In this document: positions 1 through 64,000 of the stretch, piece after piece
How the letters are laid out: the number at the start of each line of letters is the position of its first letter
How positions within the stretch are numbered: the first letter of the stretch is position 1
Source: an uncultured Anaerolineales bacterium
Lineage (GTDB): Bacteria > Chloroflexota > Anaerolineae > Anaerolineales > UBA11858
DNA length: 64,000 nucleotides
Assembly (NCBI GenBank): GCA_964481465.1
Contig: CAYZTL010000001.1
Location: 16,743 to 80,742, forward strand
Reading direction: 5' to 3'
Program-made: the position numbers and the translations under genes
Notes under the pieces: model-generated
What the model was told of the DNA's origin: nothing
The model's database searches: none
Seen by the model: only the letters and a program-made list of their open reading frames with translations

Positions 1-267
1 CCTCCGCCAATTGACAACCAATTCATCATACATGGCGCGAAAGATGTCCGTCGGACGAGGGTGGAGGGAGTCGATAAATGAATGCTCCCTCTTCAAACGA
101 TCCATGCGCCGCGTGGAAAGCAGCCGCGCTCCCAGCCAGAACTCTTGATGCACATTGAGAAGATCAATCGTCCCAATGTCATTAAGATACATTTGGACGG
201 GATCATCCCGCAGTGCGGCTTTTATTTTCGCCCCTTCCAAGTCTTTCTGCTGTCGTCCTTTCGGCAT
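1..267 (-). CDS. rpoD: RNA polymerase sigma-70 family factor, N-terminal part (CDS continues past window start)
   Basis: Minus-strand translation from ATG at 267-265 gives MPKGRQQKDLEGAKIKAALRDDPVQMYLNDIGTIDLLNVHQEFWLGARL... DPVxMYLxxIG is the sigma-70 region 1.2 signature. It lies directly downstream of dnaG. It is absent from the ORF track because it runs off the window. Confidence 0.7.
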   Translation of the reverse strand, partial: MPKGRQQKDLEGAKIKAALRDDPVQMYLNDIGTIDLLNVHQEFWLGARLLSTRRMDRLKREHSFIDSLHPRPTDIFRAMYDELVVNWRR

Positions 268-346
268 CCGGGTTGCCTCATCTCTAAGGTAGGGAACAGA
301 GTAAGAACGCAGTGGCTCATTACATACCACACTGAACTGTACTATG

Positions 347-2287
347 TCATGGGTATTCCTGTAAAGCAGCTGTTCGACTGGTATAGCGGTTCATGGCTTC
401 ATCAATTTTCTTTCGCTCAGCGACATTCTGGATCATCGCTTCTCGGTACTGCGACGCCTTTAGGTCACCGTTCTCTTGAGTCGTTTCCATAAGATATCGT
501 AAATGAGAATTCCGATTTAACAACTGCCTTTTGCGCAAACTCAAGAGAGCCCGCATCAGATCTTCAAGGACTTTATCAGCGCGGGGATTGAGATCTGTGC
601 AGTTGGCGAGCAGTTCTTGGGCGACTTCGAACAAGTCCCCTTCCAGATGGTCCATCACATAAGATTTGGGTTCCCTCTCGTTTTGCCGCAAAGCCTCTTT
701 GATGGTCCTGATCATGATTTGGAAATTCGTGTTTTGGAAATCCTTTTCACTGCAGCGCTTCAAACCCGCTTTTCCCAATTGGCGGTCCACCCGGTAGAGC
801 AGCTCCGGATCATGAAGCAGGATCCCCACACAATGCGCTTCGTAAAGATCGCCTTTACGGTGGGGTACGCTCTCCTCCCGCCTCGTTTCTTGACCGCGGG
901 AAGGAGGACCGGGGCGATAGCTGGGGGTGGTGCGACGGGTGCGAGTGGAGCGTTGGGGAAGGAAGCCCAGCAGGGTTCGTTCATCAACCTCCAACATCCG
1001 GGCCAGGCGCTGCTGGTAGGTATCTCGTTCGATCGCGCTGGGCACATCCTCAATTAATGGCAAAACCTGGGAGGCTACCTCATTTTTGACTTTGGGGTCG
1101 TCCAAATCCCGGCCGTGAGCCAGCGTCTCCATGACATGGATGACAATGGGCTGAGCTTTGCCGATGATCTCGGACCACATGTCAGGGTCCTGATTGACGA
1201 CATCGTCCGGATCCATCCCCGCGGGGAGCGTAGCCACGCGCAAGTCCGCCCGCAAACGGGCCTCGCGATGGAGCAATCCTCGGGCGTCAAAGACGATATC
1301 CTGGGTGCGGTCGAGCGATTCCCGGGCGACTTCTAATCCCCGTAAAGTGGCTTTAACGCCAGCAGCGTCCGAATCCATGGCCAGGACAATCCGTTTCGTG
1401 TACCGCTTTACTTTCCGGAGATGGTCATCCGTCAAAGCGGTGCCCATGGTGGCCACCACATTGTGATGCCCGTGCTGATGGGGAAGAATCACCCCCATGT
1501 ACCCCTCTACGATCACCACTTCATCCTCCGCACGGATCGCTTTCCGGGCCTGATCCAGCCCGTAAAGCAATCTCTTTTTGTCAAAAAGAGGGGTTTGCGG
1601 TGAATTTAAATATTTTGGCACGTCCTCCGGATCCAAGACCCGGGCTCCGAAGCCCGTCATCCGACCTTTGCGGTCCCGAATGGGAAACATCACTCGATGA
1701 CGAAAGCGATCGTAAACGCCTCCGGTGTCCCGCTCTGAGACCAGACCCGCGTCCAGTAGTTCATCCTCAGCGTAGCCTTTGGATTGGAAATATTCCCCGG
1801 CCGCTTCCCAAGACTCGGGCGCGTAACCCAGACCAAATTTCTCAATCGTCTCATCCTGGATTCCGCGCTCATATAAATATGTCAGGGCTTCTTTTCCGGC
1901 TTGCGTTTGATACAAATTATGGCGGTAAAAAATCACCGCATCTTCCAGCAAAACCCGCAGCCGTTCGTATTCTTCCTTCTTTTCTTTTTCTTGAGGAGTA
2001 AGGGGCTTGAGGGTCACCCCTGCCCGCTGCGCCAGGTACTGCAGGGCTTCCTGGAAATCCCACCCTTCCTTTTTCATGACGAAATTAAAAATGTCTCCCC
2101 CGTCGTCACATTCGCCAAAGCAATGCCAGGTTTGAGTATCAGGAAATACCGCAAAAGCAGGGGTATTCACGTTGTGGTGGAAGGGACAGAATCCGGTGTA
2201 ATTTTTCCCCGAATGACGCAGCTCTACGCTTTCAGATATCAGGTCGACGATATCAATGCGGTCTTTGATCTCATCCGTAACGCTCAT
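347..2287 (-). CDS. dnaG: DNA primase DnaG
   Basis: CHC2 zinc finger (GFCPFHHNVNTPAFAV...HCFGCxxGGD-like) and a TOPRIM region (VIVEGYMGV, LAMDSDAAG). Start chosen at MSVTDEIKDRIDIVDLI (2287) because it matches canonical DnaG N-termini; the track ORF extends to 2320. Confidence 0.93.
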   Translation of the reverse strand: MSVTDEIKDRIDIVDLISESVELRHSGKNYTGFCPFHHNVNTPAFAVFPDTQTWHCFGECDDGGDIFNFVMKKEGWDFQEALQYLAQRAGVTLKPLTPQEKEKKEEYERLRVLLEDAVIFYRHNLYQTQAGKEALTYLYERGIQDETIEKFGLGYAPESWEAAGEYFQSKGYAEDELLDAGLVSERDTGGVYDRFRHRVMFPIRDRKGRMTGFGARVLDPEDVPKYLNSPQTPLFDKKRLLYGLDQARKAIRAEDEVVIVEGYMGVILPHQHGHHNVVATMGTALTDDHLRKVKRYTKRIVLAMDSDAAGVKATLRGLEVARESLDRTQDIVFDARGLLHREARLRADLRVATLPAGMDPDDVVNQDPDMWSEIIGKAQPIVIHVMETLAHGRDLDDPKVKNEVASQVLPLIEDVPSAIERDTYQQRLARMLEVDERTLLGFLPQRSTRTRRTTPSYRPGPPSRGQETRREESVPHRKGDLYEAHCVGILLHDPELLYRVDRQLGKAGLKRCSEKDFQNTNFQIMIRTIKEALRQNEREPKSYVMDHLEGDLFEVAQELLANCTDLNPRADKVLEDLMRALLSLRKRQLLNRNSHLRYLMETTQENGDLKASQYREAMIQNVAERKKIDEAMNRYTSRTAALQEYP

Positions 2288-2458
2288 AGCCAACCACCAA
2301 TGAATACCGAGAAGAGCCATCTACCGAGAATGCAAAATCGATTATACCAGCGGAAGGGAAATATTGACCGGCTTTCTTGAGAAAAGACCGATCAAAACGC
2401 TCAGCTTTACCTAAAATATCATCCCAAGGAAATCGAAAATCGGGGCCAAGTCAACCAC

Positions 2459-2581
2459 TCACTGAATACACAGGTGAGAATCCCCTGACCCGCCAATGAG
2501 GATGCCCTGCGCGATACCGGGCTTTTCACAAGTAAGGACCTCGTTCAAATACTTCATTCTCCGATCTCTGTTTACGAACAT
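2459..2581 (-). CDS. 40-aa small ORF with strong SD; weak resemblance to ribosomal protein S21 (possibly a remnant)
   Basis: GGGAGGTGAGTGA precedes the ATG at 2581. Peptide is MFVNRDRRMKYLNEVLTCEKPGIAQGILIGGSGDSHLCIQ. The RR..K...CEKxGI stretch recalls S21 RRFKRxCEKAGIL. The position upstream of dnaG-rpoD matches the rpsU position in E. coli. The C-terminal basic half of S21 is absent. Confidence 0.25.
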   Translation of the reverse strand: MFVNRDRRMKYLNEVLTCEKPGIAQGILIGGSGDSHLCIQ

Positions 2582-2704
2582 TCACTCACCTCCCTCTATA
2601 TAATCTAGATCATAACAATCTGCTTATAGTTTATTGTCATATGTTGGGATGCGTACTCTCCCATGAGGTCATCTTTTTTCAGATTCTCAGGTAAAAACGA
2701 AAAA

Positions 2705-2735
2705 AGCCCCGAAGGATCCCTCCAGCGGGGCTTTT
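2705..2735. terminator. GC hairpin flanked by an A-run and a T-run (bidirectional terminator-like) in an ORF-free 790-bp region
   Basis: AGCCCCG (2705-2711) pairs with CGGGGCT (2726-2732), 14-nt loop. AAAAAA lies upstream and TTTT downstream. No adjacent annotated gene uses it obviously. Confidence 0.35.
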
Positions 2736-3172
2736 CTGAAATCGTTTTTTGTGTTACTTGAGCTCACGATTTATCGGACCAGATCGTAAATTAAGCCGGG
2801 GCCTTTGTTTTCCGTCACGGGCTCCCAGGAGTAAGCTTTTTCCTCCCTAATACAAAAACCCCGCCTCGCCCAGGGCTTCTATCTTCCTCTTCAGCGACAT
2901 GCTTGTCGGGACGATGTGGCCAATGGGTTTCCCTCTTTTTGTGATTAGGATCCCCCCCCGCTCCACCTGACTGGGCTCTGCTCATGTGGCGACGGACAGC
3001 GGCGGCAAAATGTAAATTAATGAATTCAACTTAACCAGCAACAATCGCAAATCCGGGGGGAGGTGAGCTTTTACAATCTGATTTTCTAATATGCACTATA
3101 TATTCATTAGCACCCTTTTTTTTCATTTTTCTCCTAGATAACAGCAGTTTTCCATTTGTGCTTTCTCTCCAA

Positions 3173-4468
3173 CTACTGGAATCTATACCATGTATGTCGA
3201 GAATGAAGCTCTTCCGCGTCCTTGAATGTGAATGTAAGAATCATCCCCACTGCCACAACTGCAGTTGTTGTACCAAAAAGCAAGGGGTAAGAAGTTGTTT
3301 CTAAGAGCCACCCACCCAAGATAGGAGCCAGAATCTGAATCCCCCTGATGGAATTGCTTAATCCTATATAAAGGGGGCGTCGATTCTTTGGGGCAATTTC
3401 TAGTAAATAATTGGAAAATCCTAACATCCAAGAGGAGTATACAAAGCCCAGAGTCACGTAAACAAAGGGATATAACTTAGCTAAAAAGGAATTGCCCATA
3501 AGATGAGCTATACATGCAAAGAGTGGTCCTGCTATTGAAAATAATCCTCCCGCCCAAATGACAATTCGTGGCCCCCAACGATCACTGACCGCGCCAAATA
3601 TTATTCCACCCGCAGCTTTCGCCAGCGTTTGTGCAGCCACAAACCCTCCAACAATAGACATGGGGAGGTGTAACTTATCAACTGCATGTCCGACGTAAAA
3701 GGGAGTGGATAAACTAATCATTCCGACAAGTAGACGAGCTACAGTCCACCGTCTAAATAGGGCATCTTCTCTTAAAGGGGTCAACCAATCATTGCTTTTG
3801 TGCTTATGATCAGTTTCTTTATCAATTTTTGATTCTAGAGGTTCACGGACAGAAGCTAAGGCTATAGTAGAGGGAATTAAGACTATAGCGGCCAGACTAA
3901 AAATTAAGACGTAATTTTTAGGAAATGGGAGGTTGGGGTTTCCTAATATTGAGGCTATTATTGCGCCTGCACCAAGCCCGGCCAATCCACTGATCAGTTG
4001 GGCTGTGCCTAACAGTCGCCCTCTCTGCTTCATGGGAACAGCTTTGGCCAAAATGTCGAACCAAGCCACAGAAGTAATGCTGTCGCTGAGGGAGAAGAGC
4101 CCTAAGAGAATAAAGAAAAATACTAATATGGCCACGGGGTACTCTCCCAATCCAGCCCACAGAGCGAGAGCCAACCCAACAAATACAAGGCGACCCCACA
4201 TACCACTCAATAAATAAGGTTTTTTCCGGGATTTGCCAGTTATTTGGCATGCAATCACTACTTGAGGCAAAAGCCAAAACCCATCGTAAACAGTCCCAAT
4301 TAACCCAATTACCAGAGATGAATTCGTGAATTGCCTTACAAATGCTGGCAAAACACTATTTGGGTCAAAAAAAGAAAGTGCAGTCCAGAAGCAGACAGCG
4401 TCTGTCAAGAAAGCAACATAGTTCCAACGATAATGAGATGGGAGATTAGTTTGGTTTTTGTTGGCCAT
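3173..4468 (-). CDS. MFS transporter
   Basis: 431 aa, about 12 hydrophobic segments with a central cytoplasmic loop (KETDHKHKSNDW), typical major-facilitator architecture. Confidence 0.8.
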   Translation of the reverse strand: MANKNQTNLPSHYRWNYVAFLTDAVCFWTALSFFDPNSVLPAFVRQFTNSSLVIGLIGTVYDGFWLLPQVVIACQITGKSRKKPYLLSGMWGRLVFVGLALALWAGLGEYPVAILVFFFILLGLFSLSDSITSVAWFDILAKAVPMKQRGRLLGTAQLISGLAGLGAGAIIASILGNPNLPFPKNYVLIFSLAAIVLIPSTIALASVREPLESKIDKETDHKHKSNDWLTPLREDALFRRWTVARLLVGMISLSTPFYVGHAVDKLHLPMSIVGGFVAAQTLAKAAGGIIFGAVSDRWGPRIVIWAGGLFSIAGPLFACIAHLMGNSFLAKLYPFVYVTLGFVYSSWMLGFSNYLLEIAPKNRRPLYIGLSNSIRGIQILAPILGGWLLETTSYPLLFGTTTAVVAVGMILTFTFKDAEELHSRHTWYRFQ

Positions 4469-4944
4469 TAATTGAGTTTGGGAGTTGTGAGTTAATGTCT
4501 ATACGTAACCGCATTGTGTATTATGGAAAAAATGGAGATATGTATCAAGTGGCTTAAACGGGGACAACGAAATCCAATACAGAATAATTAATTGGACAAT
4601 ATACCTTCAAATTCGGCCCTTTTGAAAAATTAGGGGAAATCAATAAAGGATTAGCCCACGACGAAAACAATCAAAGCTATTTCCACATTATTCAGAAATA
4701 TATTTTCCTTGTATGAAAAACCCATGATTAAGGAATATCCTATTACAGGTGATGAGGGAAATATTCTATACCATAATATATGCATTACGAGATCTCGGGG
4801 GGTCATTCGGGTGAAGGACCCCACGGATAAAGCATCAGCGAGCTCTGACGATACTTCAGTGAAACAAAAATGAACAGTATAACAACCCTGAAAAATATCT
4901 TTCGATTATGGTTAGATATTAACCTTCAGTCTAAAAACCTTATC

Positions 4945-6408
4945 CTACGCTAACAATCCAACCTTCCTATTGAACTCCCTGATCAGTTCATCCATATCCG
5001 GCACCTGCTGGTGGTAGGTATCCCAATAACTACCTTCATACCACTGCTGGTTGAGTTCCTCCACATCTTTCCCCTGCTGCTCGATCCAGGTGAAGTATTT
5101 CAAGTTGTGTACCCGGCGGCAATCCTCATAGGTGAGTTCCTGCAGGTAATTGGGCGTGATCCCTTCCAGGTAGCGGGCATGGTGGCGGGCTGCGTCCATT
5201 TCATCATATTTCCCGTATTCCTCATGCATCTCCTTCAGCCTACTCTGGTAAAGTTCCATGGAGTCGGTGAAGACGGTGAGGACGATATCATTGGATCCCA
5301 ACTCATAATATTTGGCGAACTTGATGGACATGATGGTATTGGCAATGCTTGAGAAACCCAGCAAATCCAGCTGATTTACAGTTTCCTCCGGGACGCCTTG
5401 TTTGACAAGGTACTCACGGCCGGCGGGCTCATTGAAGAGGCGGGAGAGATTGGTCACCGCGTTGTCATCAATGCCCATCACCATATCCGTGTTCTTGACG
5501 TTATGGATCCAGGGCACGTGCTTGTCCCCGATGCCTTCGATGCGGTGGGCGCCAAAGCCATTTTCCAGCAGTGTCGGGCACTGCAGGGCTTCGCCGGCCG
5601 CGATCTTGCTGCCGGGGAAGAGCTCCTTCATGTAGTCCCCGCAGCCCAACGTGCCGGCGGAGCCGGTGGTCAGGGCCACCCCGCGGTAGCGATCATTCGG
5701 CCCCATCTCCTGCTGCAACACCTCTTCCATGGCATGACCGGTGACGTCGTAGTGCCACAGGTGGTTGCCAAACTCGTCAAATTGGTTGAAGACAAACACA
5801 TCGTCCCGCGTTTCTCTCAATTCCCAGACCTTGTCATAGATTTCCTTGACGTTGGATTCCGTGCCCGGAGTGGCGATCACTTCACCCGCCACTTTGGCCA
5901 GCCAGTCAAAACGTTCCTGGCTCATCCCTTCAGGCAGGATCGCGATCGATTCACAGGCCAGCAGGGAAGCATCATACGCCCCACCCCGGCAGTAGTTTCC
6001 GGTGGAAGGCCAAACCGCTTCATGGAACGTAGGGTCAAACTGTCCCGTCACCAGGCGGGGCACCAGGCAGCCAAAGGTAGCACCCACTTTATGCGAACCG
6101 GTTGGGAACCATTTTCCAACCAGAGCGATGATGCGGGCGTCAACCCCCGTCAAGCTTTTGGGAAGTTCCATGTAATTTACACCACCAAAGCCACCGCCGG
6201 TTTCCACGGGGTCGTTTTTCCAGGTGATGCGGAACAAGTTCCTGGGGGTAATGTCCCACAAACCAATATCCTTTATTTCTTCCTTTATTTTGTTGGGGAT
6301 GGTCTCTGGGTTTTTCATCTGCTCAAAGGTAGGGATGATAATATTCCGCTCCCGAGCCCGTTCCACCGTTCGTCCCAGTTGTTTTTCATTAATCGTTAGA
6401 TCAATCAT
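4945..6408 (-). CDS. PLP-dependent enzyme, fold type II (tryptophan-synthase-beta/cysteine-synthase-like), long form with C-terminal helical extension; OrtB-like
   Basis: FPTGSHKVGATFG (candidate PLP lysine in a PTGSxK context) and TTGSAGTLG (glycine-rich phosphate loop). 487 aa. Exact reaction is not assignable from sequence alone. Confidence 0.75.
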   Translation of the reverse strand: MIDLTINEKQLGRTVERARERNIIIPTFEQMKNPETIPNKIKEEIKDIGLWDITPRNLFRITWKNDPVETGGGFGGVNYMELPKSLTGVDARIIALVGKWFPTGSHKVGATFGCLVPRLVTGQFDPTFHEAVWPSTGNYCRGGAYDASLLACESIAILPEGMSQERFDWLAKVAGEVIATPGTESNVKEIYDKVWELRETRDDVFVFNQFDEFGNHLWHYDVTGHAMEEVLQQEMGPNDRYRGVALTTGSAGTLGCGDYMKELFPGSKIAAGEALQCPTLLENGFGAHRIEGIGDKHVPWIHNVKNTDMVMGIDDNAVTNLSRLFNEPAGREYLVKQGVPEETVNQLDLLGFSSIANTIMSIKFAKYYELGSNDIVLTVFTDSMELYQSRLKEMHEEYGKYDEMDAARHHARYLEGITPNYLQELTYEDCRRVHNLKYFTWIEQQGKDVEELNQQWYEGSYWDTYHQQVPDMDELIREFNRKVGLLA

Positions 6409-6719
6409 GTTCTCCTATTCCCTTATTAAAACGCAAGAACAGCCTTCTCCTCCCCACCTAAGTTCTGGATCACATAGGGTCTGATTTAAAAAGACCCAAT
6501 TTAAAAGTTCCCGTGCTAACATTCATGCTCAGGCATAAAAAGGTTTTGGAGAATTCCTCTCTAATTATTAGAGAGAAGGGCTTCCCCACAGACAAAGATA
6601 ACCATCATTAGGCCTAGCATAATCAAACACGCCCGGCAAATCCGGAAAGCCACACCTGGCAAATTACACAACCACCGGTGATTATGGAAACAAGAAAATA
6701 TACGGCAAAATCACCTCAA

Positions 6720-6760
6720 AACCATTTATACTGCGGTATTTCAGCTAATTCAACGTGATT
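6720..6760 (-). promoter_or_regulatory. Conserved promoter/operator core, copy A (drives the PLP-enzyme gene)
   Basis: On the minus strand: -35 TTGAAT (6753-6748), 17-nt spacer, -10 TATAAA (6730-6725). 37/41 identical to the cores at 14965-15005 and 31295-31335. An AT-rich conserved flank lies upstream. Confidence 0.55.
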
Positions 6761-7085
6761 TTAGTAATAATTTATATAATTTTATGATATTTTCATAATC
6801 GGCAGACAAGTCCGATTTCCTCTATGTGCTTCCAGGGATGATGTTCCCGATTCATCTGTTACCCAACTGGTTCCCGACTTGATCTGGGACGAAGGACACC
6901 TCCAACTTCCCTTATGTGCTGGTATACTGATCTGTAGAAAACTGTTGATTTACCTGGCTGTTGGTGCGAGTTGATAACCTTGGGTACGTAGTTAAAAGCG
7001 GCCCGGTAACAAACTGGAAGTGTTCAACACTGGTCTTCGCTACAGATTTGTACTATTCACCTTGTCATATGAGATGGGATGAACC

Positions 7086-7577
7086 ATGCAACCATTAGAT
7101 GAACTTGATCTCGCTATCCTGGCTGAACTGGAACACAATGCCAGAATCATGGTCACCGAACTGGCAAGGCGACTCGACAGCCCCACTTCCACGATCCGCG
7201 ATCGAATACAAAGACTCGAAGATGAGGGAGTGATCAATGGATATACCGCGATCATTAATCCTGAAAAACTTGGCCTGGGCATCAAAGCTGTCATTAAAGT
7301 AAAGCGGGCCAAAAACATCTCGCTGGAGAACTCTCTTTACGAACCCTCAAAACTGCTTGCAGTGACCAGGGTACAAGCGCTGACTGGTGACACAGATGAA
7401 CTCATTACCGTTTATGCCCGTGATGTGGAAGATCTTAAAGACATTATTTACAATAGAATAGGATCGCTTCCAGGTTTGTCCTGGTTGAGCACCGGAATTG
7501 TTTTGGACGAGATCAGCTCCCCCCTGACCCGCCGCTTCCGCACCAAGCCAGACAGCGAAGAACAAAAAAATTCATAG
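7086..7577 (+). CDS. Lrp/AsnC family transcriptional regulator (paralog 1)
   Basis: N-terminal HTH LDELDLAILAELEHNARIMVTELARRLDSPTSTIRDRIQRLEDEGVI plus a C-terminal RAM/AsnC-type ligand domain. 163 aa. Confidence 0.9.
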   Translation: MQPLDELDLAILAELEHNARIMVTELARRLDSPTSTIRDRIQRLEDEGVINGYTAIINPEKLGLGIKAVIKVKRAKNISLENSLYEPSKLLAVTRVQALTGDTDELITVYARDVEDLKDIIYNRIGSLPGLSWLSTGIVLDEISSPLTRRFRTKPDSEEQKNS

Positions 7578-7867
7578 AGAGACTACAGCTGTAACTTTCT
7601 GCAAAGAAAGGGTTGACTTTTCACCCATGTATCCGCCCATTGCATTCCATTGGGTGCTGTGCGGTTCAAAGCAGATTGGTTTTTTAACGTTTTGGATTGT
7701 CGTGGTATTAGTACCTGCTATCGTCTCCCGCCTCCTCCTAAACCTGACCGGATACTTTAAGTCAGACTACTCAATATCCCCTCAAGACACTACCATATAT
7801 TATAATTACGGCGGATTGATTACACATCTAATAAATATTACTTCCCATTAGAAGGAGTATTAATTAA

Positions 7868-9214
7868 ATGAGGCCCGACAAAGTTCACAAGACTATCTCC
7901 AAGAGCATGCTCGCGAATGGTAAACCGATAGTTTTCGATCTGGAGAAATCTCACGATATTTTTTTGGTAGACGCCATCTCTGGTAGGGAGTATATCGATT
8001 TTTTCACATTTTACGCCAGTAATCCCCTCGGTTACAACCACCCCAAACTTAAAAAGCCATCTTTTCTAAATAAGTTAACTCAATCAGCCATTCACAAACC
8101 ATCAAATAGTGATATCTACACCACCCTTATGGCTGAATTTGTCGACAAATTCAGGAAAATTGCTATGCCTGAATCAATGCCCCATCTCTTTTTAGTCAGC
8201 GGAGGGGCGCTCGCAGTAGAAAACGCATTAAAGGCCGCCTTTGACTGGAAAGTACGGAAAAATGTTACCCAGGTCAACGAACATAGTGGCTCAGATAATG
8301 AGCCGGGTTTTTATCAAGGACTGGGTTCTAAGGTTATCCACCTGAGGGATGCTTTTCATGGGCGGTCGGGCTATACACTTTCAATCACAAACACTGATGA
8401 CCCCCGGAAGCACATGTATTTTCCAAAATTTGACTGGCCACGTATAGTTAACCCCAAATTAAATTTCCCCGTCACCGATCAGGTTCTAGAACAAGTTAAA
8501 AAAACAGAAGAGATCGCTTATGCTCAAATAGATACAGTAGTAAACCAATATAAAGGCGATATCGCAGCGTTGATACTTGAGCCTATCCAAAGCGAAGGTG
8601 GTGATAACTATTTCCGGCTTGAGTTTTTCCAAGAATTACGCAGGTTAGCTAATAAGCATGAGTTTCTTCTGATATATGATGAGATACAGACCGGGATGGG
8701 TGTTACTGGAAAAATGTGGGCTTACGAACATTATGATGTAGAACCAGACATCATGGCGTTCGGAAAGAAATCCCATGTCTGTGGGATAATAGCAGGGAGT
8801 CGAATTGACGAAGTTCAGAACAATGTGTTCGAGGAACCCAGCCGCATCAGTTCAACCTTTGGCGGAAATTTAGTGGATATGGTTCGCTGCACCAGAGTTT
8901 TGGAAATCATCAAAGAAGATAACCTTCTTGAAAATGCTGGGCGCGTTGGAAGAAAAATGTTAGAAGGCTTGCGAGATATTTCCTCGGAATCGGGAAATGT
9001 CATCAGCAACGTGCGAGGAAAGGGGTTGCTGCTTGCCATTGATCTTCCCAATCAGGAAATACGTAATGTGATGCTTGAACGTCTTTTCGAAAACGGTCTG
9101 CTAGCGATTAAATCGGGTCACCGTTCAATTCGTTTCAGAGGCGTTTTAGATACCCCAGAGGATATCGTTGATAAAGCTCTTGAGGTTGTCGCCAATTCTA
9201 TTCCAGTTGGATAA
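7868..9214 (+). CDS. lat: Class-III aminotransferase, L-lysine 6-transaminase (Lat)-like
   Basis: N-terminus FDLEKSHDIFLVDAISGREYIDFFTFYASNPLGYNHPKL resembles mycobacterial Lat. DEIQTGMG and AFGKK (Schiff-base Lys) are intact. An lrp gene lies immediately upstream, as in the M. tuberculosis lrpA-lat pair. AGGAG SD before the ATG. Confidence 0.8.
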   Translation: MRPDKVHKTISKSMLANGKPIVFDLEKSHDIFLVDAISGREYIDFFTFYASNPLGYNHPKLKKPSFLNKLTQSAIHKPSNSDIYTTLMAEFVDKFRKIAMPESMPHLFLVSGGALAVENALKAAFDWKVRKNVTQVNEHSGSDNEPGFYQGLGSKVIHLRDAFHGRSGYTLSITNTDDPRKHMYFPKFDWPRIVNPKLNFPVTDQVLEQVKKTEEIAYAQIDTVVNQYKGDIAALILEPIQSEGGDNYFRLEFFQELRRLANKHEFLLIYDEIQTGMGVTGKMWAYEHYDVEPDIMAFGKKSHVCGIIAGSRIDEVQNNVFEEPSRISSTFGGNLVDMVRCTRVLEIIKEDNLLENAGRVGRKMLEGLRDISSESGNVISNVRGKGLLLAIDLPNQEIRNVMLERLFENGLLAIKSGHRSIRFRGVLDTPEDIVDKALEVVANSIPVG

Positions 9215-9421
9215 CAAATAATTGGCATTCAACCTATTATGAGAGACCACCAAGCTTTTCTCCTACGGGGGGTAATTCAGATACTACCTTCTCCGAAAAC
9301 AAGAGGTAAAAACAGCTTAGCTACTTACCTGAATTGTACACCCAAAAGTATAACGCCATGACCACCTCAATTGTATTCCTGTAATTAAATCGCAGTTTAC
9401 AATTCTATCCTCTCATTATCC

Positions 9422-10670
9422 TCACTTTCCACCCGCAGAAAATTTTTCATTCTCCAGGATACTATGGCTGAGGATCTGGAATGCTTTATTGATCTGCTTT
9501 TCATGGATGATCAATGGGGGCATCAGGATAATCGACTTTTCCGTTTGGGCAATATCCACAAGTAAACCCTTTTCCAAACAGCTTAAAGAGATGCGTTTCG
9601 CCAAGGACTCGTTGCCGTACTCATTCTCGGGGAAATCAATTCCCCAGACCAATCCTTTTCCATGGACATCCGTAACAAGTGCATTATCTGTTGCCAGGCG
9701 ATATACATTCGAACGCATAAGTTCTTCCTTCGTTAGTAGTTTGTCAAACAGGTCCTCTTCAAGCATTCGCAATGTCTCCCTTGCAGACACACAAGCTAAT
9801 GACACATTTGGATCATCTGGAGTCCTGTTTGTATCGACTGATTTATCGTGAATTAATAAAGCCATGACCATACCAGCACTTCCCCCTTCTGCGAGAATTA
9901 TGATTTCAGGCTTAACAATCCAATTTCTGTTAGCAAAAAACGTGCCGGTCCTCCCAAATGCGGTTCTTGTTTCATTACAAATCAGCAGTATACCAAATTC
10001 TTCAGCGATGAGCTTTAATCTGACATAGAACGCCCGCGGAGGGGACGCGCATCCAGCTTCTATCATAATTGGTTCATACTACCGCGGCTACTTTTTCAAA
10101 CACCTCGCTGAAATTTGTGTTGCCTGCAACAAGGCCTGCTGGCGTTTTCCCATTTACTGCAAAGATAAACTTGTCCAGCGTAGTAAAGGATACATTATTC
10201 AAACCTTTGTACCGATTTTTATTTCCTTCAATTACTAAAACCTCCTCACGTTTTGTAACGTCTCTAGAAATATCTATCGCACTTTTTAGTGCCCTGGTTC
10301 GTGAAGAGAACACTATTCCCTTCCTGTCATAGCAGTCAGGTGCGTAATTTAATATTTCATTCATACACTTGCCTTTTGCTGTATTCATCCAAGAATCGCG
10401 AGGATAACGCATCAACAGGTTCGCTTCACTAAATACAGCTTTCTTGATATCTTCATTATTAAAACCTGTCACTGCCTCACTGGCGCAAGCCATATCAAGG
10501 AATTTATTCCCATCTACATCCCGGATGATCGCCCCTGCTGCTTTTTCGATGACAAAGGGAAACGGTTCGGATTCCCAACTTTTCATGTGCTGAGACAGAA
10601 TGTCTTTGCTCTTCGGGCCTGGAACAGATGTTTTTATATCGGGCATTTCCTGATGCAGTAAACGACTCAT
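9422..10670 (-). pseudogene. Class-III aminotransferase, frameshifted and with degenerate active site
   Basis: Two ORFs (10670-10074 and 10066-9422) are the N and C halves of one aminotransferase. They join as ...AAVV|YEPIMIEAGCASPP only after a 1-nt frame change near 10070. The DEVQTGFGRTG motif reads CNETRTAFGRTG (D to N), and the lysine position reads ILAEGGSAG (K to E). Confidence 0.75.
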
Positions 10671-10955
10671 CTTATTTCACACCGTCTGTCGTAGAGAAAA
10701 TTGCCTTAAATGTTAAATAAAGAAAGCACTCAAACCCCAAGACGCTCATTTTATGTCATGGGCTATCGATACCCGATTAACGCTGTTTACAGCATCTGTC
10801 TACCAATAGATTGCCTATTTTCCCAGTCAATTACCCCTCTCGAAATGATAGTGTTGTGTGTATGCGTTGCTGAATGAATATGAGGGACTCCTCATCCTAT
10901 GAAAATAGAAAATTAGATTTCACAGGATGAGGAGTTTGATTTTAATGATTCTAGT

Positions 10956-12299
10956 CTACCGGACTAGATTCTGTTTCTCAATGAAATCATTCAAGACTAT
11001 CTCGAGATCTGGTTTACCGATCTCCTGCAACCGGTAGTGAACCCTTGTTGCAGGCACATTAATATCGATGATGCGTCCCAGGTCAATAGGCGTGCCAATG
11101 ACAACCGCCTCGCACGCTGTATTGTTGATTGTGGTTTCAAGATCTTTCAGCATCTGATCGCCATACCCCATAGCGGGTAATAGAGTACCAATGTCCGGAT
11201 AGGTCTCAAACGTCTCAGTTAAACCACCTACTGTATAGGGTCTTGGATCAACAAGTTCTGCTGCGTTGAATTTTCGAGCCGCAACCACTCCAGCGCCAAT
11301 GTCCATCTCCCCGTGAGTAAGGGTTGGGCCGTCTTCAACCACAAGCACCTTTTTTCCGCTGATGATCTCAGGGTTTTCAACATCGATCACCGAAGCAGCT
11401 TCGACAACGGTAGCATCCGGGTTTACTTTCCTGATATTCTTCCTAACGGTATTAACATCTGATATACCTGCAGTATCCATTTTGTTGATAATCACTACAT
11501 CTGCGATCCGCAATGTAACCTCACCAGGGTAATACCGCAGCTCATGACCTGCTCGAAGGGGGTCGACCACAGTCACCTGCAGATCAGGGAAATAGAATGG
11601 AGGTTCATTGTTCCCCCCATCCCAGACAATGACATCGCATCCATCGGGGTCATCTTCAGCCGCCCTCAGTATAGCTTCATAATCTACTCCAGAGTAGATC
11701 ACATTTCCGCGGACGATATGCGGTTCATACTCCTCCATTTCTTCAACTGTGCAGTTGTGCTTATCCAGATCTGAGAGGTCTGCATACCGCTGGACTTTTT
11801 GAGCGGCTAAATCTCCATAAGGCATGGGGTGCCTTATGGCCACAACTTTCAACCCTTTTTCCATGAGGATTTCAATAATCTTCCTCGATGTTTGGCTCTT
11901 TCCTGAACCTGTTCTAACCGCTCCTACACCAATGACGGGTTTGGAACTCTTGAGCATAGTATCATTGGGACCCAGTAAAACTAAGCTTGCACCAGCAGCT
12001 TGCACAATAGCCCCAACAGACATGACGTGTTGATATGAAACATCGCTGTACGAGAAAGCACAATCGTCTACATCTAGCTCTTTGATAAGCTTTGGGAGAT
12101 CTCTTTCCGGGTAAATTCGTATACCTTCCGGATAAAGATCACCTGCTAATTCAGGAGGGTACTTTCTTCCTTCTATTCCCGGTATCTGAGCTGCAGTAAA
12201 ACCCACCACATTATAGGCATCGTTTTCTCGATAATAGGTATTAAAGTTGTGAAAATCTCTTCCAGCAGCGCCAATGATGATCACATTTCTTTTTTTCAT
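10956..12299 (-). CDS. COG2403-type P-loop GTPase-like protein (family often annotated as cyclic 2,3-diphosphoglycerate synthetase-like)
   Basis: N-terminal Rossmann-like IIIGAAGRDFHNF, Walker A GAVRTGSGKSQTS, DGGNN, and NKMD (an NKxD guanine-specificity motif). 447 aa. Starts 22 nt after the OTC stop, so probably cotranscribed. Confidence 0.7.
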   Translation of the reverse strand: MKKRNVIIIGAAGRDFHNFNTYYRENDAYNVVGFTAAQIPGIEGRKYPPELAGDLYPEGIRIYPERDLPKLIKELDVDDCAFSYSDVSYQHVMSVGAIVQAAGASLVLLGPNDTMLKSSKPVIGVGAVRTGSGKSQTSRKIIEILMEKGLKVVAIRHPMPYGDLAAQKVQRYADLSDLDKHNCTVEEMEEYEPHIVRGNVIYSGVDYEAILRAAEDDPDGCDVIVWDGGNNEPPFYFPDLQVTVVDPLRAGHELRYYPGEVTLRIADVVIINKMDTAGISDVNTVRKNIRKVNPDATVVEAASVIDVENPEIISGKKVLVVEDGPTLTHGEMDIGAGVVAARKFNAAELVDPRPYTVGGLTETFETYPDIGTLLPAMGYGDQMLKDLETTINNTACEAVVIGTPIDLGRIIDINVPATRVHYRLQEIGKPDLEIVLNDFIEKQNLVR

Positions 12300-12321
12300 T
12301 ATAGTCTCCTCTTTTTGGACA

Positions 12322-13323
12322 TTAAATGCCTAATGTTGCTACCATTACAGCCTTTATGGTATGTACTCGATTTTCCGCTTCATCAAATACGATGGAAGGT
12401 GCTGATTCAAATACTTCTTCAGTCACCTCCATAGCCTCCAACCCAAATTTGTGATAGATATCTTTCCCGATCTCTGTATCACGATTATGAAAAGCTGGCA
12501 GGCAGTGCATGAATTTTATATCTGGGTTTCCAGTCTTTTCCAACACTTCCAAGTTTACCTGATAGGGTTTTAATAACTCGATCCTTTTCTTCCAAACATC
12601 CTCAGGCTCCCCCATTGAAACCCAAACATCAGTGCACAAAAAATCACAGCCTTCGATACCCTTATCCAGATTAGCCGTAACTGATATTTTCGCGCCCGTT
12701 TCCTCAGCGATTTCCCGTGCCTGATTGACCAAGGCTTTATCTGGTTGAACACTCTCAGGGGCAACAGATCGAAAATCCATTCCCATTTTTGCTGCCCCTA
12801 TCAATAGCGAATTGCCCATATTGTTACGAGCATCGCCAAGATATGCAAATTTGACCTCAGAGAGTGGCCTTTCACTATGTTCCATCATTGTCATCAGGTC
12901 AGCCAAAACCTGGGTTGGGTGGAACTCATTCGTCAAACCGTTCCATACAGGAACCCCAGCAAACTCGGCCAGCGTTTCTACTCTCTCCTGACCAAAACCC
13001 CGGTATTCAATTCCGTCGTACATCCTGCCTAATACCCGGGCCGTGTCCTTGATGGTCTCTTTTGTGCCCAATTGAGATCCAGTAGGCCCCAAGTATGTGG
13101 TGTGCGCACCCTGATCATATGCAGCTGTCTCAAAAGCACACCTTGTTCGGGTGGAGGCTTTCTCGAATATAAGGCCGATGTTCTTGCCTTTCAACAAAGG
13201 ACGTTCTGTCCCTGCATATTTCGCTTTCTTCAAATCCTTGGAAAGCTCTAGCAAAAATTTTATTTCGTCAGGGGTAAAATCCAACAACTTCACGAAGCTT
13301 CTACATCGTAAATTACGGGACAT
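12322..13323 (-). CDS. argF: Ornithine carbamoyltransferase
   Basis: STRTRCAFE (carbamoyl-P site), [14 protein letters not shown] (ornithine SMG loop), HCLPAFH. AGGAGGAGGA SD. Anabolic versus catabolic role is not decidable. Confidence 0.9.
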
Positions 13324-13522
13324 GTCCTCCTCCTACAATTATCTAAAATTAAATGCAAAACTATGGCTTCCATTTCTTTCAATACATGCTTATATTCCGA
13401 ATAATATTTCCGACACAACTCCTGTTAATCTATTTTGTGGCTAACTATTTCTTTCAGCCCAAATGTTGGAAAAGTGTCTTTCCCGCAACTTGGGATACCC
13501 ATCAAGTCTATCCAATACTATG

Positions 13523-14677
13523 CTAAAATCCCTCAACCTGATGAGGGAAGTAATCCTCGCAATCGCCTTCCCGGTACACATCCGCCGTGCAGCAGTGCAG
13601 CCCACCACCAAAAGGCGACACATCATAAAACGGGACAGGAACAACGTCAAACCCATACGAATCCAACAACTCCATCACCGGTTTCTCGCTGGCCTCCACA
13701 CAGACAGTGTCCGGACCCAGAGAGAGGGTGTTCATGTTCAACCACCAGCTGCAAAAATCATAGGGCTGCTTTTCCTCGAGTGTTGCCTCTGGCGCTTCCA
13801 CTAGCTCCCAATCATTCTTCCTGAACCACTCAAATTCTCTCTCATCAAGCGGAGGCCGCGTGGGATTGATCAGTGCAAATCCCGGCCGCAGGGGTACGAG
13901 CGTTGAGTCCAAATGCCACGGCAGCAGTTCCCTGCGCCCCACCTTGTGGATGCGGTGGTTAGCAAAATGGCGGCGCAGCCAGTCAATCCCGGCATCATTC
14001 GTCACCATCGACTTCTGGACAATCAGGTCTTTCCCAAAACGGACAACATCTGCCGCATCAAATAAGGGCTCTTTCTCGGTGAGTATCCAGTCGCCCCGCT
14101 CCGCACGCTCAAACTTCTCCTCCTCTGTCATCGCATGCCATTCTTCCCACCAGTTTTCCTTATACGACTCTTCCGTCAATCGCGGCTTGGGCGCCGCTTC
14201 AAAGCGAAAATTCGGATCCTCCTTGAAGTATTGCTCAAACAAAGGACGATAACATATAAATTCAAACCAGCGGCTGCGGTAGGACATCGTGGCTTCTAGA
14301 ATCTCATTGCCAACCGTGAGTAAGATGTCCCGCACAGGCGCACAGCCAAACATCGTTTCTTGCTCCCAGTCAGGCGTTGCTACTTTCTGGCTGAAATCAA
14401 TCGGAGTAGGTCGGTCCACGCGAATACCCCGATCTTCAAGGAGTTTGGCGAAATTATCCAACTGTTCGTTCGCCCTGTCTACCATCTCCTGAGGGTAAGG
14501 ACCATACTCCCCTAACGGGAAGCCGTCCTCCGGATAATCCCGCTGAATGGCAATTTCCGGCGCCTGGATCATCGTCCCGTCCGCGCGCCCCACAATCACA
14601 TGCTTCAAGGGATCCCATTCGTTCCAGGAACTCACTTTCGTCTTTCTGGATTCTTCTTGTCCCATATTCATCCTCAC
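13523..14677 (-). CDS. Amidinotransferase, arginine:glycine amidinotransferase (AGAT/GATM)-like, copy 1
   Basis: SSWNEWDPLKHVIVGRA, PVRDILLTVGNEILEATMSYRSRWFE and C-terminal GGGLHCCTADV (catalytic Cys) align with the remembered human AGAT sequence. The track start is GTG (14677). The ATG at 14665, preceded by GTGAGGA, may be the real start. Confidence 0.85.
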   Translation of the reverse strand: MRMNMGQEESRKTKVSSWNEWDPLKHVIVGRADGTMIQAPEIAIQRDYPEDGFPLGEYGPYPQEMVDRANEQLDNFAKLLEDRGIRVDRPTPIDFSQKVATPDWEQETMFGCAPVRDILLTVGNEILEATMSYRSRWFEFICYRPLFEQYFKEDPNFRFEAAPKPRLTEESYKENWWEEWHAMTEEEKFERAERGDWILTEKEPLFDAADVVRFGKDLIVQKSMVTNDAGIDWLRRHFANHRIHKVGRRELLPWHLDSTLVPLRPGFALINPTRPPLDEREFEWFRKNDWELVEAPEATLEEKQPYDFCSWWLNMNTLSLGPDTVCVEASEKPVMELLDSYGFDVVPVPFYDVSPFGGGLHCCTADVYREGDCEDYFPHQVEGF

Positions 14678-14748
14678 TTATATATATAGCTGATCCTTCT
14701 CCACTTTAACGCTTGTCCGCAAAGGGTGGGTCCGATTCTTCTACCGGC

Positions 14749-14783
14749 AATAAAAATACCTGAGTACATGTATCTGCTCAGGT
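14749..14783 (-). terminator. Terminator-like hairpin inside the AGAT 5-prime leader (candidate attenuator), copy 1
   Basis: Minus sense: ACCUGAG-12 nt loop-CUCAGGU followed by AUUUUUAUU. It lies about 72-105 nt upstream of the start codon and about 180 nt downstream of the predicted -10. Confidence 0.35.
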
Positions 14784-14964
14784 AAAAAGTTCAAACACAT
14801 CCGTTGTTTTGGGCGGATATGGGGTTCCCCAAATATTCGGCTGATCGTCGTGGGATTTGGTACAATCAATCATAATCTGAGGGTGTTGCGAACAATGAAT
14901 GTTATCCTTGCTTGTTCGGTAACGATAATACAGAATAGCTAATAAAGCGGGAAAATCGTCTCGT

Positions 14965-15005
14965 AACCATTTATACTGCGGAATATTTGCTAATTCAACG
15001 TGATT
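14965..15005 (-). promoter_or_regulatory. Conserved promoter/operator core, copy B (drives AGAT copy 1)
   Basis: On the minus strand: -35 TTGAAT (14998-14993), 17-nt spacer, -10 TATAAA (14975-14970). Predicted leader is about 290 nt. Confidence 0.6.
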
Positions 15006-15101
15006 AATGTAATAAAATTCGCAGATTTATGTTATTCTCACAATCTTTGAGTGTGTGTTCGTCCAACCAAAAGCAATCGCCCCCTTCGACGCAGCTGCGC
15101 G

Positions 15102-15254
15102 TTAGCTGGCGAGGCAGGAGCGTTTCGCCAGCTTCTCAAGGCTGGCGCGCGCCACATCGTTTTTGGTGAGCACCTGATTGTATGTCAGCTTATCTAACAG
15201 GACGCGCTTGAGTTTCCCGGTCGAATTACAGACAACCCCTTGTTTCTCAGACAT
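15102..15254 (-). CDS. Hypothetical small protein (50 aa from MSEKQGVV...)
   Basis: ORF with a GAGGA-like SD 8 nt upstream of the ATG at 15254. No recognisable motif. Could be a gene fragment at the repeat boundary. Confidence 0.3.
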   Translation of the reverse strand: MSEKQGVVCNSTGKLKRVLLDKLTYNQVLTKNDVARASLEKLAKRSCLAS

Positions 15255-15363
15255 TCTATTGGTCCTCTGGTGCCCACCTCGGGACAATGCAATTGGCAGA
15301 CTATTAGAGAGCCATCGCTTGCTCGGTTAATCGTTTCACATCATATCTTGGAGATTCTGGAGG

Positions 15364-16563
15364 TTAGCCGAGATAAGCTTGAGCGATTGCCATGTGTGCA
15401 GCAGTGCCCTTCAATAGTTGTTCAATCTCAATGTACTCGTCCACGATGTGAGCCAGGGCGCTTTGAGAGGGGCCGAAAATAATGGTTGGAAGCCCCATTT
15501 CTCCGGCGCTAGCACTTCCGTTGGTGCAGTAAGGCGCTGCAAGATAGGTCTCCGGCAATCCAATGGTACGCATACCAACCAGTGCTTTTTGGACAAGCTC
15601 TTCTTCACGTGGTGTAATCCATCCTGGGTGAAAATCTGCCATTCGCAACTGCTCGCCAGTGTAACAAGATAGGACTATGTCAGGGCATTCTACTGACACG
15701 CCCTCTATATCGTTCAAGGCTTCCTGCAGGCCCTCCAGCATACTGGTCTGAGTCTCGCCTGGACCGAGCCGTCGGTCGAAACGGACACGGCATCCGTCCG
15801 GCACGATTGTGTCACCGGGGTAGGGTGATGAGATGATTTCGATAAGTTCTGTGACACCAGGGCCAAGCACATCATCCTCTGGCAGAGGCATGGCACGCAC
15901 GCTCTCGATCACCTCTATCATCTTGTATACCGCATTCAAACCCTTTTGAGGGGTGGAAGTGTGTGCAGCCCGCCCTTGCGTCTTAAGCGTGATACCCGCA
16001 CGGCCTTTCTGGGCATATCCCAGAGTCAGGTTGGAGGGCTCACCGATGACTACCGCATCTGCTGGGTATTCGCGTAGGATGGCGCCCAGTGCAGCGCCTT
16101 CCCACCCTTCCTCGCCAACGCTGGCCGAAACGGTGATCGTCCCATCGAACGCTTCTCGTGAGAGGAAGGCAGCACCACAAATCATAGCTGCCAGTGGTCC
16201 TTTCATGTCTGTTGTGCCTCTGCCCCAGATGCGCCCTTCGGTCACATGTGCCTCAAAGGGAGGATGACGCCAGGAGTCGGGCTGGGTGGCCGCAACGATG
16301 TCAATGTGACCGTCAAAGTGGAGATTCTTGCCTGGCCCACTACCCCACCGCTTTCCTATCACACTGCCGTATTCATCGGTCCATATCTCGTCGTAGCCCA
16401 GCGTTTTCATCCAATGGGCGACCACCCTCCCAGCTTCTTCTTCCTGACCGGCTGGCGACTTGGCCTGGACCAACTCGCGCGTCAGTGCGACAACCTGTTC
16501 CTGTTGTGAACCTGTCAAATTCATGGTGTGCCTCTCTAATTTCCCAAAGATTGGATTGTTCAT
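15364..16563 (-). CDS. M20 family metallohydrolase (ArgE/DapE/YgeY-like)
   Basis: HFDGHIDIV, GRGTTDMKG and GEEGWEG metal/catalytic motifs; a dimerisation-domain insertion; 399 aa. An alternative start is MNLTGSQQEQ at 16524. Confidence 0.85.
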   Translation of the reverse strand: MNNPIFGKLERHTMNLTGSQQEQVVALTRELVQAKSPAGQEEEAGRVVAHWMKTLGYDEIWTDEYGSVIGKRWGSGPGKNLHFDGHIDIVAATQPDSWRHPPFEAHVTEGRIWGRGTTDMKGPLAAMICGAAFLSREAFDGTITVSASVGEEGWEGAALGAILREYPADAVVIGEPSNLTLGYAQKGRAGITLKTQGRAAHTSTPQKGLNAVYKMIEVIESVRAMPLPEDDVLGPGVTELIEIISSPYPGDTIVPDGCRVRFDRRLGPGETQTSMLEGLQEALNDIEGVSVECPDIVLSCYTGEQLRMADFHPGWITPREEELVQKALVGMRTIGLPETYLAAPYCTNGSASAGEMGLPTIIFGPSQSALAHIVDEYIEIEQLLKGTAAHMAIAQAYLG

Positions 16564-16588
16564 GCCATGCTCATAGAGGGAGGGATTG

Positions 16589-16900
16589 CTATCTGCCAGA
16601 GGTTGTTGTCCGTTTTCCCTTACCCGTTGACTGTTGGGTGTCGAGCATGGAGTCTAAGCTCTCGTCAGCGACAAAGATGTGGATACACATTGCGTCACGA
16701 GCGACTTGAGGGTCCCGTTTCTTGATTGCTGCCAGCAGTTCAAAGTGGTCAGGTAAGTCCCGCTGAGGATCGGAAAAAAAAGGACATTAATCTATTCATT
16801 TTCTCCGGAAACTGCTCCACTAATATCTATGCTTTCCATATAATTTCATAGGCAGTTTCACATAAAACGCAATTCCCGAAATGACACTTACACGTTATCG
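16589..16900 (-). pseudogene. Remnant of a GntR-family (FCD domain) regulator
   Basis: A start-less frame reads ...DPQRDLPDHFELLAAIKKRDPQVARDAMCIHIFV...*, which resembles the FCD C-terminal helix pattern EHxxLLxAIxxxDxxxAxxAMxxHL. Upstream frames are broken around a T8 run (16771-16778). No HTH domain is present. Confidence 0.4.
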
Positions 16901-16939
16901 ATGGGCTGGCAGCATTGGGACGAGAACGCCGACGCAGGT

Positions 16940-18919
16940 CTAAGGCTTCCGATCAGCCTCTTTTTCTAATACATAGCGATTCATCCACTCCAGAAGCGCC
17001 TCGTTCTGGGCTCGGCGTACAACCGGTGACCCTTCAATTGATCCTGCATGGGAACTATAGGGAAGACGCAGCATCTCAACAACACAATTGTTGTCTTTGA
17101 GAACAGCATAGAATTGTTCAGATTGTTCTGCGGGACATCGATAATCCTCTTCTGCCTGAATTAGCAATGTGGGTGTTTTACAACGATGCGCGTATGTGAT
17201 CGGGGAGCACCGCCGGTAAACTCCTGGGATTTCATGCGGCAGCCCACCTAATTCCTCTGGAGTGCGTTGAACACCCTGATCGCTGACGCCGTATATAGTC
17301 ACCCAGTTGGTAACTGGATTTTCCGGCACAGCAGCTTTAAAACGATCTGTTTGGCCAACTATCCAACAGGACATATACCCCCCATAGGAGAGCCCACAGC
17401 AGCCCAGGCGATCTGGATCAACAATACCTTTCTCGATGGTGAAATCGATACCCTTCATCAGGTCTTTATAATCAAGATTGCCGTAATCACCAATGATCGC
17501 TGAACTAAAATCGTCCCCATACCCAATTGATCCGCGATAATTAATGAACAGCACTGCGTATCCCGCACCAGCGAGCATGTGATGATCGAAGGAAAATATA
17601 TACCCACAACTGGCGTGAGGCCCACCATGAATATAAAGAACTGCTGGGTAAGGAGCCTCGCTTGTGGGGGGTGTTAATACCCAACCTTCAACTTGAACCC
17701 CATCACTACCGGGAAATGATAATTTTTCAACCTCCGGGATTAGCCAATTACTCCTCAATTCGTCGTTGAGATGAGTAAGTTGTCGCTCGTTGGATCCATC
17801 CAATTCAGAAACAAAAAGATCCACTGGATTGTGGATAGTGCTGACAGCAAAAACCATCCGCCTGGGATCTATGCCAAGTGGCATACAGGTTCGCTCCCCT
17901 GAGATGACGGGATTCCATGTCTCTGGCCCTTCAAGGGCAACGCGGTAGATATGAAGCGCCCCCCCATCTTGGGCTGGAATATAAGCTGTCCTGCCCTCCT
18001 CGCCGATTAAAATCCTTGGTCTCAGCAATGAACCAAGAGGTAGATCGCCATCCAAATCTCCCCCCACAGGAAGCGAAAGACTCGATGTCCTGGAAACCGG
18101 TTCGCCTGCCTGTATATCAGTTACCCACAGATTCTCATTCGAGCCGTCAGGAAGCCCATGCGGGTTCCCTATGAATGCGATATGTTTGCTGTCTGGCATC
18201 CAAACAGCAGAAAAACCATAGCCCCAATCCTTTACAAGGTCAGTAACTTCCCCATCTAGATACACCACTCTTAGAATTGGGCGGACCCTAAAGGAAACCG
18301 GGGTCATCTCAGTCGTAAAGAGGATCTTATCTCCATCGGGTGACCAAACAGGCCTGCTGTTATAGGCCTCATCATGGGTCAGTCGCTTCGGCTTCCCCCC
18401 TTCGACAGAGATGATATATATATCCTGCCCATCCTCTTCCAGATATCCCATCCCATTAACCCGATATATATGGCGGGAAATGCGGTAAGGCTTTGTGCGG
18501 TCTTGGGCTTCAACAGCCGGACAGGCAGCGAAAGCGATATGCTCACCGTCTGGCGACCAAGCAGGACCGTCATTGACGCCCAGGGGCATATCTGTCAACG
18601 GCCATGACTCACCCCCATCCACAGCGATAAGGCGGATTTGTGGTTTATCCTCTCGGGTTGAAAGAAAAGCAATCAATTTGCCATCTGGTGACCAAGCTGG
18701 ATTTGTATCCTGAGCTAATCCTGATGTAAGCTGATTTGAGATGCCCGTTTCAAGAGACAACAGCCAAATGGCAACTTTTTCCTTCTCACCTCCACCATCC
18801 ATAGTGGAAATGGTATAGGCTATAGTCTTTCCATCAGGTGATAGCTGCCCGTCCTGAATGAAATTAAGTTTAAACAAATCCTCGGGTTGTACTGTCCGTA
18901 ACGTTTGCTTCCCGTCCAT
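16940..18919 (-). CDS. S9 family serine peptidase (prolyl oligopeptidase / acylaminoacyl-peptidase type) with N-terminal beta-propeller
   Basis: Repeated SPDG(K/E)xIAF propeller motifs; catalytic GLSYGGYM (GxSxGG) and a C-terminal alpha/beta-hydrolase domain. 659 aa. Confidence 0.88.
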   Translation of the reverse strand: MDGKQTLRTVQPEDLFKLNFIQDGQLSPDGKTIAYTISTMDGGGEKEKVAIWLLSLETGISNQLTSGLAQDTNPAWSPDGKLIAFLSTREDKPQIRLIAVDGGESWPLTDMPLGVNDGPAWSPDGEHIAFAACPAVEAQDRTKPYRISRHIYRVNGMGYLEEDGQDIYIISVEGGKPKRLTHDEAYNSRPVWSPDGDKILFTTEMTPVSFRVRPILRVVYLDGEVTDLVKDWGYGFSAVWMPDSKHIAFIGNPHGLPDGSNENLWVTDIQAGEPVSRTSSLSLPVGGDLDGDLPLGSLLRPRILIGEEGRTAYIPAQDGGALHIYRVALEGPETWNPVISGERTCMPLGIDPRRMVFAVSTIHNPVDLFVSELDGSNERQLTHLNDELRSNWLIPEVEKLSFPGSDGVQVEGWVLTPPTSEAPYPAVLYIHGGPHASCGYIFSFDHHMLAGAGYAVLFINYRGSIGYGDDFSSAIIGDYGNLDYKDLMKGIDFTIEKGIVDPDRLGCCGLSYGGYMSCWIVGQTDRFKAAVPENPVTNWVTIYGVSDQGVQRTPEELGGLPHEIPGVYRRCSPITYAHRCKTPTLLIQAEEDYRCPAEQSEQFYAVLKDNNCVVEMLRLPYSSHAGSIEGSPVVRRAQNEALLEWMNRYVLEKEADRKP

Positions 18920-18987
18920 GTCCTTCCTTGTGCAACAATCAAATCAAAAAAGCTTCAATGCCTTTCTCTACCAACACAAATCCTTTC

Positions 18988-20634
18988 TTATCGTGTAAAC
19001 GTGCGGCAAAATTCGATACCTGAAAGATCTGCGCGGAATGCTTTGTTGTCAACGACGGCACCAAATCGGATTCGCTCTGGCAAGCGATCGTCTCTCCCAA
19101 CCCGAAATAGTCCGTCCTCTAATTCAACTAACACATCTTCCTGTCCTGATGGGTGAACCAGCATAAGAGTACCCTTCCGAAGGATTACCCGGAGATTTGA
19201 ATACCAGGGGTTATGAGTACGATAGTGCCCAAGAAAAGCTTCCCATCCTTCAGGATGATGGAAGCTTGTCGGACCACCGTATTGTTCGTTTGTGTACCAG
19301 TCCGGGCCATGGAAAGCTTCCACAACTTTTCCATCCTCGCGCCTGAAACGGAGAAGGAAAAGTTCGAAGTCCGGATGATTCACATAGAAACAATCCTGAT
19401 CTCGCTGCTGAAGTTCAATGAGCTCCTCGTTATAGGAAAAGATCAGCCGATCCTCCTTAGATTTCAGTTCGAAAGACCGGGGGCTCACCTTTCGATCATT
19501 ACGAGAGGTAATCTGAAAGGTTCCGACATAATCCTTAGCATTTTCAACCTTGTACTGGTCGATCAGGGGGATTTCGGGAAGAGTCTCCTGATTTAAATTG
19601 GCTCGCGCCAGCTCCAATGCGTATTTGATAATCTCTTCATCCGCATGGTCACCAGGAGCGTTCATAAGCACAACCGACCCCAATCCATCTTCCATATCGA
19701 GAAAAATGAAGGCATAATACCCAACCATCCCTCCTCCGTGATAAAAGCAGGTATGTCCATCTAATTCTCGAACCACAAGCCCATACCCGTAGAAAGAGTC
19801 CTTTCCCTCCCCTGCTGATTCTATTACTGGTGTCGTCATCAGATCAAAACTTTCTTCGGACAAGATACGCTCTTGTGGTCCCTTTCCACGATTCAACAGC
19901 ATGCGCAAGTAGGTTGACATATCAGCAACCGTCGAGGCAAGACTGCCTGCGCCTTCTGCATGTTCTAACCATGTCGCAGGAGCCAGGGGGCGGCTGAGAG
20001 ACAAAGGGCGATCATCATAATAAGCCTCATATCCAACAACCAGTCTGTCGCGCGTCTCGTTCTTGACGATAGGCTCAGTCGATGACATCTCCAAAGGATC
20101 GAGGATTCTTTCCTGAATGATATCCCCATAGGGCTGACCAAGTAGATCCTCAAGAATCACCCCAAGTGTTTTATAGCCTGAATTTGAATAATGGAAAAAA
20201 GTTCCGGGGGGAACAGCAGTCTCTGTCTTGCGTAAAGACCAAACCTCATAGTGCGGATCACCCGGAAAGTCAGGACCGGCGATGATTCCAGCAGTGTGGC
20301 TTAGAAGATGGTGTATCGTGATTGGCTCATAATCAGAATTTACAGAGAACCAAGGAAGGTATCGCGTTATGGGCTCATGAAGATCCAATAAACCTTCCTC
20401 CACCAGCTGCAAGATGGCAATGCTGGTAAAAGATTTCCCAATGGACCCAATCTCAAACAGCATCTCCGGTGAAAGAGGTGTTTCCGCTGCTAGATCAGAA
20501 AAACCATGGGTGGATTCATAAATCTGTTCCTCCCGATTGGTCACCGCCACAGCAACAGCAGGGATATTAAAAACCTTCCTATTCTGATCTATGAATTGGT
20601 CCAATCGGGTGTAAGACTCCTCTGAGTATGTCAT
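18988..20634 (-). CDS. Beta-lactamase-fold serine hydrolase, D-aminopeptidase (DAP)/esterase-like, with about 190-aa C-terminal extension
   Basis: SxxK (SIGKSF) and YxN (YSNSGY) motifs of class-C/PBP-like hydrolases. The 548-aa length is compatible with multi-domain DAP-type enzymes. Confidence 0.85.
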   Translation of the reverse strand: MTYSEESYTRLDQFIDQNRKVFNIPAVAVAVTNREEQIYESTHGFSDLAAETPLSPEMLFEIGSIGKSFTSIAILQLVEEGLLDLHEPITRYLPWFSVNSDYEPITIHHLLSHTAGIIAGPDFPGDPHYEVWSLRKTETAVPPGTFFHYSNSGYKTLGVILEDLLGQPYGDIIQERILDPLEMSSTEPIVKNETRDRLVVGYEAYYDDRPLSLSRPLAPATWLEHAEGAGSLASTVADMSTYLRMLLNRGKGPQERILSEESFDLMTTPVIESAGEGKDSFYGYGLVVRELDGHTCFYHGGGMVGYYAFIFLDMEDGLGSVVLMNAPGDHADEEIIKYALELARANLNQETLPEIPLIDQYKVENAKDYVGTFQITSRNDRKVSPRSFELKSKEDRLIFSYNEELIELQQRDQDCFYVNHPDFELFLLRFRREDGKVVEAFHGPDWYTNEQYGGPTSFHHPEGWEAFLGHYRTHNPWYSNLRVILRKGTLMLVHPSGQEDVLVELEDGLFRVGRDDRLPERIRFGAVVDNKAFRADLSGIEFCRTFTR

Positions 20635-20674
20635 TTAATGATCTCTCTTCTGCTTTAGCATGAGAATTGTGAGT

Positions 20675-21655
20675 TTAATTACTGTGTTCTTCCGCAATTT
20701 TCAAAAGTAAAGGGATTTCTACATTGCTGCCACTTACAACCACGGCTGCGTTGTTCCCCAACTTGTCCACTTTTTTTTGAAGAACAGCCGCAATACCCAC
20801 CGCCCCGCCCCCTTCAACGACAAGATGATGTTGCTCCAGGGCAAAGATCATAGCTTCAGCAATCGCTTTTTCTGAGACCAAAACAACATCGTCAACGTAC
20901 TCCTGGGTCATTCGGAAGGTATACTGGTTATTCTCACCGAGGCCCCCTGCCAATGCATGGGCAATGGTCTCTTCTTCTTCCATCTCTATCGGCTTGCCGG
21001 CTTTCAAGCTGTAATACATCACGGGGGCGCGTTCCATTGACACACCAATTACCTGGATATCTGGGTTGGCTGTCTTCAGGGCTAAAGCAATCCCACACAA
21101 CAACCCGCCTCCTGCCAGAGGCACAATGGCTGTATCAATCTCGGGGAGGTCCTCCAGCAACTCCAAGCCGATGGTGCCTTGACCAGCAATGACATAAGGA
21201 TCATCAAACGAGTCAATCATGGTCAGACCCTGCTCTTCCGCCAACTGCAAGGCACGATCCACAGATTCATCGTAGCTCTCACCATACACCTCGACGTGGG
21301 CACCGTGACGGCTGATTGCAGCTACCTTATTATCGGGAGACTTTGTGGATACACAGATCACGGCATTTACATTTAACCTATTTGCCATGTAAGCAACCGC
21401 TTTGCCATGATTACCGCTGGATCCGGTAACAACACCCCGAGCTCTTTCCTCCGGCGTGAGATTGAGCATCTTATTAGCAGCCCCGCGAACCTTAAACGAG
21501 CCTGTCTCCTGCAGATTCTCAAGTTTTAAGTGAACCGAACCGCAAGCACGATCCACCATCGTCGGAGAGTTGACAAGCGGGGTTCTCCGGATGATAGGTG
21601 TAATTTTCTTTCTCGCCTGGTATATATCGCGTAACGTCACATCTGGAACAGTCAT
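20675..21655 (-). CDS. PLP-dependent threonine/serine ammonia-lyase family protein (dehydratase or racemase-like)
   Basis: LENLQETGSFKVRGAANK (PLP Lys), GSSGNHG, GGGGL glycine loop. 326 aa with no ACT regulatory domain. Confidence 0.85.
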   Translation of the reverse strand: MTVPDVTLRDIYQARKKITPIIRRTPLVNSPTMVDRACGSVHLKLENLQETGSFKVRGAANKMLNLTPEERARGVVTGSSGNHGKAVAYMANRLNVNAVICVSTKSPDNKVAAISRHGAHVEVYGESYDESVDRALQLAEEQGLTMIDSFDDPYVIAGQGTIGLELLEDLPEIDTAIVPLAGGGLLCGIALALKTANPDIQVIGVSMERAPVMYYSLKAGKPIEMEEEETIAHALAGGLGENNQYTFRMTQEYVDDVVLVSEKAIAEAMIFALEQHHLVVEGGGAVGIAAVLQKKVDKLGNNAAVVVSGSNVEIPLLLKIAEEHSN

Positions 21656-21676
21656 TCACACCCTCACATAATGATG

Positions 21677-23260
21677 TCACAGAACTTTTCCGGGCAGGGC
21701 TCCACTGTGCTCGCCTTGATCAATCACTACCTCCCCATTAACGATGACATAAGGAATGCCCTCGGGGTACTGATGGGGAGCAGTGTAGGTTGCTGTGTCG
21801 GCAATCGTCAGGTCATCAAACAGAACCAGGTCGGCCCAAGCTCCTTCCCGGATCACCCCTCGGTCTTCCAGACCAAACCGCTCTGCGGTCATCAAAGTCA
21901 TTTTATGTACTGCTTCTTCCAGTGACAGCACTTTTTCCTCACGCACATAATGTCCCAAAACCCGAGGGAAAGTACCATAGCATCTCGGATGTGGCTTGCT
22001 TTTAGACAATACACCGTAAGGGGCCAGTGCTTCCCCGTCGCTGGCTACAACAACTAAGGGGTGACTCAGCAATCTACGTACATTTTCTTCCAACTGCCCA
22101 AAACATACACACTCCACCTGTCCCTCGCTGATCACAATCAGGTCAAAGGCTGTTTCAAGCGGGTCTTTTTCCCAATCCGCCGCTATTTCCACGATAGTTT
22201 TACCCTGCACATCCGGGCGAGGTGGACAATCAGTGATCATGAGGTCAGACCAATCACGCATGCCACCGCGATTTTCCCACTCATCCCGATTCGCTTGCCA
22301 ATCTTTTTTGAGTTGAACTCGTACTGCGGGATCAGCCAGTCTTTCTCCAACAGCTTTTCCTCCACCAGCTTGAGCCCAGTAAGGGAGAATGTAAGCAAGC
22401 CAACTCACACCAGCATCGTAGGGATACTGGTCACAACCTAACCTCAACCCCTTTGATGCCGCGTCTTCAAGCATGGTCACTAACTGATCCACGTCTCCCC
22501 AATTCCGGTAGCCCTCCAGTTTGATATGAGAAATCTGCACCCGGATCCCTGCTCGATCGCCGATTTCAACCGCTTCCGACACAGCCTCGAGAAGATGGTT
22601 TGTCTCACTGCGAATGTGAGAGGCATAGATGCCCCCATGGTTCGTAACCACTTTCGCCAAACCAATGACTTCTTCAGTTTTCGCGTAAAAGCCCGGGGGA
22701 TAAAACAGGCCGGTGGACATACCACACGCTCCCTGCTCCATAGCCTGCTCTACGCGTTTCTCCATTTCGCTCTGCTGCTCAGGCGTAGGCTGCACATCGT
22801 CATACCCTAAAACCCCGCCTCGGATTGTGTTATGACCAACCAAGGGCACAACATGTACAGCTGTCCCTTTCTCTCGTAGCTTCTCCCTATATTCAGCCAT
22901 CGTCGTCCAGGACACATCCACGCCAATGTCTTGGGCTGCTGCCCGTGCTTCGTGTTTTGCCGCACCGATCAATGGGGCTGGCGAATCCCCACAGTTACCA
23001 ATAATTTCCGTAGTGACCCCCTGGCGAATCTTGCTCTCGGCGCGCGGTTCAACCAGCAAAGTCAAATCAGAATGCGTGTGTGGATCTATGAAACCAGGAG
23101 CTAATGTCAAACCGCTTGCGTCTATAGTTCGCCTGGATTCCTGTTCAATGTCCTGAGAGATTTTTTCAATGCGCTTAGCTACAACCGCAACATCGGCACT
23201 GAAAGCTTGTTTGCCAGTGCCGTCAATCACAGATGCGTTTTTTATTAGAAGATCTAACAT
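21677..23260 (-). CDS. N-acyl-D-amino-acid deacylase (D-aminoacylase) family amidohydrolase
   Basis: N-terminal LLIKNASVIDGTG...GFIDPHTHSD (HxH metal site); 527 aa; family-typical layout. Confidence 0.85.
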   Translation of the reverse strand: MLDLLIKNASVIDGTGKQAFSADVAVVAKRIEKISQDIEQESRRTIDASGLTLAPGFIDPHTHSDLTLLVEPRAESKIRQGVTTEIIGNCGDSPAPLIGAAKHEARAAAQDIGVDVSWTTMAEYREKLREKGTAVHVVPLVGHNTIRGGVLGYDDVQPTPEQQSEMEKRVEQAMEQGACGMSTGLFYPPGFYAKTEEVIGLAKVVTNHGGIYASHIRSETNHLLEAVSEAVEIGDRAGIRVQISHIKLEGYRNWGDVDQLVTMLEDAASKGLRLGCDQYPYDAGVSWLAYILPYWAQAGGGKAVGERLADPAVRVQLKKDWQANRDEWENRGGMRDWSDLMITDCPPRPDVQGKTIVEIAADWEKDPLETAFDLIVISEGQVECVCFGQLEENVRRLLSHPLVVVASDGEALAPYGVLSKSKPHPRCYGTFPRVLGHYVREEKVLSLEEAVHKMTLMTAERFGLEDRGVIREGAWADLVLFDDLTIADTATYTAPHQYPEGIPYVIVNGEVVIDQGEHSGALPGKVL

Positions 23261-23396
23261 ATTTATCTTTTTATCTTTCCCAACTGAATTGCCCAGATCA
23301 TTTGGTATTAATGATTACTCTTTCCAGCAACATCCGTAAAATGGTGTAATTCAAAATCAAGATATAAATCAGTGACGAAAAGTTGATTATACTTTT

Positions 23397-24431
23397 TTAG
23401 ATTGCTTGCCCATTGTTTGCATCAACAAGTAAGCAGGCTGCCTGGTGCTGAACGCCAACGTTCTCCAAGGCCGGCTCGATTTGCGAGCATTTATCAACAG
23501 CTATTGGACAGCGTGGATGAAACCGGCAGCCTGAAGGTAAATCAATGGGATTAGGCGTTTCACCTTCGAGGATCGTTCTTTCTCGGCGGCGGCGAGGATT
23601 CGGGACCGGGATTACAGAAAGAAGCGCTTTAGTATAGGGATGTTTGGGATCTTCCAATACCTGATTGGTGGGTCCAACTTCCATGATTGAACCCAAATAC
23701 ATCACGGCAATCCGGTCGGTAAAGTATGCGGCAGTTGCCAGGTCATGGGTGATGTAAAGGATGGTGATCCCGTGCTCATTACGTAGTTTGAGCAACAAGT
23801 TGAGAATCTGAGCCCGAATAGAAACATCAAGCATGGAAACTGGCTCGTCTGCAATCAGCAACTCAGGATCCAGTACTAACGCACCCGCGATGACCACTCG
23901 CTGCCGCTGCCCTCCTGATAACTCTTCAGGATAGCGATCTAAAAAGGCATCCGGGGGTTCAAGTCCAGCATCCACCAACGCTGTCTTAACCTTGTTGACT
24001 TTTTCTTCGCGATTTCTAACCAGATTATGCACTACCAAAGGCTCGGCTACTGAATCAAACACCGTCTGGCGTGGATTAAGCGATTCGTACGGATCCTGGA
24101 AAATAATTTGTACCTGCCGTCGAAGCTTCAACCGGTCACCACTACTGACAAGTTCAGGGACATTTTGCTGTTTAAACAGAATATTTCCCTCTGTTGGCTC
24201 AACCAAGCCCAGCACATTCAATGCGATCGTGGTTTTTCCCGATCCCGACTCGCCAACTAAACCTAAAATTTCACCTTTGGCGAGGGATAAGCTAACCCCA
24301 TCCACCGCACGAATATAGCGATCACTTCTACCAAGCAAAGTACCCACGATACCTTGGGATAATGGGAAATATGTCCGTAAATTATTGATTTGTAAAACTT
24401 TCTCATGTTGTGGTTGTGAGCTTTGATTCAT
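23397..24431 (-). CDS. Peptide ABC transporter ATP-binding protein (DppF/OppF-like)
   Basis: Walker A GESGSGKTT, signature LSGGQRQR, Walker B LLIADEPVSMLD, and the C-terminal oligopeptide-ATPase extension with Cys motif (GCRFHPRCP). Confidence 0.9.
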   Translation of the reverse strand: MNQSSQPQHEKVLQINNLRTYFPLSQGIVGTLLGRSDRYIRAVDGVSLSLAKGEILGLVGESGSGKTTIALNVLGLVEPTEGNILFKQQNVPELVSSGDRLKLRRQVQIIFQDPYESLNPRQTVFDSVAEPLVVHNLVRNREEKVNKVKTALVDAGLEPPDAFLDRYPEELSGGQRQRVVIAGALVLDPELLIADEPVSMLDVSIRAQILNLLLKLRNEHGITILYITHDLATAAYFTDRIAVMYLGSIMEVGPTNQVLEDPKHPYTKALLSVIPVPNPRRRRERTILEGETPNPIDLPSGCRFHPRCPIAVDKCSQIEPALENVGVQHQAACLLVDANNGQAI

Positions 24432-24436
24432 AATTA

Positions 24437-26326
24437 TTACTCAACCAGGTGACAGGCTACATAGTGGTCCGTGTCGACACGTTTCAGTTTTGGCGTCTTT
24501 TCGCTACAAATATCAATCTTGCGATGGCAGCGAGGTTCAAAACGACATCCCGTCGGCAACGTATCAAGTGAGGGCGGGAAGCCAGGAATTGTGGCTAAAT
24601 CTGAGTTGGGTTTATCTATATCAGGAAAAGCTTCAAGGAGCCGCTGAGTATAGGGGTGTTGGGGGTCGTTATAGATAGTGTCTACACTCGCGTACTCTGC
24701 AGTTTTGCCACAGTACATTACCAACACTTCATCGCATACTTCGGCAACTACCCCTAAATTGTGGGTTACCATGATAATAGATAATCCCAAATCTTTCTGC
24801 AGATCCTGTAATAGATCAAGAATTTGAGCTTGGATCATGACATCAAGAGCAGTAGTCGGTTCATCGGTAATCAGAATATCAGGCGAGCAGGACAAGGCCA
24901 TGGCGATCATCGCTCGTTGACGCATCCCGCCGCTGTATTGATGAGGGTACTGATTAGCTAAAGCGGGAGAGATTCCTACTCGCTCTAACAACTCCTGGAC
25001 GCGATGTTCGGCAGATTTTCTGTCGGTGCGTTTTCCATGAAGCATAATCGATTCCGCAATTTGATCGCCAACCTTTCGCACAGGATTGAGAGCATTCATT
25101 GCTCCTTGGAACACGAGAGATATATCATTCCATCTATACTCTCGCATTTCTTGTTCAGAAATTTTCAAGAGATCGTTATCCTTATAACGAATTTCGCCTG
25201 ATGTAATTCGCCCTTCGGCGGGAAGCAATCGCAACACACCAAGCATAGCCGTAGTTTTCCCACATCCACTTTCACCTACCAACCCCAGTATGCTTCCTTT
25301 CTTCAAGCTAAAACTTAAATCTTCTACCGCTTGCAGCTCGGTCTCATCATCAAGCAAATAACTGACAGAAAGATTCCGCACGCCTAATATCTCGTTTTCC
25401 TTTTCGGGTTCCTTTTTAGATTGTTCTCCGACAAATAGGGACAACATGCGGTTTGCATCAAAAAGATGGTGTGTCTCAAGCCTGGGGTTGACGATATCTT
25501 CAAGTGTTCTTCCCAACAGTACTAGTCCCATACTAACCCAGACGATAGCAAATCCCGGAGGTAGTAAAAACCACCAGGCCCTACGGCTGAGACCTCGCTC
25601 AAAGGCGAAATTGAGCATCATGCCCCAGCTTACTAATGTGGGGTCTCCAAGGCCAAGGAAGCTGAGGGAAGATTCAGCGATGATGGCGCCTGATATATCC
25701 AGTACAGACATTGTTAGAACAATAGGGATAACTTGTGGTAGCACATGTCGAAGAATAATGCGGAGATTACTTGCCCCGATCGCTCGTGCGCGTTCAACAA
25801 ATTTGCGTTCCTTGATAGAAACCACTTGTGAGCGAACCAGCCGCGCAATGGATGTCCAACCAAGCAGGCCTATTACCAAAATGATTTTCCACAGCCCTCG
25901 CCCCCACAAAGAGATGATGACCAACATCAATGGCAGAGAGGGTATGACCATGAGGAAATCCACCACCCGCATTAACAAGTTTCCAATCTTGCCCCCATAA
26001 TAACCAGACACCAAGCCAACAGTTGTGCCGAAAAACAATGACATAAAAGAGGCCATAAAGCCAACCATTAAAGAAACACGTGCACCATAGATTAACTGGC
26101 TTAATACGTCCTTACCTGCATCATCACGGCCAAGCAAATGCTCAGAATCAGGCGGAGCGAGAATGTCTCCTGGTTCTACATCGATCTGAACGTCGGGATC
26201 ATAGGGTGCCAGCAAGGGGGCAAATATAGCAACAATTACCACAAATAGAAGCATCAATAACCCGAGTATGCCCATCGGCTTTTGTTGGAAGCCGCTCCAT
26301 ATTTCTTTCACTTGGTTCATAGCCAC
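24437..26326 (-). CDS. Fused peptide ABC transporter permease (DppC-like) and ATP-binding protein (DppD-like)
   Basis: The N-terminal ~300 aa are a membrane domain (ARAIGASNLRIILRHVLPQ EAA-like loop). The C-terminal domain has GESGCGKTT, YSGGMRQR, ILITDEPTTALD and GCRFEPRC. Confidence 0.88.
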   Translation of the reverse strand: MAMNQVKEIWSGFQQKPMGILGLLMLLFVVIVAIFAPLLAPYDPDVQIDVEPGDILAPPDSEHLLGRDDAGKDVLSQLIYGARVSLMVGFMASFMSLFFGTTVGLVSGYYGGKIGNLLMRVVDFLMVIPSLPLMLVIISLWGRGLWKIILVIGLLGWTSIARLVRSQVVSIKERKFVERARAIGASNLRIILRHVLPQVIPIVLTMSVLDISGAIIAESSLSFLGLGDPTLVSWGMMLNFAFERGLSRRAWWFLLPPGFAIVWVSMGLVLLGRTLEDIVNPRLETHHLFDANRMLSLFVGEQSKKEPEKENEILGVRNLSVSYLLDDETELQAVEDLSFSLKKGSILGLVGESGCGKTTAMLGVLRLLPAEGRITSGEIRYKDNDLLKISEQEMREYRWNDISLVFQGAMNALNPVRKVGDQIAESIMLHGKRTDRKSAEHRVQELLERVGISPALANQYPHQYSGGMRQRAMIAMALSCSPDILITDEPTTALDVMIQAQILDLLQDLQKDLGLSIIMVTHNLGVVAEVCDEVLVMYCGKTAEYASVDTIYNDPQHPYTQRLLEAFPDIDKPNSDLATIPGFPPSLDTLPTGCRFEPRCHRKIDICSEKTPKLKRVDTDHYVACHLVE

Positions 26327-26334
26327 GTATTTCC

Positions 26335-27354
26335 TTATTCTGTCCTTACCCTGGGATCCAATATTGAATACAGAAGATCTGCCAGCAAATTAGCGGTGAT
26401 AACGCTGACAGCCAAGAGAAGAAATATCCCCTGCATCATGGGATAATCCCGTTGAGTGACGGCATCATACATTAGCCGCCCTATGCCTGGCCAGGAGAAA
26501 ACGGTCTCTACTTGGATCGCACCACCTACGATATAGCCTAAATTGAGGGCAACAATAGTCACCATGGGCAACATTGCGTTTTTCAATGCATGATCACGTA
26601 GAATTTGGAATGCATTCATACCTTTAGCCTTGGCGGTCAGGATGTAGTCTTCGCTTAGTACTTCCAAAACGCTAGAACGCATGATCATCACATATGAGCT
26701 GGTATATATAATGGCCATAGTAAGCGTAGGTAGAATCAGGTGTTCCCCAACATCAATCCAATATTCCCATCCATGTTCTGGTTTTAATCCTGGTGTGACC
26801 ATTCCTCCTATGGGTAATTGTCCTCCCGCCAAGATGAGGAGAATAATTCCCAAGAAGAATGTGGGGAAAGCCCAAAAGAACAGTGACCAGAGTAAAATGG
26901 ATGTATCTAACCGTGTGCCACGTCGCCAAGCGGCAATTAAACCCAGAACGACACCAAATATAAGTGCTAAGATTTCACCACCCGCCACCAGGAGGACAGT
27001 CCGGCCGACCCTTTCCTTTAATACTTCAGCGACATCTCGGCGGCTGCGATATGAAATACCTAAATTACCTTTCATTAATGCCCGGAAATAAGCGATAAAT
27101 TGTGTATCGAATCCGCCCAGTATATTCCCATTTTTTAATTCATCAATATTTATCCATACAGGTTTATCCAGCCCAAAATCGGCCATGAGCTGTTCCCTAG
27201 CCTCTCTCGTCAAACGCGGGCTACGAGCTATTGACTTGACAGGATCGCCCGGGAGGATCCGGAAAAGAAAAAAATTAAAAATAATCACCACGATCAATGT
27301 AATTGCTCTGAATAAGACTTTACGGGCCAGATAGTTACTGCGTTGCATGGGCAC
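26335..27354 (-). CDS. Peptide ABC transporter permease (DppB/OppB-like)
   Basis: 339 aa, six TM segments, TAKAKGMNAFQILRDHALKNA EAA loop. Confidence 0.9.
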   Translation of the reverse strand: MPMQRSNYLARKVLFRAITLIVVIIFNFFLFRILPGDPVKSIARSPRLTREAREQLMADFGLDKPVWINIDELKNGNILGGFDTQFIAYFRALMKGNLGISYRSRRDVAEVLKERVGRTVLLVAGGEILALIFGVVLGLIAAWRRGTRLDTSILLWSLFFWAFPTFFLGIILLILAGGQLPIGGMVTPGLKPEHGWEYWIDVGEHLILPTLTMAIIYTSSYVMIMRSSVLEVLSEDYILTAKAKGMNAFQILRDHALKNAMLPMVTIVALNLGYIVGGAIQVETVFSWPGIGRLMYDAVTQRDYPMMQGIFLLLAVSVITANLLADLLYSILDPRVRTE

Positions 27355-27408
27355 CTCAAAAAACCCTGGTCAGCTCATTAGAGAAATGAGCTGACCAGGT
27401 GCGGAGAT

Positions 27409-29127
27409 TTACTTTACGGGTTTGATGTATCGCACTAAGGTAGACTTCTTAAGAAGATCTCCCCCGGGTATCTCAGTGACAGTAAATCGATCAGAGCGAT
27501 AAGCCTGTGCCAACTTCGGATAGAGCAGGTTGATATACGGGCGGTCCTCATAAAGTACCTCTTGAGCCTCCCATACCAACTCTTTACGTTCCTCTTTATC
27601 CGTCGTGCGGCCTTGCTCTCGGTAGATTTCGTCATACTCCTCATTACAGTATCCGGAGTCGCTGAGGTAATTCTCAACTGCTTTGCACGTGAAGCAATAG
27701 ATAGCGAAATCAGGATCTGGATCCCATCCCCAACCCCATAAGATCAGGTCGAAGTCCCACGAGGGTTCTAGCAGATCGTAAAGTGCGTCATTATCCATCA
27801 GTGTGGGCGGAGCTGAGATTCCAATGGTAGCTAAATTATTGGAAATAACCTCCAGAACACGTGCTGAGCTACCTGTCTCATCAGAATATAGACGATATTC
27901 CATCGGGTTGCCATCGCTGTCTTCTCGTATTCCATCCCCATCGCTGTCCACATAGCCGGCTTCTTCGAGAAGGCGGTTCGCTTCATCGGGGTCATATGGA
28001 AGAGGATCAGTGTTGGGGCTGACCCATTCACCAAAGGCCGGAGGGAGGATGCTTCCAGCTACATCTCCATATCCCGCATAAGCGATATTGATGATCTCTT
28101 GCTTGTTGATGGCATAATCCATAGCTTTACGCACCACTGGGTCGTTGAGACTTTCTGGTTGAGTGCCGTCCGCGTGAGAGTTGATAACCAGATCGTCTAA
28201 ACTGATCGTGTCCATGACAGCGACTTCTATATTCTCCTCTGCTTGAAGGGGTTCTATCGCCGTGAACGGGATTTCGTCGATCATATCAACTTCGCCAGCC
28301 CGAAGCGCTTGAACCATTGCATCCTCAGTTGCGTATTGCTGGATGATGATGCGATCAATCGGAGGTTTGCCACGGAAATAGTCCTCGAACGCTTCGATGA
28401 TCATATACTCATCTTCCACATACTCCACAAGTTTATAGGGGCCGGTTCCGATGAGGGCGCGAGGGTCCTCAAACTCCACAATTTCATCTTTGGACATGCC
28501 TTCCCATACACTGCGGGGAAGGATCCAGGCGTAATGCAGCCGCGCTGTGGTCATAAGGGCTGTTGGCTCTGATACGGTGATCTGAACTGTAGTAGGATCC
28601 AGGGCAACAACCTCCTCGAATCCCTCCACGTAAAGCTCCAGCGGCCCAATATTTCCATCCATCAGGAAGTTTAGGCTCCAGGCGATATCCTCAGCTGTAC
28701 AGGGTGTTCCGTCGTGAAAGGTCAACCCTTCATGTATATTGAACGTCCAAACCAACCCATCATCAGACACAGACCAATCTTTTGCCAGGCCAGGCTCAAA
28801 AGAGGTTAGCCCACTCCATTCAATCAATCCGTCGTAGAAGAGATAGCGAATATTGTAGGACTCCCACCCGGTGGCTGGATTCATCGCATCCCAAATTGTA
28901 GTGACACCAACTCGCATGGTAACCGGTTCGCTCGGGGTGGATTCTTCCTGTGTGGGTTCTTCCTGAGCAGGTTCAGTCGCTTGGGGTTCTTCCTCTGTGG
29001 GTTCTTCCATCTCCTCCACTGCAGTGGGTTCAACAGTCTCAGTCGAAGGTGTACACGCCGCTAAGACGATCAGGATTAATGTCAGGCAAGCAATTACAGT
29101 AACTAGCTTCGATCCTTTTGTCTTCAT
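27409..29127 (-). CDS. ABC transporter substrate-binding lipoprotein, family 5 (peptide/nickel)
   Basis: Signal peptide with lipobox LAAC, an E/P/T-rich linker, then the SBP_bac_5 layout. 572 aa. Confidence 0.9.
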   Translation of the reverse strand: MKTKGSKLVTVIACLTLILIVLAACTPSTETVEPTAVEEMEEPTEEEPQATEPAQEEPTQEESTPSEPVTMRVGVTTIWDAMNPATGWESYNIRYLFYDGLIEWSGLTSFEPGLAKDWSVSDDGLVWTFNIHEGLTFHDGTPCTAEDIAWSLNFLMDGNIGPLELYVEGFEEVVALDPTTVQITVSEPTALMTTARLHYAWILPRSVWEGMSKDEIVEFEDPRALIGTGPYKLVEYVEDEYMIIEAFEDYFRGKPPIDRIIIQQYATEDAMVQALRAGEVDMIDEIPFTAIEPLQAEENIEVAVMDTISLDDLVINSHADGTQPESLNDPVVRKAMDYAINKQEIINIAYAGYGDVAGSILPPAFGEWVSPNTDPLPYDPDEANRLLEEAGYVDSDGDGIREDSDGNPMEYRLYSDETGSSARVLEVISNNLATIGISAPPTLMDNDALYDLLEPSWDFDLILWGWGWDPDPDFAIYCFTCKAVENYLSDSGYCNEEYDEIYREQGRTTDKEERKELVWEAQEVLYEDRPYINLLYPKLAQAYRSDRFTVTEIPGGDLLKKSTLVRYIKPVK

Positions 29128-29280
29128 TTCTTTCTCCTCATTATTGATAGTTAAAGGGAAATTTGAACTTTATAAGGATAGTACAACTATTGTCATGCAG
29201 TACCTCCTTCCCCCAATATAAACTTCCTCCTTCTTCCTCTATTACAAACCTCCCCTCTGTTTATATAGAACACTATGCGT

Positions 29281-29750
29281 TCACGACCCAAGTTCTCGGA
29301 GAGCTATTTGCACAATATTTTCCACCAAATGGCTTGCTAATATCTCCCCTTTTTCAGGTGATGTGTAAGTTGCCTTGTAAAAAACACCTGATTTGGTCAT
29401 GATTTCGTCTGGCGGCGGAAAGATGCTGTATTTAGGTACTCGTTCAGGCTGGTCATCCACTATCTTGTCCTCTCGAACACGTTCCGGTGCAAAGTATTGC
29501 ATGAGTGCAGTCTCTGAAAGGGCAGCATGCTCCATCTCCCACCCCGGAAAACCGTATCAGAGAAAATCTCATCCAATACCATAGCCTGCAATTCCTCGTA
29601 AACCATCAACGCCAGGTTTTTTGGTATCACGACATCAACGTTCAATGGCAAATGAAGCCCATGTTGTTCTAGCGATCCCACTGGGAGAATAATAACTCTT
29701 CGACCAACTTCGTTCTGATATTCCTCCCAAGTCATATGTTCGATAAGCAT
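29281..29750 (-). pseudogene. Creatininase-family (creatinine amidohydrolase fold) gene remnant
   Basis: N-terminal ORF: RVIILPVGSLEQHGLHLPLNVD (family signature). C-terminal ORF: MEHAALSETALMQYFAPERVRED (HAGxxETS-like). The pieces are in different frames and total about 145 aa, versus the ~250 aa I expect for this family. Confidence 0.7.
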
Positions 29751-29852
29751 TTCGTAGTTTCCTATCTGAATGTTTAATAAACTTCAACTCAAAAATACAT
29801 AAACCAAGATCATAGATTTTGCATTCTGGAAACTACAACAAAGCTGAGGAGA

Positions 29853-31007
29853 TCAGAATCCCTCAACCTGATGAGGGAAGTAATCCTCGCAATCGCCTTC
29901 CCGGTACACATCCGCCGTGCAGCAGTGCAGCCCACCACCAAAAGGCGACACATCATAAAACGGGACAGGAACAACGTCAAACCCATACGAATCCAACAAC
30001 TCCATCACCGGTTTCTCGCTGGCCTCCACACAGACAGTGTCCGGACCCAGAGAGAGGGTGTTCATGTTCAACCACCAGCTGCAAAAATCATAGGGCTGCT
30101 TTTCCTCGAGTGTTGCCTCTGGCGCTTCCACTAGCTCCCAATCATTCTTCCTGAACCACTCAAATTCTCTCTCATCAAGCGGAGGCCGCGTGGGATTGAT
30201 CAGTGCAAATCCCGGCCGCAGGGGTACGAGCGTTGAGTCCAAATGCCACGGCAGCAGTTCCCTGCGCCCCACCTTGTGGATGCGGTGGTTAGCAAAATGG
30301 CGGCGCAGCCAGTCAATCCCGGCATCATTCGTCACCATCGACTTCTGGACAATCAGGTCTTTCCCAAAACGGACAACATCTGCCGCATCAAATAAGGGCT
30401 CTTTCTCGGTGAGTATCCAGTCGCCCCGCTCCGCACGCTCAAACTTCTCCTCCTCTGTCATCGCATGCCATTCTTCCCACCAGTTTTCCTTATACGACTC
30501 TTCCGTCAATCGCGGCTTGGGCGCCGCTTCAAAGCGAAAATTCGGATCCTCCTTGAAGTATTGCTCAAACAAAGGACGATAACATATAAATTCAAACCAG
30601 CGGCTGCGGTAGGACATCGTGGCTTCTAGAATCTCATTGCCAACCGTGAGTAAGATGTCCCGCACAGGCGCACAGCCAAACATCGTTTCTTGCTCCCAGT
30701 CAGGCGTTGCTACTTTCTGGCTGAAATCAATCGGAGTAGGTCGGTCCACGCGAATACCCCGATCTTCAAGGAGTTTGGCGAAATTATCCAACTGTTCGTT
30801 CGCCCTGTCTACCATCTCCTGAGGGTAAGGACCATACTCCCCTAACGGGAAGCCGTCCTCCGGATAATCCCGCTGAATGGCAATTTCCGGCGCCTGGATC
30901 ATCGTCCCGTCCGCGCGCCCCACAATCACATGCTTCAAGGGATCCCATTCGTTCCAGGAACTCACTTTCGTCTTTCTGGATTCTTCTTGTCCCATATTCA
31001 TCCTCAC
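29853..31007 (-). CDS. Amidinotransferase, AGAT/GATM-like, copy 2 (protein identical to copy 1)
   Basis: Identical 384-aa translation. The last codon and stop differ (TTC TGA here, TTT TAG in copy 1). Confidence 0.85.
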   Translation of the reverse strand: MRMNMGQEESRKTKVSSWNEWDPLKHVIVGRADGTMIQAPEIAIQRDYPEDGFPLGEYGPYPQEMVDRANEQLDNFAKLLEDRGIRVDRPTPIDFSQKVATPDWEQETMFGCAPVRDILLTVGNEILEATMSYRSRWFEFICYRPLFEQYFKEDPNFRFEAAPKPRLTEESYKENWWEEWHAMTEEEKFERAERGDWILTEKEPLFDAADVVRFGKDLIVQKSMVTNDAGIDWLRRHFANHRIHKVGRRELLPWHLDSTLVPLRPGFALINPTRPPLDEREFEWFRKNDWELVEAPEATLEEKQPYDFCSWWLNMNTLSLGPDTVCVEASEKPVMELLDSYGFDVVPVPFYDVSPFGGGLHCCTADVYREGDCEDYFPHQVEGF

Positions 31008-31078
31008 TTATATATATAGCTGATCCTTCTCCACTTTAACGCTTGTCCGCAAAGGGTGGGTCCGATTCTTCTACCGGC

Positions 31079-31113
31079 AATAAAAATACCTGAGTACATG
31101 TATCTGCTCAGGT
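31079..31113 (-). terminator. Terminator-like hairpin inside the AGAT leader, copy 2
   Basis: Identical to 14749-14783. Confidence 0.35.
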
Positions 31114-31294
31114 AAAAAGTTCAAACACATCCGTTGTTTTGGGCGGATATGGGGTTCCCCAAATATTCGGCTGATCGTCGTGGGATTTGGTACAATCAAT
31201 CATAATCTGAGGGTGTTGCGAACAATGAATGTTATCCTTGCTTGTTCGGTAACGATAATACAGAATAGCAAATAAAGCGGGTAAATCGCCTCGT

Positions 31295-31335
31295 AACCAT
31301 TTATACTGCGGAATATTTGCTATTTCAACGTGATT
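31295..31335 (-). promoter_or_regulatory. Conserved promoter/operator core, copy C (drives AGAT copy 2; back-to-back with lrp paralog 2)
   Basis: On the minus strand: -35 TTGAAA (31328-31323), 17-nt spacer, -10 TATAAA (31305-31300). Confidence 0.6.
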
Positions 31336-31658
31336 AATGTAATAAAATTCGCAGATTTATGTTATTCTCATGATTAATGGGTGCATGTCTCGTCAGTTTG
31401 GATTGCCCGGGACTCTCGTCCGGACACACCTGTTTTACCTGCGCCGTTCACTAAACCCCGCCAGTAAGACATCTCCAGCGTCCCGTCTGTGCTGATATAC
31501 TTATTTGCGGGTGACTGTTGGTTTGGTCAACCTCTAACGCGATTGGATGACCTAAGACTGAGAGTATTCCGGGTTATTCACATATCTAGTGTATATAACA
31601 AACGTATCTACAAAGTAGTCTTGTTCTTCATACGCTCTTAGATCATAAAGGATGAAAA

Positions 31659-32150
31659 ATGCGGCCATTAGATGAGCTCGATCTCGCTATCCTTGCTGAA
31701 CTGGAAAACAATGCCAGAATCATGGTCACTGAACTGGCAAGGCGACTCGACAGCCCCACTTCCACGATCCGCGATCGTATTCAAAGGTTAGAAGAAGATG
31801 GAGTGATCAGCGGATACACCGCCATCATCAATCCTGAAAAACTCGGCCTGGGCATCAAGGCGGTCATTAAGGCCAAGCGGGCGGAAAATATCTCGCTGGA
31901 GAACTCTCTTTTCGAACCCTCAAGATTGCTTGCGGTTACAAAGGTGCAGGCCTTGACCGGGGACACGGATGAACTCATCACCGTTTATGCCCGCGATGTG
32001 GAGGATCTAAAGGATCTCATCTACAATAGAATAGGGTCGCTTCCAGGACTGTCCTGGTTGAGCACTGGCATCGTATTGGACGAAATCAGCTCACCGCTGA
32101 CCCGCCGCTTCCTTTCCGAGACGAATAATGATGAGCCAGAAAGCTCGTAA
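31659..32150 (+). CDS. Lrp/AsnC family transcriptional regulator (paralog 2)
   Basis: 163 aa. By manual alignment it differs from paralog 1 at about 11 of the first 150 residues and has a divergent acidic tail. AAAGGA SD. Confidence 0.9.
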   Translation: MRPLDELDLAILAELENNARIMVTELARRLDSPTSTIRDRIQRLEEDGVISGYTAIINPEKLGLGIKAVIKAKRAENISLENSLFEPSRLLAVTKVQALTGDTDELITVYARDVEDLKDLIYNRIGSLPGLSWLSTGIVLDEISSPLTRRFLSETNNDEPESS

Positions 32151-32356
32151 GGGGTCTGTTCGGCGAGATCATAGGCAATAGTATTGCGTCAGTTCTTTTT
32201 GCCCCAACCAATTCATTTTGATGTGGCCTAAAATTAACCGTTCACGTTGATCTTCAAGATTCAGTGCTGAAGCACAAAGGGACTTGTGAAGATAAACAGC
32301 TCGGACAGTTAAAAAGCCTTTTGAGAAAGCTGCTATGGGCAATCTCTCTTTTAGAT

Positions 32357-32989
32357 TTATGAGGTAGGTTCTGCAGACCGGTGATGGGGATTGACATCAA
32401 GAAGTTTAAATCCAAATTGAACCGCGGGCCCGATCAACAAAGAAAATACCATAGTCCCGACACCAACGGGGCCGCCGAATATCCACCCTACCATCAGAAT
32501 CAGCGTTTCGAGCATGGCCCTTGAAAGCCGTACACTCCACCCTAAGCTGCGGTGAATGGCCAACATCAAGCTATCCCCAGGACCTGCTCCTGCATCCACG
32601 CTGATGTAAATTGCACTAGCTAGCCCCACCAGAGCAATCGATCCCAGTAACATCAGTACCCTTAAATGAAGTTGTTCCTCAACAGAAGGGATAATTTGAA
32701 GAAAGAAGTCCGTCCATGGACCAATAAAGAGCATATTACCCACTGTCCCCCAACCCACTTCTTCCCCCAAGAGTATGGCAGCGACCAAGGCAACCAATCC
32801 TGAGAAAATGATCATCGTCCCAGGTGACAAACCGGTTATATCCGCCAAAGCCACAGCGAGCACTTCCCAAGAACCCGTTCCCAATTTAGCTTGGATAATA
32901 AGAGCAATTCCACTGCCAAATAAGAAAAACCCTCCTTGTGCAATCATAAAATTTTTTGGAAAAGTATTCCAGTCTATCGATTTGAACAT
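32357..32989 (-). CDS. YczE/YitT-like integral membrane protein
   Basis: GGFFLFGSGIALIIQAKLGTGSWEVLAVAL pattern resembles B. subtilis YczE. Start taken at MFKSIDW (32989). Confidence 0.7.
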   Translation of the reverse strand: MFKSIDWNTFPKNFMIAQGGFFLFGSGIALIIQAKLGTGSWEVLAVALADITGLSPGTMIIFSGLVALVAAILLGEEVGWGTVGNMLFIGPWTDFFLQIIPSVEEQLHLRVLMLLGSIALVGLASAIYISVDAGAGPGDSLMLAIHRSLGWSVRLSRAMLETLILMVGWIFGGPVGVGTMVFSLLIGPAVQFGFKLLDVNPHHRSAEPTS

Positions 32990-33225
32990 GGTCCGTATAA
33001 TATCACAATCACAGGGAGGAAAATACATTTACAAAGAGAATCTCCCTTTGAATCTACCCATAATCATTCAGCGGAAAAATCCATACAGTCGATCACATGT
33101 TGCTTATCTTCTCGCCACTCTGATTTGTTCCACATATAGACATAAGAGGTCGTAGAAAGAAAGATGAGCCGAATCCTCCCCGGGATTTACCCAGTTTTCT
33201 TTCAGTTAGCTTATGTCTAAGTCAG

Positions 33226-33534
33226 CTACGCATTTTCTTTGTAAGCATTTCTTTTCTGAATAGATAATTTATTTTTGAAAGCGCTGCTAACAATCCCAAT
33301 AATTAAGCCTAAAATCACAATAATTGGGCCTATCTTCTCTAAGAAGAATTCCATCACCGGGGCCCCATTTATCCTTGGTAGATAAATTGATAGTCCTGAT
33401 ATGATTAATATTCCCGTTAAAAACAATGCGGCCCCAAAGGCTTGTCCCATCTGTGTAATTTTCAGTTGATGTTCAATTTTCTTATTTCGTTTGGTCAAAT
33501 GAGGACCCTTCTTTTGAATTTGACTTTTCTTCAT
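33226..33534 (-). CDS. Hypothetical small membrane protein (2 TM)
   Basis: 102 aa with a basic N-terminus and two hydrophobic helices. AT-rich context and weak SD. Confidence 0.4.
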   Translation of the reverse strand: MKKSQIQKKGPHLTKRNKKIEHQLKITQMGQAFGAALFLTGILIISGLSIYLPRINGAPVMEFFLEKIGPIIVILGLIIGIVSSAFKNKLSIQKRNAYKENA

Positions 33535-33798
33535 ATTTTAGCGATCTCTTTCCGATTGTAATAATTTCGCGCATTAGATATGTGTTCGAAATATGAGCGA
33601 TCCATCTTGACTGTTCATTGGTATTGTAACCGACAAAAAGGAATACATTCTACAGCTAGCACCAGTTCTAGAATCCATAAATTACTCGGTTCCCTAATCC
33701 AATCTATGATATATACTGATCAGTATATATCCATAAACATGGCCTATAGGATATTGTGCTTTATAATTTTCATATATAGTTGAATACTCAAACTTCCC

Positions 33799-34328
33799 CT
33801 AACTTCCTATATTAAAAACATATCCCTTTCCCCTGATATTTCTCACCCAGTTTCTATCTTTAGAAAAGGCATCCAGTTTTTTACGCAGCCTGCTGATCAT
33901 GGGTCGCAGGATTTCGGGCACCCTGCCCTCTTCCACCCCCTTTCCCTTTACTTCAACAATGAGTTCCTGGTGTGTCAGTACCCGGCCACGGTTCTCAAGG
34001 AAGGTGCTCAGGAGTCCTTCCCTCTCATATGGCTTGAGTAAGTAATCCACTGCCCCACTCCGTACAGCGGCTACCACTGACTCAAATGATCGCTCTTCGT
34101 CAGAATAACTAGCTGTGTTTGTGGATATCTGAGACCCACCTGGGCTATCACCTCCACCCCACTCATGTCGGGAAGATTGAGCTCCAGGATAATCAGTTTG
34201 TTATCTTGGAAATGCTGGTCTCAAGCATGCTGCAGCGCTGAAAGGGCGTAGGGGTCCGCGTCCGCAACTTACGTGACCCCATCTATGAGCATGATGTACT
34301 TTTTTTCTCCCAGTAAAGAAGCCACCGT
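33799..34328 (-). pseudogene. OmpR-type response regulator, multiply frameshifted
   Basis: Intact winged-helix C-terminus (RVLTHQELIVEV...ISRLRKKL...IRGKGYVF). Receiver fragments lie in three frames: KKYIMLIDGVT*, NKLIILELNLPDMSGVEVIAQV...LVILT, and VVAAVRSGAVDYLLKP. Confidence 0.7.
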
Positions 34329-34514
34329 TTCCCTTAATTCTCTCCAGCCGCTAAAGGTTGGCGCCTATGGTTCCTCCACGTGAGAAGTTTTGCATACAGC
34401 CGCCTTCGCTGTAACGCCGCTGTTGTTTTTTCCGCCGCCCAGTACGTGCATGGTACCCCACTTTGTTCCGCCCACCTACGAATCAGCGACGTCTGTAAAT
34501 GAGGATGGAAACGT

Positions 34515-37500
34515 TTAGAAACCCTCCAGGCGGGACATATCCACCACCCCATCAGCGAGCGCGGCGATGCGCTGCAGCAAACCCAGCCGGTTTTGACGCA
34601 GTTCCTCCTCTTCCGCCATCACCAGCACCTCGTCGAAAAAGCGCGTGATCTCCGGGATGAGGGGTAAAAAAGCCTGGAGGAAGGCGTCCACATCCCCCAC
34701 TGGCCTTTGCGCATCCTCCGCTTCGCGGAGCGCTCGATATAAATCCCGCTCTTCCTCCTCAACGAAGGCCTCAGGATCAACGCTGAATCGTTCCTGCAGA
34801 TCCCGCGTGATGCGCACACAGCGGGCATAGCTGTCCAAAATATGATCCCAATCCTCCCGCTCCACCCATTCGCTTAATGCCTTCACGGCCCGAGACGCGC
34901 CGGCCGGGTTTTCCCCCTGCGCGGCGACCACGGCGTCCACTACATCGAAGGCATATCCCTCATCCCGCAGGGCGTTATGCAGCCGGTCCTTGATAAAGGC
35001 CAGACAATCAACCTTCGCTTCTTCGGAAATGGCGAGGGGGAGGTTCTGGGCTGCGGCCTCAATACCTTCTTTGAGATCAAAATCCAGATCCCAAACAATT
35101 AGATTCCCCACCAGCCCCAGCGCTGCTCTCCGCTGACCAAAGGGGTCTTTGCTGCCCGTGGGGACCACGCCGGCGGCAAACAACCCCACCAGGGTATCCA
35201 AACGGTCGGCGATGCTGAGGACCAGTCCCGGCTTCGTGGAGGGAGCCGGGTCGCCCGCGGAACGGGGCAAATAATGTTCCCGGATCGCCGTCGCCACCGC
35301 TTCCGTCTCGCCCGAATGGAGGGCATAATAATACCCCATCACACCCTGCAGCGACGTCATTTCCACCACCATCTGGGTGGCCAGGTCCGCTTTGCACAGC
35401 TCCGCTGCCCGGCGAGCGCTCTCCCGTTCGGCCCTGGTAAGCCCCATCTCCTCCGCCAGATCATCGACCAGGCTGCGGACCCGGTTCGTTTTCCCCCTCA
35501 TGGACCCCAGATCCTCTTGAAAGGTGAGAAGCTCAAGGCTTGGGACATACTCCTCCAGGTTTTTTTCCATGTCCGCCCGGACGAAATACTCAGCATCAGA
35601 AAAGCGGGCGATGATCACATCCTCGTTCCCTTGGGTGACGAATTGATATTTTTCCCTCGCCCCTTTGTGAGGGGGTTTATTGGCCACGGTGATGAAATAA
35701 GGGATCAATTCCCCATCCTTTTCGACCGGGAAATAGCGTTGGTGCTCCTTCATCACCGAAATCAAAACCTCGCGGGGAAGGTCCAAATACTGAGGGTCGA
35801 ACTCACCCCGCAGCGCCAAGGGCGCCTCCACCAAATGGGTGACCTCGGTGAGCAGTTCCGGATCGGAGGGGATTTCGCCGTCCACATCGGCGACCAAGGC
35901 CTGAATCTGGCTCATGATAGCGTCATTTCGCTTCTCTTGGTCAAGGATGATGCCTTGATCTTCCAAGACCTGGAAATATTCGGACGGGGATTGAACCAAT
36001 ATCCGCTTGGGGTCCAGGAAACGCAAGCCCCAGGTATATGGCTGGGAATCCACCCCTGCATAGGAGAAAGGCAAGAGGAGGTGGTCATGATAGGCGAGTA
36101 GCCAACGGATGGGACGGGAAAAGGAAACCTGGCTTTCATTCCAGCGCATGGTGAGTTCAAACCCGATCTCCGCGATCAGATCCGGCAGCGCTTCTGCCAG
36201 CACCTTCACAGCCGGACGACCCTGCTTTCGCTCCACGGCGACCACATATTTCCCTCCATCCATCTCCCGGACTTCCAGATCATCCACAGTGACCCCTTTT
36301 GAACGGGCAAATCCCTCTGCAGCCTGGGTGGGATACCCATCCTCATCATAGGCCCGGTCCGCGGGAGGCCCCTTGACCAATTGTTCCAGATCCGTTTGCC
36401 GGGGAGCGAGATCTTCGACGGTGACGACCAGGCGGCGAGGGGTAGCCATCACCTGGATCTCACCGTGCGGCAACCTCCGCTCGTCCAAATAGGCAGGGAC
36501 AAGTTGTTCAAGCTGCCCCAGAGCATGGACAACGTCGCCGGGAGGGAGTTCCTCCGTCCCAATCTCCAATAAGAAGGGGGCTTCTTCCTGAGGCGCGTTC
36601 TCCACAGAGAAGGCGCTTTCCCGTCTCTCCCCTTCCCCTTCCGCTTCCCTCTCCTCCAGCCAGGGGAATTCCAGGGCCATTCGTTTTTCAATATACGCTT
36701 GGGCTACCTTCCTGGATAAATCACGCATGCGGTTGAAAAGCCCCTGCCGCTCTGTAACTCCCACCGCACCCCGCGTATCCAGCAAATTGAAGGTATGGGA
36801 ACATTTCAGGACATAATCATGGGCGGGAAGGACTTGATTTTCCCGCAGACAACGTTTGGCTTCCGCTTCGTACCTGTCGTAAAGCTCTCGCAGTCGGTCC
36901 ACATCCGCGAGCTCGAAGGCGTATTTACTGAATTCGCGCTCGCTCTGCAGTTGTATCCCGCCGTAAGAATGATCCTCATTCCAACGGATGTCCCGGAAAT
37001 CTCGCACATGCTGCAAGGCCATGGCGATCCGTTCCAACCCATAAGTCAATTCCACAGAAATCGGATCGAGGTCCTGTCCGCCGGATTGTTGAAAATAGGT
37101 AAATTGGGTGATTTCCAAACCGTTTAACCACACCTCCCACCCTAAGCCCCAGGCACCCAATACAGGCGATTTCCAGTTGTCCTCCACAAAGCGGACATCG
37201 TGGATGCCTAGATCAATGCCCAGGGCTTCCAGAGAATTCAAGTACATCTCCTGGGGGTTTCCGGGATCAGGCTTGAGGATGACTTGATATTGGATGTGCT
37301 GGTAAAAACGGTTGGGGTTTTCCCCGTAGCGGCCATCATCGGGCCGGATGGAGGGCTCCACATACCCCACCCGCCATGGTTCAGGACCCAGCACGCGGAG
37401 AGATGTGGCAGGGTTCATCGTTCCTGCACCGACTTCTGTGTGATAGGGCTGCCAGATCAAACACCCCCGTTCAGACCAAAACTTCTCAAGCGTCATGATG

Positions 37501-37529
37501 ATGGATTGAAAATCAAGCGCTTTACTCAT
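34515..37529 (-). CDS. glyQS: Glycine--tRNA ligase, fused alpha and beta subunits
   Basis: GlyQ hallmark [17 protein letters not shown]...[15 protein letters not shown]...[13 protein letters not shown], an acidic linker, then the GlyS start [11 protein letters not shown]. Start at MSKALDF (37529), preceded by GGAGGG; the track ORF extends to 37631. Confidence 0.93.
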
Positions 37530-37900
37530 AACCCTCCCCAAACATTCCCGACACTGATTGATCCCACTCCCACAAAGATATGGACGGGTGTCCCATCCAG
37601 CCCCTAATCCCCGGGATCCTGATTCCTTCAATGGGATGGATTCGGTCGTCTACGTTGAAAAATTATATCACGGGCTTTTTCAACTCCGGACATTGAAATC
37701 CTTGATCCCCCTCCTTAGAATTTGCCCTGTATTGGGGAGGTCAATTAGGAAAGCGTCCCAGAGGGGCAAGGTAGATGAATCAAACAAATGACAGGGCGAA
37801 TGTGTGATTTCCAACCTGTTAAAAGAGAAAAAATTGATGTATAATCGCATCGACTCGGAAGCCACCCGCCTAAAACTATCCTACAAAAAGAGAGTGATTT

Positions 37901-39676
37901 ATGACCAACACCTTTAACCAAAAACGATGGAGCCTTGAAGACCTTTTTCCAGGACACGACACCCCGGAATTTAAGCAAGCGCTGGAGGACCTCAAGTCCG
38001 ACGTGGAAGCATTCCAGAAATACCGGGATGAACTGGAGGATGACATCTCTCGGGATACCTTCTTTGAGATCGTGAAAGCCCTGGAAGGGTTAACGGAAAA
38101 AGCCCAACGGATCTCCTCCTACGCCTTTTTATGGTTCACGGAAGACACCCAAAACCAGGCTGCCCAGGCGCTGCGGGCACAAATCGAGCAACTCATGGCC
38201 GATATGCACAACAAGACCCTGTTCTTTGAGTTGTGGTGGAAAAAGCTCGACCAGAAAAACGCGGATCGCTTGCAAAAGGATTCCGGTGATTACCACTACT
38301 GGTTGGAAGAGATGCGCCACTTCACGCCCTACACCCTTTCAGAACCTGAAGAGAAAGTGATCAATATCAAGGATGTGACCGGCTTCAACGCCCTGGTCAC
38401 GCTCTACGACTCGCTCACCAACCGCTACACTTTCACCCTCGAAGTGGACGGGGAGGAGAAGGAACTTACGCGGGGAGAATTGATGGTTTACGTCCGCCAC
38501 CATGATCCCAACCTGCGCGCAACGGCCTACCAGGAGCTTTACAGGGTTTACGGGGAAGACGGCCCCATCCTGGGACAGATTTACCAGACCATCGCCCGCG
38601 ATTGGCGAAATGAAAATGTGGACCTGCGCAACTACGACAGTCCTATTTCGGTGCGCAACTTGAGAAACGATGTCCCCGATGAAGCAGTGGACACCTTGCT
38701 CGACGTCTGCGAAGCGAATGCCTCCCTATTTCAGCGCTTCTTCAAGTTGAAAGCGAAATGGCTGGATATGGATCGCATCCGCCGCTACGATGTCTACGCG
38801 CCGGTCGCCAAATCGGACAAGACCTACGAGTTTGATGAGGCTGTGGTGATGATCCTGGAATCCTTTGACGACTTTGAGCCCCGGATCGCTGAACTGGCCC
38901 AACAGGTGCTGGAAGAAGATCACGTGGACAGCGAGGTCCGCAAAGGCAAACAGAGCGGCGCCTTTTGCGCCTCGGTGACCCCGGACCTTTCCCCCTGGGT
39001 GAAGCTCAACTACCAGGGGCGGGCAGATGATGTGGCCACCATGGCCCACGAGTTGGGACACGCCATCCACGCCATGCTGGCCTCCGACCACAACGTGTTC
39101 ACCTTCCACTCCAAACTGCCCTTGGCGGAAAACGCCTCCACATTTGGTGAGATGCTGCTGATCGATCGGCTCCTGAAGGAGGAGGAAGATCCCGCTGTGC
39201 GACGGGATATCCTCTTCCGCCAGATGGATGACGCCTACGCGACCATCATCCGCCAATCTTTCTTCGCCCTCTTTGAACGCGACGCGCACGAGATGATCAA
39301 AGAAGGCGCCATGGTGGATGAGATCGCCGATGCGTACATGGTAAACCTGGAAACACAGTTTGGGGATTCTCTGACCCTCAGCGAGGAATTCCGCTGGGAA
39401 TGGGTCTCCATCCCCCACTTCTACCACTATCCTTTCTACGTCTATGCCTACGCTTTTGGCCAGCTTCTGGTGTTTTCCCTCTACCAGCGCTACCAAGAAG
39501 AAGGGGAAAGCTTCAAACCGGGTTATTTGAAGATCCTAGAAGCGGGCGGCTCCCAGGCGCCCGTGGAAATCCTTGCCGAGGCGGATATCGACATCACAGA
39601 TGCCGATTTCTGGCAGGGTGGCTTCGACGTCCTCGAGCGCATGGTCAGTGAACTCGAAGCGCTGCCCATTGAGTAA
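37901..39676 (+). CDS. pepF: Oligoendopeptidase F, M3B family
   Basis: HELGHAIH zinc motif; 591 aa; PepF-type N-terminus WSLEDLFPG. Confidence 0.9.
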   Translation: MTNTFNQKRWSLEDLFPGHDTPEFKQALEDLKSDVEAFQKYRDELEDDISRDTFFEIVKALEGLTEKAQRISSYAFLWFTEDTQNQAAQALRAQIEQLMADMHNKTLFFELWWKKLDQKNADRLQKDSGDYHYWLEEMRHFTPYTLSEPEEKVINIKDVTGFNALVTLYDSLTNRYTFTLEVDGEEKELTRGELMVYVRHHDPNLRATAYQELYRVYGEDGPILGQIYQTIARDWRNENVDLRNYDSPISVRNLRNDVPDEAVDTLLDVCEANASLFQRFFKLKAKWLDMDRIRRYDVYAPVAKSDKTYEFDEAVVMILESFDDFEPRIAELAQQVLEEDHVDSEVRKGKQSGAFCASVTPDLSPWVKLNYQGRADDVATMAHELGHAIHAMLASDHNVFTFHSKLPLAENASTFGEMLLIDRLLKEEEDPAVRRDILFRQMDDAYATIIRQSFFALFERDAHEMIKEGAMVDEIADAYMVNLETQFGDSLTLSEEFRWEWVSIPHFYHYPFYVYAYAFGQLLVFSLYQRYQEEGESFKPGYLKILEAGGSQAPVEILAEADIDITDADFWQGGFDVLERMVSELEALPIE

Positions 39677-39697
39677 GCACACGTTTAGGACCTGAAA

Positions 39698-39728
39698 AGG
39701 GGCTGTCCCACATTGACAGCCCCTTTTT
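39698..39728 (+). terminator. Rho-independent terminator after pepF (A-run upstream makes it potentially bidirectional)
   Basis: 10-bp stem AGGGGCTGTC/GACAGCCCCT, 7-nt loop, TTTTT. Confidence 0.7.
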
Positions 39729-39806
39729 GATTCGACCTGTTTCCACCCATTATGGTCCGATCCGGGGGATATAAAACGGATGCTAGCCCTCTCGAGAGCG
39801 GACCGG

Positions 39807-40583
39807 TTAATCCTCCACCTCGGGAAGTGGTAACTCCTCAGAGACCAGCGTCCATTCTTTGTCGTACTTGAATTGCCCAGAAAGGTCAGGATTCATGGAC
39901 TCCGTGGCGCTCATCCCCCCTTGTTGAATGTGAAATTCCCGGGTGGTAAGGGAGGGAGGGTAGAAAGGGAGATAAGGTTGGGAGATATTGGGACAGTTCA
40001 TTGCCCCATCATACCCGGCATCTGGATCAAGCACTTCACTGATCGTCAGGGTGATCACCCCATCCTGGCAGAACCCCTCTTCCAAAGAAATGACAGCGAA
40101 CCCGCTGGAGGTGATGTCACATTTCCCATCATCCGTTTGCACGAACCCGGTATTCGTGATTGGGATAATACAATCCTCCATGGACACGTTGCCTTTATGG
40201 ACTGTCAGGGAGCAGTTCGCCAGGGGCCCGGTCGATCCATCCACGCTCATTTGCTCCGCATCCCGGTTGGGACTGAAATTCCAGATGTGGTGAATGAACA
40301 TGCTGATTTCCATCGCTTCTGCGGGGCAATGGGCCCACGCCGGGGGAATCTCCCCCTCCGATGCGGACTGACCTCCCCCTGCTGGATCTGAGACCGGATC
40401 TCCTTCTTTCCCACCCGTTCCCTGGTCTTCGCTTTCCTCCCCGGGGACTGACTCAGCCCCTTCTTCCACACCCGGAGACTCCGCAAGCACGCTGCAGGCA
40501 CCGAAAATCAGGCTGAAGATCAAGAAGAGGAAAAAAGCATGAAAAAATGGCTTCCTGAGATGTAAAACTGAGTGAAACTTCAT
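39807..40583 (-). CDS. Hypothetical secreted lipoprotein
   Basis: Start MKFHSVLHL (40583) after GGGAGG. Signal peptide with lipobox IFGAC, an acidic G/E-rich linker, and a Cys-containing globular part. No recognised domain. Confidence 0.6.
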   Translation of the reverse strand: MKFHSVLHLRKPFFHAFFLFLIFSLIFGACSVLAESPGVEEGAESVPGEESEDQGTGGKEGDPVSDPAGGGQSASEGEIPPAWAHCPAEAMEISMFIHHIWNFSPNRDAEQMSVDGSTGPLANCSLTVHKGNVSMEDCIIPITNTGFVQTDDGKCDITSSGFAVISLEEGFCQDGVITLTISEVLDPDAGYDGAMNCPNISQPYLPFYPPSLTTREFHIQQGGMSATESMNPDLSGQFKYDKEWTLVSEELPLPEVED

Positions 40584-40766
40584 TGGAACCTCCCACCATC
40601 CTGTATACATTGTATGGTCTCATGGACGGATTTAATCCAGACCACCGACAGCATCCCAGATGGAACCATGCAGCCGCTGATAGGCCAGACCAAAAAGGCG
40701 GGCGCACTTTCCGTTATTTGAGACTATACAACAAATCATGGAATTTGTCAGCAGCCCAATCCCAGA

Positions 40767-41756
40767 TTATGTTTGCAGTTCCACCACATCTTCATCTTCC
40801 AGGATGTGATCCCGGCTGACCATTTGCCCTTCGAAGTCCGCACTTCTCCCCCAAATCCTGGCTGACTTCAAATTTTCCTCGAAATCCTTATGGACCTTGG
40901 ACGCAAATTCAGCCACTGTGGCCCCTTTGCTGATCACAAAGGGAGCGTTAAAATCTGGTTCTTTCCCGGGCGGCTGAGAATAGACCCGGATCACGCCCAG
41001 GCGGTCGAAAACGGCTTGTTTGAGGGTTTCCAGGTTAAACCCGGTTTGTGTGGAAATGGGGATGGTGGGACAGGAATGGTCTTTCAGCTCCTGGAAGATC
41101 TGGTAATGCTCCTCATACTCTTCCCCATCGTATTTGTTGACCAAGACCAAGCAGGGGACGTAGAGGATATATCCCTCCTCTTCGATGTCCCCCTTCATGT
41201 ATAGGGGCGCAATCCTGTTCTCCCGTAACGTTTCAAAGACATCGTTCAATTGGCCAACCGGGTCTGCCTGCAGGTCGATGAGCACCAGGATTAAGTCAGC
41301 CCGTCGAATGAGGTTCAGCAGCTCCGGATCGATGTATTCATCGCTTAAAGGAGGGGTGTCAACCAGTTGAACTTGAATGTTCTCGATGGGCATCATCCCC
41401 GGCGTCGGCCCCCACGTCGTAAAGGGTGCCGGGGAGACTTCCGGGGTGGCGTTGGTCACTGCGTTGAGCAAGGCGGATTTCCCCGCGTTTGGTGGGCCGA
41501 TCACCGGGACCTGACCGGCCCCTTCTTTATCGATATGGTAGGCAGAGACATGCCGTTTGACCCCCCTTTTCGATCGGGCAGCGTCTTTAAGCTTGGATAA
41601 TTTTTTTCTCAAATCCGCCCGTAAATGGTCCGTGCCTTTGTGTTTGGGGACAATGCTCAACATCTCTTCAAGATGGTTGACTTTTTCAGCCGGATCTGTG
41701 GCAGATCGAAACTTCTCTTCAGCTTTATAATAATCAGGGGGAAGATTTGTCGGCAT
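40767..41756 (-). CDS. DRG-like (Obg-superfamily) GTPase with C-terminal TGS domain
   Basis: G1 GPPNAGKSALL; G4 NKYD. The C-terminus VIRVYSQPPGKEPDFNAPFV...HKDFEENLKSARIWG...HILEDEDVVEL parallels eukaryotic DRG1 VRIYTKPKGQLPDY...HTLEDEDVIQI. G3 reads DTPP instead of DxPG. Confidence 0.8.
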   Translation of the reverse strand: MPTNLPPDYYKAEEKFRSATDPAEKVNHLEEMLSIVPKHKGTDHLRADLRKKLSKLKDAARSKRGVKRHVSAYHIDKEGAGQVPVIGPPNAGKSALLNAVTNATPEVSPAPFTTWGPTPGMMPIENIQVQLVDTPPLSDEYIDPELLNLIRRADLILVLIDLQADPVGQLNDVFETLRENRIAPLYMKGDIEEEGYILYVPCLVLVNKYDGEEYEEHYQIFQELKDHSCPTIPISTQTGFNLETLKQAVFDRLGVIRVYSQPPGKEPDFNAPFVISKGATVAEFASKVHKDFEENLKSARIWGRSADFEGQMVSRDHILEDEDVVELQT

Positions 41757-41896
41757 AAATATCTACATTTCTAACTCACTTGGAACCATTTTACCGCAAA
41801 GTGTAACGATTTTTCCTTTAACCTATCTTTTTTATTAGGTAGAGGAAGTATGACACAGACTACAATCATAGTACACAGGCGTGAAAGGCTTCGAAC

Positions 41897-42496
41897 ATGA
41901 AATTGATGCTGGGTACAAGCAACCCGGGAAAAATCAGGGAGTTCCAAACCTTATTAGAGGAACTCGACATCGAACTTTATATCCCCGTCGATGAGAGCAT
42001 AGAATTAGAAATCAAAGAAACCGGGGAAACATATCAAGAAAACGCGCTCATAAAAGCCAAGGCGTTTGCTAAAGCGGCGAATATGTGGGCTTTGGCTGAC
42101 GACACAGGGTTAGAGGTAGATGCTCTCCAAGGAGCGCCGGGACTGCGATCCGCGCGCTATGCTCCCTCATCCGAGGCCACCGATGCGGACCGACGCAGGC
42201 ATCTGCTGGAAAACCTCAAAGACAAACCCAAACCCTGGACCGCTCGCTTCCGCTGCGTGGTCGCGCTCGCCCATCCAGACGACATCTCTTTTACAGCGGA
42301 AGGGGTTTGTTCTGGACAAATTATTCCGGAAGAAAGAGGGGAACACGGTTTCGGCTACGACCCCATCTTTCTTGTCATGGCCAAAGGGTGGACGATGGCT
42401 GAACTGCTCTTAGAGGAAAAGAACAAAGTCAGCCACCGGGCAAAAGCGGTGCAAAACTTGATCCCGCATTTGCAGGAACTGGTCGCAGCGGAGTGA
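41897..42496 (+). CDS. rdgB: Non-canonical purine NTP pyrophosphatase (RdgB/HAM1)
   Basis: LGTSNPGKIREF, FGYDPIF, SHRAKA motifs. Confidence 0.9.
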   Translation: MKLMLGTSNPGKIREFQTLLEELDIELYIPVDESIELEIKETGETYQENALIKAKAFAKAANMWALADDTGLEVDALQGAPGLRSARYAPSSEATDADRRRHLLENLKDKPKPWTARFRCVVALAHPDDISFTAEGVCSGQIIPEERGEHGFGYDPIFLVMAKGWTMAELLLEEKNKVSHRAKAVQNLIPHLQELVAAE

Positions 42497-42615
42497 ATGA
42501 AAACGCAAGCGGGTAAATGGACATGAGGGGAGTTCATCACCTCTGGCAGCGGATGAAAAGTTTTTCAATTTAAGATATGATATAGAGGCATTATCCTTAT
42601 CCACGGCAACCAACG

Positions 42616-43992
42616 ATGAACGCAAATACCCTCGAATTCATAATCATGGTCAGCGTGACCGGTATCACAGCTCTGATTATCGGTATCGGCGTAGGGTACC
42701 TCATCTTCTCAAATGATCAAAAGGGGGAAACTGTAAAAGCCAATTCCAAACCCACACCCCCGAAGGTAAAAATGAAGTCATCGACCAACATTCGGATGCG
42801 GAAGATGTATCAGCTGATCACGGATTTGACAACCACTCTTAATTATGAACGTGTCCTGGAAAAAAGCCTCGATGCCTCCTTTATCGCCTTAAACCTCGCT
42901 GATCATTCTACAGATCGGCTGGTAAGCGCCGTGCTGCTCTTCTCAGAAAACGACATGATGGAACCGCCTGAGCTGTATGTCGCCTACGGTCGCGGATTGC
43001 CTCGAACGGATTTGCAGAGAAAGACGCCGGGGATGGAAGGGGTGTTAGAAGCCGCCATCGAAAGCGGGGAATCCCAACTCACCAAAGAAGCGCCCAAAGA
43101 CCCCGAACTGAGAGATTTTTTAGCCTTTCGAGCCTGTGAATCAGCCTTCGGCATACCGCTGCGGGCGGGTTTGGATACCTTCGGTGTCCTGCTTTTTGGA
43201 CACCCGGACACTGAGTATTTCAACAAGGATTGCCAGGAGATCCTGAGCACGGTGGGCCACCAAGCTCAAATCGCCCTCCAAAACGCCCAACTTTTCCAGG
43301 AGCTGAAATCAGAAAAAGATCAGATCATCAAGGTCCAAGAAGAGGCCCGCCGCCGTCTGGCCCGGGCCCTGCATGATGGTCCCACGCAGACCGTAGCGGC
43401 CATCCCCATGCAGATCAGTCGAGCCCGGCATCTGCTTAACCGCGATGTGGATGCTGCTGCAGAAGCCCTCTACCAAACCGAAGACTTAGCGCGGCGGACC
43501 TCCAAACAAATCCGGCACATGCTCTTCACCCTCCGGCCCTTAATTCTGGAGTCAGAGGGATTGACCGCTGCCTTGGAATCCATGGCGGAGAAGACTCGGG
43601 AAACGTTCGGGCAGAACGTAAGTATCAAAACCGATCCTTCGTTGATGGACGAGCTGGACATGAACGCCAAAACGGTGATTTTCACGATCACCGAGGAGGC
43701 GGTCAACAACGCCAGAAAACACGCTAATGCGGATCATATCTGGATTCGACTCCAGCGTTTGCAGGAAGACCTGGCGCTGTTGGAAATCGAGGACGACGGC
43801 AAAGGGTTTGATGTCGAAGAGGTCACCGGGAGTTATGAGGACCGGGACAGTTTGGGAATGGCCAACATGCGCGAGCGTGCCGAATTGGTGGAAGGCGTCT
43901 TCCATATAAAATCTAGAATCGGGGAAGGGACGACCATCCAGGTGGTCCTCCCTTTGACCGATGACGCTGCGGATCGCCTGCGTTTGATCTGA
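42616..43992 (+). CDS. Sensor histidine kinase (TM + GAF + HisKA_3 + HATPase_c)
   Basis: N-terminal TM helix; GAF-like middle; H-box LARALHDGPTQTVAA; N/G boxes EAVNNARKH and DDGKGF. No cognate response regulator is adjacent. Confidence 0.85.
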   Translation: MNANTLEFIIMVSVTGITALIIGIGVGYLIFSNDQKGETVKANSKPTPPKVKMKSSTNIRMRKMYQLITDLTTTLNYERVLEKSLDASFIALNLADHSTDRLVSAVLLFSENDMMEPPELYVAYGRGLPRTDLQRKTPGMEGVLEAAIESGESQLTKEAPKDPELRDFLAFRACESAFGIPLRAGLDTFGVLLFGHPDTEYFNKDCQEILSTVGHQAQIALQNAQLFQELKSEKDQIIKVQEEARRRLARALHDGPTQTVAAIPMQISRARHLLNRDVDAAAEALYQTEDLARRTSKQIRHMLFTLRPLILESEGLTAALESMAEKTRETFGQNVSIKTDPSLMDELDMNAKTVIFTITEEAVNNARKHANADHIWIRLQRLQEDLALLEIEDDGKGFDVEEVTGSYEDRDSLGMANMRERAELVEGVFHIKSRIGEGTTIQVVLPLTDDAADRLRLI

Positions 43993-44029
43993 GCCCAAGT
44001 TTTTTTCTCTCAACATACATTCCAAAAGC

Positions 44030-44800
44030 ATGCCTTATCAAAACGGAACCTATTATTACGCCTATCACCCCCAGGACAAGGACAGGGTACCCCTGGTCTT
44101 GATCCACGGCGCGGGGGGTGATTACCTGCACTGGCCGGTCCAGATCCGCCGTCTGTCCGGATTCAGAGTCTACGCATTGGATTTGCCCGGGCATGGGAAA
44201 TCAGAGGGACACGGCTTACAGCGTATCGAGGACTACACTGAAGCCCTTATCACCTTGATGAATGAGATGGAAATCCCCAAAGCGATTTTAATCGGCCATT
44301 CCATGGGAAGCGCCATCGCCCTCTGGCTGGCTATCCATCACCCCCGGCGGGCCTGGGGTTTGGGCCTGATTGGGGCTGGGTCCAGGCTGCCCGTCAATCC
44401 TACTTTACTGGAAGAGTCAGGATATACCTCCACATTTCCTGCTGCCGTAAACAAGATCATAAAATGGTCCTTCAGTCCCCACACGGACCGGAAGCTGATC
44501 GAGACGGCGAACGAGAGGATGCTGCAAACGCGTCCCTCCGTCCTCCACGGGGATTTTCTGGCTTGTGAAAAATTTAATGTCGAAGACCAAATCACGCAAA
44601 TCAGCGCCCCTACCAAGATTCTCTGCGGGGGAGATGACAAAATGGTCCCCTACCGGTTATCCAAACAGTTGGCGGAGGGAATCCCGGGCGCTGATTTGGA
44701 GGTGATCCCAGAGGCCGGGCACATGCTGATGATCGAGAAGCCGGAGGAGCTGGTATCCAGGCTGCGGCCTTTTCTTGAAGAACTCTCCGTGGGGTGGTGA
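44030..44800 (+). CDS. Alpha/beta-fold hydrolase
   Basis: HGAGG oxyanion region, GHSMGS nucleophile elbow, C-terminal GH. 256 aa. Confidence 0.8.
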   Translation: MPYQNGTYYYAYHPQDKDRVPLVLIHGAGGDYLHWPVQIRRLSGFRVYALDLPGHGKSEGHGLQRIEDYTEALITLMNEMEIPKAILIGHSMGSAIALWLAIHHPRRAWGLGLIGAGSRLPVNPTLLEESGYTSTFPAAVNKIIKWSFSPHTDRKLIETANERMLQTRPSVLHGDFLACEKFNVEDQITQISAPTKILCGGDDKMVPYRLSKQLAEGIPGADLEVIPEAGHMLMIEKPEELVSRLRPFLEELSVGW

Positions 44801-44815
44801 GGGGTTATAGGAGTA

Positions 44816-44844
44816 TTGCATATTCAAGGGGGACTGGGTATAAT
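44816..44844 (+). promoter_or_regulatory. Sigma-70 promoter for tRNA-Val
   Basis: TTGCAT (44816-44821), 17 nt, TATAAT (44839-44844). The tRNA starts 11 nt downstream. Confidence 0.65.
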
Positions 44845-44854
44845 GTTCCCACAT

Positions 44855-44928
44855 GGGCGGTTAGCTCAGCTGGTAAGAGCGCTGCGTTGACATCGCAGAG
44901 GTCGTTGGTTCGAGTCCAATACCGCCCA
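44855..44928 (+). tRNA. tRNA-Val (anticodon GAC)
   Basis: Hand-folded cloverleaf: acceptor GGGCGGT/ACCGCCC, D stem GCTC/GAGC, anticodon stem CTGCG/CGCAG with loop TTGACAT, T arm GTTGG-TTCGAGT-CCAAT. 74 nt, with no encoded CCA. Confidence 0.95.
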
Positions 44929-44959
44929 CTGTGTCGTAAACCTTCGGTTTACTTTCGAG

Positions 44960-44989
44960 AGAATGGGACAAACACCCATTCTTTTTTTT
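44960..44989 (+). terminator. Rho-independent terminator after tRNA-Val
   Basis: AGAATGGG/CCCATTCT stem, 7-nt loop, T8 run. Confidence 0.75.
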
Positions 44990-45262
44990 CTGTCATAAAA
45001 CTGCGAAATTCTTCTAGGTAAGCTCTGCTGACACAAGAACGGAAAACCACCATTCTCTTTTCCATTTTGTAAACCTATGACTTGCTTCTAAGTCCACATA
45101 ACCTGAACAAAGAATGGGAAGAGCGCCCATGCTTTAATTTCATTTCGAAACCCTTCAGGTAGCTCATAGGTCAGCTTAATTGACACGAAAACGAAGCCAA
45201 ACCGCTCAACGGATATGTTGAACGGTTTTCTTGATACACATTACTGGTCAGAACAAGAAGCT

Positions 45263-45685
45263 TTATTTCGCTTTCCAGACCTCAAGCATCCACAGGTGGG
45301 CTTCCAGCCCATCCTTGACGTCATCCAAAAGGTTGGTCGTGGTCCGTTCTTCCGCGCTCTCTGTTTTTTCGATGACAGCCTGGAGGGATCCGACCAACGT
45401 CTCCATATCTTCAATCGTGCGCGTGACCATCTCCACAGGCGCGGGCATAGCGGGGTCCTCTTGGAGGGAAGTCGTCTCCAGCATATCCGCTAAGGTGTGG
45501 AGCAGAACCCCGTCAATGCCAACCACGCGTTCGGCCAATTCATCGACGACATCCCCAACCTCAACATAAATCTCCTCGAATTTTTCGTGGAGCTTGAAAA
45601 ATTGGGGGCCTTTCACGTTCCAATGGTAGTGGCAAAGCTTCTGCTAGAAGACAGTAAAATCATCCGATTCAAATGAGTGTTTCAT
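45263..45685 (-). pseudogene. dps: Dps-family ferritin-like protein interrupted by an in-frame TAG at codon 14
   Basis: [39 protein letters not shown]... carries the Dps HWNVxGxxFxxLHxxFEE signature. The ATG (45685) overlaps the glk stop as ATGA. The TAG is at 45646-45644. Confidence 0.7.
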
Positions 45686-46680
45686 TGGGTTTTATGGAGT
45701 AATCCCAATCCATGGCAAGCAGCGCCGAGAAGGGCGACTTTGGGATTAAGGATGACATGGACCGGGATCTTAGAAAGCAGGTCGGAAAACCGCCCCTTGT
45801 TTATGAAAGACTCCAGGAACTGCTCCCCTTTCAAAAGGGGAAGGATGCGCGGGGGAATGCCGCCCCCCAAGTAGACCCCGCCGGTGGCCAACACTTTCAA
45901 GGCCAGGTTCCCCGCTTCTGCGCCCAGGATAGAAATGAAGATGTCCAACGTTATCGCGCAAATCTCACAGGTACGCTCTTCCGCCAAAGCGACATTGGCG
46001 ATCACCGGGGTCGGGTCATCCGCCGCAGCCAGTTCCCGGGACAGCCATTCGGGCTCCACCGCGTGACCGTTATCTTTTACAAATTCGTAGATATTGGGAA
46101 TGCCGATTCCGGAACAGACACGCTCATAGCTGACACGATCAAACTTCTCCTGTAAGTAGCGGAGCATGTCCAGCTGCATTGGAGTGGCGGGTCCGAAATC
46201 AACGTGCCCACCCTCTGAGGGGTAAGCTCGATAGCGGGAGCCGTTCCATGTTAAAAATGTTTCCCCCAGACCGGTCCCAGGGGCGATCACGGCCTTGTTC
46301 CCCTCCCGGACCTGTTTTCCCTCGTTAAGGGTATAGAGATCTTCCGACCCTAAAAAGGGCACAGCATGGGCAATCGCTTCCAGATCGTTGAGGAGCCTAA
46401 CCGGGCGAATGTCTAGTTGATCTTCCAGCGTTCGGGCATCGATCACCCAGGGCAGGTTTGTGACTTCAACATGGCGATCCACGACCGGACCGGCCACCCC
46501 AAAACTGGCGCTCTCCAATGGATGATCAACCTCAGAGAGAAATTTGCGGACCAGGTCTCCCAGGTTGGCGTAGTCTCTGCTGGGAAAGGTAGCTTCTACC
46601 ACGGGATCCCGCGGTCCCTTCTCCACCGAAAAAAGGGCCAAATTCGTTTTCGTCCCCCCCACATCGCCCGCCAGTAACAT
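45682..46680 (-). CDS. glk: Glucokinase
   Basis: MLLAGDVGGTKTNLALF N-terminus and Glk-family length and layout (332 aa). Confidence 0.88.
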   Translation of the reverse strand: MLLAGDVGGTKTNLALFSVEKGPRDPVVEATFPSRDYANLGDLVRKFLSEVDHPLESASFGVAGPVVDRHVEVTNLPWVIDARTLEDQLDIRPVRLLNDLEAIAHAVPFLGSEDLYTLNEGKQVREGNKAVIAPGTGLGETFLTWNGSRYRAYPSEGGHVDFGPATPMQLDMLRYLQEKFDRVSYERVCSGIGIPNIYEFVKDNGHAVEPEWLSRELAAADDPTPVIANVALAEERTCEICAITLDIFISILGAEAGNLALKVLATGGVYLGGGIPPRILPLLKGEQFLESFINKGRFSDLLSKIPVHVILNPKVALLGAACHGLGLLHKTQ

Positions 46681-46717
46681 ATCACACCTTCAACCTTTTT
46701 TATATACACTCGACAGG

Positions 46718-47116
46718 ATGATGAGTTTGATTATATCAAGAGAGAGGATTTTAATTACCAACTCATCCAAGGTTCAACGGATTAAAAGGGCTGTGTTTTA
46801 CCTTGACCAACGTGTGCCGCCCCAGATTGGCGTGCGAGGTCTCGTGATCTACACCGCCGCGCCAGGATACCTCAGCAGGTGGTGGGTGATGAACATCAAT
46901 GCATTGGCCCCTTTCACAGTGATTTCCCTCCTTGGTTTGCTGTTGATCACCATCCTGCCCACCAGCGCTTTAGCCTGGATACTCATCCCCACTGTAATTA
47001 ACGCTGCAGCAGCAGGGGAGGACTTTTCGATCCTGTATTGGATGGGGAAACAGCCTTCCGATGCCGTTTACGAAGATAACGGTGATATGCTGATAGACTA
47101 CCAACCCATCACCTAA
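46718..47116 (+). CDS. DUF3267-like membrane protein, probably N-terminally decayed
   Basis: The C-terminal part LAPFTVISLLGLLL...GEDFSILYWMGKQPSDAVYEDNGDMLIDY matches my recollection of DUF3267. The expected HExxH region is absent in frame; a YQLIQG relic appears in another frame near 46760. Confidence 0.45.
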   Translation: MMSLIISRERILITNSSKVQRIKRAVFYLDQRVPPQIGVRGLVIYTAAPGYLSRWWVMNINALAPFTVISLLGLLLITILPTSALAWILIPTVINAAAAGEDFSILYWMGKQPSDAVYEDNGDMLIDYQPIT

Positions 47117-47148
47117 TCCCTCCCTTGAAAATCAAGCCTCGGATACGT

Positions 47149-47634
47149 TTATCCCCCCGACTCCGGATCCAACCGATTTCCCCGCGCGGTCCCGCCTATG
47201 GTTAAGGCGGCGCCAATGATGACCAGATTCTTGATGATGTACTGCCCTTCCAACGTCAACCTGAAGGGGAATTGGGTCCATACCGCACTGGGCAAGAGCA
47301 CCAGAGGTAAAAACGTGCCCGGCATTTGCAGGAAGAGCAAGATAATAGTCAGACGCGCGAATCGGCCGGAGAGCATCCCCAGGCCAATCAACACTTCCCA
47401 AGTCGCAAGCAGGGGGAGGAAGATATCCGGATTGATGAAAGTGATCGTCTTTCGCACCAGCTCCTCGGCAGGGCTCAGGCTCGGAAAAACCTTCAAAGCC
47501 CCAAACCAGACGAAGACGATCCCAATCGCGATCCGCGAGAAAGGGACCCCGATCCGGGCCATCACCTTGGTGATAAAGCGGTCCACACGGTCCAGCCGGG
47601 GGAATTTATTTAATATAGAAGGCATAGCAACCAC
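47149..47634 (-). CDS. DUF417/DoxX-like membrane protein
   Basis: [18 protein letters not shown] and [17 protein letters not shown] resemble YkgB/DUF417. Four TM segments. Confidence 0.65.
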
Positions 47635-47725
47635 CTTTTATTGAAATAATAAGTCATCACAAAAAACAGCTAAAAACAATATGGAGATCCTCGGTACATG
47701 ACCATGAACCAAGGGGATATCCAAA

Positions 47726-47959
47726 GTGGAAGTCAGCACAGATGGTGGACCCTGGACAGAGGCCCAACTCCGAGCCCCTCTCTCGAAAACCACCTGGGTG
47801 ATTTGGCGCTACCATTGGCCTTATCAGGAAGGAAACCGTACCTTCCGGGTCAGGTGCTATGACGGGAAGGGGGTTTTGCAGGTCACGGAAGACTCATCTC
47901 CTCGCCCGGATGGGGCAACGGGGGTGCACAGCGTTGATCAAAACATCCAGGAAACTTGA
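47726..47959 (+). pseudogene. C-terminal fragment of a sulfite-oxidase-family molybdoenzyme (dimerisation/Ig-like domain)
   Basis: VEVSTDGGPWTEAQL...WVIWRYHWPYQEGNRTFRVRCYDGKG is the typical C-terminal domain. The catalytic Mo-domain upstream is missing. Confidence 0.55.
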
Positions 47960-48157
47960 CCCCGCACTCTACCGGTTGATCCCAGAATTAAGCGCCATTA
48001 CCGCATAGGAAGGCCAATACGCTTTTTATCAGGGGGATATCCACGCAGCAACCCCCTCAGCGGGGACTGAGGAAGTTGTCAGGCAAGAACCACAGCCCAC
48101 CGCAACTCCCTGCCCGAGCCCACTGAAGAGCCGACCCCCGAACCGACACCTGAACCG

Positions 48158-48556
48158 ATGGACATCGTGGACACCGCAGTTCTCGACGGCCGATTTAAGA
48201 CCCTGGTCGCCGCGGTGGAAGCCGCCGGACTGGTGGACGCCTTCAAAGCGGAAGGCCCGCTGACTGTCTTTGCCCCCACGGATGACGCCTTTGCTGCGCT
48301 CCCCCAAGGGGAGCTGGACGAGCTTCTGAACGACATCCCCGCTCTGACCGACATCCTCCTCTACCATGTGGTGTAAGGCAAGGTCATGGCCGAAGATATC
48401 GTCGAGCTCAATGAAACTGAAACCCTGCGTGATGAAAACGTCAGCATCTCCGTCATGGACAGGAATGTGAAGATCAACGACGCTGAGATGATCATCACCG
48501 ATATCGAAACCGCCAACGGCGTGATCCACGTCATTGACGCAGTCTTAATTCCATAA
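48158..48556 (+). pseudogene. Fasciclin (FAS1) domain protein with in-frame TAA and disrupted N-terminus
   Basis: [37 protein letters not shown]...LLYHVV*GKVMAEDI...ANGVIHVIDAVLIP. TAA at 48374-48376 falls inside the conserved YHVVxGK motif. The upstream P/E/T linker is split between two frames, and no signal peptide is in frame. Confidence 0.75.
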
Positions 48557-48587
48557 AACACTTCTCTCCTCCTATAGTACGGAAAAA

Positions 48588-48611
48588 GTGGAGCGTTCTG
48601 CTCCACTTTTT
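48588..48611 (+). terminator. Rho-independent terminator after the FAS1 gene
   Basis: GTGGAGC/GCTCCAC stem, 5-nt loop, TTTTT. Confidence 0.7.
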
Positions 48612-48791
48612 CTGTTTAAGGCATAATCAGGAGGTCTTTTCCTTAACCCAAGATGAAAAACGATAAAAACCCTTTTACATTCTATTTACATAATATTAAG
48701 AATCATCCCTTACACTGTGTATGAAGATCAACGGATAAACCCATAAAAAAAATCCAACTGCCATCCAGCAGGAACAGGCGACAAAGGTTAT

Positions 48792-49760
48792 ATGAATAAA
48801 CAATCAAGATTATCGGAAGTTTACAATAACAACGCACAAAGGATCCCCTTTGATGATCATTCTAAATTGATCTTCTTCAGCGATGTCCATCGGGGGGATA
48901 ACAGCTGGGCGGACGAATTTGCCCGCAACCAGGCTATTTACACCTACGCCCTTGAATATTATTTCGGGAAGGATTTCACGTATATCGAGGTTGGAGACGG
49001 GGACGAGTTGATTAAAAATATCGGATACAGGAGCATCCGCATCGCCCACGGTCCGATTTTCCGCTTACTGAAGAGATTTTACGCCGAAGGGCGATTTCAT
49101 TACATCCACGGCAATCACGACATCCCATATAAAATCAAAGAGAATGTCAGAAACGCACTATTCAAATATTACAATCTGAAAACCAATCAGGTTGAACCTT
49201 TGTTCCCGGGCATTGAAGTCCATGAAGGTTTGGTGCTGGAGCACCAAGAGACAGGGGAGGACCTCTTTGTCACCCACGGACACCAGGGGGAGTTAATCCA
49301 TGACCAGTATTGGCAGCTCAGCCGCTGGTTATTGCGCTATCTGTGGCGCCCTTTGCAGATGCTCGGTCTCCACAACCCCATCCGGGTCTCCCGTAATCCG
49401 GAGAGAAAACGGGACATAGAAAAGGAACTTGTCAATTGGGTCATAGAAAACAAACAGCCTTTGCTGTGCGGCCACACCCATGATGCTCATTTTCCCGAGA
49501 CGAATGAAGCGCCCTATTTCAATGCCGGCAGCTGCGTCTACCCGCGATGGATCACAGGGATTGAAATAGACAACGGGGAAATCATGCTCATCCGCTGGCG
49601 GGTAAAACCAGGCCGGGATGGGGCGATGGTCATCCATCGCGAAGTGATCGGTGGCCCAGGAAAGATCAGTGATTACCTGAAAAAAAACGATTACGAACAG
49701 GTTAAACCCGAAGAAGTCTTGGCGCCAGAAAAAGAAGCTGCGGAAGCGCTTTCCTTCTGA
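48792..49760 (+). CDS. Metallophosphoesterase (calcineurin-like)
   Basis: SDVHRGD, GDGDEL, GNHD, THGHQG, GHTHD motifs. Confidence 0.85.
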   Translation: MNKQSRLSEVYNNNAQRIPFDDHSKLIFFSDVHRGDNSWADEFARNQAIYTYALEYYFGKDFTYIEVGDGDELIKNIGYRSIRIAHGPIFRLLKRFYAEGRFHYIHGNHDIPYKIKENVRNALFKYYNLKTNQVEPLFPGIEVHEGLVLEHQETGEDLFVTHGHQGELIHDQYWQLSRWLLRYLWRPLQMLGLHNPIRVSRNPERKRDIEKELVNWVIENKQPLLCGHTHDAHFPETNEAPYFNAGSCVYPRWITGIEIDNGEIMLIRWRVKPGRDGAMVIHREVIGGPGKISDYLKKNDYEQVKPEEVLAPEKEAAEALSF

Positions 49761-49838
49761 GGATATCCCATTGAGAAACATGATATTCATGCTTGCCCGG
49801 CGGGGCAAGCGGAAAACGCCTGCCTCCCCTAAACCCAT

Positions 49839-50696
49839 TTAGCGCAGGTAAGCGATCGACATCCCCCCGTCCACAGTCAGCGCAGCCCCGTTGATCTTTC
49901 GGCTGCGCGGGCTGCACAGGAAGAGGATCGCCTCCGCCACATCCTCCGGGGTGATGGAGACATTCATCGCGTTCCGCTTCCGGTAATACTCATAGATGTC
50001 TTCAAACGGCACCTCATGGCGCTGGGCGCTTTTCCGCAGCTCCTCTTCGGAGAGGATGTTCGTGCCCCGGATCACCGCGTCGGGCAGGACGGTGTTGGTG
50101 CGGATGCCGTGAGGTCCTCCTTCCTCAGCCAAACACCTCGCCAGGTGCTGGACCGCAGCTTTCGCCGAGGCGTAGGCGCTGGCCCCAGGGCTGGCCGCGA
50201 CCGCGTTTTTACTGGAGGTAAATACCAAACGGCCGGGGATGTCCCGCTCAAGCCAATGTCGAAAGGCCCCCCGGGCCGTTAAAAAACTCCCTGTGGCCAG
50301 GACATCGAACATCTCCCGCCAGAGCGACAGAGGGGTTTCATGAATGGGGGCCACCCGCATGGAGCCGGCGTTGGCGATCACAATCTGGATCCCACCGAAG
50401 AGGTCGACCGCCTGCTGAAAAGCATCTTTAACCTGCTCTTCTTGGGTGACATCGCATACCATCGGAAGCATGCGGTCTTCCCCCGTTCGCTCCCGAACCA
50501 GGCGTCTGGTCTCCTCCAGATCACCTTCCGTGCGGGCAATACCTGCCACGGAAGCCCCCTCTCGCGCGAGGCGGATGGTCGTGGCCCGGCCGATGCCGGA
50601 CGACGCCCCCGTCAAGAAAACCACCTCTCCTGCCAATTCCCCCTCACCTTGATTCTTTTCAAACAAATCCTGTGTATTATCGCTTCGCTCTCCCAT
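49839..50696 (-). CDS. SDR family oxidoreductase
   Basis: TGASSGIGRA cofactor motif and YASAKAA catalytic YxxxK. Resembles the SDR half of rhamnulose-1-phosphate aldolase/dehydrogenase fusions. Confidence 0.88.
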   Translation of the reverse strand: MGERSDNTQDLFEKNQGEGELAGEVVFLTGASSGIGRATTIRLAREGASVAGIARTEGDLEETRRLVRERTGEDRMLPMVCDVTQEEQVKDAFQQAVDLFGGIQIVIANAGSMRVAPIHETPLSLWREMFDVLATGSFLTARGAFRHWLERDIPGRLVFTSSKNAVAASPGASAYASAKAAVQHLARCLAEEGGPHGIRTNTVLPDAVIRGTNILSEEELRKSAQRHEVPFEDIYEYYRKRNAMNVSITPEDVAEAILFLCSPRSRKINGAALTVDGGMSIAYLR

Positions 50697-51119
50697 TTTT
50701 CTCCTACCTCACACAATGAATATGGATTCCCTCTCCACCATTGTAAATGAAGACAGGGATCGATGGATACGACGGAGAATGGACTCTCCTCTTTTATGTC
50801 CTCCAGGGCTTGCACTGGTCAAAAAAAGAAAAACCATACGCACCATCAATAGTGGTTATCATCATCGGCTTTATGGTCATCACAGGATATCTTTGGACAC
50901 CTCTGTAACAGCCCTACGACACAGACACGAGATGGAATAGGGATAACAACAGTCAGGAAACAACACCTAATCAAGAAAAGACTAGGACCAGATTTGATAA
51001 ATTCACGGTATAGCAGCTTGATAAAATACATCTACAAATCCAGGAACTATTTCCCTACTTATTCCGTCTTTAGTGAGATAATGGTCACATACGGTACACT
51101 CTGCCGTAAGGAGTTGAAA

Positions 51120-51539
51120 ATGAAGAAAAGGACAACTTTGGTAATGATCTTGCTATCCGCCTTCATCCTGCTCACAGCCTGCGGGAGTCAGCCGCTAGAA
51201 CCCACTAACACCCCCCAGCCGACAGCGGAGGAAGGGAAAGAGGGTGAGGAATCCAGCGCCAGCATGGCCAATCCGGCTTCCGTGTACTGCCAGGAATTGG
51301 GGTACGAACTGGAAATGCGCGAGACCGAGGAAGGGACGATCGGCGTCTGCATCTTCCCGGATGGGGAAGAATGCGAAGAGTGGGATTTTCTGTCCGGACG
51401 CTGTGGTCAGGAATATTCCTTCTGCGTCCAAGAAGGGTACACCCTTAAAGGCACAGGGGGCAATATCGCAAAATGTGTCTTCCCGGACGGATCTTCCTGT
51501 CCTGAATACGATTTCTTGACCGGAGACTGCCAGCCATAG
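51120..51539 (+). CDS. DUF333-domain lipoprotein (tandem Cys-rich repeats)
   Basis: Start MKKRTTLVMILLSAFILLTAC (lipobox) after AAGGAG. NPASVYCxxxGY...GxCxFPDGxxCxEWDFxxGxC occurs twice. Confidence 0.75.
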   Translation: MKKRTTLVMILLSAFILLTACGSQPLEPTNTPQPTAEEGKEGEESSASMANPASVYCQELGYELEMRETEEGTIGVCIFPDGEECEEWDFLSGRCGQEYSFCVQEGYTLKGTGGNIAKCVFPDGSSCPEYDFLTGDCQP

Positions 51540-51719
51540 ATTCTGAACCCAAGGGAAGGCGAGGGGGAATAATCCGGATCTGCCGGCTTGAAGCTGTGGT
51601 ACGATCCAAAATAGAAAGGGCTGCCGCAAAGCGGTCTGGAAAAAAGTAGGGGGGCCGTAAGCCCTTTTTGTGGGCCATATCCTTACCCGGTACCATCATT
51701 TGTCACAGGAGAGAAAACC

Positions 51720-53066
51720 ATGGCTAATTCTCAATCCGCTAAAAAACAGAACACCCTCCGGATTATAGAATCCGCCCAACGCCTGGATATTGAGTTGAAC
51801 GAAGCCGAAGCGCAGGAGTGGTTGCAGGCCATCAGCGCCTCCCAGGAAGGGGAGGAGATCGTCTTTGACAGGGGTAGCGGCGTCTTCGGGCACAAAGTCA
51901 GCATGCTGGATTTCAGCGATAAGGATTTGGCCCATTTCCGGAAGCTGGGCGCGCTAGTCGAATTTGAAGACATCCCCGGTAAAGTGGAAACGGCCCTGGC
52001 GCTTTCGGGGTCCGCCGCCCAATCCAAAATCCAGACCTATCCCGGCGATGCGGATTATTTCGAGCGCCTGAACATCCTCGCTGACAGCCACGAAGAGGCC
52101 TGCCGGACTCTGGCCAAGCTGATTCGCGAGAAAGCCCTGCAAACCCTCACCGGCCCAACCTACCAGCTCATGGAGATCCATTTTGGATCCTATCCCCATG
52201 ATGTGATCATTGATGGGCGGCAGCACCAGCAGGGGAGCTCCATCTCCTGGACGCCCGAGCAGTTGGAGGTGGGCGAAATCCAAGCCCAAACGCTGGCTGG
52301 GGAGGAGGTCACCTTGAAATGGGAAGATGTCGCCCAGGATCCGGGCTGGTGCAAGCTGGACTGGGTGGTCGCAGACCCGGTTCGAAACGAGCTGGTGAAT
52401 GCCAGCAATATGCTGGATGTGACCTGGGAAGCCCCGGACGGATCCATCACGCCCTTGGACGGCTTCCTCGACCCCTACTTTCAAGAGGTTTACTTGCAGG
52501 AAGAATCTGCACCCATCTTCGAAAAGCTGTCCCAACATGTATCCGCCAACGCCCTCGATCAATACGTGGACCAATTGGAAAAGGAAATCAACAAATATCT
52601 CAACAAGGATATCAATTACGGCAAGGCGGCCAAGCGGATGTACAACATCTTCCGCCTTAACGGCCGCTACCAAGAAGCAGCCCTGATCCGGGAGCTCTTC
52701 GACGAACCGGCTTCCATGCTCTACCAAGTCTGGTCCCTGATCCGCACCATGGATGAGAGCAGCCACCCGGATTCCAGCATCTCCATCGAGCGCGTCCAAA
52801 GCCAGGCCGACCGCTTGATCATGGCGGTGATCAACGCCCTGGAAGGGGAGGAGGAGTCGATCGTCGTCCGCCACCTGCTGCGGCTGCGGGACGCCCTGGA
52901 GGACCAAAAAGCGGGGCAAGCCCTCACAAATGAAGTGGAAACCGCCCGGGATGAGGTGATCAACATCGTCAACAACTTCTTCTATGAAAAACTGACCACG
53001 GTCCCCGAAATCAAAGTTTACATGGAGGCTTTTTCCAAAGGGACCGGGGCGAGGGAGGGGAGCTGA
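51720..53066 (+). CDS. Hypothetical 448-aa protein with a Pol-beta-superfamily nucleotidyltransferase-like motif
   Basis: AGGAGA SD. LALSGSAAQSKIQTYPGDADYFERL fits hG[GS]-x(9-13)-DxD, followed by a helix and a strand (YQLMEIHFG) that could supply the third carboxylate. The C-terminal ~200 aa are helical. The CDS is solid; the function is only a hypothesis. Confidence 0.7.
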   Translation: MANSQSAKKQNTLRIIESAQRLDIELNEAEAQEWLQAISASQEGEEIVFDRGSGVFGHKVSMLDFSDKDLAHFRKLGALVEFEDIPGKVETALALSGSAAQSKIQTYPGDADYFERLNILADSHEEACRTLAKLIREKALQTLTGPTYQLMEIHFGSYPHDVIIDGRQHQQGSSISWTPEQLEVGEIQAQTLAGEEVTLKWEDVAQDPGWCKLDWVVADPVRNELVNASNMLDVTWEAPDGSITPLDGFLDPYFQEVYLQEESAPIFEKLSQHVSANALDQYVDQLEKEINKYLNKDINYGKAAKRMYNIFRLNGRYQEAALIRELFDEPASMLYQVWSLIRTMDESSHPDSSISIERVQSQADRLIMAVINALEGEEESIVVRHLLRLRDALEDQKAGQALTNEVETARDEVINIVNNFFYEKLTTVPEIKVYMEAFSKGTGAREGS

Positions 53067-53186
53067 CAGGGGAGATCCAACCCTCTCCCACCCCGGGAGA
53101 GGTCTGAACGGATTTGAACCCAGGATTTACCTTGCGTCCCAGCCCTGCATACCGGATATCATTAACAAAACGCTAACACGAAAGCC

Positions 53187-53214
53187 TTGCATTTCCAAGA
53201 AAAGGGGCTATAAT
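53187..53214 (+). promoter_or_regulatory. Sigma-70 promoter of the thrS leader
   Basis: TTGCAT (53187-53192), 16 nt, TATAAT (53209-53214). Confidence 0.6.
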
Positions 53215-53220
53215 GTACCC

Positions 53221-53476
53221 AACTTGAATAGGATAGCGTTGAACGGGACGAGTAGCGGTCCCCGGCTCTGACAGAGAGGGAAGGTCATCGGTTGAGAACC
53301 TTCTCCAGAGGCAAACCGTGAAAACCCCCCGTGAGCAGACACCGGAACCCTGGCAAAGGAAGTATGGTGGATCGTTTGGCCCCGTTATCGGCCCAAAGAG
53401 ATACCCTGAGTCTCAGGGTAAATCTGGGTGGAACCGCGAGCTTACTCTTGCCCCAGCTGGGCAGGAGTTTTTTTTA
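53221..53476 (+). promoter_or_regulatory. T-box riboswitch leader (threonine-specific) with intrinsic terminator
   Basis: AGTA and AGAGAG stem-I elements and a GGTTGAGA distal loop. Candidate specifier ACC at 53341-53343. T-box sequence AAATCTGGGTGGAACCGCG (53420-53438). Terminator ACTCTTGCCC/GGGCAGGAGT plus T8 (53444-53475). Confidence 0.85.
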
Positions 53477-53492
53477 ATTTTGGAGGTGTAGG

Positions 53493-55298
53493 ATGGCCCA
53501 CAAAGAGCACGGAAATGGGAACGGATACGAAGATTCGAAACTGTACCGCATCCGGCATTCAGCTGCGCACGTCATGGCCCAAGCGGTCATGGACATGTTT
53601 CCGGAAGGGGAAGCCAAAATCGCCATCGGCCCGCCCATCGATGACGGGTTCTATTATGATTTCGATTTACCGCGACCGCTGACCCCGGAGGATCTGGAGA
53701 AAATCGAAGAGAAAATGCGCGAGACGTTGTCCGAGGATCACGAGTTTAAACGCAGGGAGCTGTCCGCGGAGGAAGCGCGGGAGATCTTCGAGGATCAACC
53801 CTATAAACAGGAATTGATCGACGGCCTGGAATCGGGCGGCGTGGACGAGCATGGCAAGCCGCTGGACGGTAAACCCGTCATCTCCATCTACAAACACGAT
53901 GACTTCGTGGACCTCTGCCGCGGCCCGCACGTGAAAAGCACCAAAGAGATCGACCCTGAGGCAGTCAAGCTGCTCAATGTGGCCGGCGCCTACTGGCGCG
54001 GCGATGAGCACAACCCCATGCTGCAGCGCATTTACGGCACAGCTTGGGAAAGCCATGAAGCCCTGGAAAACTATCTTGACAAATTGGAAGAGGCCAAGCG
54101 CCGGGATCACCGCAAGTTAGGCAAGGACCTCGACCTGTACAGCACCTCAGCGGAGGTGGGCAGCGGGCTGGTGCTCTGGCACCCCAAAGGCGCCATAATC
54201 CGCCACCTGGCGGAGGAATATTGTAAGGACGAGCACCTGGCTCATGGGTATGAGCTGGTCTACTCCCCCCACATCGGTAAGAAGAGTCTGTGGGAGACGA
54301 GTGGGCACCTGACATGGTACGACGAGAACATGTACTCCCCCATCGAAATCGATGAGGAGGAATACTTTCTGAAGCCCATGAATTGCCCCTTTCACATCAT
54401 GATCTACAAAAATGATCTCCACAGCTACCGGGATCTGCCACTGCGCTGGGCGGAATGGGGCACGGTGTACCGCTACGAGCGCAGTGGCGTGCTGCACGGA
54501 TTGATGCGGGTGCGCGGCTTCACCCAGGACGACGCGCACATCTTCTGCAGCCCCGAACAGATGCCCGAGGAGATCGACCGCGTCTTGAATTTCTGCCTGC
54601 ACATTTTGCGCGGCTTCGGCATCCGGGACTTCCACGCCTACCTGGCGACCCGGGATCCTGAAAAATCGGCCGGGGAAAAGGAACGCTGGGACGACGCCAC
54701 GGAAGCGCTCCGGGCGGCATTGGATCGTGCCGAGCTCGATTACGAAATCGACGAAGGGGGAGCCGCATTCTACGGGCCGAAGATCGACCTGAAGATGATC
54801 GACGCCCTGGAGCGGGAGTGGCAGCTGAGCACGATCCAGTTTGACTTCAACCTCCCGGACCGGTTCGATTTGGTCTACATCGGGGAAGATGGAGACCAGC
54901 ACCGCCCCTACATGATTCACCGCGCGCTGCTGGGTTCCATGGAGCGCTTTGTCGGCGTCCTCATCGAGCACTACAGCGGGGACTTCCCGCTCTGGCTCGC
55001 CCCGGTCCAGGCGGTGATGATCCCCATCACCGATCGCAACCTCCCCTATGTGCATGAGGTCGCAGAGCGGCTTCACGCGCGAGGCATCCGCGTGGAAGTG
55101 GATGACAGCAGCGACCGGATGGGCGCGAAAATCCGCGACGCCGAGAAGGGTAAAATCCCCTACATGCTGGTGGTCGGAGACCGGGAGGAAGAGGCCGGTA
55201 CGGTGGCGCCCCGCTTGCGAACCGGAGAGCAGCTGGACCCCATGAGCGTGGAGGACCTGCTCGACCGCATGTTAGACGAGATCGAACGCCACGCTTAA
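53493..55298 (+). CDS. thrS: Threonine--tRNA ligase (lacks the N-terminal TGS domain)
   Basis: RHSAAHVMAQAV...PPIDDGFYYDFD (editing domain), class-II motifs (FLKPMNCPFH, RVRGFTQDDAHIF) and the anticodon-binding C-terminus. 601 aa. Confidence 0.95.
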   Translation: MAHKEHGNGNGYEDSKLYRIRHSAAHVMAQAVMDMFPEGEAKIAIGPPIDDGFYYDFDLPRPLTPEDLEKIEEKMRETLSEDHEFKRRELSAEEAREIFEDQPYKQELIDGLESGGVDEHGKPLDGKPVISIYKHDDFVDLCRGPHVKSTKEIDPEAVKLLNVAGAYWRGDEHNPMLQRIYGTAWESHEALENYLDKLEEAKRRDHRKLGKDLDLYSTSAEVGSGLVLWHPKGAIIRHLAEEYCKDEHLAHGYELVYSPHIGKKSLWETSGHLTWYDENMYSPIEIDEEEYFLKPMNCPFHIMIYKNDLHSYRDLPLRWAEWGTVYRYERSGVLHGLMRVRGFTQDDAHIFCSPEQMPEEIDRVLNFCLHILRGFGIRDFHAYLATRDPEKSAGEKERWDDATEALRAALDRAELDYEIDEGGAAFYGPKIDLKMIDALEREWQLSTIQFDFNLPDRFDLVYIGEDGDQHRPYMIHRALLGSMERFVGVLIEHYSGDFPLWLAPVQAVMIPITDRNLPYVHEVAERLHARGIRVEVDDSSDRMGAKIRDAEKGKIPYMLVVGDREEEAGTVAPRLRTGEQLDPMSVEDLLDRMLDEIERHA

Positions 55299-55327
55299 TC
55301 GGTTTTCGCTCGGCGAATAGTGACCTT

Positions 55328-55360
55328 CTCAGAGCACCCAAAAACGGGTGCTCTGAGTTT
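55328..55360 (+). terminator. 12-bp hairpin after thrS with a short T-run (weak terminator)
   Basis: CTCAGAGCACCC/GGGTGCTCTGAG, 6-nt loop, TTT. Confidence 0.45.
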
Positions 55361-55434
55361 CGCTGAAATGGGGGTAGAGTCCTCCTCCCTCAAGCCAAAA
55401 TACATTAATCCACTCTCCCTGTCCTCCCACCATG

Positions 55435-55464
55435 TTGACGATCCTCCCCTCTCTATGGTATGAT
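55435..55464 (+). promoter_or_regulatory. Putative infC promoter
   Basis: TTGACG (55435-55440), 18 nt, TATGAT (55459-55464). Confidence 0.5.
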
Positions 55465-55504
55465 CGAAATCTAAGAAAGCAAGCTATAGAAAAGGAGAGA
55501 GAAA

Positions 55505-56020
55505 ATAGCAGACACCAACTACAGAGCGAATGAACACATTCGGGCAAAAAAGGTTCGTGTGATTGATTTCGAAGGTGAGAACCGAGGTGTTCACCCCATC
55601 GAAAAAGCTCTGGCAACAGCTCGGAAGCATGACTTGGACCTCGTCGAAGTCGCACCTAACGCAGACCCTCCTGTTTGTAAGGTGATGGATTTGGGGAAAT
55701 TCCTTTACGAACAAGAGAAGAAACGTCAGAAAGCGAAAAAATCCCAAAAAACTATCGAGGTCAAAGAAATTCGCTTGCGTCCCAAGACCACCGAGCATCA
55801 TCGAAATTTCAAAGTTAGGGACGCACGAAGGTGGTTGAAGGAAAATAAAAAGGTCAATGTCCGCATCCAATTCCGGGGCCGGGAGATCCATTATCCGGAA
55901 ATTGCCCTGGACATCATGAGGGGAATCGCTGAAGAACTGAGTGATGTTGGAGAAGTGGAGCAGAGACCTTCCCGTGAGGGTCATTCCATGCTCATGGTCT
56001 TGGCTCCCAAAAAGGATTAA
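55505..56020 (+). CDS. infC: Translation initiation factor IF-3, apparent ATA start
   Basis: The conserved N-terminus ...[21 protein letters not shown] begins upstream of the first GTG/ATG. The frame opens after a TAG at 55487. AAGGAG (55492-55497) sits 7 nt before ATA at 55505. Confidence 0.85.
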
Positions 56021-56223
56021 CCCTTCCCATCCAAGAGCATTTGTCCATCAGGACCGTCCGCTGTGGTGGTAAAAGGAGATCCAACCACACTCCATCGCTC
56101 TGTGTCAGAACGCTGGAACTTTACAAAGAGAGTATTCGTAGAATTAGCGCATCCGCTGTGTGCAAACAACAGGTGCCGTGGAAAACGGTAACCGGCGCGC
56201 AGGGGCTGCAGGAGAGTGAAATC

Positions 56224-56583
56224 ATGGCACGTGTAAGAACTGGTACGAAACGCAGAAAACGACATAAGAAGGTCATCAAGATGGCCAAAGGTAAATACGG
56301 CACGCGCAGCCGCCTTTTCAAGCGCGCGAACGAAGCCATGCTGAAGAGCCTTTGGTATGAATACCGCGACCGCCGGACCCGGAAACGGGATTTGCGCCGC
56401 TTGTGGATCACGCGCATCAACGCCGCCTCGCGACAAAATGGACTTCCCTACAGCCGCTTGATCTACGGGCTTAAAGAAGCCAATATCGACCTGAACAGGA
56501 AAATGCTGGCCGATTTAGCGGTCCGCCATCCCGAAGCGTTCTCCGAAATTGTGGAGCGCGCCAAATCAGCCATCGAGAATTGA
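56224..56583 (+). CDS. rplT: 50S ribosomal protein L20
   Basis: [26 protein letters not shown]...[11 protein letters not shown] is canonical L20. GGAGAG SD. Confidence 0.95.
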
Positions 56584-56610
56584 ACGCAGAACATCTAAAA
56601 GAGAGAAGAA

Positions 56611-56641
56611 AGGACTTCGCAGTTGATGGCGAAGTTCTTTT
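56611..56641 (+). terminator. Rho-independent terminator after rplT
   Basis: AGGACTTCGC/GCGAAGTTCT stem (one G-U pair), 8-nt loop, T-rich tail. Confidence 0.6.
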
Positions 56642-56675
56642 CAGTTAATGCTACAATCGAACCTGGAGGCAGACC

Positions 56676-57239
56676 ATGAGTGAAATCCTGCGCCAAAGAG
56701 AGATCTCTTCGAAACTCACCCTCCAGCTCGTTCAGGGCGACATCACCCGCCAGGATGTGGACGCGGTCGTCAACGCGGCCAACAAACAGCTGCAGCACGG
56801 CGGGGGTGTGGCCGCGGCGATCGCCCGGGCTGGTGGGTCCCAGATCCAGGCGGAGAGCAAGCGCTGGATCGAGGAGCACGGACCGGTGAGTCACGCCAAT
56901 CCCGCCTTCACCTCCGGAGGGAAGATGCCCTGCCAGTATGTCATCCATGCGGTAGGGCCCCGCTGGGGATCCGGGAATGAAGATGACAAACTCGAGGAAG
57001 CCGTCCTGGGTTCGCTTCGTTTAGCAGATGACCTCGACCTGCAATCGGTGGCCTTCCCGGCCATCTCCACCGGCATCTTCGGTTTTCCAAAAAAACGAGC
57101 GGCGAAAGTGATCTTGCTCGCCGTTGAGACATACTCTTCTCAACATCCCGAGTCTGGATTGAACGAGATCCGCATTGTGCTTTATGACGATCCCACCGCG
57201 CAGGCATTCAGCCAAGTCTGGGGCCAACACAAGCCATGA
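56676..57239 (+). CDS. Macro-domain protein (ADP-ribose/O-acetyl-ADP-ribose binding or hydrolysing)
   Basis: QGDITRQDVDAVVNAAN, HGGGVAAAI, FPAISTGIFGFP motifs. Confidence 0.88.
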   Translation: MSEILRQREISSKLTLQLVQGDITRQDVDAVVNAANKQLQHGGGVAAAIARAGGSQIQAESKRWIEEHGPVSHANPAFTSGGKMPCQYVIHAVGPRWGSGNEDDKLEEAVLGSLRLADDLDLQSVAFPAISTGIFGFPKKRAAKVILLAVETYSSQHPESGLNEIRIVLYDDPTAQAFSQVWGQHKP

Positions 57240-58009
57240 TCACCTCCCCGCAAAACCCCACCGTTAAACGCATCCGCCACCTGCAGGAACGGTCCAAAGC
57301 CCGGGAGGAAGAAGGTGCGTTTGTCATCGAAGGCCTCCGGCTGGTGGAAGAGGCCCTCCATCACGCGTGGACTCCGGAATTGGTCCTCTTCACCGATGAC
57401 ATTGACCAACGCGGTTGGGACGTGATCAACGGCTTCCGCGGCCAGGGGGTGTCTACCCAACAGGTCTCTCCAGAGGTGATGGCTGCCGCCAGCGACACCC
57501 AAACCCCCCAGGGATTACTGGCTGTGCTGCCCCTCAAAGGCCAACCCCAACCGCGAAAGGTGGATTTTGCCTTGCTGGCTGATCAGATCCGGGATCCCGG
57601 AAACCTGGGGACGCTGCTCCGCACCGCTTTAGCCGCCGGGGTAGACGTCGTCTTTCTGACCCCGGGCACCGTGGACCCTCACTCCCCTAAAGTGGTCCGG
57701 GCCGGAATGGGGGCCCATTTTCAACTCCCTATCACAAAAAGTTCTTGGGAGGAGATCGAGGAGGAACTCAAGGGGCTGACCGTATACGTCGCAGACGTGG
57801 AGAAGGGGATCCCTTATACTAAAGCTGATCTAAAACGTCCCTTGGCTTTGATCGTCGGCAATGAAGCGAGGGGACCCGGAAAACGCGCCTGGGCAATGGC
57901 TGATCAACCCCTGCACATCCCCATGCCGGGGGACGCGGAATCCCTCAACGCAGCCATCGCCGGGGCCATATTGATCTTCGAAGTGGTTCGCCAAAGAAAT
58001 GTGCCATAA
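57236..58009 (+). CDS. TrmH/SpoU-family RNA 2-prime-O-methyltransferase
   Basis: DQIRDPGNLGTLLRTA, GNEARG, IPMPGDAESLNAAIAGAI (SPOUT knot motifs). The start overlaps the macro-domain stop as ATGA. Confidence 0.88.
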   Translation: MITSPQNPTVKRIRHLQERSKAREEEGAFVIEGLRLVEEALHHAWTPELVLFTDDIDQRGWDVINGFRGQGVSTQQVSPEVMAAASDTQTPQGLLAVLPLKGQPQPRKVDFALLADQIRDPGNLGTLLRTALAAGVDVVFLTPGTVDPHSPKVVRAGMGAHFQLPITKSSWEEIEEELKGLTVYVADVEKGIPYTKADLKRPLALIVGNEARGPGKRAWAMADQPLHIPMPGDAESLNAAIAGAILIFEVVRQRNVP

Positions 58010-58070
58010 CCTCCGCTAAACGATGGGAACGGCATCTGGCGCATCCAGGGAGCCGATTAAAACATTAAGC

Positions 58071-59168
58071 ATGAGTGTAAGTAAATCTTTACCTCTGAAT
58101 ACAATCATCACCGGGGATGCGGTGGAGGTCATGAACGCCCTCCCCGCGGGATCAATTGACCTCGTCTTCGCCGACCCGCCCTACAATTTGCAGTTAAAGG
58201 ACGAGTTGTGGCGGCCCGATCTGAGCAAAGTCGACGCCGTGGATGATGAATGGGATCAATTCGAAAATTTCAAAGCTTACGACCGCTTCTCTCAAGCCTG
58301 GCTGGCCGCCGCCAAACGGGTGCTCAGCGAGGAGGGAAGTTTATGGGTCATCGGCTCCTACCACAACATACACCGGGTGGGAAAAATCCTCCAGGACCTC
58401 GGCTTCTGGATCCTGAATGAGGTGGTCTGGATCAAGACCAATCCCATGCCCAACTTCCACGGCGTGCGTTTTACAAACGCCCACGAAACCCTGATCTGGG
58501 CCAAAAAATCCGAGGAGAGCCGCTACACATTTAACTACCACGCCATGAAATCCTTCAACCAAGGCAAGCAAATGCGCAGCGATTGGACCCTCCCCATCTG
58601 CAAAGGCAAGGAACGGGTGCGGATCGAGGGAGAGACGGTCCACTCCACGCAGAAACCGGAGGCCCTGCTTTACCGCGTCCTGGTCTCATCCACAAACCCG
58701 GGTGATATCGTACTCGACCCCTTCTTCGGTACAGGGACCACCGGTGTAGTGGCCAAACGACTGCACCGCCCCTGGATCGGGATCGAGAGAAACCCCACTT
58801 ATGTAGAAGTCGCCCGAGAGAGGATAGAGGGCGTAGAGCCCGAACCGTATCAGGAAGGGACCTTCGACATCCGCGACAAAAAACGCCTCGCTCCCCGGGT
58901 CCCCTTCTCCCACCTCCTGGAACAGGGATATCTCAAACCGGGACAAAGGCTCTATTTCCGGAAAAACACAGCCCAAGCCGCGACCCTCAAACCCAACGGC
59001 AAATTACGCTACGGGGATTATGAAGGATCCATCCACCAAACAGCGAGATACATTCAGAACGGGAGCCCTATCAACGGTTGGGATCACTGGTATTATAAAA
59101 ATGAGGAGGGAGAGATGGTGGTCATCGATCACTTGCGGGAACGCGTCCGGGAAATGATGGATAAGTGA
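58071..59168 (+). CDS. N6-adenine DNA methyltransferase, beta class, CcrM/M.HinfI-like, with the family C-terminal domain
   Basis: DLVFADPPYNL near the N-terminus, HSTQKPEAL, DPFFGTGTTG, and a C-terminal segment RVPFSHLLEQGYLKPGQRLYF...GSIHQ...NGWDHWYY resembling the CcrM C-terminal domain. The start could instead be 58023. Confidence 0.88.
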   Translation: MSVSKSLPLNTIITGDAVEVMNALPAGSIDLVFADPPYNLQLKDELWRPDLSKVDAVDDEWDQFENFKAYDRFSQAWLAAAKRVLSEEGSLWVIGSYHNIHRVGKILQDLGFWILNEVVWIKTNPMPNFHGVRFTNAHETLIWAKKSEESRYTFNYHAMKSFNQGKQMRSDWTLPICKGKERVRIEGETVHSTQKPEALLYRVLVSSTNPGDIVLDPFFGTGTTGVVAKRLHRPWIGIERNPTYVEVARERIEGVEPEPYQEGTFDIRDKKRLAPRVPFSHLLEQGYLKPGQRLYFRKNTAQAATLKPNGKLRYGDYEGSIHQTARYIQNGSPINGWDHWYYKNEEGEMVVIDHLRERVREMMDK

Positions 59169-59234
59169 GAGATACACAGTCTCCCCCTGACAACCTGTTT
59201 ATCAGACCCACACCCGCGAGGGCCTATCTAAAAA

Positions 59235-60455
59235 ATGAACATCCGATCGATCACTTACTTTGACAACCCCCAACTTCCCCTCAATGAATCCGTATTGGAT
59301 CGGGCAGGGAAATTCATCGCCCAGGCAAAACCCGCTTTTGAAGATGCTGGCTACAAGGTCCAGACGGCGCGATTCGCCACACCCCCCTTCCCCACCTTCC
59401 TCCCATCTCTGGAAAAGGAGGAGTTCATTTCCTACGCGCAAACTCTGGAGACAGCCGCTGCCCAGCGGGGATTCGATTACCTCTCCCTTGGGCCGGCCCT
59501 CCCTTCCTACCCTGAGAGCTACTCCCTTGTCCCCGACGTGATCCGAGAAACGGAGAACGTGTTCCTGTCCGGGTCACTGACCGCTCCCGAAAAAGGGGTT
59601 TCCCTGGCGGCGGTGCGGGCCTGCGGAGAGATCATTCACACCCTCGCCCCTCTGGATGCAAACGGTTTCGCCAACCTCTACTTTGCTGCCCTGGGAAACG
59701 TGCCTCCCGGTGCCCCTTTTTTCCCGGCCGCTTACCACCACCCGGGCCCTCCGGGATTCAGCCTAGCCATGGAAGGCGCGGACCTCGCCCTGGAAGCGTT
59801 TCAGCATGCGGAGGACCTGCAGGAAGCGCGTGAAAACCTCATCCGGGCTTTAGAAGCGCACAGCCAAACACTCACCACACAAGCAGCAGACCTTGAGAGA
59901 GAATTTGAAGTTAAGTTCCAGGGCATCGATTACTCCCTGGCTCCTTTCCCCGAAGAAGGACGATCCCTGGGTGAAGCTTTGGAAAGCCTTGGCATCAAAA
60001 CCCTGGGAAACCACGGGTCCTTGGCTGCCGCTGCCTTCTTGGCGGACAGCATCGATCGGGCCCACTTCCCCCGCACGGGATTCAGCGGTTTGATGATCCC
60101 GGTTCTGGAGGATATCGTCTTGGCTGCCCGCGCTGAAGAGGGGCCCTTGACGGTCAAAGATCTCCTCCTCTACTCCGCCGTGTGCGGAACCGGGTTGGAC
60201 ACCGTCCCCCTGCCGGGAGATCTCTCTCCCGGACAGATCAGCCCTGTGCTGCTGGACATCGCTACTCTTTCCCTGCGGCTTGATAAACCCCTAACCGCCC
60301 GTTTGATGCCCATCCCCGGGAAAAAAGCCGGGGAAGCCACCGCATTTGAGTTTCCTTACTTCGCTAACAGCAGGATCATGGCCTTAGAAGCCAAAGAGCT
60401 GACCAACTTGATGGGCGGGGAAGGGTATCTCGAAATCCAACCCGATAATCCCTGA
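59235..60455 (+). CDS. DUF711 (UPF0210) family protein
   Basis: MNIRSITYF N-terminus and SAVCGTGLDTVPLPGD...ARLMPIPGKKAGE match my recollection of the DUF711 family. Confidence 0.75.
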   Translation: MNIRSITYFDNPQLPLNESVLDRAGKFIAQAKPAFEDAGYKVQTARFATPPFPTFLPSLEKEEFISYAQTLETAAAQRGFDYLSLGPALPSYPESYSLVPDVIRETENVFLSGSLTAPEKGVSLAAVRACGEIIHTLAPLDANGFANLYFAALGNVPPGAPFFPAAYHHPGPPGFSLAMEGADLALEAFQHAEDLQEARENLIRALEAHSQTLTTQAADLEREFEVKFQGIDYSLAPFPEEGRSLGEALESLGIKTLGNHGSLAAAAFLADSIDRAHFPRTGFSGLMIPVLEDIVLAARAEEGPLTVKDLLLYSAVCGTGLDTVPLPGDLSPGQISPVLLDIATLSLRLDKPLTARLMPIPGKKAGEATAFEFPYFANSRIMALEAKELTNLMGGEGYLEIQPDNP

Positions 60456-60510
60456 CCATTCCAAACACCCCCTTTCTGGTCTGGTGGGTTTCTCCCTCTC
60501 CAACTCGAAT

Positions 60511-61548
60511 CTACAGTTCTCTTACCGCCCCTCTGAGGTAATCCAAACGGGCCTGGGGAAGCCCGGGTAGGGCGTCCAAGGCGTAGAAGGGGCTATCCCC
60601 TTCAATGACCAAAGAGGAACTGACATTCCCGTGCAGAACCGCTTCCAAGGGATCATATGTCCGCCGGTATCCAGCCAGAAATCCCCCGCAAAACGCGTCC
60701 CCCGCTCCGGTAGGATTATGCAATCGAGCCGGATAGGCCGGGATCTCCCACCGCCTCCCGCTGCCCGTCTCATACAACAGCTGCCCTTGTTCTCCCCGTT
60801 TGATGACCACGATCTGACACCCACAATGCCCTACCTCTGCAGCCATCTTCCACAGATCCACTTCCACTCCCCGGAAGATCCCGCGCAAATCTTCCTCTGT
60901 GGGCAAGAACGCTGTCAACCCGGTAACCAGCCCGGGTAAATCGCCATAATACGTAGGCTCCATGTACACCGAAGCCGGATCCAGGGTGACGGTGCTGAAT
61001 CCCATCTGCCGAAAAACGGCCGGCAGGAGATTGTGGGTGTGGTAATCAAGAGGACAAAGATGCGCGTTGGTCGCCGTCCGATAGCTGTCCGGGAGATCGT
61101 CTTTCCGCAAAGAGATTTCCCCCATTCTCATCCGAGATCCCACATGTGATGTATCAGGATCATAATCCAGCAGCGCTTTAGGCAACGGCTGTCCAATGCG
61201 CGCGAAATGGGGCATTGGGTTATCCTCCACCCGGGTCACTTTATCGATGTAGGTATAAAATTTCCTGAGATCAATGGCTTGGGGGAGGATGCTGACCCCC
61301 TCTACGTTAATACGGCGGCGGACGAACTCTTCCAACCAGGGCTGGGGATAATCCTCGCCCACCCGGGCAAAGATGCCCGGCGGTGGATCGTTTTCCCAAA
61401 CTAAGTAACCGACTGCAGCGTAAAGCGCATTTCCCCCCGGGATATCTATAACAGGCCGGTCATCAGCGGTAAGAAAAAACTCGTGGCGTAAGGCTCCCGC
61501 GAAGATCACGTTTGGCGGGGGCAGATCTTTGGGATTCATCTTACACAA
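60511..61548 (-). CDS. PfkB-family carbohydrate/nucleoside kinase
   Basis: GGNALYAA N-terminal region and PTGAGDAFCGGFLAGY ATP/anion-hole motif. Confidence 0.8.
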   Translation of the reverse strand: MCKMNPKDLPPPNVIFAGALRHEFFLTADDRPVIDIPGGNALYAAVGYLVWENDPPPGIFARVGEDYPQPWLEEFVRRRINVEGVSILPQAIDLRKFYTYIDKVTRVEDNPMPHFARIGQPLPKALLDYDPDTSHVGSRMRMGEISLRKDDLPDSYRTATNAHLCPLDYHTHNLLPAVFRQMGFSTVTLDPASVYMEPTYYGDLPGLVTGLTAFLPTEEDLRGIFRGVEVDLWKMAAEVGHCGCQIVVIKRGEQGQLLYETGSGRRWEIPAYPARLHNPTGAGDAFCGGFLAGYRRTYDPLEAVLHGNVSSSLVIEGDSPFYALDALPGLPQARLDYLRGAVREL

Positions 61549-61563
61549 ATGCGTTCAGGGAAA

Positions 61564-61782
61564 TCACTTCCCGATTTGCGACACCTGGCGCATAAGAGAA
61601 AGGATCGATCCGCCCAGTTTCAGTCCATCCCGAGCCGAAAAACGAATTACATCCTCTTCTTCTAAACGGCTGGTAAGCATAAACCCCGCTCCAGCTCCTG
61701 TCAGGGCGCCAATCAAGGCACCCAGGAGGATGATTCTGGTTTGATTTGTCTCTCTGATTTGAATTTCTTTGTTCTCTGTCAT
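61564..61782 (-). CDS. Hypothetical small membrane protein (1 TM, Gly-zipper-like)
   Basis: AAGGTGAGG SD; ILLGALIGALTGAGAGFML helix. Confidence 0.5.
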   Translation of the reverse strand: MTENKEIQIRETNQTRIILLGALIGALTGAGAGFMLTSRLEEEDVIRFSARDGLKLGGSILSLMRQVSQIGK

Positions 61783-61825
61783 ACCTCACCTTTTATGTCA
61801 AAACGCTCCAACCAAAACGAGTGAA

Positions 61826-62221
61826 CTATCCCCCCTTTCCAAAGACGGATTTCAAGCCAGCCCAAAGGCTCTTGACGCGCAAAATCGGCTCGACCGTCTT
61901 CGTAGAAAAGGTCACCACCCCATCATGCACATGTTCTAAAAAAGCCTTCACACGGCGCATGCCTTTGGGTAAGATGTGCAGGAGACGGGATAGCCCGTAA
62001 ATGAGCACGACTAAGAGGGCCAAGGGCAAGAGGGAAAAGAGCATGGCAGGTATGATTAGGATCACGGCTGAGATATCCGCGAAGCGGCTCACATCCGCTC
62101 CCTCCGCCGCCCCGACCGCAGCCCAGATCCCCAAACCCAAGATGACGATGCTGCCCATGACAATAGGGAAGGTAACCTGCCAGAAGGCCCCTTTATGATA
62201 GGTCTTATTGTTTTCACCCAT
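61826..62221 (-). CDS. Hypothetical membrane protein (2-3 TM)
   Basis: 131 aa with hydrophobic helices. Tandem with the preceding small membrane protein. Confidence 0.55.
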   Translation of the reverse strand: MGENNKTYHKGAFWQVTFPIVMGSIVILGLGIWAAVGAAEGADVSRFADISAVILIIPAMLFSLLPLALLVVLIYGLSRLLHILPKGMRRVKAFLEHVHDGVVTFSTKTVEPILRVKSLWAGLKSVFGKGG

Positions 62222-62456
62222 GATGTTGATATTGTAGCATGTTTTTCAGGGCTATTATTTACCGCATAAAAACGCATCCGCTTCCTGGCTCCACTCCCTC
62301 TCCCTTCAGACCCCGGCAACCCATGTTATACTGAACGGAGATACCTGGGAGATTGGATTGGGGCTCCAAAAGTCCGGGAAGTGACCGTTGGACCCGGAAG
62401 TCGTTCTTCCGGCGAACTTTGATGAGTAAACGAATATATAAGCAGGAGAGACACCC

Positions 62457-63389
62457 ATGATCGAAGTAGCCATAATGTTAGAAGGGCAAAACGGGCTGAC
62501 CTGGCCGCGCTGGAAACGCCTGGTCAAAGCTGTAGAGGAATTGGGTTTTGCCGGTTTGTATCGATCCGACCACTACACCAACGCCAACCCGCCGGATAAG
62601 GCCTCCTTGGAATTATGGACATCATTGACTTGGTTGGCAGACCATACCAGCCGAATCGAGTTTGGACCATTGGTTTCCCCGGTCTCCTTCCGCCATCCGA
62701 CCATGACAGCCCGGATGGCAGCCGCTGTGGATGACCTCTCCGGCGAGAGGTTGATCCTGGGGATTGGCGCCGGGTGGCAGGAACGGGAACACCACAAATT
62801 CGGTCATGATTTACTGGATGTGCCCGAACGATTTGACCGCTTTGAGGAAGGTGTGGAGGTCATCTCCCGGTTATTGCGGAGCGAGGAACCTTCCACTTTT
62901 GAAGGGGAATATTTCCAAATAAGGGAGGCCCAGCTGCTGCCCAGACCCCAACGGGAAGGGGGGCCTCCGATATTGATCGGCGGCAACGGGCCCAAGCGCA
63001 CGCTGCCCATCGCGGCCCGCTTCTCGGATGAGTGGAATGCGGTGTACATCCCTCCCGAAAAATTCAAGGAGCTGAACAACCGGCTGGATGCCCTTCTGGA
63101 AGGCAAGGGCCGCGAAAGGGAAGACGTCCGGCGCTCGTTAATGACCGGCTGCATTTACGGTGAAAGTGAAAAGGAAGTGACCTCTAAAATAAGAGACCGT
63201 ACAGATGGAGAGTCCTCCACTGCGGAGCTTCGTGAGCGAGGTTTGGTGGTCGGCACGGCGGATCAGATCGTGGATCAATTAGGGCATCTCGCTGATGTCG
63301 GCGTCCAACGCGTGATGCTGCAGTGGCTTGATCTGGACGACCTGGACGGACTGCAATCCCTGGCGGAAGGCGTGCTGCCCCAAGTCTGA
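62457..63389 (+). CDS. Luciferase-like monooxygenase (LLM) class oxidoreductase, probably F420-dependent
   Basis: Family layout: MLEGQNGLTW..., SDHY, LILGIGAGW, EHxxFG. 310 aa. Confidence 0.85.
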   Translation: MIEVAIMLEGQNGLTWPRWKRLVKAVEELGFAGLYRSDHYTNANPPDKASLELWTSLTWLADHTSRIEFGPLVSPVSFRHPTMTARMAAAVDDLSGERLILGIGAGWQEREHHKFGHDLLDVPERFDRFEEGVEVISRLLRSEEPSTFEGEYFQIREAQLLPRPQREGGPPILIGGNGPKRTLPIAARFSDEWNAVYIPPEKFKELNNRLDALLEGKGREREDVRRSLMTGCIYGESEKEVTSKIRDRTDGESSTAELRERGLVVGTADQIVDQLGHLADVGVQRVMLQWLDLDDLDGLQSLAEGVLPQV

Positions 63390-63576
63390 AATCGAGCCCG
63401 CAATACCGAGGATTATCTCAGAAGATGGCGAAAATCCCTCTTCTATGCCTCTCCTCATTGAACCCTAATCAGCACCTTCCATATTCCATATCTTTGGCTT
63501 GAGATTTTAATTGGTTGCCTGCTTTAATTGTCGCTGCACCCGATGACTTTGTCGTTAGATAATCAGGAGTTTTTGC

Positions 63577-64000
63577 ATGAATCGAAGAGATACATTGGAT
63601 CACATCCGGAAACACCCGGAGGTTTCCGCCCTCATCATCGGGGCGGGTATCAACGGAATCGGCACTTTCCGGGATTTGGCACTCCAAGGGGTAGACTGCC
63701 TGATCGTCGATCGGGGAGATTTCTGCTCCGGCGCCAGCATGGCTTCCTCTCACATGCTGCACGGCGGCATCCGCTATCTGGAAAACGGCGAATTCCGTCT
63801 GGTCCGGGAAGCGCTCCATGAGCGCAACAACCTGCTCCGGAATGCACCGCACCTCACCTATCCCCTCCCCACAACCATTCCCATCTTCAAGTGGTTTTCC
63901 GGCCTGTTCAACGCGCCCTTGAAGTTCATCGGTTTGCTGGATCAACCCGCCGAACGGGGAGCGATCATCATCAAGGTGGGGCTGATGCTTTATGACGCTT
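63577..64000 (+). CDS. glpD: FAD-dependent glycerol-3-phosphate dehydrogenase, N-terminal part (continues past window end)
   Basis: ATG at 63577 after AGGAG. ALIIGAGINGIGTFRDLALQG (GxGxxG), DRGDFCSGASMASSHMLHGGIRYLE. Not in the ORF track because it is open-ended. Confidence 0.8.
   Translation, partial: MNRRDTLDHIRKHPEVSALIIGAGINGIGTFRDLALQGVDCLIVDRGDFCSGASMASSHMLHGGIRYLENGEFRLVREALHERNNLLRNAPHLTYPLPTTIPIFKWFSGLFNAPLKFIGLLDQPAERGAIIIKVGLMLYDA

Follow-up and report, generated by a model that had tools for sequence, protein, structure and literature searches.

Three 41-nt repeats in a 64-kb stretch of DNA from an uncultured Anaerolineales bacterium (the window) are most likely copies of one ordinary bacterial promoter together with a probable regulator-binding region. 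We consider it probable, though well short of certain, that this 41-nt core is a promoter, P1, which is ancestral, divergent from one lrp subfamily, embedded in a block of about 100 nt and probably controlled by Lrp. The repeats, the homology of the modules that carry them, a promoter-like conservation pattern and lrp synteny were all established directly from the sequences. The result assigns a concrete control region to a set of genes that is conserved in uncultured Anaerolineales but uncharacterised, namely those for an AGAT-like amidinotransferase, a CysK-like PLP enzyme, a creatininase-family protein and transporters. It also points to a specific Lrp/AsnC subfamily as their probable regulator. 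None of this would surprise a specialist, and the main value lies in the annotation and in a defined fragment for binding and promoter assays.

The three-copy core and its neighbouring genes

The pattern AACCATTTATACTGCGG-N7-GCTAATTCAACGTGATT matched the 64-kb window only at 6720-6760, 14965-15005 and 31295-31335 (0, 0 and 1 mismatches, respectively), which are the three sites named in an earlier, sequence-only reading, and it gave no match in 100 dinucleotide-preserving shuffles. The three repeats are thereby confirmed as genuine and far beyond chance. Copies B and C differ at one base (40/41 identical), as that reading had it. It had also given 37/41 for copy A against both of the others; this holds for A and B, whereas A and C are identical at 36/41 positions. 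The ungapped similarity of A to B and C extends over 98-108 nt (6693/6703-6800; blastn E values of 3e-15 and 4e-14). The minus-strand reading TTGAAT (TTGAAA in copy C)-17 nt-TATAAA was borne out, and the AT-rich region described upstream of the -35 is present as an UP-like stretch within the conserved block. In the following list, the promoter elements are given under the P1 reading.

6720..6760, minus strand: core copy A, upstream of the 487-aa PALP gene; -10 TATAAA at 6730->6725, -35 TTGAAT at 6753->6748, 17-nt spacer with ATACCGCAG
14965..15005, minus strand: core copy B, upstream of AGAT copy B, with no adjoining lrp; -10 at 14975->14970, -35 TTGAAT at 14998->14993
31295..31335, minus strand: core copy C, preceding AGAT copy C, with lrp C lying back-to-back; -10 at 31305->31300, -35 TTGAAA at 31328->31323
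6693..6800, minus strand: full conserved control block around core copy A, spanning roughly -85 to +25 with respect to P1, with the AT-rich UP-like stretch, the invariant ATCACGTTGA and an upstream dyad ATGAAAATATCAT (6784-6796)
14938..15040, minus strand: conserved control block of copy B
31267..31375, minus strand: conserved control block of copy C
4945..6408, minus strand: gene for the 487-aa PALP-fold (CysK-like) enzyme, first downstream of copy A
3173-4468: MFS transporter, following the PALP-fold enzyme gene
13523..14665, minus strand: amidinotransferase (AGAT-like), copy B
12322-13323: ornithine carbamoyltransferase, following AGAT copy B
29853..30995, minus strand: amidinotransferase, copy C
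29460-29750: creatininase-family fragment after AGAT copy C, followed by a peptide-type ABC transporter
7086..7577, plus strand: lrp A, a full-length Lrp/AsnC regulator with HTH and ligand-binding domain
31659..32150, plus strand: lrp C, its protein 87% identical to that of lrp A

The downstream genes are thus those originally claimed, namely the 487-aa PALP-fold enzyme for copy A and two amidinotransferase copies for B and C; the latter matched human AGAT with an E value of 2.6e-77. Copies A and C do lie back-to-back with paralogous Lrp/AsnC genes.

Promoter architecture and its conservation in relatives

The core would consist of the -35 hexamer, the 17-nt spacer and the -10 hexamer of a housekeeping-sigma (sigma-70/SigA-type) promoter on the minus strand, set in a control block of about 100 nt with an AT-rich UP-like stretch and several short dyads. 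In all three copies the hexamers match the sigma-70 consensus at 4-5/6 positions for the -35 and at 5/6 for the -10 (TATAAA), with a 17-nt spacer, and the orientation is correct, pointing at the PALP and AGAT genes. The -10 hexamer keeps A2, and its position 6 is A instead of the conserved T. The promoter scan used demands T at this position and therefore did not report P1. On a simple weight matrix P1 scored 8.4 bits in copy C and fell outside the top three in copy A. P1 is the putative active start site.

A related Anaerolineales population carries an ortholog of the module of copy A, named A' (81% over 677 nt), and one of the module of copy C, named C' (74% over 651 nt), with the core copies at orthologous positions. 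Both lrp-intergenic modules are kept in this relative with the same -35/17-nt/-10 arrangement and a variable spacer; the -10 of A' (TAAAAA) likewise has no final T. The earlier reading of a minus-strand promoter is supported by the arrangement, which is kept in the modules of the relative; its description as near-consensus is overstated, since TATAAA lacks the final T. Two runs are invariant in the five-sequence alignment: ATCACGTTGA (10 nt), which covers the first four bases of the -35, and AAATGGT (7 nt), which covers the last three bases of the -10. All nine differences between C and C' fall in the spacer or at the last core position, so the hexamers are more conserved than the spacer in this pair. 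Between paralogs, identity is 16-19/20 in core blocks versus 4-13/20 in the rest of the intergenic region, and 61% of the core columns are invariant versus 33-34% in the flanks. The divergence of the core between orthologs (9/41, hand-counted from the alignment) is about the neutral rate when compared with 18-21% at third codon positions, and the invariant fraction of 61% exceeds the 50% seen at third codon positions without reaching significance (P=0.11).

Four deeper lineages were also compared. Their Lrp proteins are 52-77% identical to those of the window by tblastn (76-77% in L026 and L034), and at the DNA level they are too diverged for blastn to detect any homology. In each of the four, the top-scoring promoter has the same orientation and is directed away from the orthologous lrp. 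These promoters, with the sequences TTGACG-17-TATAAT, TTGATA-17-TATAAT and TTGACA-17-TACGAT, score 12.9-14.6 bits, and two of them match 11/12 consensus positions and have an extended -10; TATAAT thus does occur in deeper relatives where the window has TATAAA. In 4/4 deeper lineages the distance between the start of the -35 and the lrp ATG is 67-68 nt, and 3/4 have a spacer motif, ATAYCCG, in common. An lrp gene divergent from AGAT and/or creatininase genes recurs in the relatives L020-L038, and in most lineages sampled the divergent gene is an amidinotransferase and/or creatininase-family gene. P1 is probably the ancestral promoter of the gene divergent from one Lrp/AsnC subfamily in Chloroflexota. 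The neighbourhoods of the closest AGAT and PALP homologs (L001-L011) contain no lrp, long leader or core; the AGAT and PALP genes acquired the module only in this lineage group. As side observations, the lrp of L014 is truncated by an insertion and was set aside, and the 114 nt seen upstream of another lrp (P0246, protein 82% identical) were uninformative.

Duplication history, leaders and alternative readings

Copies B and C belong to one long repeat:

13527..15040, no strand assigned, partner 29857-31370: 1514-nt repeat with the AGAT CDS, the leader, P1 and 45 nt upstream

The repeat has four mismatches (14940, 14952, 14959 and 14993; 99.7% identical) and extends to 15040, about 45 nt beyond the -35 on its upstream side. 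Copy B arose very recently, as a duplicate specific to this lineage. The lrp-plus-intergenic modules A and C form a paralog pair that aligns end to end. Copy A had been offered as independent evidence of conservation, which it is not, since it is the product of an older duplication of the whole lrp-control module. Around the core, 0/68 columns are paralog-specific versus a 15% baseline (P=1.3e-5), and copying or gene conversion therefore contributes to the near-identity. The absence of such changes would fit gene conversion as well as selection, and points to a patch that was copied or converted in addition to being constrained.

The history may have proceeded in three steps. The whole lrp-plus-control-region module would have been duplicated before the split from the nearest sampled relative, giving module A, with the PALP enzyme and the MFS transporter, and module C, with the AGAT operon. 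Around P1, a patch of some 70 nt would then have been kept, or re-copied, identical between the modules. Finally, a 1.5-kb piece with control block, leader and AGAT would have been duplicated recently, in this lineage only, to give copy B, which lacks an lrp and would depend on control in trans. Read in this way, the locus is a clean small case of regulon growth, in which a regulator-plus-promoter module was duplicated with a patch that stayed identical, and a regulator-less copy of promoter and leader was later set before a second operon.

The search for further copies was extended to public collections. An exact-pattern scan with CACGTTGAA-N13-CGCAGTATAAA gave 0 matches in GTDB representative genomes (596 Gb), and the same pattern gave one match in JGI metagenome contigs (L019), a chance match because it falls within an unrelated coding region and its flanks show no similarity. 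A small Lrp-type regulon, as had been suggested, is unproven: there are only three sites in 64 kb, and the exact-pattern scans of public collections added none.

If P1 is used, transcripts would carry long leaders, and a second candidate promoter, P2, lies 45 nt downstream of P1:

6409..6717, minus strand: leader of the PALP gene, about 309 nt if P1 is used
14666..14962, minus strand: leader of AGAT copy B, about 297 nt, 3 bases different from leader C
30996..31292, minus strand: leader of AGAT copy C, about 297 nt
14749..14783, minus strand: intrinsic-terminator-like hairpin in leader B, ACCUGAG..CUCAGGU followed by AUUUUUAUU
31079..31113, minus strand: terminator-like hairpin in leader C, dG -10.9 kcal/mol
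6681..6708, minus strand: P2 candidate of copy A, TTGCCG-16-CATAAT
14925-14953: P2 equivalent of copy B, TTCCCG-17-TATTAT; the equivalent of copy C is shifted by 16330

The hairpin of leader B lies about 190 nt past P1 and about 85 nt ahead of the start codon, and that of leader C is kept in its ortholog with one compensatory change from C-G to U-A. The hairpins of the B, C and C' leaders are convincing, with dG values of -10.9 and -14.6 kcal/mol and z-scores of -2.3 and -2.7. In A and A' the hairpin is not stable (z about 0), and the PALP leader offers no more than a weak terminator-like one at 6498-6534. Against Rfam, the whole window at the gathering threshold gave only a T-box and a tRNA, both outside the leaders, and the two leader regions gave nothing relevant at E up to 10. 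The bona fide T-box lies at 53230-53458, so such elements are detectable in this window when present. The whole-leader folds are unremarkable (z -2.0 and -1.3), the RNAalifold covariation term is unfavourable (+1.24, four effective sequences), and the leaders evolve at least as fast as the non-coding lrp-side flank (33% invariant columns, 87 paralog-specific sites). A leader peptide was considered for a 31-codon ORF in leader C, whose end falls within the terminator stem and which is partly matched in A. By hand count, C and C' differ by 3 synonymous versus 11 non-synonymous changes and A and A' by 1 versus 6; the idea was rejected because this pattern is not protein-like.

The copying at this locus raises the question of whether the core does anything at all. 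It could be a relic with no special function, its near-identity being mainly a by-product of duplication and gene conversion; the lack of paralog-specific substitutions in 68 columns despite neutral-like divergence between orthologs, the 99.7% identity of B and C over 1514 nt, which shows active copying, and an invariant fraction not significantly above that of third codon positions all fit this account. We nevertheless regard it as improbable, because the invariant runs ATCACGTTGA and AAATGGT fall on or beside both hexamers, because promoter architecture and spacer motif persist in lineages beyond the reach of blastn DNA homology, and because the flanks of the same intergenic region have mostly lost similarity. 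Three intergenic copies ahead of non-homologous genes might also be taken for three insertions of a small mobile element of MITE or REP type. This is hardly credible: no terminal inverted repeats or target-site duplications were found by eye in the alignments (the repeat search itself covered direct repeats), the similarity fades by degrees into flanks where A and C are themselves homologous over the whole 650-680 nt, the copies sit at orthologous positions in the relative, and there are no other copies in the window or in 596 Gb of genomes. With neither defined ends nor many dispersed copies, only three in the window, the MITE/REP reading was rejected.

Other accounts accept a function but place it elsewhere. 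P2 could be the real start, in which case the core would be no promoter and would instead serve the Lrp proteins as an upstream activator or operator site, roughly 50 to 90 nt before the P2 start (-50 to -90). P2 scores at least as high as P1 in the window-group sequences (8.2-8.3 bits), is the top match in A and was reported by the promoter scan; its -10 keeps A2 and T6 in 5/5 sequences (CATAAT, CATAAT, TATTAT, TATAAT and TATTAT), and two of the four B/C mismatches lie in or beside its -35. Since P2 lies so close, the similarity of about 25 nt into the transcript, which is present as claimed, may be its -35 region instead. In the deeper lineages, however, P1 is by far the best match (12.9-14.6 bits), and a promoter at the P2 position is either weak (6.7 bits in L026) or missing. 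A conserved ATTATCG-like element at that position in L034 and L026 reads as part of lrp-directed promoters on the opposite strand (TTGCGG-17-TATAAT and CTGGCA-18-TACAAT), and its conservation therefore need not reflect P2. On balance we judge a start at P2 unlikely, although worth keeping in mind. A further proposal is that block and leader act as an RNA cis-regulatory leader, either a riboswitch or a protein-dependent attenuator, with the conserved sequence as its 5' part and the terminator as expression platform. The length of the leaders (297-309 nt), the stable hairpin and U-run of the AGAT leaders with one compensatory pair, and an upstream CUCAG that on inspection could pair with the CUGAG arm of the terminator as anti-terminator in the C lineage speak for it. 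We rate it as very doubtful, given that Rfam gave no match even at E up to 10, whole-leader folds were unremarkable and covariation was unfavourable, leader sequence evolves as fast as the flank or faster, the hairpin is unstable in the A lineage, and a transcript from any plausible start site would leave out most of the conserved core, which lies further upstream. In its most specific form, the leaders of about 300 nt would be a new ligand- or protein-responsive attenuator of arginine/guanidino-compound metabolism in Anaerolineales, a distinctly speculative idea; that its parts would be the islands UGAUUGAUU and UUUGGGGAACCCC and the CCUGAGCAG...CUCAGG terminator is a similarly long shot. If true, the operons would be under two tiers of control, by Lrp at the promoter and by RNA-level termination in the leader. 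The leaders resemble riboswitches (guanidine classes), T-boxes and protein-dependent attenuators in being long 5' leaders before arginine/guanidino-group genes, with a hairpin and U-run well upstream of the AGAT start codon; they differ in having no Rfam match or supported conserved aptamer structure, and in a terminator that is not conserved in the A module.

The Lrp/AsnC regulators and known systems

Returning to P1 as an Lrp-controlled promoter, both Lrp proteins contain an AsnC-type HTH and an AsnC_trans_reg (RAM) domain (Pfam PF13404/PF13412 and PF01037), and their PDB relatives include LrpA (1i1g, E=7e-19). Both paralogs are under purifying selection, with 93-94% identity at codon positions 1+2 versus 65% at position 3. 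The regulator is divergent from the operon at copies A and C and in L020-L038, and copy B has no adjoining lrp. The HTH segment STIRDRIQRLE is, by eye only, identical in the proteins of the window, L026 and L034, which makes a shared operator plausible.

Lrp-family proteins typically autoregulate and bind clusters of imperfect semi-palindromes (PMC2995911). The regulator here would bind semi-palindromic sites overlapping P1 and so make the target operon responsive to an amino-acid-like ligand. The best operator candidate is the conserved spacer element ATAC-CGNN-GTAT, which extends into the -10, and a second is the invariant ATCACGTTGA at the -35. Candidate dyads are ATAC-CGCA-GTAT (spacer/-10), ATCA-CGT-TGA(T) (-35) and TGA-AAATA-TCA (-80), and L034 has a perfect dyad, ATTATACC-GT-GGTATAAT. 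No clear repeated palindrome could be defined among these, and the spacing of the dyads differs between lineages. Binding of the Lrp paralogs at the core and the direction of their regulation are both inferred. A reading of the core as an ArgR site (ARG-box) was rejected on inspection, as it has only a TGAAT half-site and no palindrome at the right spacing. On the lrp side, candidate promoters were found at equal distances from both genes:

6920..6928, plus strand: candidate promoter of lrp A with an extended -10, TGGTATACT, at 158 nt from the ATG
31493..31501, plus strand: candidate promoter of lrp C with an extended -10, TGATATACT, at 158 nt from the ATG

The former falls within a second conserved island between A and C (6895-6951).

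Local Lrp/AsnC regulators divergent from their target operon are known from asnC-asnA of E. coli and bkdR-bkd of Pseudomonas. The loci described here share with such systems a full-length Lrp/AsnC gene back-to-back with a metabolic operon, a promoter-proximal conserved block with short imperfect dyads and synteny kept across lineages, and autoregulation is plausible through the conserved extended -10 upstream of lrp. They differ in an unusually long intergenic region (650-680 nt), where P1 and the ATG of lrp are about 330 nt apart and the target-side leaders measure about 300 nt, and in having two module paralogs and one regulator-less promoter copy. The distance of about 330 nt contrasts with only 67 nt for the same promoter in the deeper relatives. 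Archaeal cases and the general properties of the family are covered in PMC2995911.

The copies were also compared with putative mobile promoters (Matus-Garcia et al. 2012, PMC3488235), which are defined by at least 80% identity over at least 50 nt upstream, an element within the -150 to -50 window and two non-homologous flanking CDSs. A and B are identical at 43/50 and A and C at 42/50 positions (window starting at 6721), and homologous upstream DNA precedes the non-homologous PALP enzyme and AGAT genes. Unlike in those cases, some 300 nt separate the conserved piece and the start codons, and B and C share their downstream CDS. For the A/B pair only, neither the upstream nor the downstream CDS is homologous; for A and C the upstream lrp paralogs are homologous, and this pair therefore reflects module duplication and not movement of the promoter alone.

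The repeated core and its genes

By the source names of its closest homologs and loci, the window comes from an uncultured bacterium of the Anaerolineales (Chloroflexota). The 41-nt core pattern was found by pattern search at three places in the window and at no other, and had no match in 100 dinucleotide-preserving shuffles. On the minus strand, all three copies read TTGAAT (TTGAAA in copy C)-17 nt-TATAAA. The sequence-only reading had given the same positions and the same hexamers, and its overall description was accurate. Its one-base difference between B and C was found again (40/41 identical), and its 37/41 for A against both others is right for A/B and is 36/41 for A/C. Without gaps, A can be aligned to B and C over about 98-108 nt (6693/6703-6800; blastn E=3e-15 and 4e-14).

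Core copies and the genes beside them
6720-6760, core copy A
14965-15005, core copy B
31295-31335, core copy C
4945-6408, PALP-fold, CysK-like PLP enzyme of 487 aa (PALP), preceded by copy A
7086-7577, lrp A, back-to-back with copy A
31659-32150, lrp C, back-to-back with copy C

The PALP gene and an MFS transporter gene follow copy A. Downstream of copy C come an amidinotransferase gene (AGAT), whose product matches human AGAT at E=2.6e-77, then a fragment of the creatininase family and a peptide-type ABC transporter. The genes after copy B are another AGAT copy and ornithine carbamoyltransferase; a YgeY-type M20 hydrolase gene, and no lrp, is located upstream of it. The Lrp A and Lrp C proteins are both full-length Lrp/AsnC members and are 87% identical.

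Relaxed sub-motif searches of the window returned the three known sites and one chance match at 49185, and scans for the exact pattern in GTDB representative genomes and in JGI metagenome contigs returned nothing related. The evidence for a regulon defined by this core had therefore been overstated. We conclude that the region is a real, duplicated promoter, and probably also an operator, of a local Lrp/AsnC regulatory module, which is a well-known kind of system.

Origin of the three copies

The intergenic region of A (677 nt) can be aligned over its full length with that of C (651 nt), and a second similar stretch lies towards lrp (6895-6951 and 31468-31524, E=2e-5). Nucleotide identity of the paralogous lrp genes is 84%, and 65% when third codon positions are taken alone. 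These alignments indicate that A and C are products of duplicating the whole lrp-plus-control module. In other Anaerolineales, the nearest homologs of AGAT and PALP stand without an lrp neighbour, a long leader or the core. Through Lrp homologs, orthologs of both modules (A' and C') were found in a related population (JGI 3300031537, JGI 3300031281 and SRR8556254), with 81% identity between A' and A over the whole intergenic region and 74-76% between C' and C. The A/C duplication is therefore older than the split from this relative, and 53 + 87 "orthology" sites in the flanks, like the lrp tree, agree with this order. An in-frame internal deletion has reduced the PALP gene of A' to a 53-aa remnant (L024, a locus of the related population, 4179-4340), in which the N-terminal 16 residues are joined to about 36 C-terminal residues; hence the ancestral module A would already have driven PALP plus MFS. 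An intact second PALP-486 copy is located near module C' (L020 of the same population, 5246-6706). In another Anaerolineales MAG (L014, 1752-2432), the orthologous lrp is truncated to residues 64-163, its 5' part being replaced by unrelated GC-rich sequence.

Copies B and C lie inside a 1514-nt repeat (13527-15040 and 29857-31370) that extends from the last AGAT codon to about 45 nt upstream of the -35. The two repeats differ at just four positions (14940, 14952, 14959 and 14993, partners at +16330), all of them in a 54-nt stretch at the promoter and the beginning of the leader, a clustering with a chance probability of about 1.7e-4. Polarised against A, A' and C', three of the changes seem to be derived in B, among them that of the -35 from TTGAAA to TTGAAT, and one in C. 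The clustering may mean that expression of the duplicate has been tuned, or that a conversion tract ended here. The relative lacks copy B, and at the closest AGAT locus (L001), AGAT follows an S9 peptidase gene, precedes one for a solute-binding protein and has no leader; these gene orders mark copy B as a recent, lineage-specific acquisition. The 14.8-kb block between the promoter-leader-AGAT repeats (13527-31370) contains genes for the M20 hydrolase, an S9 peptidase, a beta-lactamase-like protein, PALP-326, an amidohydrolase and a peptide ABC transporter. If the 16.3-kb unit had come about through tandem duplication or a Campbell-type integration via AGAT, a circular permutation would be expected, and the L001 order is that permutation.

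Copy A lies outside the recent repeat and had been taken as independent evidence of conservation. The core was compared with its surroundings, with lrp third codon positions as the baseline.

Invariant and paralog-specific alignment columns
lrp third codon positions (baseline, four sequences): 50% invariant; 15% paralog-specific
41-nt core: 61% invariant (P=0.11); 0 paralog-specific (P=0.001)
68 columns around the core: 54% invariant; 0 paralog-specific (P=1.3e-5)
Flanking intergenic DNA: 33-34% invariant; 18-30% paralog-specific

Divergence of the core between orthologs is about neutral, at 9/41 in both pairs (hand count) versus 18-21% at third codon positions. Since there are also no paralog-specific columns, the independence argument fails as stated: A and C share the module duplication and may share a re-copied patch. 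The pattern is consistent with re-copying or gene conversion of some 70 nt between A and C, at about the time of the split from the relative or earlier, and constraint on the hexamers and their flanks would overlie it.

Probable promoter and candidate operator

In the five-sequence alignment of A, B, C, A' and C' (the window group), three elements are invariant: ATCACGTTGA, covering the first four bases of the -35 hexamer, AAATGGT, covering the last three bases of the -10, and the spacer CCG. The C/C' differences are nearly all in the spacer. Conserved hexamers with a free spacer are the pattern expected of a promoter (P1). More weight than this pattern is carried by the deeper relatives. In four deeper lineages, with Lrp proteins 52-77% identical to those of the window by tblastn (76-77% in L026 and L034), blastn detected no DNA homology to the window.

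Best target-direction promoters and P1 targets in the deeper lineages
L026: TTGACG-17-TATAAT; AGAT plus creatininase
L013: TTGACG-17-TATAAT; URO-D-like protein
L034: TTGATA-17-TATAAT; creatininase
L015: TTGACA-17-TACGAT; M19 dipeptidase

In all four, the -35 starts 67-68 nt from the lrp ATG, and the spacer element ATAYCCG(Y)(R)G of the window core recurs in three of them. This retention of position and motif argues that P1 is an old promoter travelling with this Lrp subfamily. The shared-promoter reading is thus reasonable, with comparative support from relatives, but promoter quality had been overstated: the window-group -10 is TATAAA (TAAAAA in A'), without the conserved last T. A promoter scan of the window did not report P1, and its score in a simple weight matrix is moderate (8.4 bits in C) and outside the top three in A. 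Another candidate (P2), 45 nt further downstream, has the sequence TTGCCG-16-CATAAT in A and TTCCCG-17-TATTAT in B; A2 and T6 of its -10 are retained in all five sequences. Either P1 or P2 may be the promoter that fires.

The HTH segment STIRDRIQRLE is, by eye only, identical in the window, L026 and L034 proteins, so a shared DNA motif is expected. The spacer motif is the only non-hexamer element common beyond the window group (L034, L026 and L013; absent in L015). It makes up a dyad with the first bases of the -10, ATAC-CGCA-GTAT in A and TACCGCGGTA in A', with equivalents ATTATACC-GT-GGTATAAT in L034 and TATC-CGT-GATA in L013; the dyad spacing differs between lineages. Within the window group, ATCACGTTGA contains a conserved TCA-CGT-TGA dyad at the -35, and TGAAAATATCA is conserved near -80. 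A candidate site over the spacer and -10 would suit repression. Lrp-family sites are degenerate, clustered semi-palindromes (PMC2995911).

On the lrp side, a conserved extended -10 (TGGCATACT in C') precedes each lrp ATG by 141-158 nt and is a good candidate for the lrp promoter.

Candidate lrp promoter elements
6920-6928, plus strand, extended -10 TGnTATACT upstream of lrp A
31493-31501, plus strand, extended -10 TGnTATACT upstream of lrp C

The best lrp-directed candidates in L026, L034 and L015 are TTGCGG-17-TATAAT, CTGGCA-18-TACAAT and TTGACA-17-TAACAT, about 128 nt from the lrp ATG in the first two and about 114 nt in L015. They are located beyond P1, so that the two promoters would point towards each other and their transcripts would overlap at the 5' ends. 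The window group seems to have exchanged this layout for the extended -10 promoter in the extra 265 nt or so between lrp and P1.

Leaders and neighbouring features

Transcription from P1 would give leaders of 309 nt (A) and 297 nt (B and C). These leaders match no Rfam family and evolve at least as fast as the other flank; whole-leader folds are unremarkable (z -2.0 and -1.3), and the RNAalifold covariation term is unfavourable. The AGAT leaders contain a clear hairpin with one compensatory C-G to U-A change (-10.9 kcal/mol, -14.6 in C'; z -2.3 and -2.7).

Hairpin plus U-run in the AGAT leaders
14749-14783, leader B
31079-31113, leader C

The corresponding hairpin in leader A is unstable. An attenuator in the AGAT leaders is a lead of low probability. 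A small ORF ending in the terminator stem was rejected as coding, since its evolution is not coding-like.

Several other features were observed in the window. An L-lysine 6-transaminase family gene (TIGR03251, E=1e-184; 7868-9214) follows lrp A on the same strand after 290 nt and may belong to its functional island; the equivalent region of L024 has collapsed into short remnants. Two adjacent minus-strand ORFs of 198 and 214 aa (9422-10670) match a class-III aminotransferase in its N- and C-terminal half; the gene has probably been frameshifted or split. After AGAT copy C, a 96-aa ORF (29460-29750), at a position where relatives have 242-247 aa, has just the N-terminal quarter of a creatininase-family domain and is probably a pseudogene remnant. 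The solute-binding-protein gene (27409-29127) has four tandem 15-nt repeats of the GGTTCTTCC type close to its 5' end (28925-29008), probably a repetitive linker. A threonyl-tRNA-synthetase-like gene (53493-55298) is preceded by a bona fide T-box leader (53230-53458; 99.1 bits, E=1.3e-20).

Follow-up and report, generated by a model that had tools for sequence, protein, structure and literature searches.

The window (the whole 64-kb stretch of DNA that was analysed) carries, on its minus strand between positions 10956 and 14677, three adjacent co-directional genes that, judged by sequence, encode an AGAT-type amidinotransferase, a canonical ornithine carbamoyltransferase (OTC, ArcB) and, very probably, the arginine synthetase ArcE (Table 1). 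The unit is a variant of the known arginine synthetase pathway. With a probability of roughly 55%, we read it as an arginine synthetase module (ArcB and ArcE) fronted by an arginine/ornithine amidinotransferase and run catabolically. Creatine/creatinine or guanidinoacetate would be the leading amidino donors for such a catabolic flux.

Table 1. Coordinates of the trio and of related features in the window.
Feature	Position	Strand	Description or basis
Fold-type II PLP enzyme	4945..6408	-	487 aa; distant CysK/CBS relative; Pfam, loci comparison
Third, diverged promoter/leader copy, upstream of PLP enzyme	6428..6800	-	motif at 6720-6760
Hairpin directly after ArcE stop codon	10887..10935	-	18 bp; -31.3 kcal/mol, z-score -5.9
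Probable arginine synthetase / ATP-forming arginine deiminase ArcE (gene 3)	10956..12299	-	447 aa; "COG2403" P-loop protein
Ornithine carbamoyltransferase, ArcB/ArgF type (gene 2)	12322..13323	-	333 aa; OTCace_N + OTCace, PRK04284
Amidinotransferase-OTC spacer	13324..13522	-	199 nt
AGAT-family amidinotransferase, copy 1 (gene 1)	13523..14665	-	380 aa; 1jdw match, PF02274
Promoter and about 300-nt 5′ leader, amidinotransferase copy 1	14666..15040	-	leader alignments
DDAH/ADI-superfamily remnant	15049..15254	-	tblastn with L001 DDAH-like protein
Creatininase pseudogene, downstream of amidinotransferase copy 2	29281..29750	-	tblastn with intact L004 creatininase; ORFs
Amidinotransferase copy 2	29853..30995	-	BLASTP 384/384 identical to copy 1
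Promoter/leader, copy 2	30996..31370	-	4 mismatches vs copy 1, all distal
Lrp/AsnC-type regulator, divergent from leader copy 2	31659..32150	+	Pfam

An earlier note on this DNA had described three codirectional genes separated by 199 and 22 nt. The ORF coordinates agree, both gaps being exact, and each of the three genes is preceded by a strong Shine-Dalgarno sequence. The same note had remarked on the absence of arginine deiminase (ADI), carbamate kinase (CK), argG and argH. In agreement with this, Pfam scanning of 40 ORFs in the 64-kb window, among them all non-overlapping ones of at least 180 aa, gave no match to ADI, CK, ArgG or ArgH, and tblastn of the window with CK and DDAH/ADI-like seeds yielded no such gene. 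A canonical ADI operon, arcABC, was thus rejected, arcA and arcC both being absent from the window. The neighbourhood of the trio encodes peptide and amino-acid catabolism.

The longest ORF of gene 1 (13523-14677, 384 aa) opens with a GTG codon; the ATG at 14665 is likely to be the true start and gives the 380-aa form recorded in NCBI. A full-length alignment links the protein to human AGAT (PDB 1jdw, E 3.6e-77), the 1jdw/1jdx match spanning residues 9-373 (E about 3e-77), and also to SxtG, HsvA and StrB1. The triad Cys407-His303-Asp254 and the arginine/ornithine ligands Asp170, Asp305, Arg322 and Ser355 (human numbering) are kept; the segments FDAAD, PWHLD, GGGLHCCT, RDILL, NPTR and CSWW align with human AGAT residues, and the catalytic and substrate-ligand motifs are invariant in 18 homologues. 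Gene 1 shares fold, triad and arginine/ornithine-binding residues with GATM/AGAT, StrB1, SxtG, HsvA, CyrA and AmtA, whereas human Asn300, Met302 and Ser354 are replaced by Leu, Trp and Cys. Judged by the neighbouring genes, creatine or guanidinoacetate, together with ornithine, are the candidate substrates.

The OTC assignment of gene 2 stems from the presence of both domains (Pfam PF02729 and PF00185), an NCBIfam PRK04284 score of 570 bits, above the cut-off of 515, the motifs STRTR, HPTQ, DxxxSMG and HCLP, and a match to PDB 3upd with an E-value of 4e-158. The protein scores alike against anabolic and catabolic OTC structures. Its close orthologues (63-69%) adjoin CK in loci L043, L067 and L081. 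Putrescine carbamoyltransferase was rejected for this gene, the score being only 291 bits against a model cut-off of 500.

Gene 3 contains the P-loop AVRTGSGKS and the sequence INKMD, corresponding to the Walker A and NKxD motifs listed in the earlier note. That note considered the protein to be without established function, a view now overtaken: the family was characterised in 2024 as ArcE (Michimori et al., PNAS 2024, PMC11032458). ArcE of Thermococcus kodakarensis catalyses Arg + ADP + Pi <-> Cit + NH3 + ATP, a reaction demonstrated for the archaeal enzyme (TK2200) only; the enzyme works in both directions and sustains arginine synthesis in vivo, and some bacteria appear to use ArcE instead of ArgG/ArgH (PMC11032458). 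Hyperthermus and Pyrodictium are among the genera listed as ArcE carriers (PMC11032458). The proteins of Hyperthermus butylicus and Pyrodictium occultum, through which an indirect bridge runs from gene 3 to the characterised TK2200, show 45% full-length identity to gene 3 (E 1e-139 and 8e-134). An AF2 model of gene 3 (pLDDT 94.8) was submitted to Foldseek. The best PDB folds, cyclic 2,3-diphosphoglycerate synthetase (cDPGS, 8oru, E 1.5e-18) and LpxK (4ehy, E 4.5e-9), agree with those reported for ArcE. Gene 3 also has the remaining traits of the ArcE profile, namely a P-loop NTPase with an LpxK-like core, low cDPGS similarity and annotation as a hypothetical protein or GTPase.

Gene neighbourhoods lend this assignment independent support. 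In 77 ArcE-homologue loci (75 of them from species-representative genomes), the neighbours comprise CK, carbamoyltransferases, CarAB and ArgS. CK, OTC/PyrB with PyrI, or CarAB lies within 3.5 kb in 30 loci, CK being immediately downstream in 12; one protein (P0248) is a CK-ArcE fusion. Association of ArcE with arcB and/or arcC is thus seen both in the window (adjacent OTC) and across phyla. No bacterial ArcE with assayed activity was found in the literature; the bacterial homologue is expected to have the archaeal enzyme's activity. The NKxD motif of the window ArcE clade is absent from archaeal homologues, which have TKAS there, so that the nucleotide preference of the clade may differ. As ArcE itself catalyses the interconversion of arginine and citrulline, neither ADI nor ArgG/ArgH would be needed to close a cycle.

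It is very improbable that gene 3 is instead a cDPGS, a G3E-type GTPase chaperone or a CK substitute, even though some of its homologues are named "cyclic 2,3-diphosphoglycerate synthase" or "GTPase" in NCBI, cDPGS is its best PDB fold match, and a weak cobW/HypB Pfam match accompanies the NKxD motif. With solved cDPGS, phmmer gives no more than a marginal match (104 residues, 20.9 bits, E 1.4e-3), the structural comparison gives a TM-score of 0.45 and an rmsd of 15 A, and cDPG is confined, from what has been reported, to hyperthermophilic methanogens (PMC10690619). The cDPGS candidate was rejected, similarity to the Methanothermus enzyme being limited to about 100 residues and not significant over the full length. 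The G3E matches span only about 60 residues; a cobW score of 24.5 bits restricted to residues 239-299 led to rejection of this GTPase group (CobW/HypB/UreG/MeaB), and HypB reaches 20.9 bits against a cut-off of 121. Nor does the protein replace CK, because CK is encoded next to members of the family and once fused to one. Full-length identity of 45%, in turn, ties gene 3 to ArcE-bearing Crenarchaeota.

In the catabolic scheme, the active-site cysteine of the amidinotransferase would accept the amidino group from an imported guanidino compound and hand it to L-ornithine, leaving the de-guanidinated amine and producing L-arginine. Creatine (creatinine entering via creatininase) or guanidinoacetate could be the donor, although we know of no role for creatine as an amidino donor. 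ArcE would then convert arginine, ADP and Pi to citrulline, NH3 and ATP, and OTC would phosphorolyse citrulline to ornithine and carbamoyl phosphate. From the latter, a CK placed elsewhere in the genome would generate a second ATP; alternatively, carbamoyl phosphate would go to biosynthesis. Ornithine would act as a catalytic carrier and be regenerated, the net outcome being conversion of the guanidino group to 2 NH3 and CO2 with up to 2 ATP. Only tentatively do we extend this scheme to an energy-conserving guanidino fermentation, in which an ornithine-dependent amidinotransferase, fed by creatine/creatinine, guanidinoacetate or some related compound and combined with ArcE/ArcB/ArcC, would yield 2 NH3, CO2 and two substrate-level ATP. 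If real, this would be an undescribed fermentation in anaerobic Chloroflexi, Desulfobacterota and relatives, and a urea-cycle-like carrier cycle reversed for catabolism.

The linkage of the three genes exceeds chance. Co-occurrence outside this genome, which the earlier note had proposed as a check, was found: two diverged metagenomic contigs, L101 and L115, carry intact amidinotransferase, OTC and ArcE genes in the same order, with gaps of 3 and 74 nt and of 20 and 65 nt, respectively, and proteins 64-80% identical to those of the window. The junction formed by the amidinotransferase 3′ end, the spacer and OTC is kept in a relative (L167/L168) at about 83% DNA identity. Elsewhere the families are linked in other orders: ArcE and the amidinotransferase overlap by 4 nt in L095; L007 has amidinotransferase-CK-ArcE, L029 has ArcE-amidinotransferase-Na+/solute symporter-CK, and L004/L005 have amidinotransferase-creatininase-OTC remnant-ArcE. 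Variants of the trio in other lineages thus include CK or a bona fide creatininase. That the link has arisen independently more than once speaks for selection. The coupled cycle of transamidination and ornithine-citrulline-arginine turnover put forward in the earlier note gains from this conserved synteny; its view of the P-loop protein needs correction, and the one apparent operon, though plausible, is less straightforward.

The partners of the amidinotransferase suggest a direction. Creatininase is the commonest partner of the window clade, and equivalog-level creatininase genes adjoin the amidinotransferase in L088, L092, L093, L099, L103 and L107, with a remnant of one in the window. Of 28 loci of a sister clade, 26 have creatinase-like M24 genes alongside. 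The genes are also flanked by transporters for uptake and by regulators of the GntR, Lrp/AsnC or cupin-HTH type. Together with the catabolic surroundings in the window, these neighbours speak for the catabolic reading. Against it stand the lack of CK in the window, the decay of the local creatininase partner to a pseudogene, and the rarity of ArcE at close amidinotransferase loci, where it was found in just 4 of 35, other loci pairing the amidinotransferase with a PLP enzyme or with creatininase alone. The characterised AGAT-family members also weigh against it: to our knowledge, all are biosynthetic.

This last point bears on an anabolic guanidinylation cycle, the first alternative of the earlier note, in which OTC would form citrulline from ornithine and carbamoyl phosphate, ArcE acting as synthetase would form arginine from citrulline, NH3 and ATP, and the amidinotransferase would give back ornithine by amidinating an acceptor amine. 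The three enzymes would produce a guanidino metabolite with no need for ArgG/ArgH or aspartate. We regard it as unlikely. AGAT-family members are the best PDB matches of gene 1, and GATM, StrB1, CyrA, SxtG and HsvA are biosynthetic; the reversibility of ArcE, its part in arginine synthesis in vivo and its apparent use in place of ArgG/ArgH in some bacteria (PMC11032458) would also fit, as would the absence of argG/argH from the window. However, at none of the loci examined does the trio have a tailoring gene beside it (methyltransferase, NRPS/PKS, sugar-modifying or other), and the recurrent partners (creatininase, CK, uptake transporters, catabolic-type regulators) are catabolic, in contrast with the biosynthetic clusters in which the known relatives occur. 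Moreover, CK of T. kodakarensis cannot supply carbamoyl phosphate (Front Microbiol 2026, PMC13260591).

The amidinotransferase gene and its promoter/leader form a 1.5-kb repeat whose copies lie 16.3 kb apart, with an exact DNA run at 13527-14939 and 29857-31269. The second, identical amidinotransferase copy, the creatininase remnant beside it and the shared regulatory motif described below are features beyond those of the earlier note. The repeat boundary coincides with the amidinotransferase stop codon; L006, a Logan contig that is independent, has its break 34 nt within the 3′ end of the gene. At the upstream boundary of copy 1, the DDAH/ADI remnant is truncated, residues 1-36 and 118-146 being recognisable. 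The creatininase pseudogene keeps residues 1-66 and 151-240 in different frames, residues 67-150 being deleted; its intact orthologue scores 297.6 bits against the NCBIfam equivalog TIGR04448 (cut-off 235) and matches PDB 1j2t (E 1.8e-62).

The leader of copy 1 contains the shared promoter motif (TTGAAT-17-TATAAA, 14965-15005), which occurs three times in the window against an expectation of zero, and, at 14749-14782, a hairpin and U-run resembling a terminator; its fold has a z-score of -2.2, and no Rfam family matches the amidinotransferase leader. The earlier description of the trio as one apparent operon stands in part. The 199-nt spacer lacks a terminator-like fold, and the strong hairpin after ArcE is likely to mark the 3′ end of the transcription unit; co-transcription of the three genes would fit both. 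On the other side are the repeat boundary, the GC3 values (0.62 for the amidinotransferase, 0.45 for OTC and 0.43 for ArcE) and a promoter-like site in the spacer (TTAACA-16-TATTAT, 13401-13428). The spacer is about 92% identical in the L167/L168 relative, its flanking genes about 83%. With such a site in a conserved spacer, OTC and ArcE may be transcribed apart.

The same features raise the question of whether there is any coupling here. The arcB-arcE pair could be an ordinary arginine catabolism or carbamoyl-phosphate module with its own promoter, and the amidinotransferase a mobile or duplicated module, carrying a promoter and an attenuator-like leader of its own, brought upstream by rearrangement. 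We find this doubtful. It would account for the repeat ending exactly at the stop codon, the difference in GC3, the truncated DDAH-like gene abutting the upstream repeat boundary, the promoter-like site in a spacer better conserved than the genes, the several pseudogenes of the region, and the occurrence of OTC-ArcE without amidinotransferase in L001-L003 and most other loci. The identical copies, the repeat end and the codon GC of OTC/ArcE also weigh against the catabolic reading, since rearrangement or gene conversion may have shaped the present junction more than selection in this genome did. Yet in L101 and L115 the three genes are adjacent as here, closely spaced and of even composition, the families are linked in other orders in L095, L007, L029 and L004, and the junction persists in the 83% identical relative. 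Arginine and ornithine are, besides, metabolites common to all three enzymes.

The closest known counterpart of the unit is the arginine synthetase pathway of T. kodakarensis, ArcE-ArcB-ArcC (Michimori, Yokooji, Atomi, PMC11032458; PMC13260591). Both combine OTC with a P-loop protein from one family, CK lying beside the homologues in many genomes, and both would share the interconversion of arginine and citrulline with ATP, 2 ATP per arginine and a possible supply of carbamoyl phosphate. They differ in that the window homologue is bacterial (probably Chloroflexi-type), 45% identical to crenarchaeal members, endowed with NKxD where these lack it, and of predicted activity, and in that arcC is absent from the window. 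An amidinotransferase precedes ArcB/ArcE in the window, L101 and L115, whereas the ArcE papers (PMC11032458, PMC13260591) do not mention one. Compared with the ADI pathway (arcABC), the OTC and CK steps and the derivation of ATP from the arginine guanidino carbon would be the same, but ArcA is absent and an unrelated P-loop enzyme would deiminate, conserving an extra ATP; the input may be guanidino compounds besides free arginine. Known creatinine/creatine degradation proceeds by creatininase, creatinase and sarcosine oxidase, or by creatinine deiminase routes in anaerobes. Creatininase is a frequent partner here too, but the window clade lacks a canonical creatinase and the window creatininase is a pseudogene; hydrolytic release of urea would give way to transfer onto ornithine. 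Finally, the agmatine deiminase/putrescine carbamoyltransferase route likewise funnels a guanidino compound to carbamoyl phosphate and ATP. That route deiminates its substrate directly and relies on a dedicated carbamoyltransferase, whereas in the window the amidino group would first be moved to ornithine and a canonical OTC employed.

A third, diverged copy of the promoter/leader precedes the PLP enzyme; its partner is a divergent Lrp/AsnC regulator (7086-7577) that is 87% identical to the one facing leader copy 2. The PLP enzyme is 62% identical to the product of the gene directly after the amidinotransferase in L094, L096, L097 and L098; in L095 its homologue lies upstream of the amidinotransferase, with ArcE in between.

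The earlier note described three codirectional genes, for an AGAT-like amidinotransferase, an ornithine carbamoyltransferase (OTC) and a P-loop protein of COG2403 without established function, in one apparent operon. All three ORFs were found where that note had placed them, with gaps of 199 and 22 nt and a good ribosome-binding site before each. The first gene encodes a genuine AGAT-family amidinotransferase: its full length aligns with human AGAT (E 3.6e-77), SxtG, HsvA and StrB1, and both the Cys-His-Asp triad and the ligands of the arginine/ornithine backbone are conserved. Leu, Trp and Cys stand where human AGAT has Asn300, Met302 and Ser354, respectively. The true start is most likely the ATG at 14665, matching the 380-aa form of the NCBI record. 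Some NCBI records of close homologues (P0164, P0169, P0186, P0189, P0194) carry the label "serine/threonine protein kinase", an evident annotation error. The OTC assignment was likewise confirmed by both Pfam domains, a PRK04284 score of 570 bits (NCBIfam cut-off, 515 bits) and a match to PDB 3upd (E 4e-158). The third protein does contain the P-loop and NKxD motifs attributed to it, and has no family-level match in Pfam or NCBIfam scans. As previously claimed, arginine deiminase (ADI), carbamate kinase, ArgG and ArgH are absent from the 40 Pfam-scanned ORFs of the window; tblastn of the window with carbamate kinase and DDAH/ADI-like seeds likewise found no such gene.

Features of the locus and of its surroundings, in window positions
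Feature	Position	Strand	Remarks
Orthologue of the 487-aa PLP enzyme	4945-6408		62% identical
41-nt promoter motif	6720-6760, 14965-15005, 31295-31335	minus	3 occurrences, 0 expected
Lrp/AsnC regulator paralogues	7086-7577, 31659-32150		87% identical
Class-III aminotransferase pseudogene	9422-10670	minus	split over two frames, ORFs of 198 and 214 aa
Third gene (probable ArcE)	10956-12299	minus	
OTC	12322-13323	minus	
Amidinotransferase	13523-14677	minus	
1.5-kb direct repeat (amidinotransferase and ~375 nt upstream)	13527-~15040, 29857-~31370		copies 16,330 nt apart
~300-nt amidinotransferase 5' leader	14666-14975	minus	GC-rich hairpin 14749-14782 (second copy 31079-31112) and U-run
Two DDAH/ADI-superfamily fragments	15049-15254	minus	truncated at repeat boundary
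Peptide and amino-acid catabolism block	15364-29127	minus	between the amidinotransferase copies
Creatininase pseudogene	29281-29750	minus	residues 67-150 deleted (~84 codons), frame change
Glycyl-tRNA synthetase alpha-beta fusion	34515-37631	minus	one 1038-aa ORF
T-box leader	53230-53458	plus	
Class II aminoacyl-tRNA synthetase	53493-55298		preceded by the T-box leader

The statement that the P-loop protein lacks an established function is not borne out. From full-length identity and gene neighbourhood, the third gene very probably (at about 0.85 to 0.9) encodes ArcE, the arginine synthetase or ATP-forming arginine deiminase (arginine, ADP and Pi interconverted with citrulline, NH3 and ATP). 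Over its whole length, the protein shares 45% identity with proteins of Hyperthermus butylicus (E 1e-139) and Pyrodictium occultum (E 8e-134), and both genera are among those listed as ArcE carriers (PMC11032458). A homologue scan limited to one genome per species retained 80 loci from many phyla (62-76% identity), and its taxa overlap the same carrier list (Virgibacillus, Bacillus, Desulfovibrionaceae, Calditrichota, Acidobacteriota, Dysgonomonadaceae). ArcE was discovered in 2024 (PMC11032458), the archaeal enzyme being the only one known to have been assayed; the activity of the bacterial proteins is presumptive. The NKxD motif is specific to the bacterial clade of this protein, archaeal proteins having TKAS instead, so that a nucleotide preference should not be assumed for the protein of the third gene. 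One ArcE-family protein of the representative library (P0342) harbors an intein with a LAGLIDADG domain.

Neighboring ORFs were clustered de novo over 77 loci (75 of the scan, with L001 and L004 added). Carbamoyltransferases are the commonest neighbors (20 loci), PyrI, CarA/CarB and a divergent arginyl-tRNA synthetase gene are also frequent, and a carbamoyl-phosphate enzyme lies within 3.5 kb of the homologue in 30 of the 77. This profile indicates a part in arginine/carbamoyl-phosphate metabolism. Carbamate kinase is found nearby in 14 loci, 12 times immediately downstream on the same strand, and is fused to the N-terminus of another ArcE-family protein of the library (P0248). The presence of a bona fide carbamate kinase beside or within these proteins rules out the idea that the third gene provides a non-orthologous substitute for that enzyme. 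In a set of Bacteroidales loci (L008-L010, L021, L025, L035, L039-L042, L048, L069, L077) the ArcE homologue adjoins pyrB-pyrI or carA-carB and lies opposite argS, a context that fits a role in biosynthesis or in the supply of carbamoyl phosphate in these loci.

An AlphaFold model built from a 40-sequence alignment reached a pLDDT of 94.8 (only 47.7 with 17 close homologues); its best PDB matches were cyclic 2,3-diphosphoglycerate synthetase (E 1.5e-18, with a TM-score of only 0.45) and LpxK, a P-loop kinase. Sequence similarity to the former enzyme is marginal. Literature searches for COG2403, sll0572 or a predicted GTPase with carbamate kinase or OTC found nothing functional. The survey of loci indicates that the labels "cyclic 2,3-diphosphoglycerate synthase" and "GTPase", carried by hundreds of bacterial genes, are probably wrong.

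A metagenome scan with the amidinotransferase as query showed that the three families occur together beyond this genome. Intact AGAT-OTC-ArcE arrays were found in L101 (gaps of 3 and 74 nt) and in L115 (20 and 65 nt), the latter preceded by an ECF-type transporter, and ArcE overlaps AGAT by 4 nt in L095. Related arrangements are AGAT-CK-ArcE in a Desulfobacteraceae MAG (L007; CK, carbamate kinase), ArcE-AGAT-sodium/solute symporter-CK in a Dehalococcoidales MAG (L029) and AGAT-creatininase-OTC-ArcE in L004 and L005. In these last two loci, OTC is internally deleted to an 89-codon remnant (L004, 9735-10004; L005, 7019-7288) and ArcE is intact. Such arrangements speak against the trio being peculiar to this genome. 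Amidinotransferase and ArcE are not linked everywhere: among 35 close amidinotransferase loci, many of them on short contigs, ArcE is seen in just 4, and most ArcE loci have no amidinotransferase.

The most common partner in the amidinotransferase clade of the window is a creatininase (L088, L092, L093, L099, L103, L107, L004), which scores 297.6 bits against the NCBI equivalog model (cut-off 235) and matches Pseudomonas creatinine amidohydrolase with an E-value of 1.8e-62. In a marine sister clade (53-58% identity), a creatinase-like M24 gene is adjacent in 26 of 28 loci. On the marine metagenome contigs (L122-L166) this gene combines Creatinase_N and Peptidase_M24 domains, and genes for EamA or MFS transporters and for a beta-eliminating lyase frequently lie close by. 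A second recurrent partner, a 487-aa fold-type II PLP enzyme, lies directly 3' of the amidinotransferase gene in L094, L096, L097 and L098 and upstream of ArcE-AGAT in L095. The flanking genes encode transporters (Bmp-type ABC, APC, SSF, ECF, TRAP) and regulators (GntR, cupin-HTH or Lrp/AsnC). This combination of partners and flanks is typical of loci that break down a guanidino compound taken up from outside; the best lead for the amidino donor would be creatine, formed from creatinine, or guanidinoacetate.

In the pathway we propose, the amidinotransferase would convert a guanidino donor and ornithine into an amine and arginine. The AGAT reaction is reversible, and guanidinoacetate as donor represents its reverse direction. 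ArcE would then yield citrulline, which OTC would split with Pi into ornithine, thereby regenerated, and carbamoyl phosphate; a carbamate kinase, which would be encoded elsewhere, would use the latter and ADP to form ATP, CO2 and NH3. ArcE would equally close an anabolic mirror image of this cycle, spending carbamoyl phosphate, NH3 and ATP on guanidinylating an acceptor, a reading that we hold less likely, given that the trio comes without tailoring or biosynthetic genes. The coupled ornithine/citrulline/arginine cycle suggested by the earlier note thus stands in part: a probable ArcE closes it and the trio recurs, its catabolic direction being what we infer.

The components of the trio belong to known families and the arginine synthetase pathway has been known since 2024; no description of an amidinotransferase placed before this pathway was found in the literature. 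The locus and its relatives offer a concrete, testable bacterial setting for ArcE, in which the amidinotransferase would open the pathway, beyond arginine, to further guanidino compounds such as creatinine, creatine and guanidinoacetate. These compounds are plentiful in animal waste and sediments. If correct, the scheme would gain two ATP for each guanidino group, with neither urea nor urease involved, assign an AGAT-family enzyme its first known catabolic role and explain why amidinotransferase genes are common in metagenomes of anaerobes.

Neither pattern scan nor folding (z-score -0.46) detected a terminator in the 199-nt AGAT-OTC spacer, and a strong 18-bp hairpin lies downstream of ArcE (z-score -5.9). 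The trio is presumably co-transcribed. The spacer, which carries a conserved promoter-like TTAACA-16-TATTAT, probably has a function. Within the repeat, a promoter (TTGAAT-17-TATAAA) precedes the amidinotransferase gene and is followed by a structured leader that ends in a hairpin and U-run just ahead of the ribosome-binding site. The leader looks like an attenuator or riboswitch; it matched no known family in Rfam scans by gathering threshold and E-value, and nhmmer found no copy of it in any related locus. The promoter belongs to a 41-nt motif that stands before each amidinotransferase copy and, a third time, before the gene for the PLP enzyme; two of its three sites face Lrp/AsnC regulator paralogues. 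From this shared motif the amidinotransferase and the PLP enzyme look co-regulated, and the three sites together with the regulators suggest a small regulon.

The earlier note's description of the locus holds for the three genes; it missed the shared motif, the repeat with its second amidinotransferase copy, and the creatininase remnant. The repeat is exact over 1413 nt, its 4 mismatches all lie at the distal end, and its boundary falls precisely at the stop codon. The identical copies are unlikely to be an assembly artefact: independent short-read assemblies, including Logan for the same sample, break just inside the 3' end of the amidinotransferase gene (34 nt inside, for Logan), and the contigs of a relative end at the corresponding place, as expected of a true repeat. 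Copy 2 is flanked by a divergent Lrp/AsnC regulator upstream and by the creatininase pseudogene downstream, of which orthologues are found intact behind the amidinotransferase at several loci elsewhere. Copy 1 abuts a DDAH-like remnant upstream and the spacer and OTC downstream. Intact DDAH-like genes are found beside OTC-ArcE in L001 and L101. GC3 is 0.45 for OTC, 0.43 for ArcE and 0.62 for the amidinotransferase, housekeeping genes ranging from 0.59 to 0.65. An origin of the AGAT-OTC junction through a very recent insertion alone has become less probable, as the segment from the AGAT 3' end through the spacer to OTC is kept in a relative with ~83% DNA identity overall (~92% in the spacer). 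With a junction of some age, gene conversion becomes the better, and a likely, explanation for why the two copies are perfectly identical. A JGI contig of a relative (3300022699; L169) joins S9 peptidase, AGAT and the Opp substrate-binding protein OppA, as expected of recombination, tandem amplification or an assembly path across two copies.

The block between the two copies encodes a YgeY-type M20 hydrolase, an S9 peptidase, a beta-lactamase-fold protein (D-aminopeptidase-like), an EutB-like dehydratase, an Amidohydro_3 protein and an Opp-type ABC transporter, one component of which is a 629-aa permease-ATPase fusion. The split class-III aminotransferase lacks ~75 profile positions; as a relative (L167) has an intact 420-aa gene in its place, the window copy is a pseudogene. 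Elsewhere in the window, a single ORF encodes the glycyl-tRNA synthetase alpha and beta subunits as a fusion, and the domains of the class II synthetase behind the T-box leader fit threonyl-tRNA synthetase.

What the first reader, a model, noticed from the sequence alone, without database searches (positions are those of the whole stretch)
13527..31370. 1,514-bp direct repeat duplicates an AGAT-like gene together with its leader and promoter, 16,330 bp apart
13527-15040 and 29857-31370 are collinear at a constant offset of 16,330. By eye, 13527-14939 equals 29857-31269 (1,413 bp). The ORF track gives identical 384-aa proteins and identical shadow ORFs. The last 101 bp carry only 4 mismatches (14940, 14952, 14959, 14993). 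One boundary falls inside the last codon: TTT+TAG in copy 1, TTC+TGA in copy 2. The other boundary is 363 bp upstream of the start, just past the promoter. The flanks are unrelated, and there is no transposase, terminal inverted repeat or target duplication. So exactly one functional unit (promoter, leader, CDS) has been copied or homogenised. By contrast, the neighbouring paralogous lrp genes are clearly diverged. This points to a very recent duplication or ongoing gene conversion. The alternative is an assembly artefact.
Basis: seen in the sequence. Interest (0 to 1): 0.65.

Follow-up and report, generated by a model that had tools for sequence, protein, structure and literature searches.

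The report
Old gene duplicate kept identical by conversion
A 1.5-kb unit (predicted promoter, leader and an amidinotransferase gene) occurs twice 16 kb apart in an uncultured Anaerolineae-type bacterium; the second copy is old, so the near-identity is best explained by gene conversion, a known process.

Summary
Window 13527-15040 and 29857-31370 are collinear at an offset of 16,330. They differ at 4 positions only, all within 14940-14993, and the flanks are unrelated. Independent k=31 assemblies of two read sets from the same genome break exactly 30 nt inside the repeat at three of the four junctions, so the repeat is in the reads.

The 'very recent duplication' reading is not supported. Copy 2 (lrpB | AGAT - creatininase remnant - peptide ABC transporter...) is conserved in several relatives. 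Copy 1 (M20 peptidase - promoter - leader - AGAT - OTCase) is also present, with both junctions, in a sister lineage about 90% identical in DNA. A lineage about 85% identical still keeps a fragment of lrp at the upstream junction.

Orthologous copies differ by 9% in the coding sequence and 18% in the leader. The two copies in the window differ by 0.26%. Best explanation: an old duplication of [lrp fragment - promoter - leader - AGAT], homogenised recently by gene conversion. The conversion tract is bounded by the limits of homology.

There is no transposase, terminal inverted repeat or target duplication. This is a new example of a known process. A conserved leader with a terminator-like hairpin is a side lead.

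The parts
13527..15040 (.). Direct repeat, copy 1 (1,514 bp): predicted promoter + leader + amidinotransferase CDS up to the second base of the last sense codon
29857..31370 (.). Direct repeat, copy 2, offset +16,330
13523..14665 (-). AGAT1: amidinotransferase-family CDS, 380 aa from the ATG at 14665 (the mechanical GTG ORF runs to 14677)
   Evidence: PDB AGAT 1jdw/1jdx E about 3e-77, with Cys/His/Asp catalytic motifs aligned. The 380-aa form is the public gene call.
29853..30995 (-). AGAT2: identical protein, stop codon TGA instead of TAG
14970..14998 (-). Predicted sigma-70-like promoter, copy 1: TTGAAT (14998-14993), 17-nt spacer, TATAAA (14975-14970). The mismatch at 14993 is the last base of the -35 hexamer.
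   Evidence: Read from the sequence. The core CCGCAGTATAAATGG occurs 3 times in the window against 0.02 expected. Not reported by the consensus scan.
31300..31328 (-). Predicted promoter, copy 2: TTGAAA-17-TATAAA
14666..14963 (-). About 300-nt 5' leader, copy 1 (copy 2 is at 30996-31293). Long blocks are conserved in relatives.
14748..14783 (-). Terminator-like hairpin plus U-run inside the leader (copy 2 at 31078-31113)
   Evidence: The stem is kept in L167 and L162, with one compensatory change.
14940..14993 (.). The 54-nt segment that holds all four differences between the copies
   Evidence: Probability that four random changes cluster this tightly is 1.8e-4.
15041..29856 (-). Unique 14.8-kb block between the repeats: creatininase remnant, Opp/Dpp-type ABC transporter (SBP 27409-29127, 26335-27354, 24437-26326, 23397-24431), amidohydrolase, EutB-like dehydratase, beta-lactamase-family hydrolase, S9 peptidase, M20 YgeY-like hydrolase (15364-16524)
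   Evidence: An independent contig spans 15011-29886.
29287..29750 (-). Remnant of a creatininase-family gene. Residues 1-71 and 156-244 are left; an internal stretch of about 270 bp is deleted.
   Evidence: The gene is intact in L084 and L177.
31659..32150 (+). lrpB, an Lrp/AsnC-family regulator transcribed divergently from AGAT2
   Evidence: The arrangement is conserved in L162.
12322..13323 (-). Ornithine carbamoyltransferase, immediately downstream of AGAT1. It is followed by a conserved 447-aa protein of unknown function (10956-12299).
   Evidence: The junction is conserved in L168/L169.
6703..6800 (-). Third, diverged copy (74-77%) of the promoter element. It lies between lrpA (7086-7577, +) and a PLP-dependent enzyme gene (4945-6408, -).

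Best explanation
The two copies are old paralogues that gene conversion has recently made identical. They are not a fresh duplication.

Inferred history:
1. In an ancestor of this Anaerolineae-type clade, a segment running from inside the lrp regulator gene, through the lrp-AGAT intergenic region (predicted promoter, about 300-nt leader), to the AGAT stop codon was copied to a site downstream of the M20 hydrolase gene and upstream of the OTCase gene.
2. The lrp fragment was later lost in the branch leading to the window genome.
3. Since then, homologous recombination between the two direct copies has repeatedly transferred sequence non-reciprocally.
4. The most recent tract covers at least 13527-14939. 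It ends on one side where homology ends (the stop codon). The last 101 bp (14940-15040) carry 4% divergence left from an earlier event.

Consequence (inferred): both halves of a peptide/amino-acid utilisation gene set are headed by the same predicted promoter, leader and enzyme. These halves are AGAT2-transporter-peptidases and AGAT1-OTCase-unknown-aminotransferase. In one relative they sit behind a single AGAT.

What is shown and what is inferred: the repeat, its presence in the reads, the orthology of both loci in relatives and the excess within-genome identity are shown. The conversion mechanism, the promoter, the co-regulation and the origin of the duplication are inferred.
For: (1) The repeat is real in the reads. 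Logan contig SRR7048218_32484 (14,876 bp) maps to window 15011-29886. SRR7048220_142326 ends at 15011. SRR7048218_90708 starts at 13556. All match the window at 100%, and all ends lie exactly 30 nt inside the repeat.

(2) Copy-2 context is conserved in relatives. L162 has o223-lrp-leader-AGAT. L089/L090 have AGAT-SBP-ABC-amidohydrolase-EutB. L144 and L082 share the copy-2 downstream flank.

(3) Copy-1 context is conserved too. L167 is 90.0% identical over 11.2 kb of transporter-peptidase-M20. It continues through the spacer, promoter, leader and 1,022 nt of AGAT, and aligns to window 15088-13644, which is 48 nt beyond the repeat boundary. L168/L169, from the same samples as L167, carry the AGAT 3' end, TAG, the conserved spacer and OTCase. 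L165 (about 85% identical) has M20, an lrp fragment (aa 41-115, E 5e-10), the intergenic region, the promoter element and the leader.

(4) Window versus L167: the CDS has 91 differences in 1,022 nt, 65 of the differing codons are synonymous, and third-position identity is 80%. Promoter + leader identity is 82.3%. Window copy 1 versus copy 2: 0 differences in the CDS and 4 in 375 nt of promoter + leader.

(5) The four differences cluster within 54 nt (P about 2e-4), as expected at the edge of a conversion tract.

(6) In the sister genome the copy-1 contig runs unbroken through the leader and most of the CDS. It breaks only near the 3' end. This suggests that there the paralogues share only a short identical tract.

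(7) Identity bounded by the limits of homology is the documented behaviour of bacterial gene conversion (PMC5485169).
Against: - The second (copy-2-type) AGAT of the sister genomes was not recovered. The divergence expected between unconverted paralogues is therefore inferred, not measured.
- The four closest AGAT sequences (window, L167, L081, L082) are all 89-93% identical whatever their locus type. The duplication could therefore be only slightly older than this clade.
- The lrpB-side junction could not be checked in the independent assemblies.
- Junction evidence alone cannot separate the integrated arrangement from a chromosome with one copy plus a 16.3-kb circle, or from a tandem amplification.
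- L081, from the same metagenome as L165, shows a different order (S9 peptidase-AGAT-SBP) that the model does not explain.
Confidence: 0.8

Rival explanations
1. Very recent de novo duplication: a single event in the window lineage copied the 1,514-bp unit, and four point mutations followed.
For: There is 99.7% identity with sharp ends and no homology in the flanks.
Against: The copy-1 locus has the same upstream flank and the same stop-codon junction in L167/L168/L169. L165 carries an extra lrp fragment at the same site. These lineages are 10-15% diverged in DNA. The four mismatches cluster in 54 nt (P about 2e-4).
Confidence: 0.05
2. Assembly-level artefact or alternative topology. The genome has one chromosomal AGAT (lrpB-AGAT-OTCase) plus a 16.3-kb circular or tandemly amplified AGAT-transporter-peptidase unit. 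Alternatively, the assembler resolved a graph loop wrongly.
For: All these topologies give the same junction set. A 1.5-kb exact repeat cannot be spanned by ordinary short-read pairs. The independent contig is exactly the loop edge.
Against: The block carries no replication, partition or recombinase genes. The M20-to-leader and AGAT-to-OTCase junctions are fixed and diverging in step with the flanks in two other lineages. That fits a stable chromosomal arrangement.
Confidence: 0.08
3. Mobile element or gene cassette: the unit moved by transposition or site-specific recombination.
For: The AGAT CDS is found in many different neighbourhoods in relatives, and the boundary lies at the stop codon.
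Against: There is no transposase, integrase, terminal inverted repeat or target duplication. The longest shared words in the flanks are 4-5 nt. The ends match 11/40, which is the random level.
Confidence: 0.02

Closest known systems
Concerted evolution of the duplicate tuf genes (tufA/tufB) of Salmonella by gene conversion (PMC5485169)
   Same: Two copies of a gene in one genome are kept nearly identical by non-reciprocal homologous recombination. Conversion proceeds until it meets the bounds of homology.
   Different: Here the unit includes a predicted promoter and a 300-nt leader as well as the CDS. The copies are direct repeats only 16 kb apart. The gene is an accessory metabolic enzyme in an uncultured Anaerolineae-type bacterium. 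Conversion is inferred from comparative data, not observed.
Long-lasting concerted evolution of paralogues in prokaryotes (PMC6053082) and homogenisation of rRNA operons (PMC8022953)
   Same: It meets the defining pattern: paralogues within a genome are more alike than orthologues between species.
   Different: Persistence is shown only over about 10-15% DNA divergence, not over deep time. In the sister genome homogenisation appears partial.
L-arginine:glycine amidinotransferase family (PDB 1JDW/1JDX; also SxtG, HsvA, StrB1)
   Same: Full-length similarity (E about 3e-77, residues 9-373). The catalytic Cys (GGGLHCCT), His (PWHLD) and Asp (FDAAD) motifs are aligned.
   Different: Substrates are unknown. 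The genomic partners here (creatininase-family gene, OTCase, peptide transporter, peptidases) are not those of creatine, saxitoxin or streptomycin pathways.
Direct-repeat-flanked duplication/amplification units (RecA-dependent unequal recombination; established knowledge, not tested here)
   Same: Two 1.5-kb direct repeats flank a 14.8-kb block. Recombination between them would delete or amplify that block. The deletion product, lrp-AGAT-OTCase, resembles the single-AGAT layout in L177.
   Different: No evidence of copy-number variation was available.

Membership tests
Concerted evolution by gene conversion | Paralogues within the genome are more similar to each other than to orthologues in related genomes | tested here: met
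   Copy 1 versus copy 2: 4 differences in 1,514 nt. Copy 1 versus the orthologous L167 copy: 8.9% (CDS) and 17.7% (promoter + leader).
Concerted evolution by gene conversion | Both loci predate the split from the compared genomes (orthologous flanks at both loci) | tested here: met
   Copy-1 flanks are in L167, L165, L168 and L169. Copy-2 flanks are in L162, L144, L082, L089 and L090. No single relative was shown to carry both copies on recovered contigs.
Concerted evolution by gene conversion | The identity tract ends at the limits of homology, or shows a step in divergence inside the homologous region | tested here: met
   The 3' end is at the stop codon, where the flanks differ. There is a step from 0% to 4% divergence at 14939/14940, inside the region of homology.
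Concerted evolution by gene conversion | Direct demonstration of non-reciprocal transfer (donor unchanged, recipient changed) | not testable with these tools
   This needs population or experimental data.
Recent segmental duplication | The second copy is absent at the orthologous site in close relatives | tested here: not met
   It is present in L167 (about 90% DNA identity) and L165 (about 85%).
Transposon / IS / integron cassette | Transposase or integrase, terminal inverted repeats or an attC-like site, and a target-site duplication | tested here: not met
Assembly duplication artefact | Junctions not supported by reads | tested here: not met
   Three of four junctions are supported by independent k=31 contigs from two runs, and each contig ends 30 nt inside the repeat. 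The fourth junction and the topology were not testable.
Amidinotransferase (AGAT) family | Full-length homology and the Cys-His-Asp catalytic triad | tested here: met
Known riboswitch or leader families (Rfam) | A match of the leader to a curated covariance model | tested here: not met
   There is no hit at gathering threshold. The best hit at E<5 is a chance snoRNA match.

The most novel reading that the evidence does not exclude
The duplicated 375-nt upstream region is an undescribed regulatory module. It would combine an Lrp-type operator/promoter with a structured leader that has an intrinsic terminator, working as an attenuator or riboswitch-like switch. In this reading the two copies mark an operon that was split into two co-regulated halves. 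Gene conversion would keep the two control regions and the enzyme in register. The 1.5-kb repeats would also make the 14.8-kb peptide-utilisation block an excisable or amplifiable unit.
Probability: 0.2. Interest if true: 0.55.

Novelty: new member of a known kind. Interest (0 to 1): 0.35.

Why it matters
This is a clean, well-bounded example of concerted evolution outside model organisms. It involves a whole expression unit (predicted promoter, leader, CDS) rather than a coding sequence alone. The age of the duplication can be bracketed from metagenomic relatives.

It also carries a practical warning. Near-identical repeats in a genome need not be young, and they break short-read assemblies at exactly predictable points.

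The biology of the amidinotransferase and its conserved leader in Anaerolineae-type bacteria is unknown. It may be worth a separate look.

Tried and rejected
- **Rfam:** searches of the whole window and of the leader found no known RNA family in the repeat.
- **Promoter/terminator scan:** the consensus scan found nothing in the leader. The promoter was read by eye and remains a prediction.
- **Other AGAT remnants in the window:** none found.
- **Copy-1 flanks:** BLAST of 15041-15363 and 13324-13526 against the first 162 loci gave nothing. Orthologues appeared only after neighbour-protein searches.
- **lrpB-side junction:** lrpB and the 380-aa AGAT could not be located by exact-product look-up, so this junction and the source record name stayed unverified.
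- **Run accession:** a literature search found no paper.
- **P0004 (84% AGAT):** it lies in an unrelated GntR context and was not the sister genome's second copy.
- **Leader homologues:** nhmmer with the leader alignment found none beyond window x2, L167, L162 and L165. Covariation support is therefore thin.
- **Campbell-type integration of a circle, or tandem operon duplication followed by reciprocal gene loss:** both were considered as the origin of the duplication. Neither can be distinguished with the data, and I do not claim either.
Full report
**1. Observation**

The repeat is exactly as described. Window 13527-15040 and 29857-31370 are collinear at offset 16,330. A base-by-base comparison finds only four mismatches (14940, 14952, 14959, 14993). 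Identity drops to the random level outside both ends.

Both minus-strand ORFs give the same protein. Homologues are 379-380 aa, and the public gene call for this genome is the 380-aa form starting MGQEES. The likely start is therefore 14665/30995, and the repeat reaches 375 bp upstream of it.

The 3' boundary falls in the last sense codon: TTT TAG versus TTC TGA. There are no inverted repeats, no target duplication and no terminal inverted repeats. No transposase or recombinase domain occurs among the genes of the interval.

**2. What the unit is**

The protein is a full-length member of the amidinotransferase family. It matches human AGAT (1JDW/1JDX) at E about 3e-77, and also SxtG, HsvA and StrB1. 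The catalytic Cys, His and Asp motifs are aligned.

The upstream 375 nt contain a 98-nt element that occurs three times in the window: 14948-15045, 31278-31375, and a 74-77% identical copy at 6703-6800 next to the paralogous regulator lrpA. Its invariant core, CCGCAGTATAAATGG, is found 3 times against 0.02 expected.

Read on the minus strand, the core forms a sigma-70-like promoter: TTGAAT (TTGAAA in copy 2), 17 nt, TATAAA. This is a prediction. The consensus scanner rejects it because the -10 hexamer ends in A. One of the four mismatches (14993) is the last base of the -35 hexamer.

The leader of about 300 nt has no Rfam match. It is nevertheless strikingly conserved in relatives and ends in a hairpin plus U-run at 14748-14783 / 31078-31113.

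**3. Gene neighbourhood (all on the minus strand)**

The order is: lrpB (divergent, +) | AGAT2 - creatininase-family remnant - Opp/Dpp-type ABC transporter - amidohydrolase - EutB-like dehydratase - beta-lactamase-family hydrolase - S9 peptidase - M20 YgeY-like hydrolase - AGAT1 - ornithine carbamoyltransferase - conserved 447-aa protein - split class-III aminotransferase.

The closest relatives of the AGAT are Anaerolineae/Anaerolineales MAGs.

**4. Is the repeat an assembly artefact?**

The source genome's reads were also assembled independently (Logan, k=31).

| Contig | Maps to window | End relative to the repeat |
|---|---|---|
| SRR7048218_32484 (14,876 bp) | 15011-29886 | 30 nt inside, at both ends |
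| SRR7048220_142326 | ends at 15011 | 30 nt inside |
| SRR7048218_90708 | 13556-7175 | starts 30 nt inside |

All are 100% identical to the window. Only the 15011-26524 part of the first contig was held and aligned. Its start at 29886 follows from the contig length and the stored range.

Ends lying exactly k-1 = 30 nt inside the repeat are what a de Bruijn graph produces at a true branch. The reads of two runs therefore contain three junctions: M20-side to repeat, repeat to creatininase remnant, and repeat to OTCase. The lrpB-side junction could not be retrieved.

Junctions alone cannot tell the integrated arrangement from one chromosomal copy plus a 16.3-kb circle, or from a tandem amplification. 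The block has no replication or recombination genes, and its junctions are stably inherited in other lineages (section 5). I therefore consider the integrated arrangement much the most likely.

**5. Which locus is ancestral? Both.**

*Copy 2.* Its context recurs in relatives:
- L162 has o223 - lrp (88% to lrpB) - a homologous 650-bp intergenic region/leader (74%) - AGAT.
- L089/L090 have AGAT - SBP - permeases - ATPases - amidohydrolase - EutB.
- L144 and L082 share the copy-2 downstream flank.

*Copy 1.* Its context recurs as well:
- L167 is from a different read set and is 90.0% identical over 11.2 kb. It runs from the transporter through M20, a spacer, the promoter element and the leader into 1,022 nt of AGAT. 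Its alignment to the window continues to 15088, which is 48 nt beyond the repeat boundary and into copy-1-specific flank.
- L168/L169, from the same samples, begin 33 nt before the end of AGAT. They continue through TAG and a conserved spacer into OTCase (92% aa), the 447-aa protein (95%) and an intact aminotransferase.
- L165 (about 85% identical) has M20, 170 bp of conserved spacer, a fragment of an lrp gene on the opposite strand (residues 41-115, E 5e-10), the lrp-side intergenic sequence, the promoter element and the leader.

The duplicated segment therefore originally ran from inside lrp to the AGAT stop codon. It predates the split of these lineages. The present upstream boundary at 15040 arose by later loss of the lrp part in the common ancestor of the window genome and L167.

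**6. Why gene conversion**

Orthologous copy-1 sequences (window versus L167) differ at 91 of 1,022 CDS positions. Of the differing codons, 65 are synonymous and 16 non-synonymous, and third-position identity is 80%. The promoter + leader differs by 17.7%.

Two copies that already existed at that split and evolved independently should differ by at least as much. They differ at 0 of 1,143 CDS positions and 4 of 375 upstream positions.

The four differences lie within 54 nt. For four random changes in 1,514 nt, that clustering has P = 1.8e-4. The pattern is a step from 0% to 4% divergence at 14939/14940. It fits a most recent conversion tract that started at the 3' limit of homology and ended near 14940, laid over an older homogenisation that reached 15040. 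Comparison with L167, L165 and L162 at the four sites suggests derived changes in both copies.

In the sister genome the copy-1 contig is unbroken through the leader and most of the CDS and breaks only near the 3' end. The OTCase-side contig starts about 30 nt inside AGAT in two runs. This suggests the paralogues there share only about 140 nt of exact identity. That is an inference from contig ends, not a measurement.

Tracts bounded by the limits of homology are the documented behaviour of bacterial gene conversion in the tuf model (PMC5485169). 'Paralogues closer than orthologues' is the standard criterion for concerted evolution (PMC6053082).

**7. Functional reading (inferred)**

In L177 (AGAT 81%, OTCase 83%) a single AGAT, next to an lrp gene, heads creatininase - Bmp remnant - OTCase - 447-aa protein - SBP. 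One AGAT there precedes both gene sets that are separated in the window.

In the window clade each set has its own copy of predicted promoter, leader and AGAT. The likely effect is that the transporter/peptidase genes and the OTCase group respond to the same regulator and leader signal, with AGAT made from both.

How the duplication arose cannot be decided. The candidates are tandem duplication of the operon with reciprocal losses, re-integration of an excised circle, or a direct 2-kb copy. The direct repeats also make the 14.8-kb block deletable or amplifiable by homologous recombination.

**8. What does not fit**

L081, from the same metagenome as L165, has the closest AGAT (95% aa). It shows S9 peptidase - 160 bp - AGAT - creatininase 3' remnant - SBP, without M20 or the leader. 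This may be another strain or a secondary rearrangement. I could not resolve it.

The four closest AGAT sequences are 89-93% identical whatever their locus type. The duplication may therefore be only a little older than the clade, or all lineages may be homogenising.

**9. Verdict**

The interpretation 'homogenised by gene conversion' is supported. 'Very recent duplication' is not supported, and 'assembly artefact' is unlikely. This is a new example of a known process, and interest is moderate to low. The conserved leader is the most promising side lead.

Noticed in passing
window 14666-14963 and 30996-31293 (minus strand); L167 11575-11875; L162 7905-8210: The 300-nt AGAT leader is highly conserved in blocks across lineages whose other non-coding DNA is 75-82% identical. 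It folds into several hairpins and ends in a terminator-like hairpin plus U-run about 80 nt (83 nt) before the ATG start codon. Four pairs show compensatory changes in only three sequences, and there is no Rfam match. It may be an attenuator or riboswitch-like element.
   Followed up: partly
window 6703-6800, 7086-7577, 4945-6408: A third, diverged copy of the promoter element sits between lrpA (85% to lrpB) and a 487-aa PLP-dependent (cysteine synthase/SbnA-like) gene. The Lrp + promoter module is thus used three times within 30 kb.
   Followed up: partly
window 29287-29750 (minus strand): This is a remnant of a creatininase-family gene with an internal deletion of about 270 bp. The gene is intact (245 aa) directly downstream of AGAT in many relatives (L084, L177, L178), so AGAT-creatininase is a conserved pair.
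   Followed up: partly
window 9422-10670 (minus strand): A class-III aminotransferase is split into two ORFs (198 + 214 aa). It is intact (420 aa) in the sister genome (L168/L169). The split is also present in the independent contig of the source genome (L166), so it is probably a real pseudogene.
   Followed up: partly
window 10956-12299 (minus strand): A conserved 447-aa protein follows AGAT or OTCase in several relatives (L011, L095, L177, L168). It has only a weak partial CobW-domain hit and a weak match to cyclic 2,3-diphosphoglycerate synthetase (E 0.0014). Its function is unknown.
   Followed up: partly
L084 1556-2293 and 5588-5770: In a relative, a Bmp-type ABC transporter module lies between an intact creatininase gene and a second copy of the creatininase 3' end. 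This is another transporter block flanked by a direct partial duplication, as in the window.
   Followed up: no
L002, L004, L005, L093, L094, L096: Anaerolineae MAGs and metagenome contigs often carry two or three diverged amidinotransferase paralogues (48-75% identity) in tandem or within a few kb.
   Followed up: no
L081 (JGI 3300022699): An alternative gene order, S9 peptidase - AGAT - creatininase 3' remnant - SBP, occurs in the same metagenome that yields the M20 - lrp fragment - leader contig L165. The reason is unexplained.
   Followed up: partly
window 53230-53458 (+) and 44855-44928 (+): A T-box leader (99 bits) lies upstream of a 601-aa ORF (53493-55298), and there is a tRNA gene. 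Both are unrelated to the finding.
   Followed up: no
L091, L098, L102, L108, L124, L144, L162, L001: Many short-read metagenome contigs of this clade end inside the AGAT gene. L162 and L144 overlap by 54 identical nt there. This is consistent with partially identical AGAT copies (or strain mixtures) being common in these populations.
   Followed up: no
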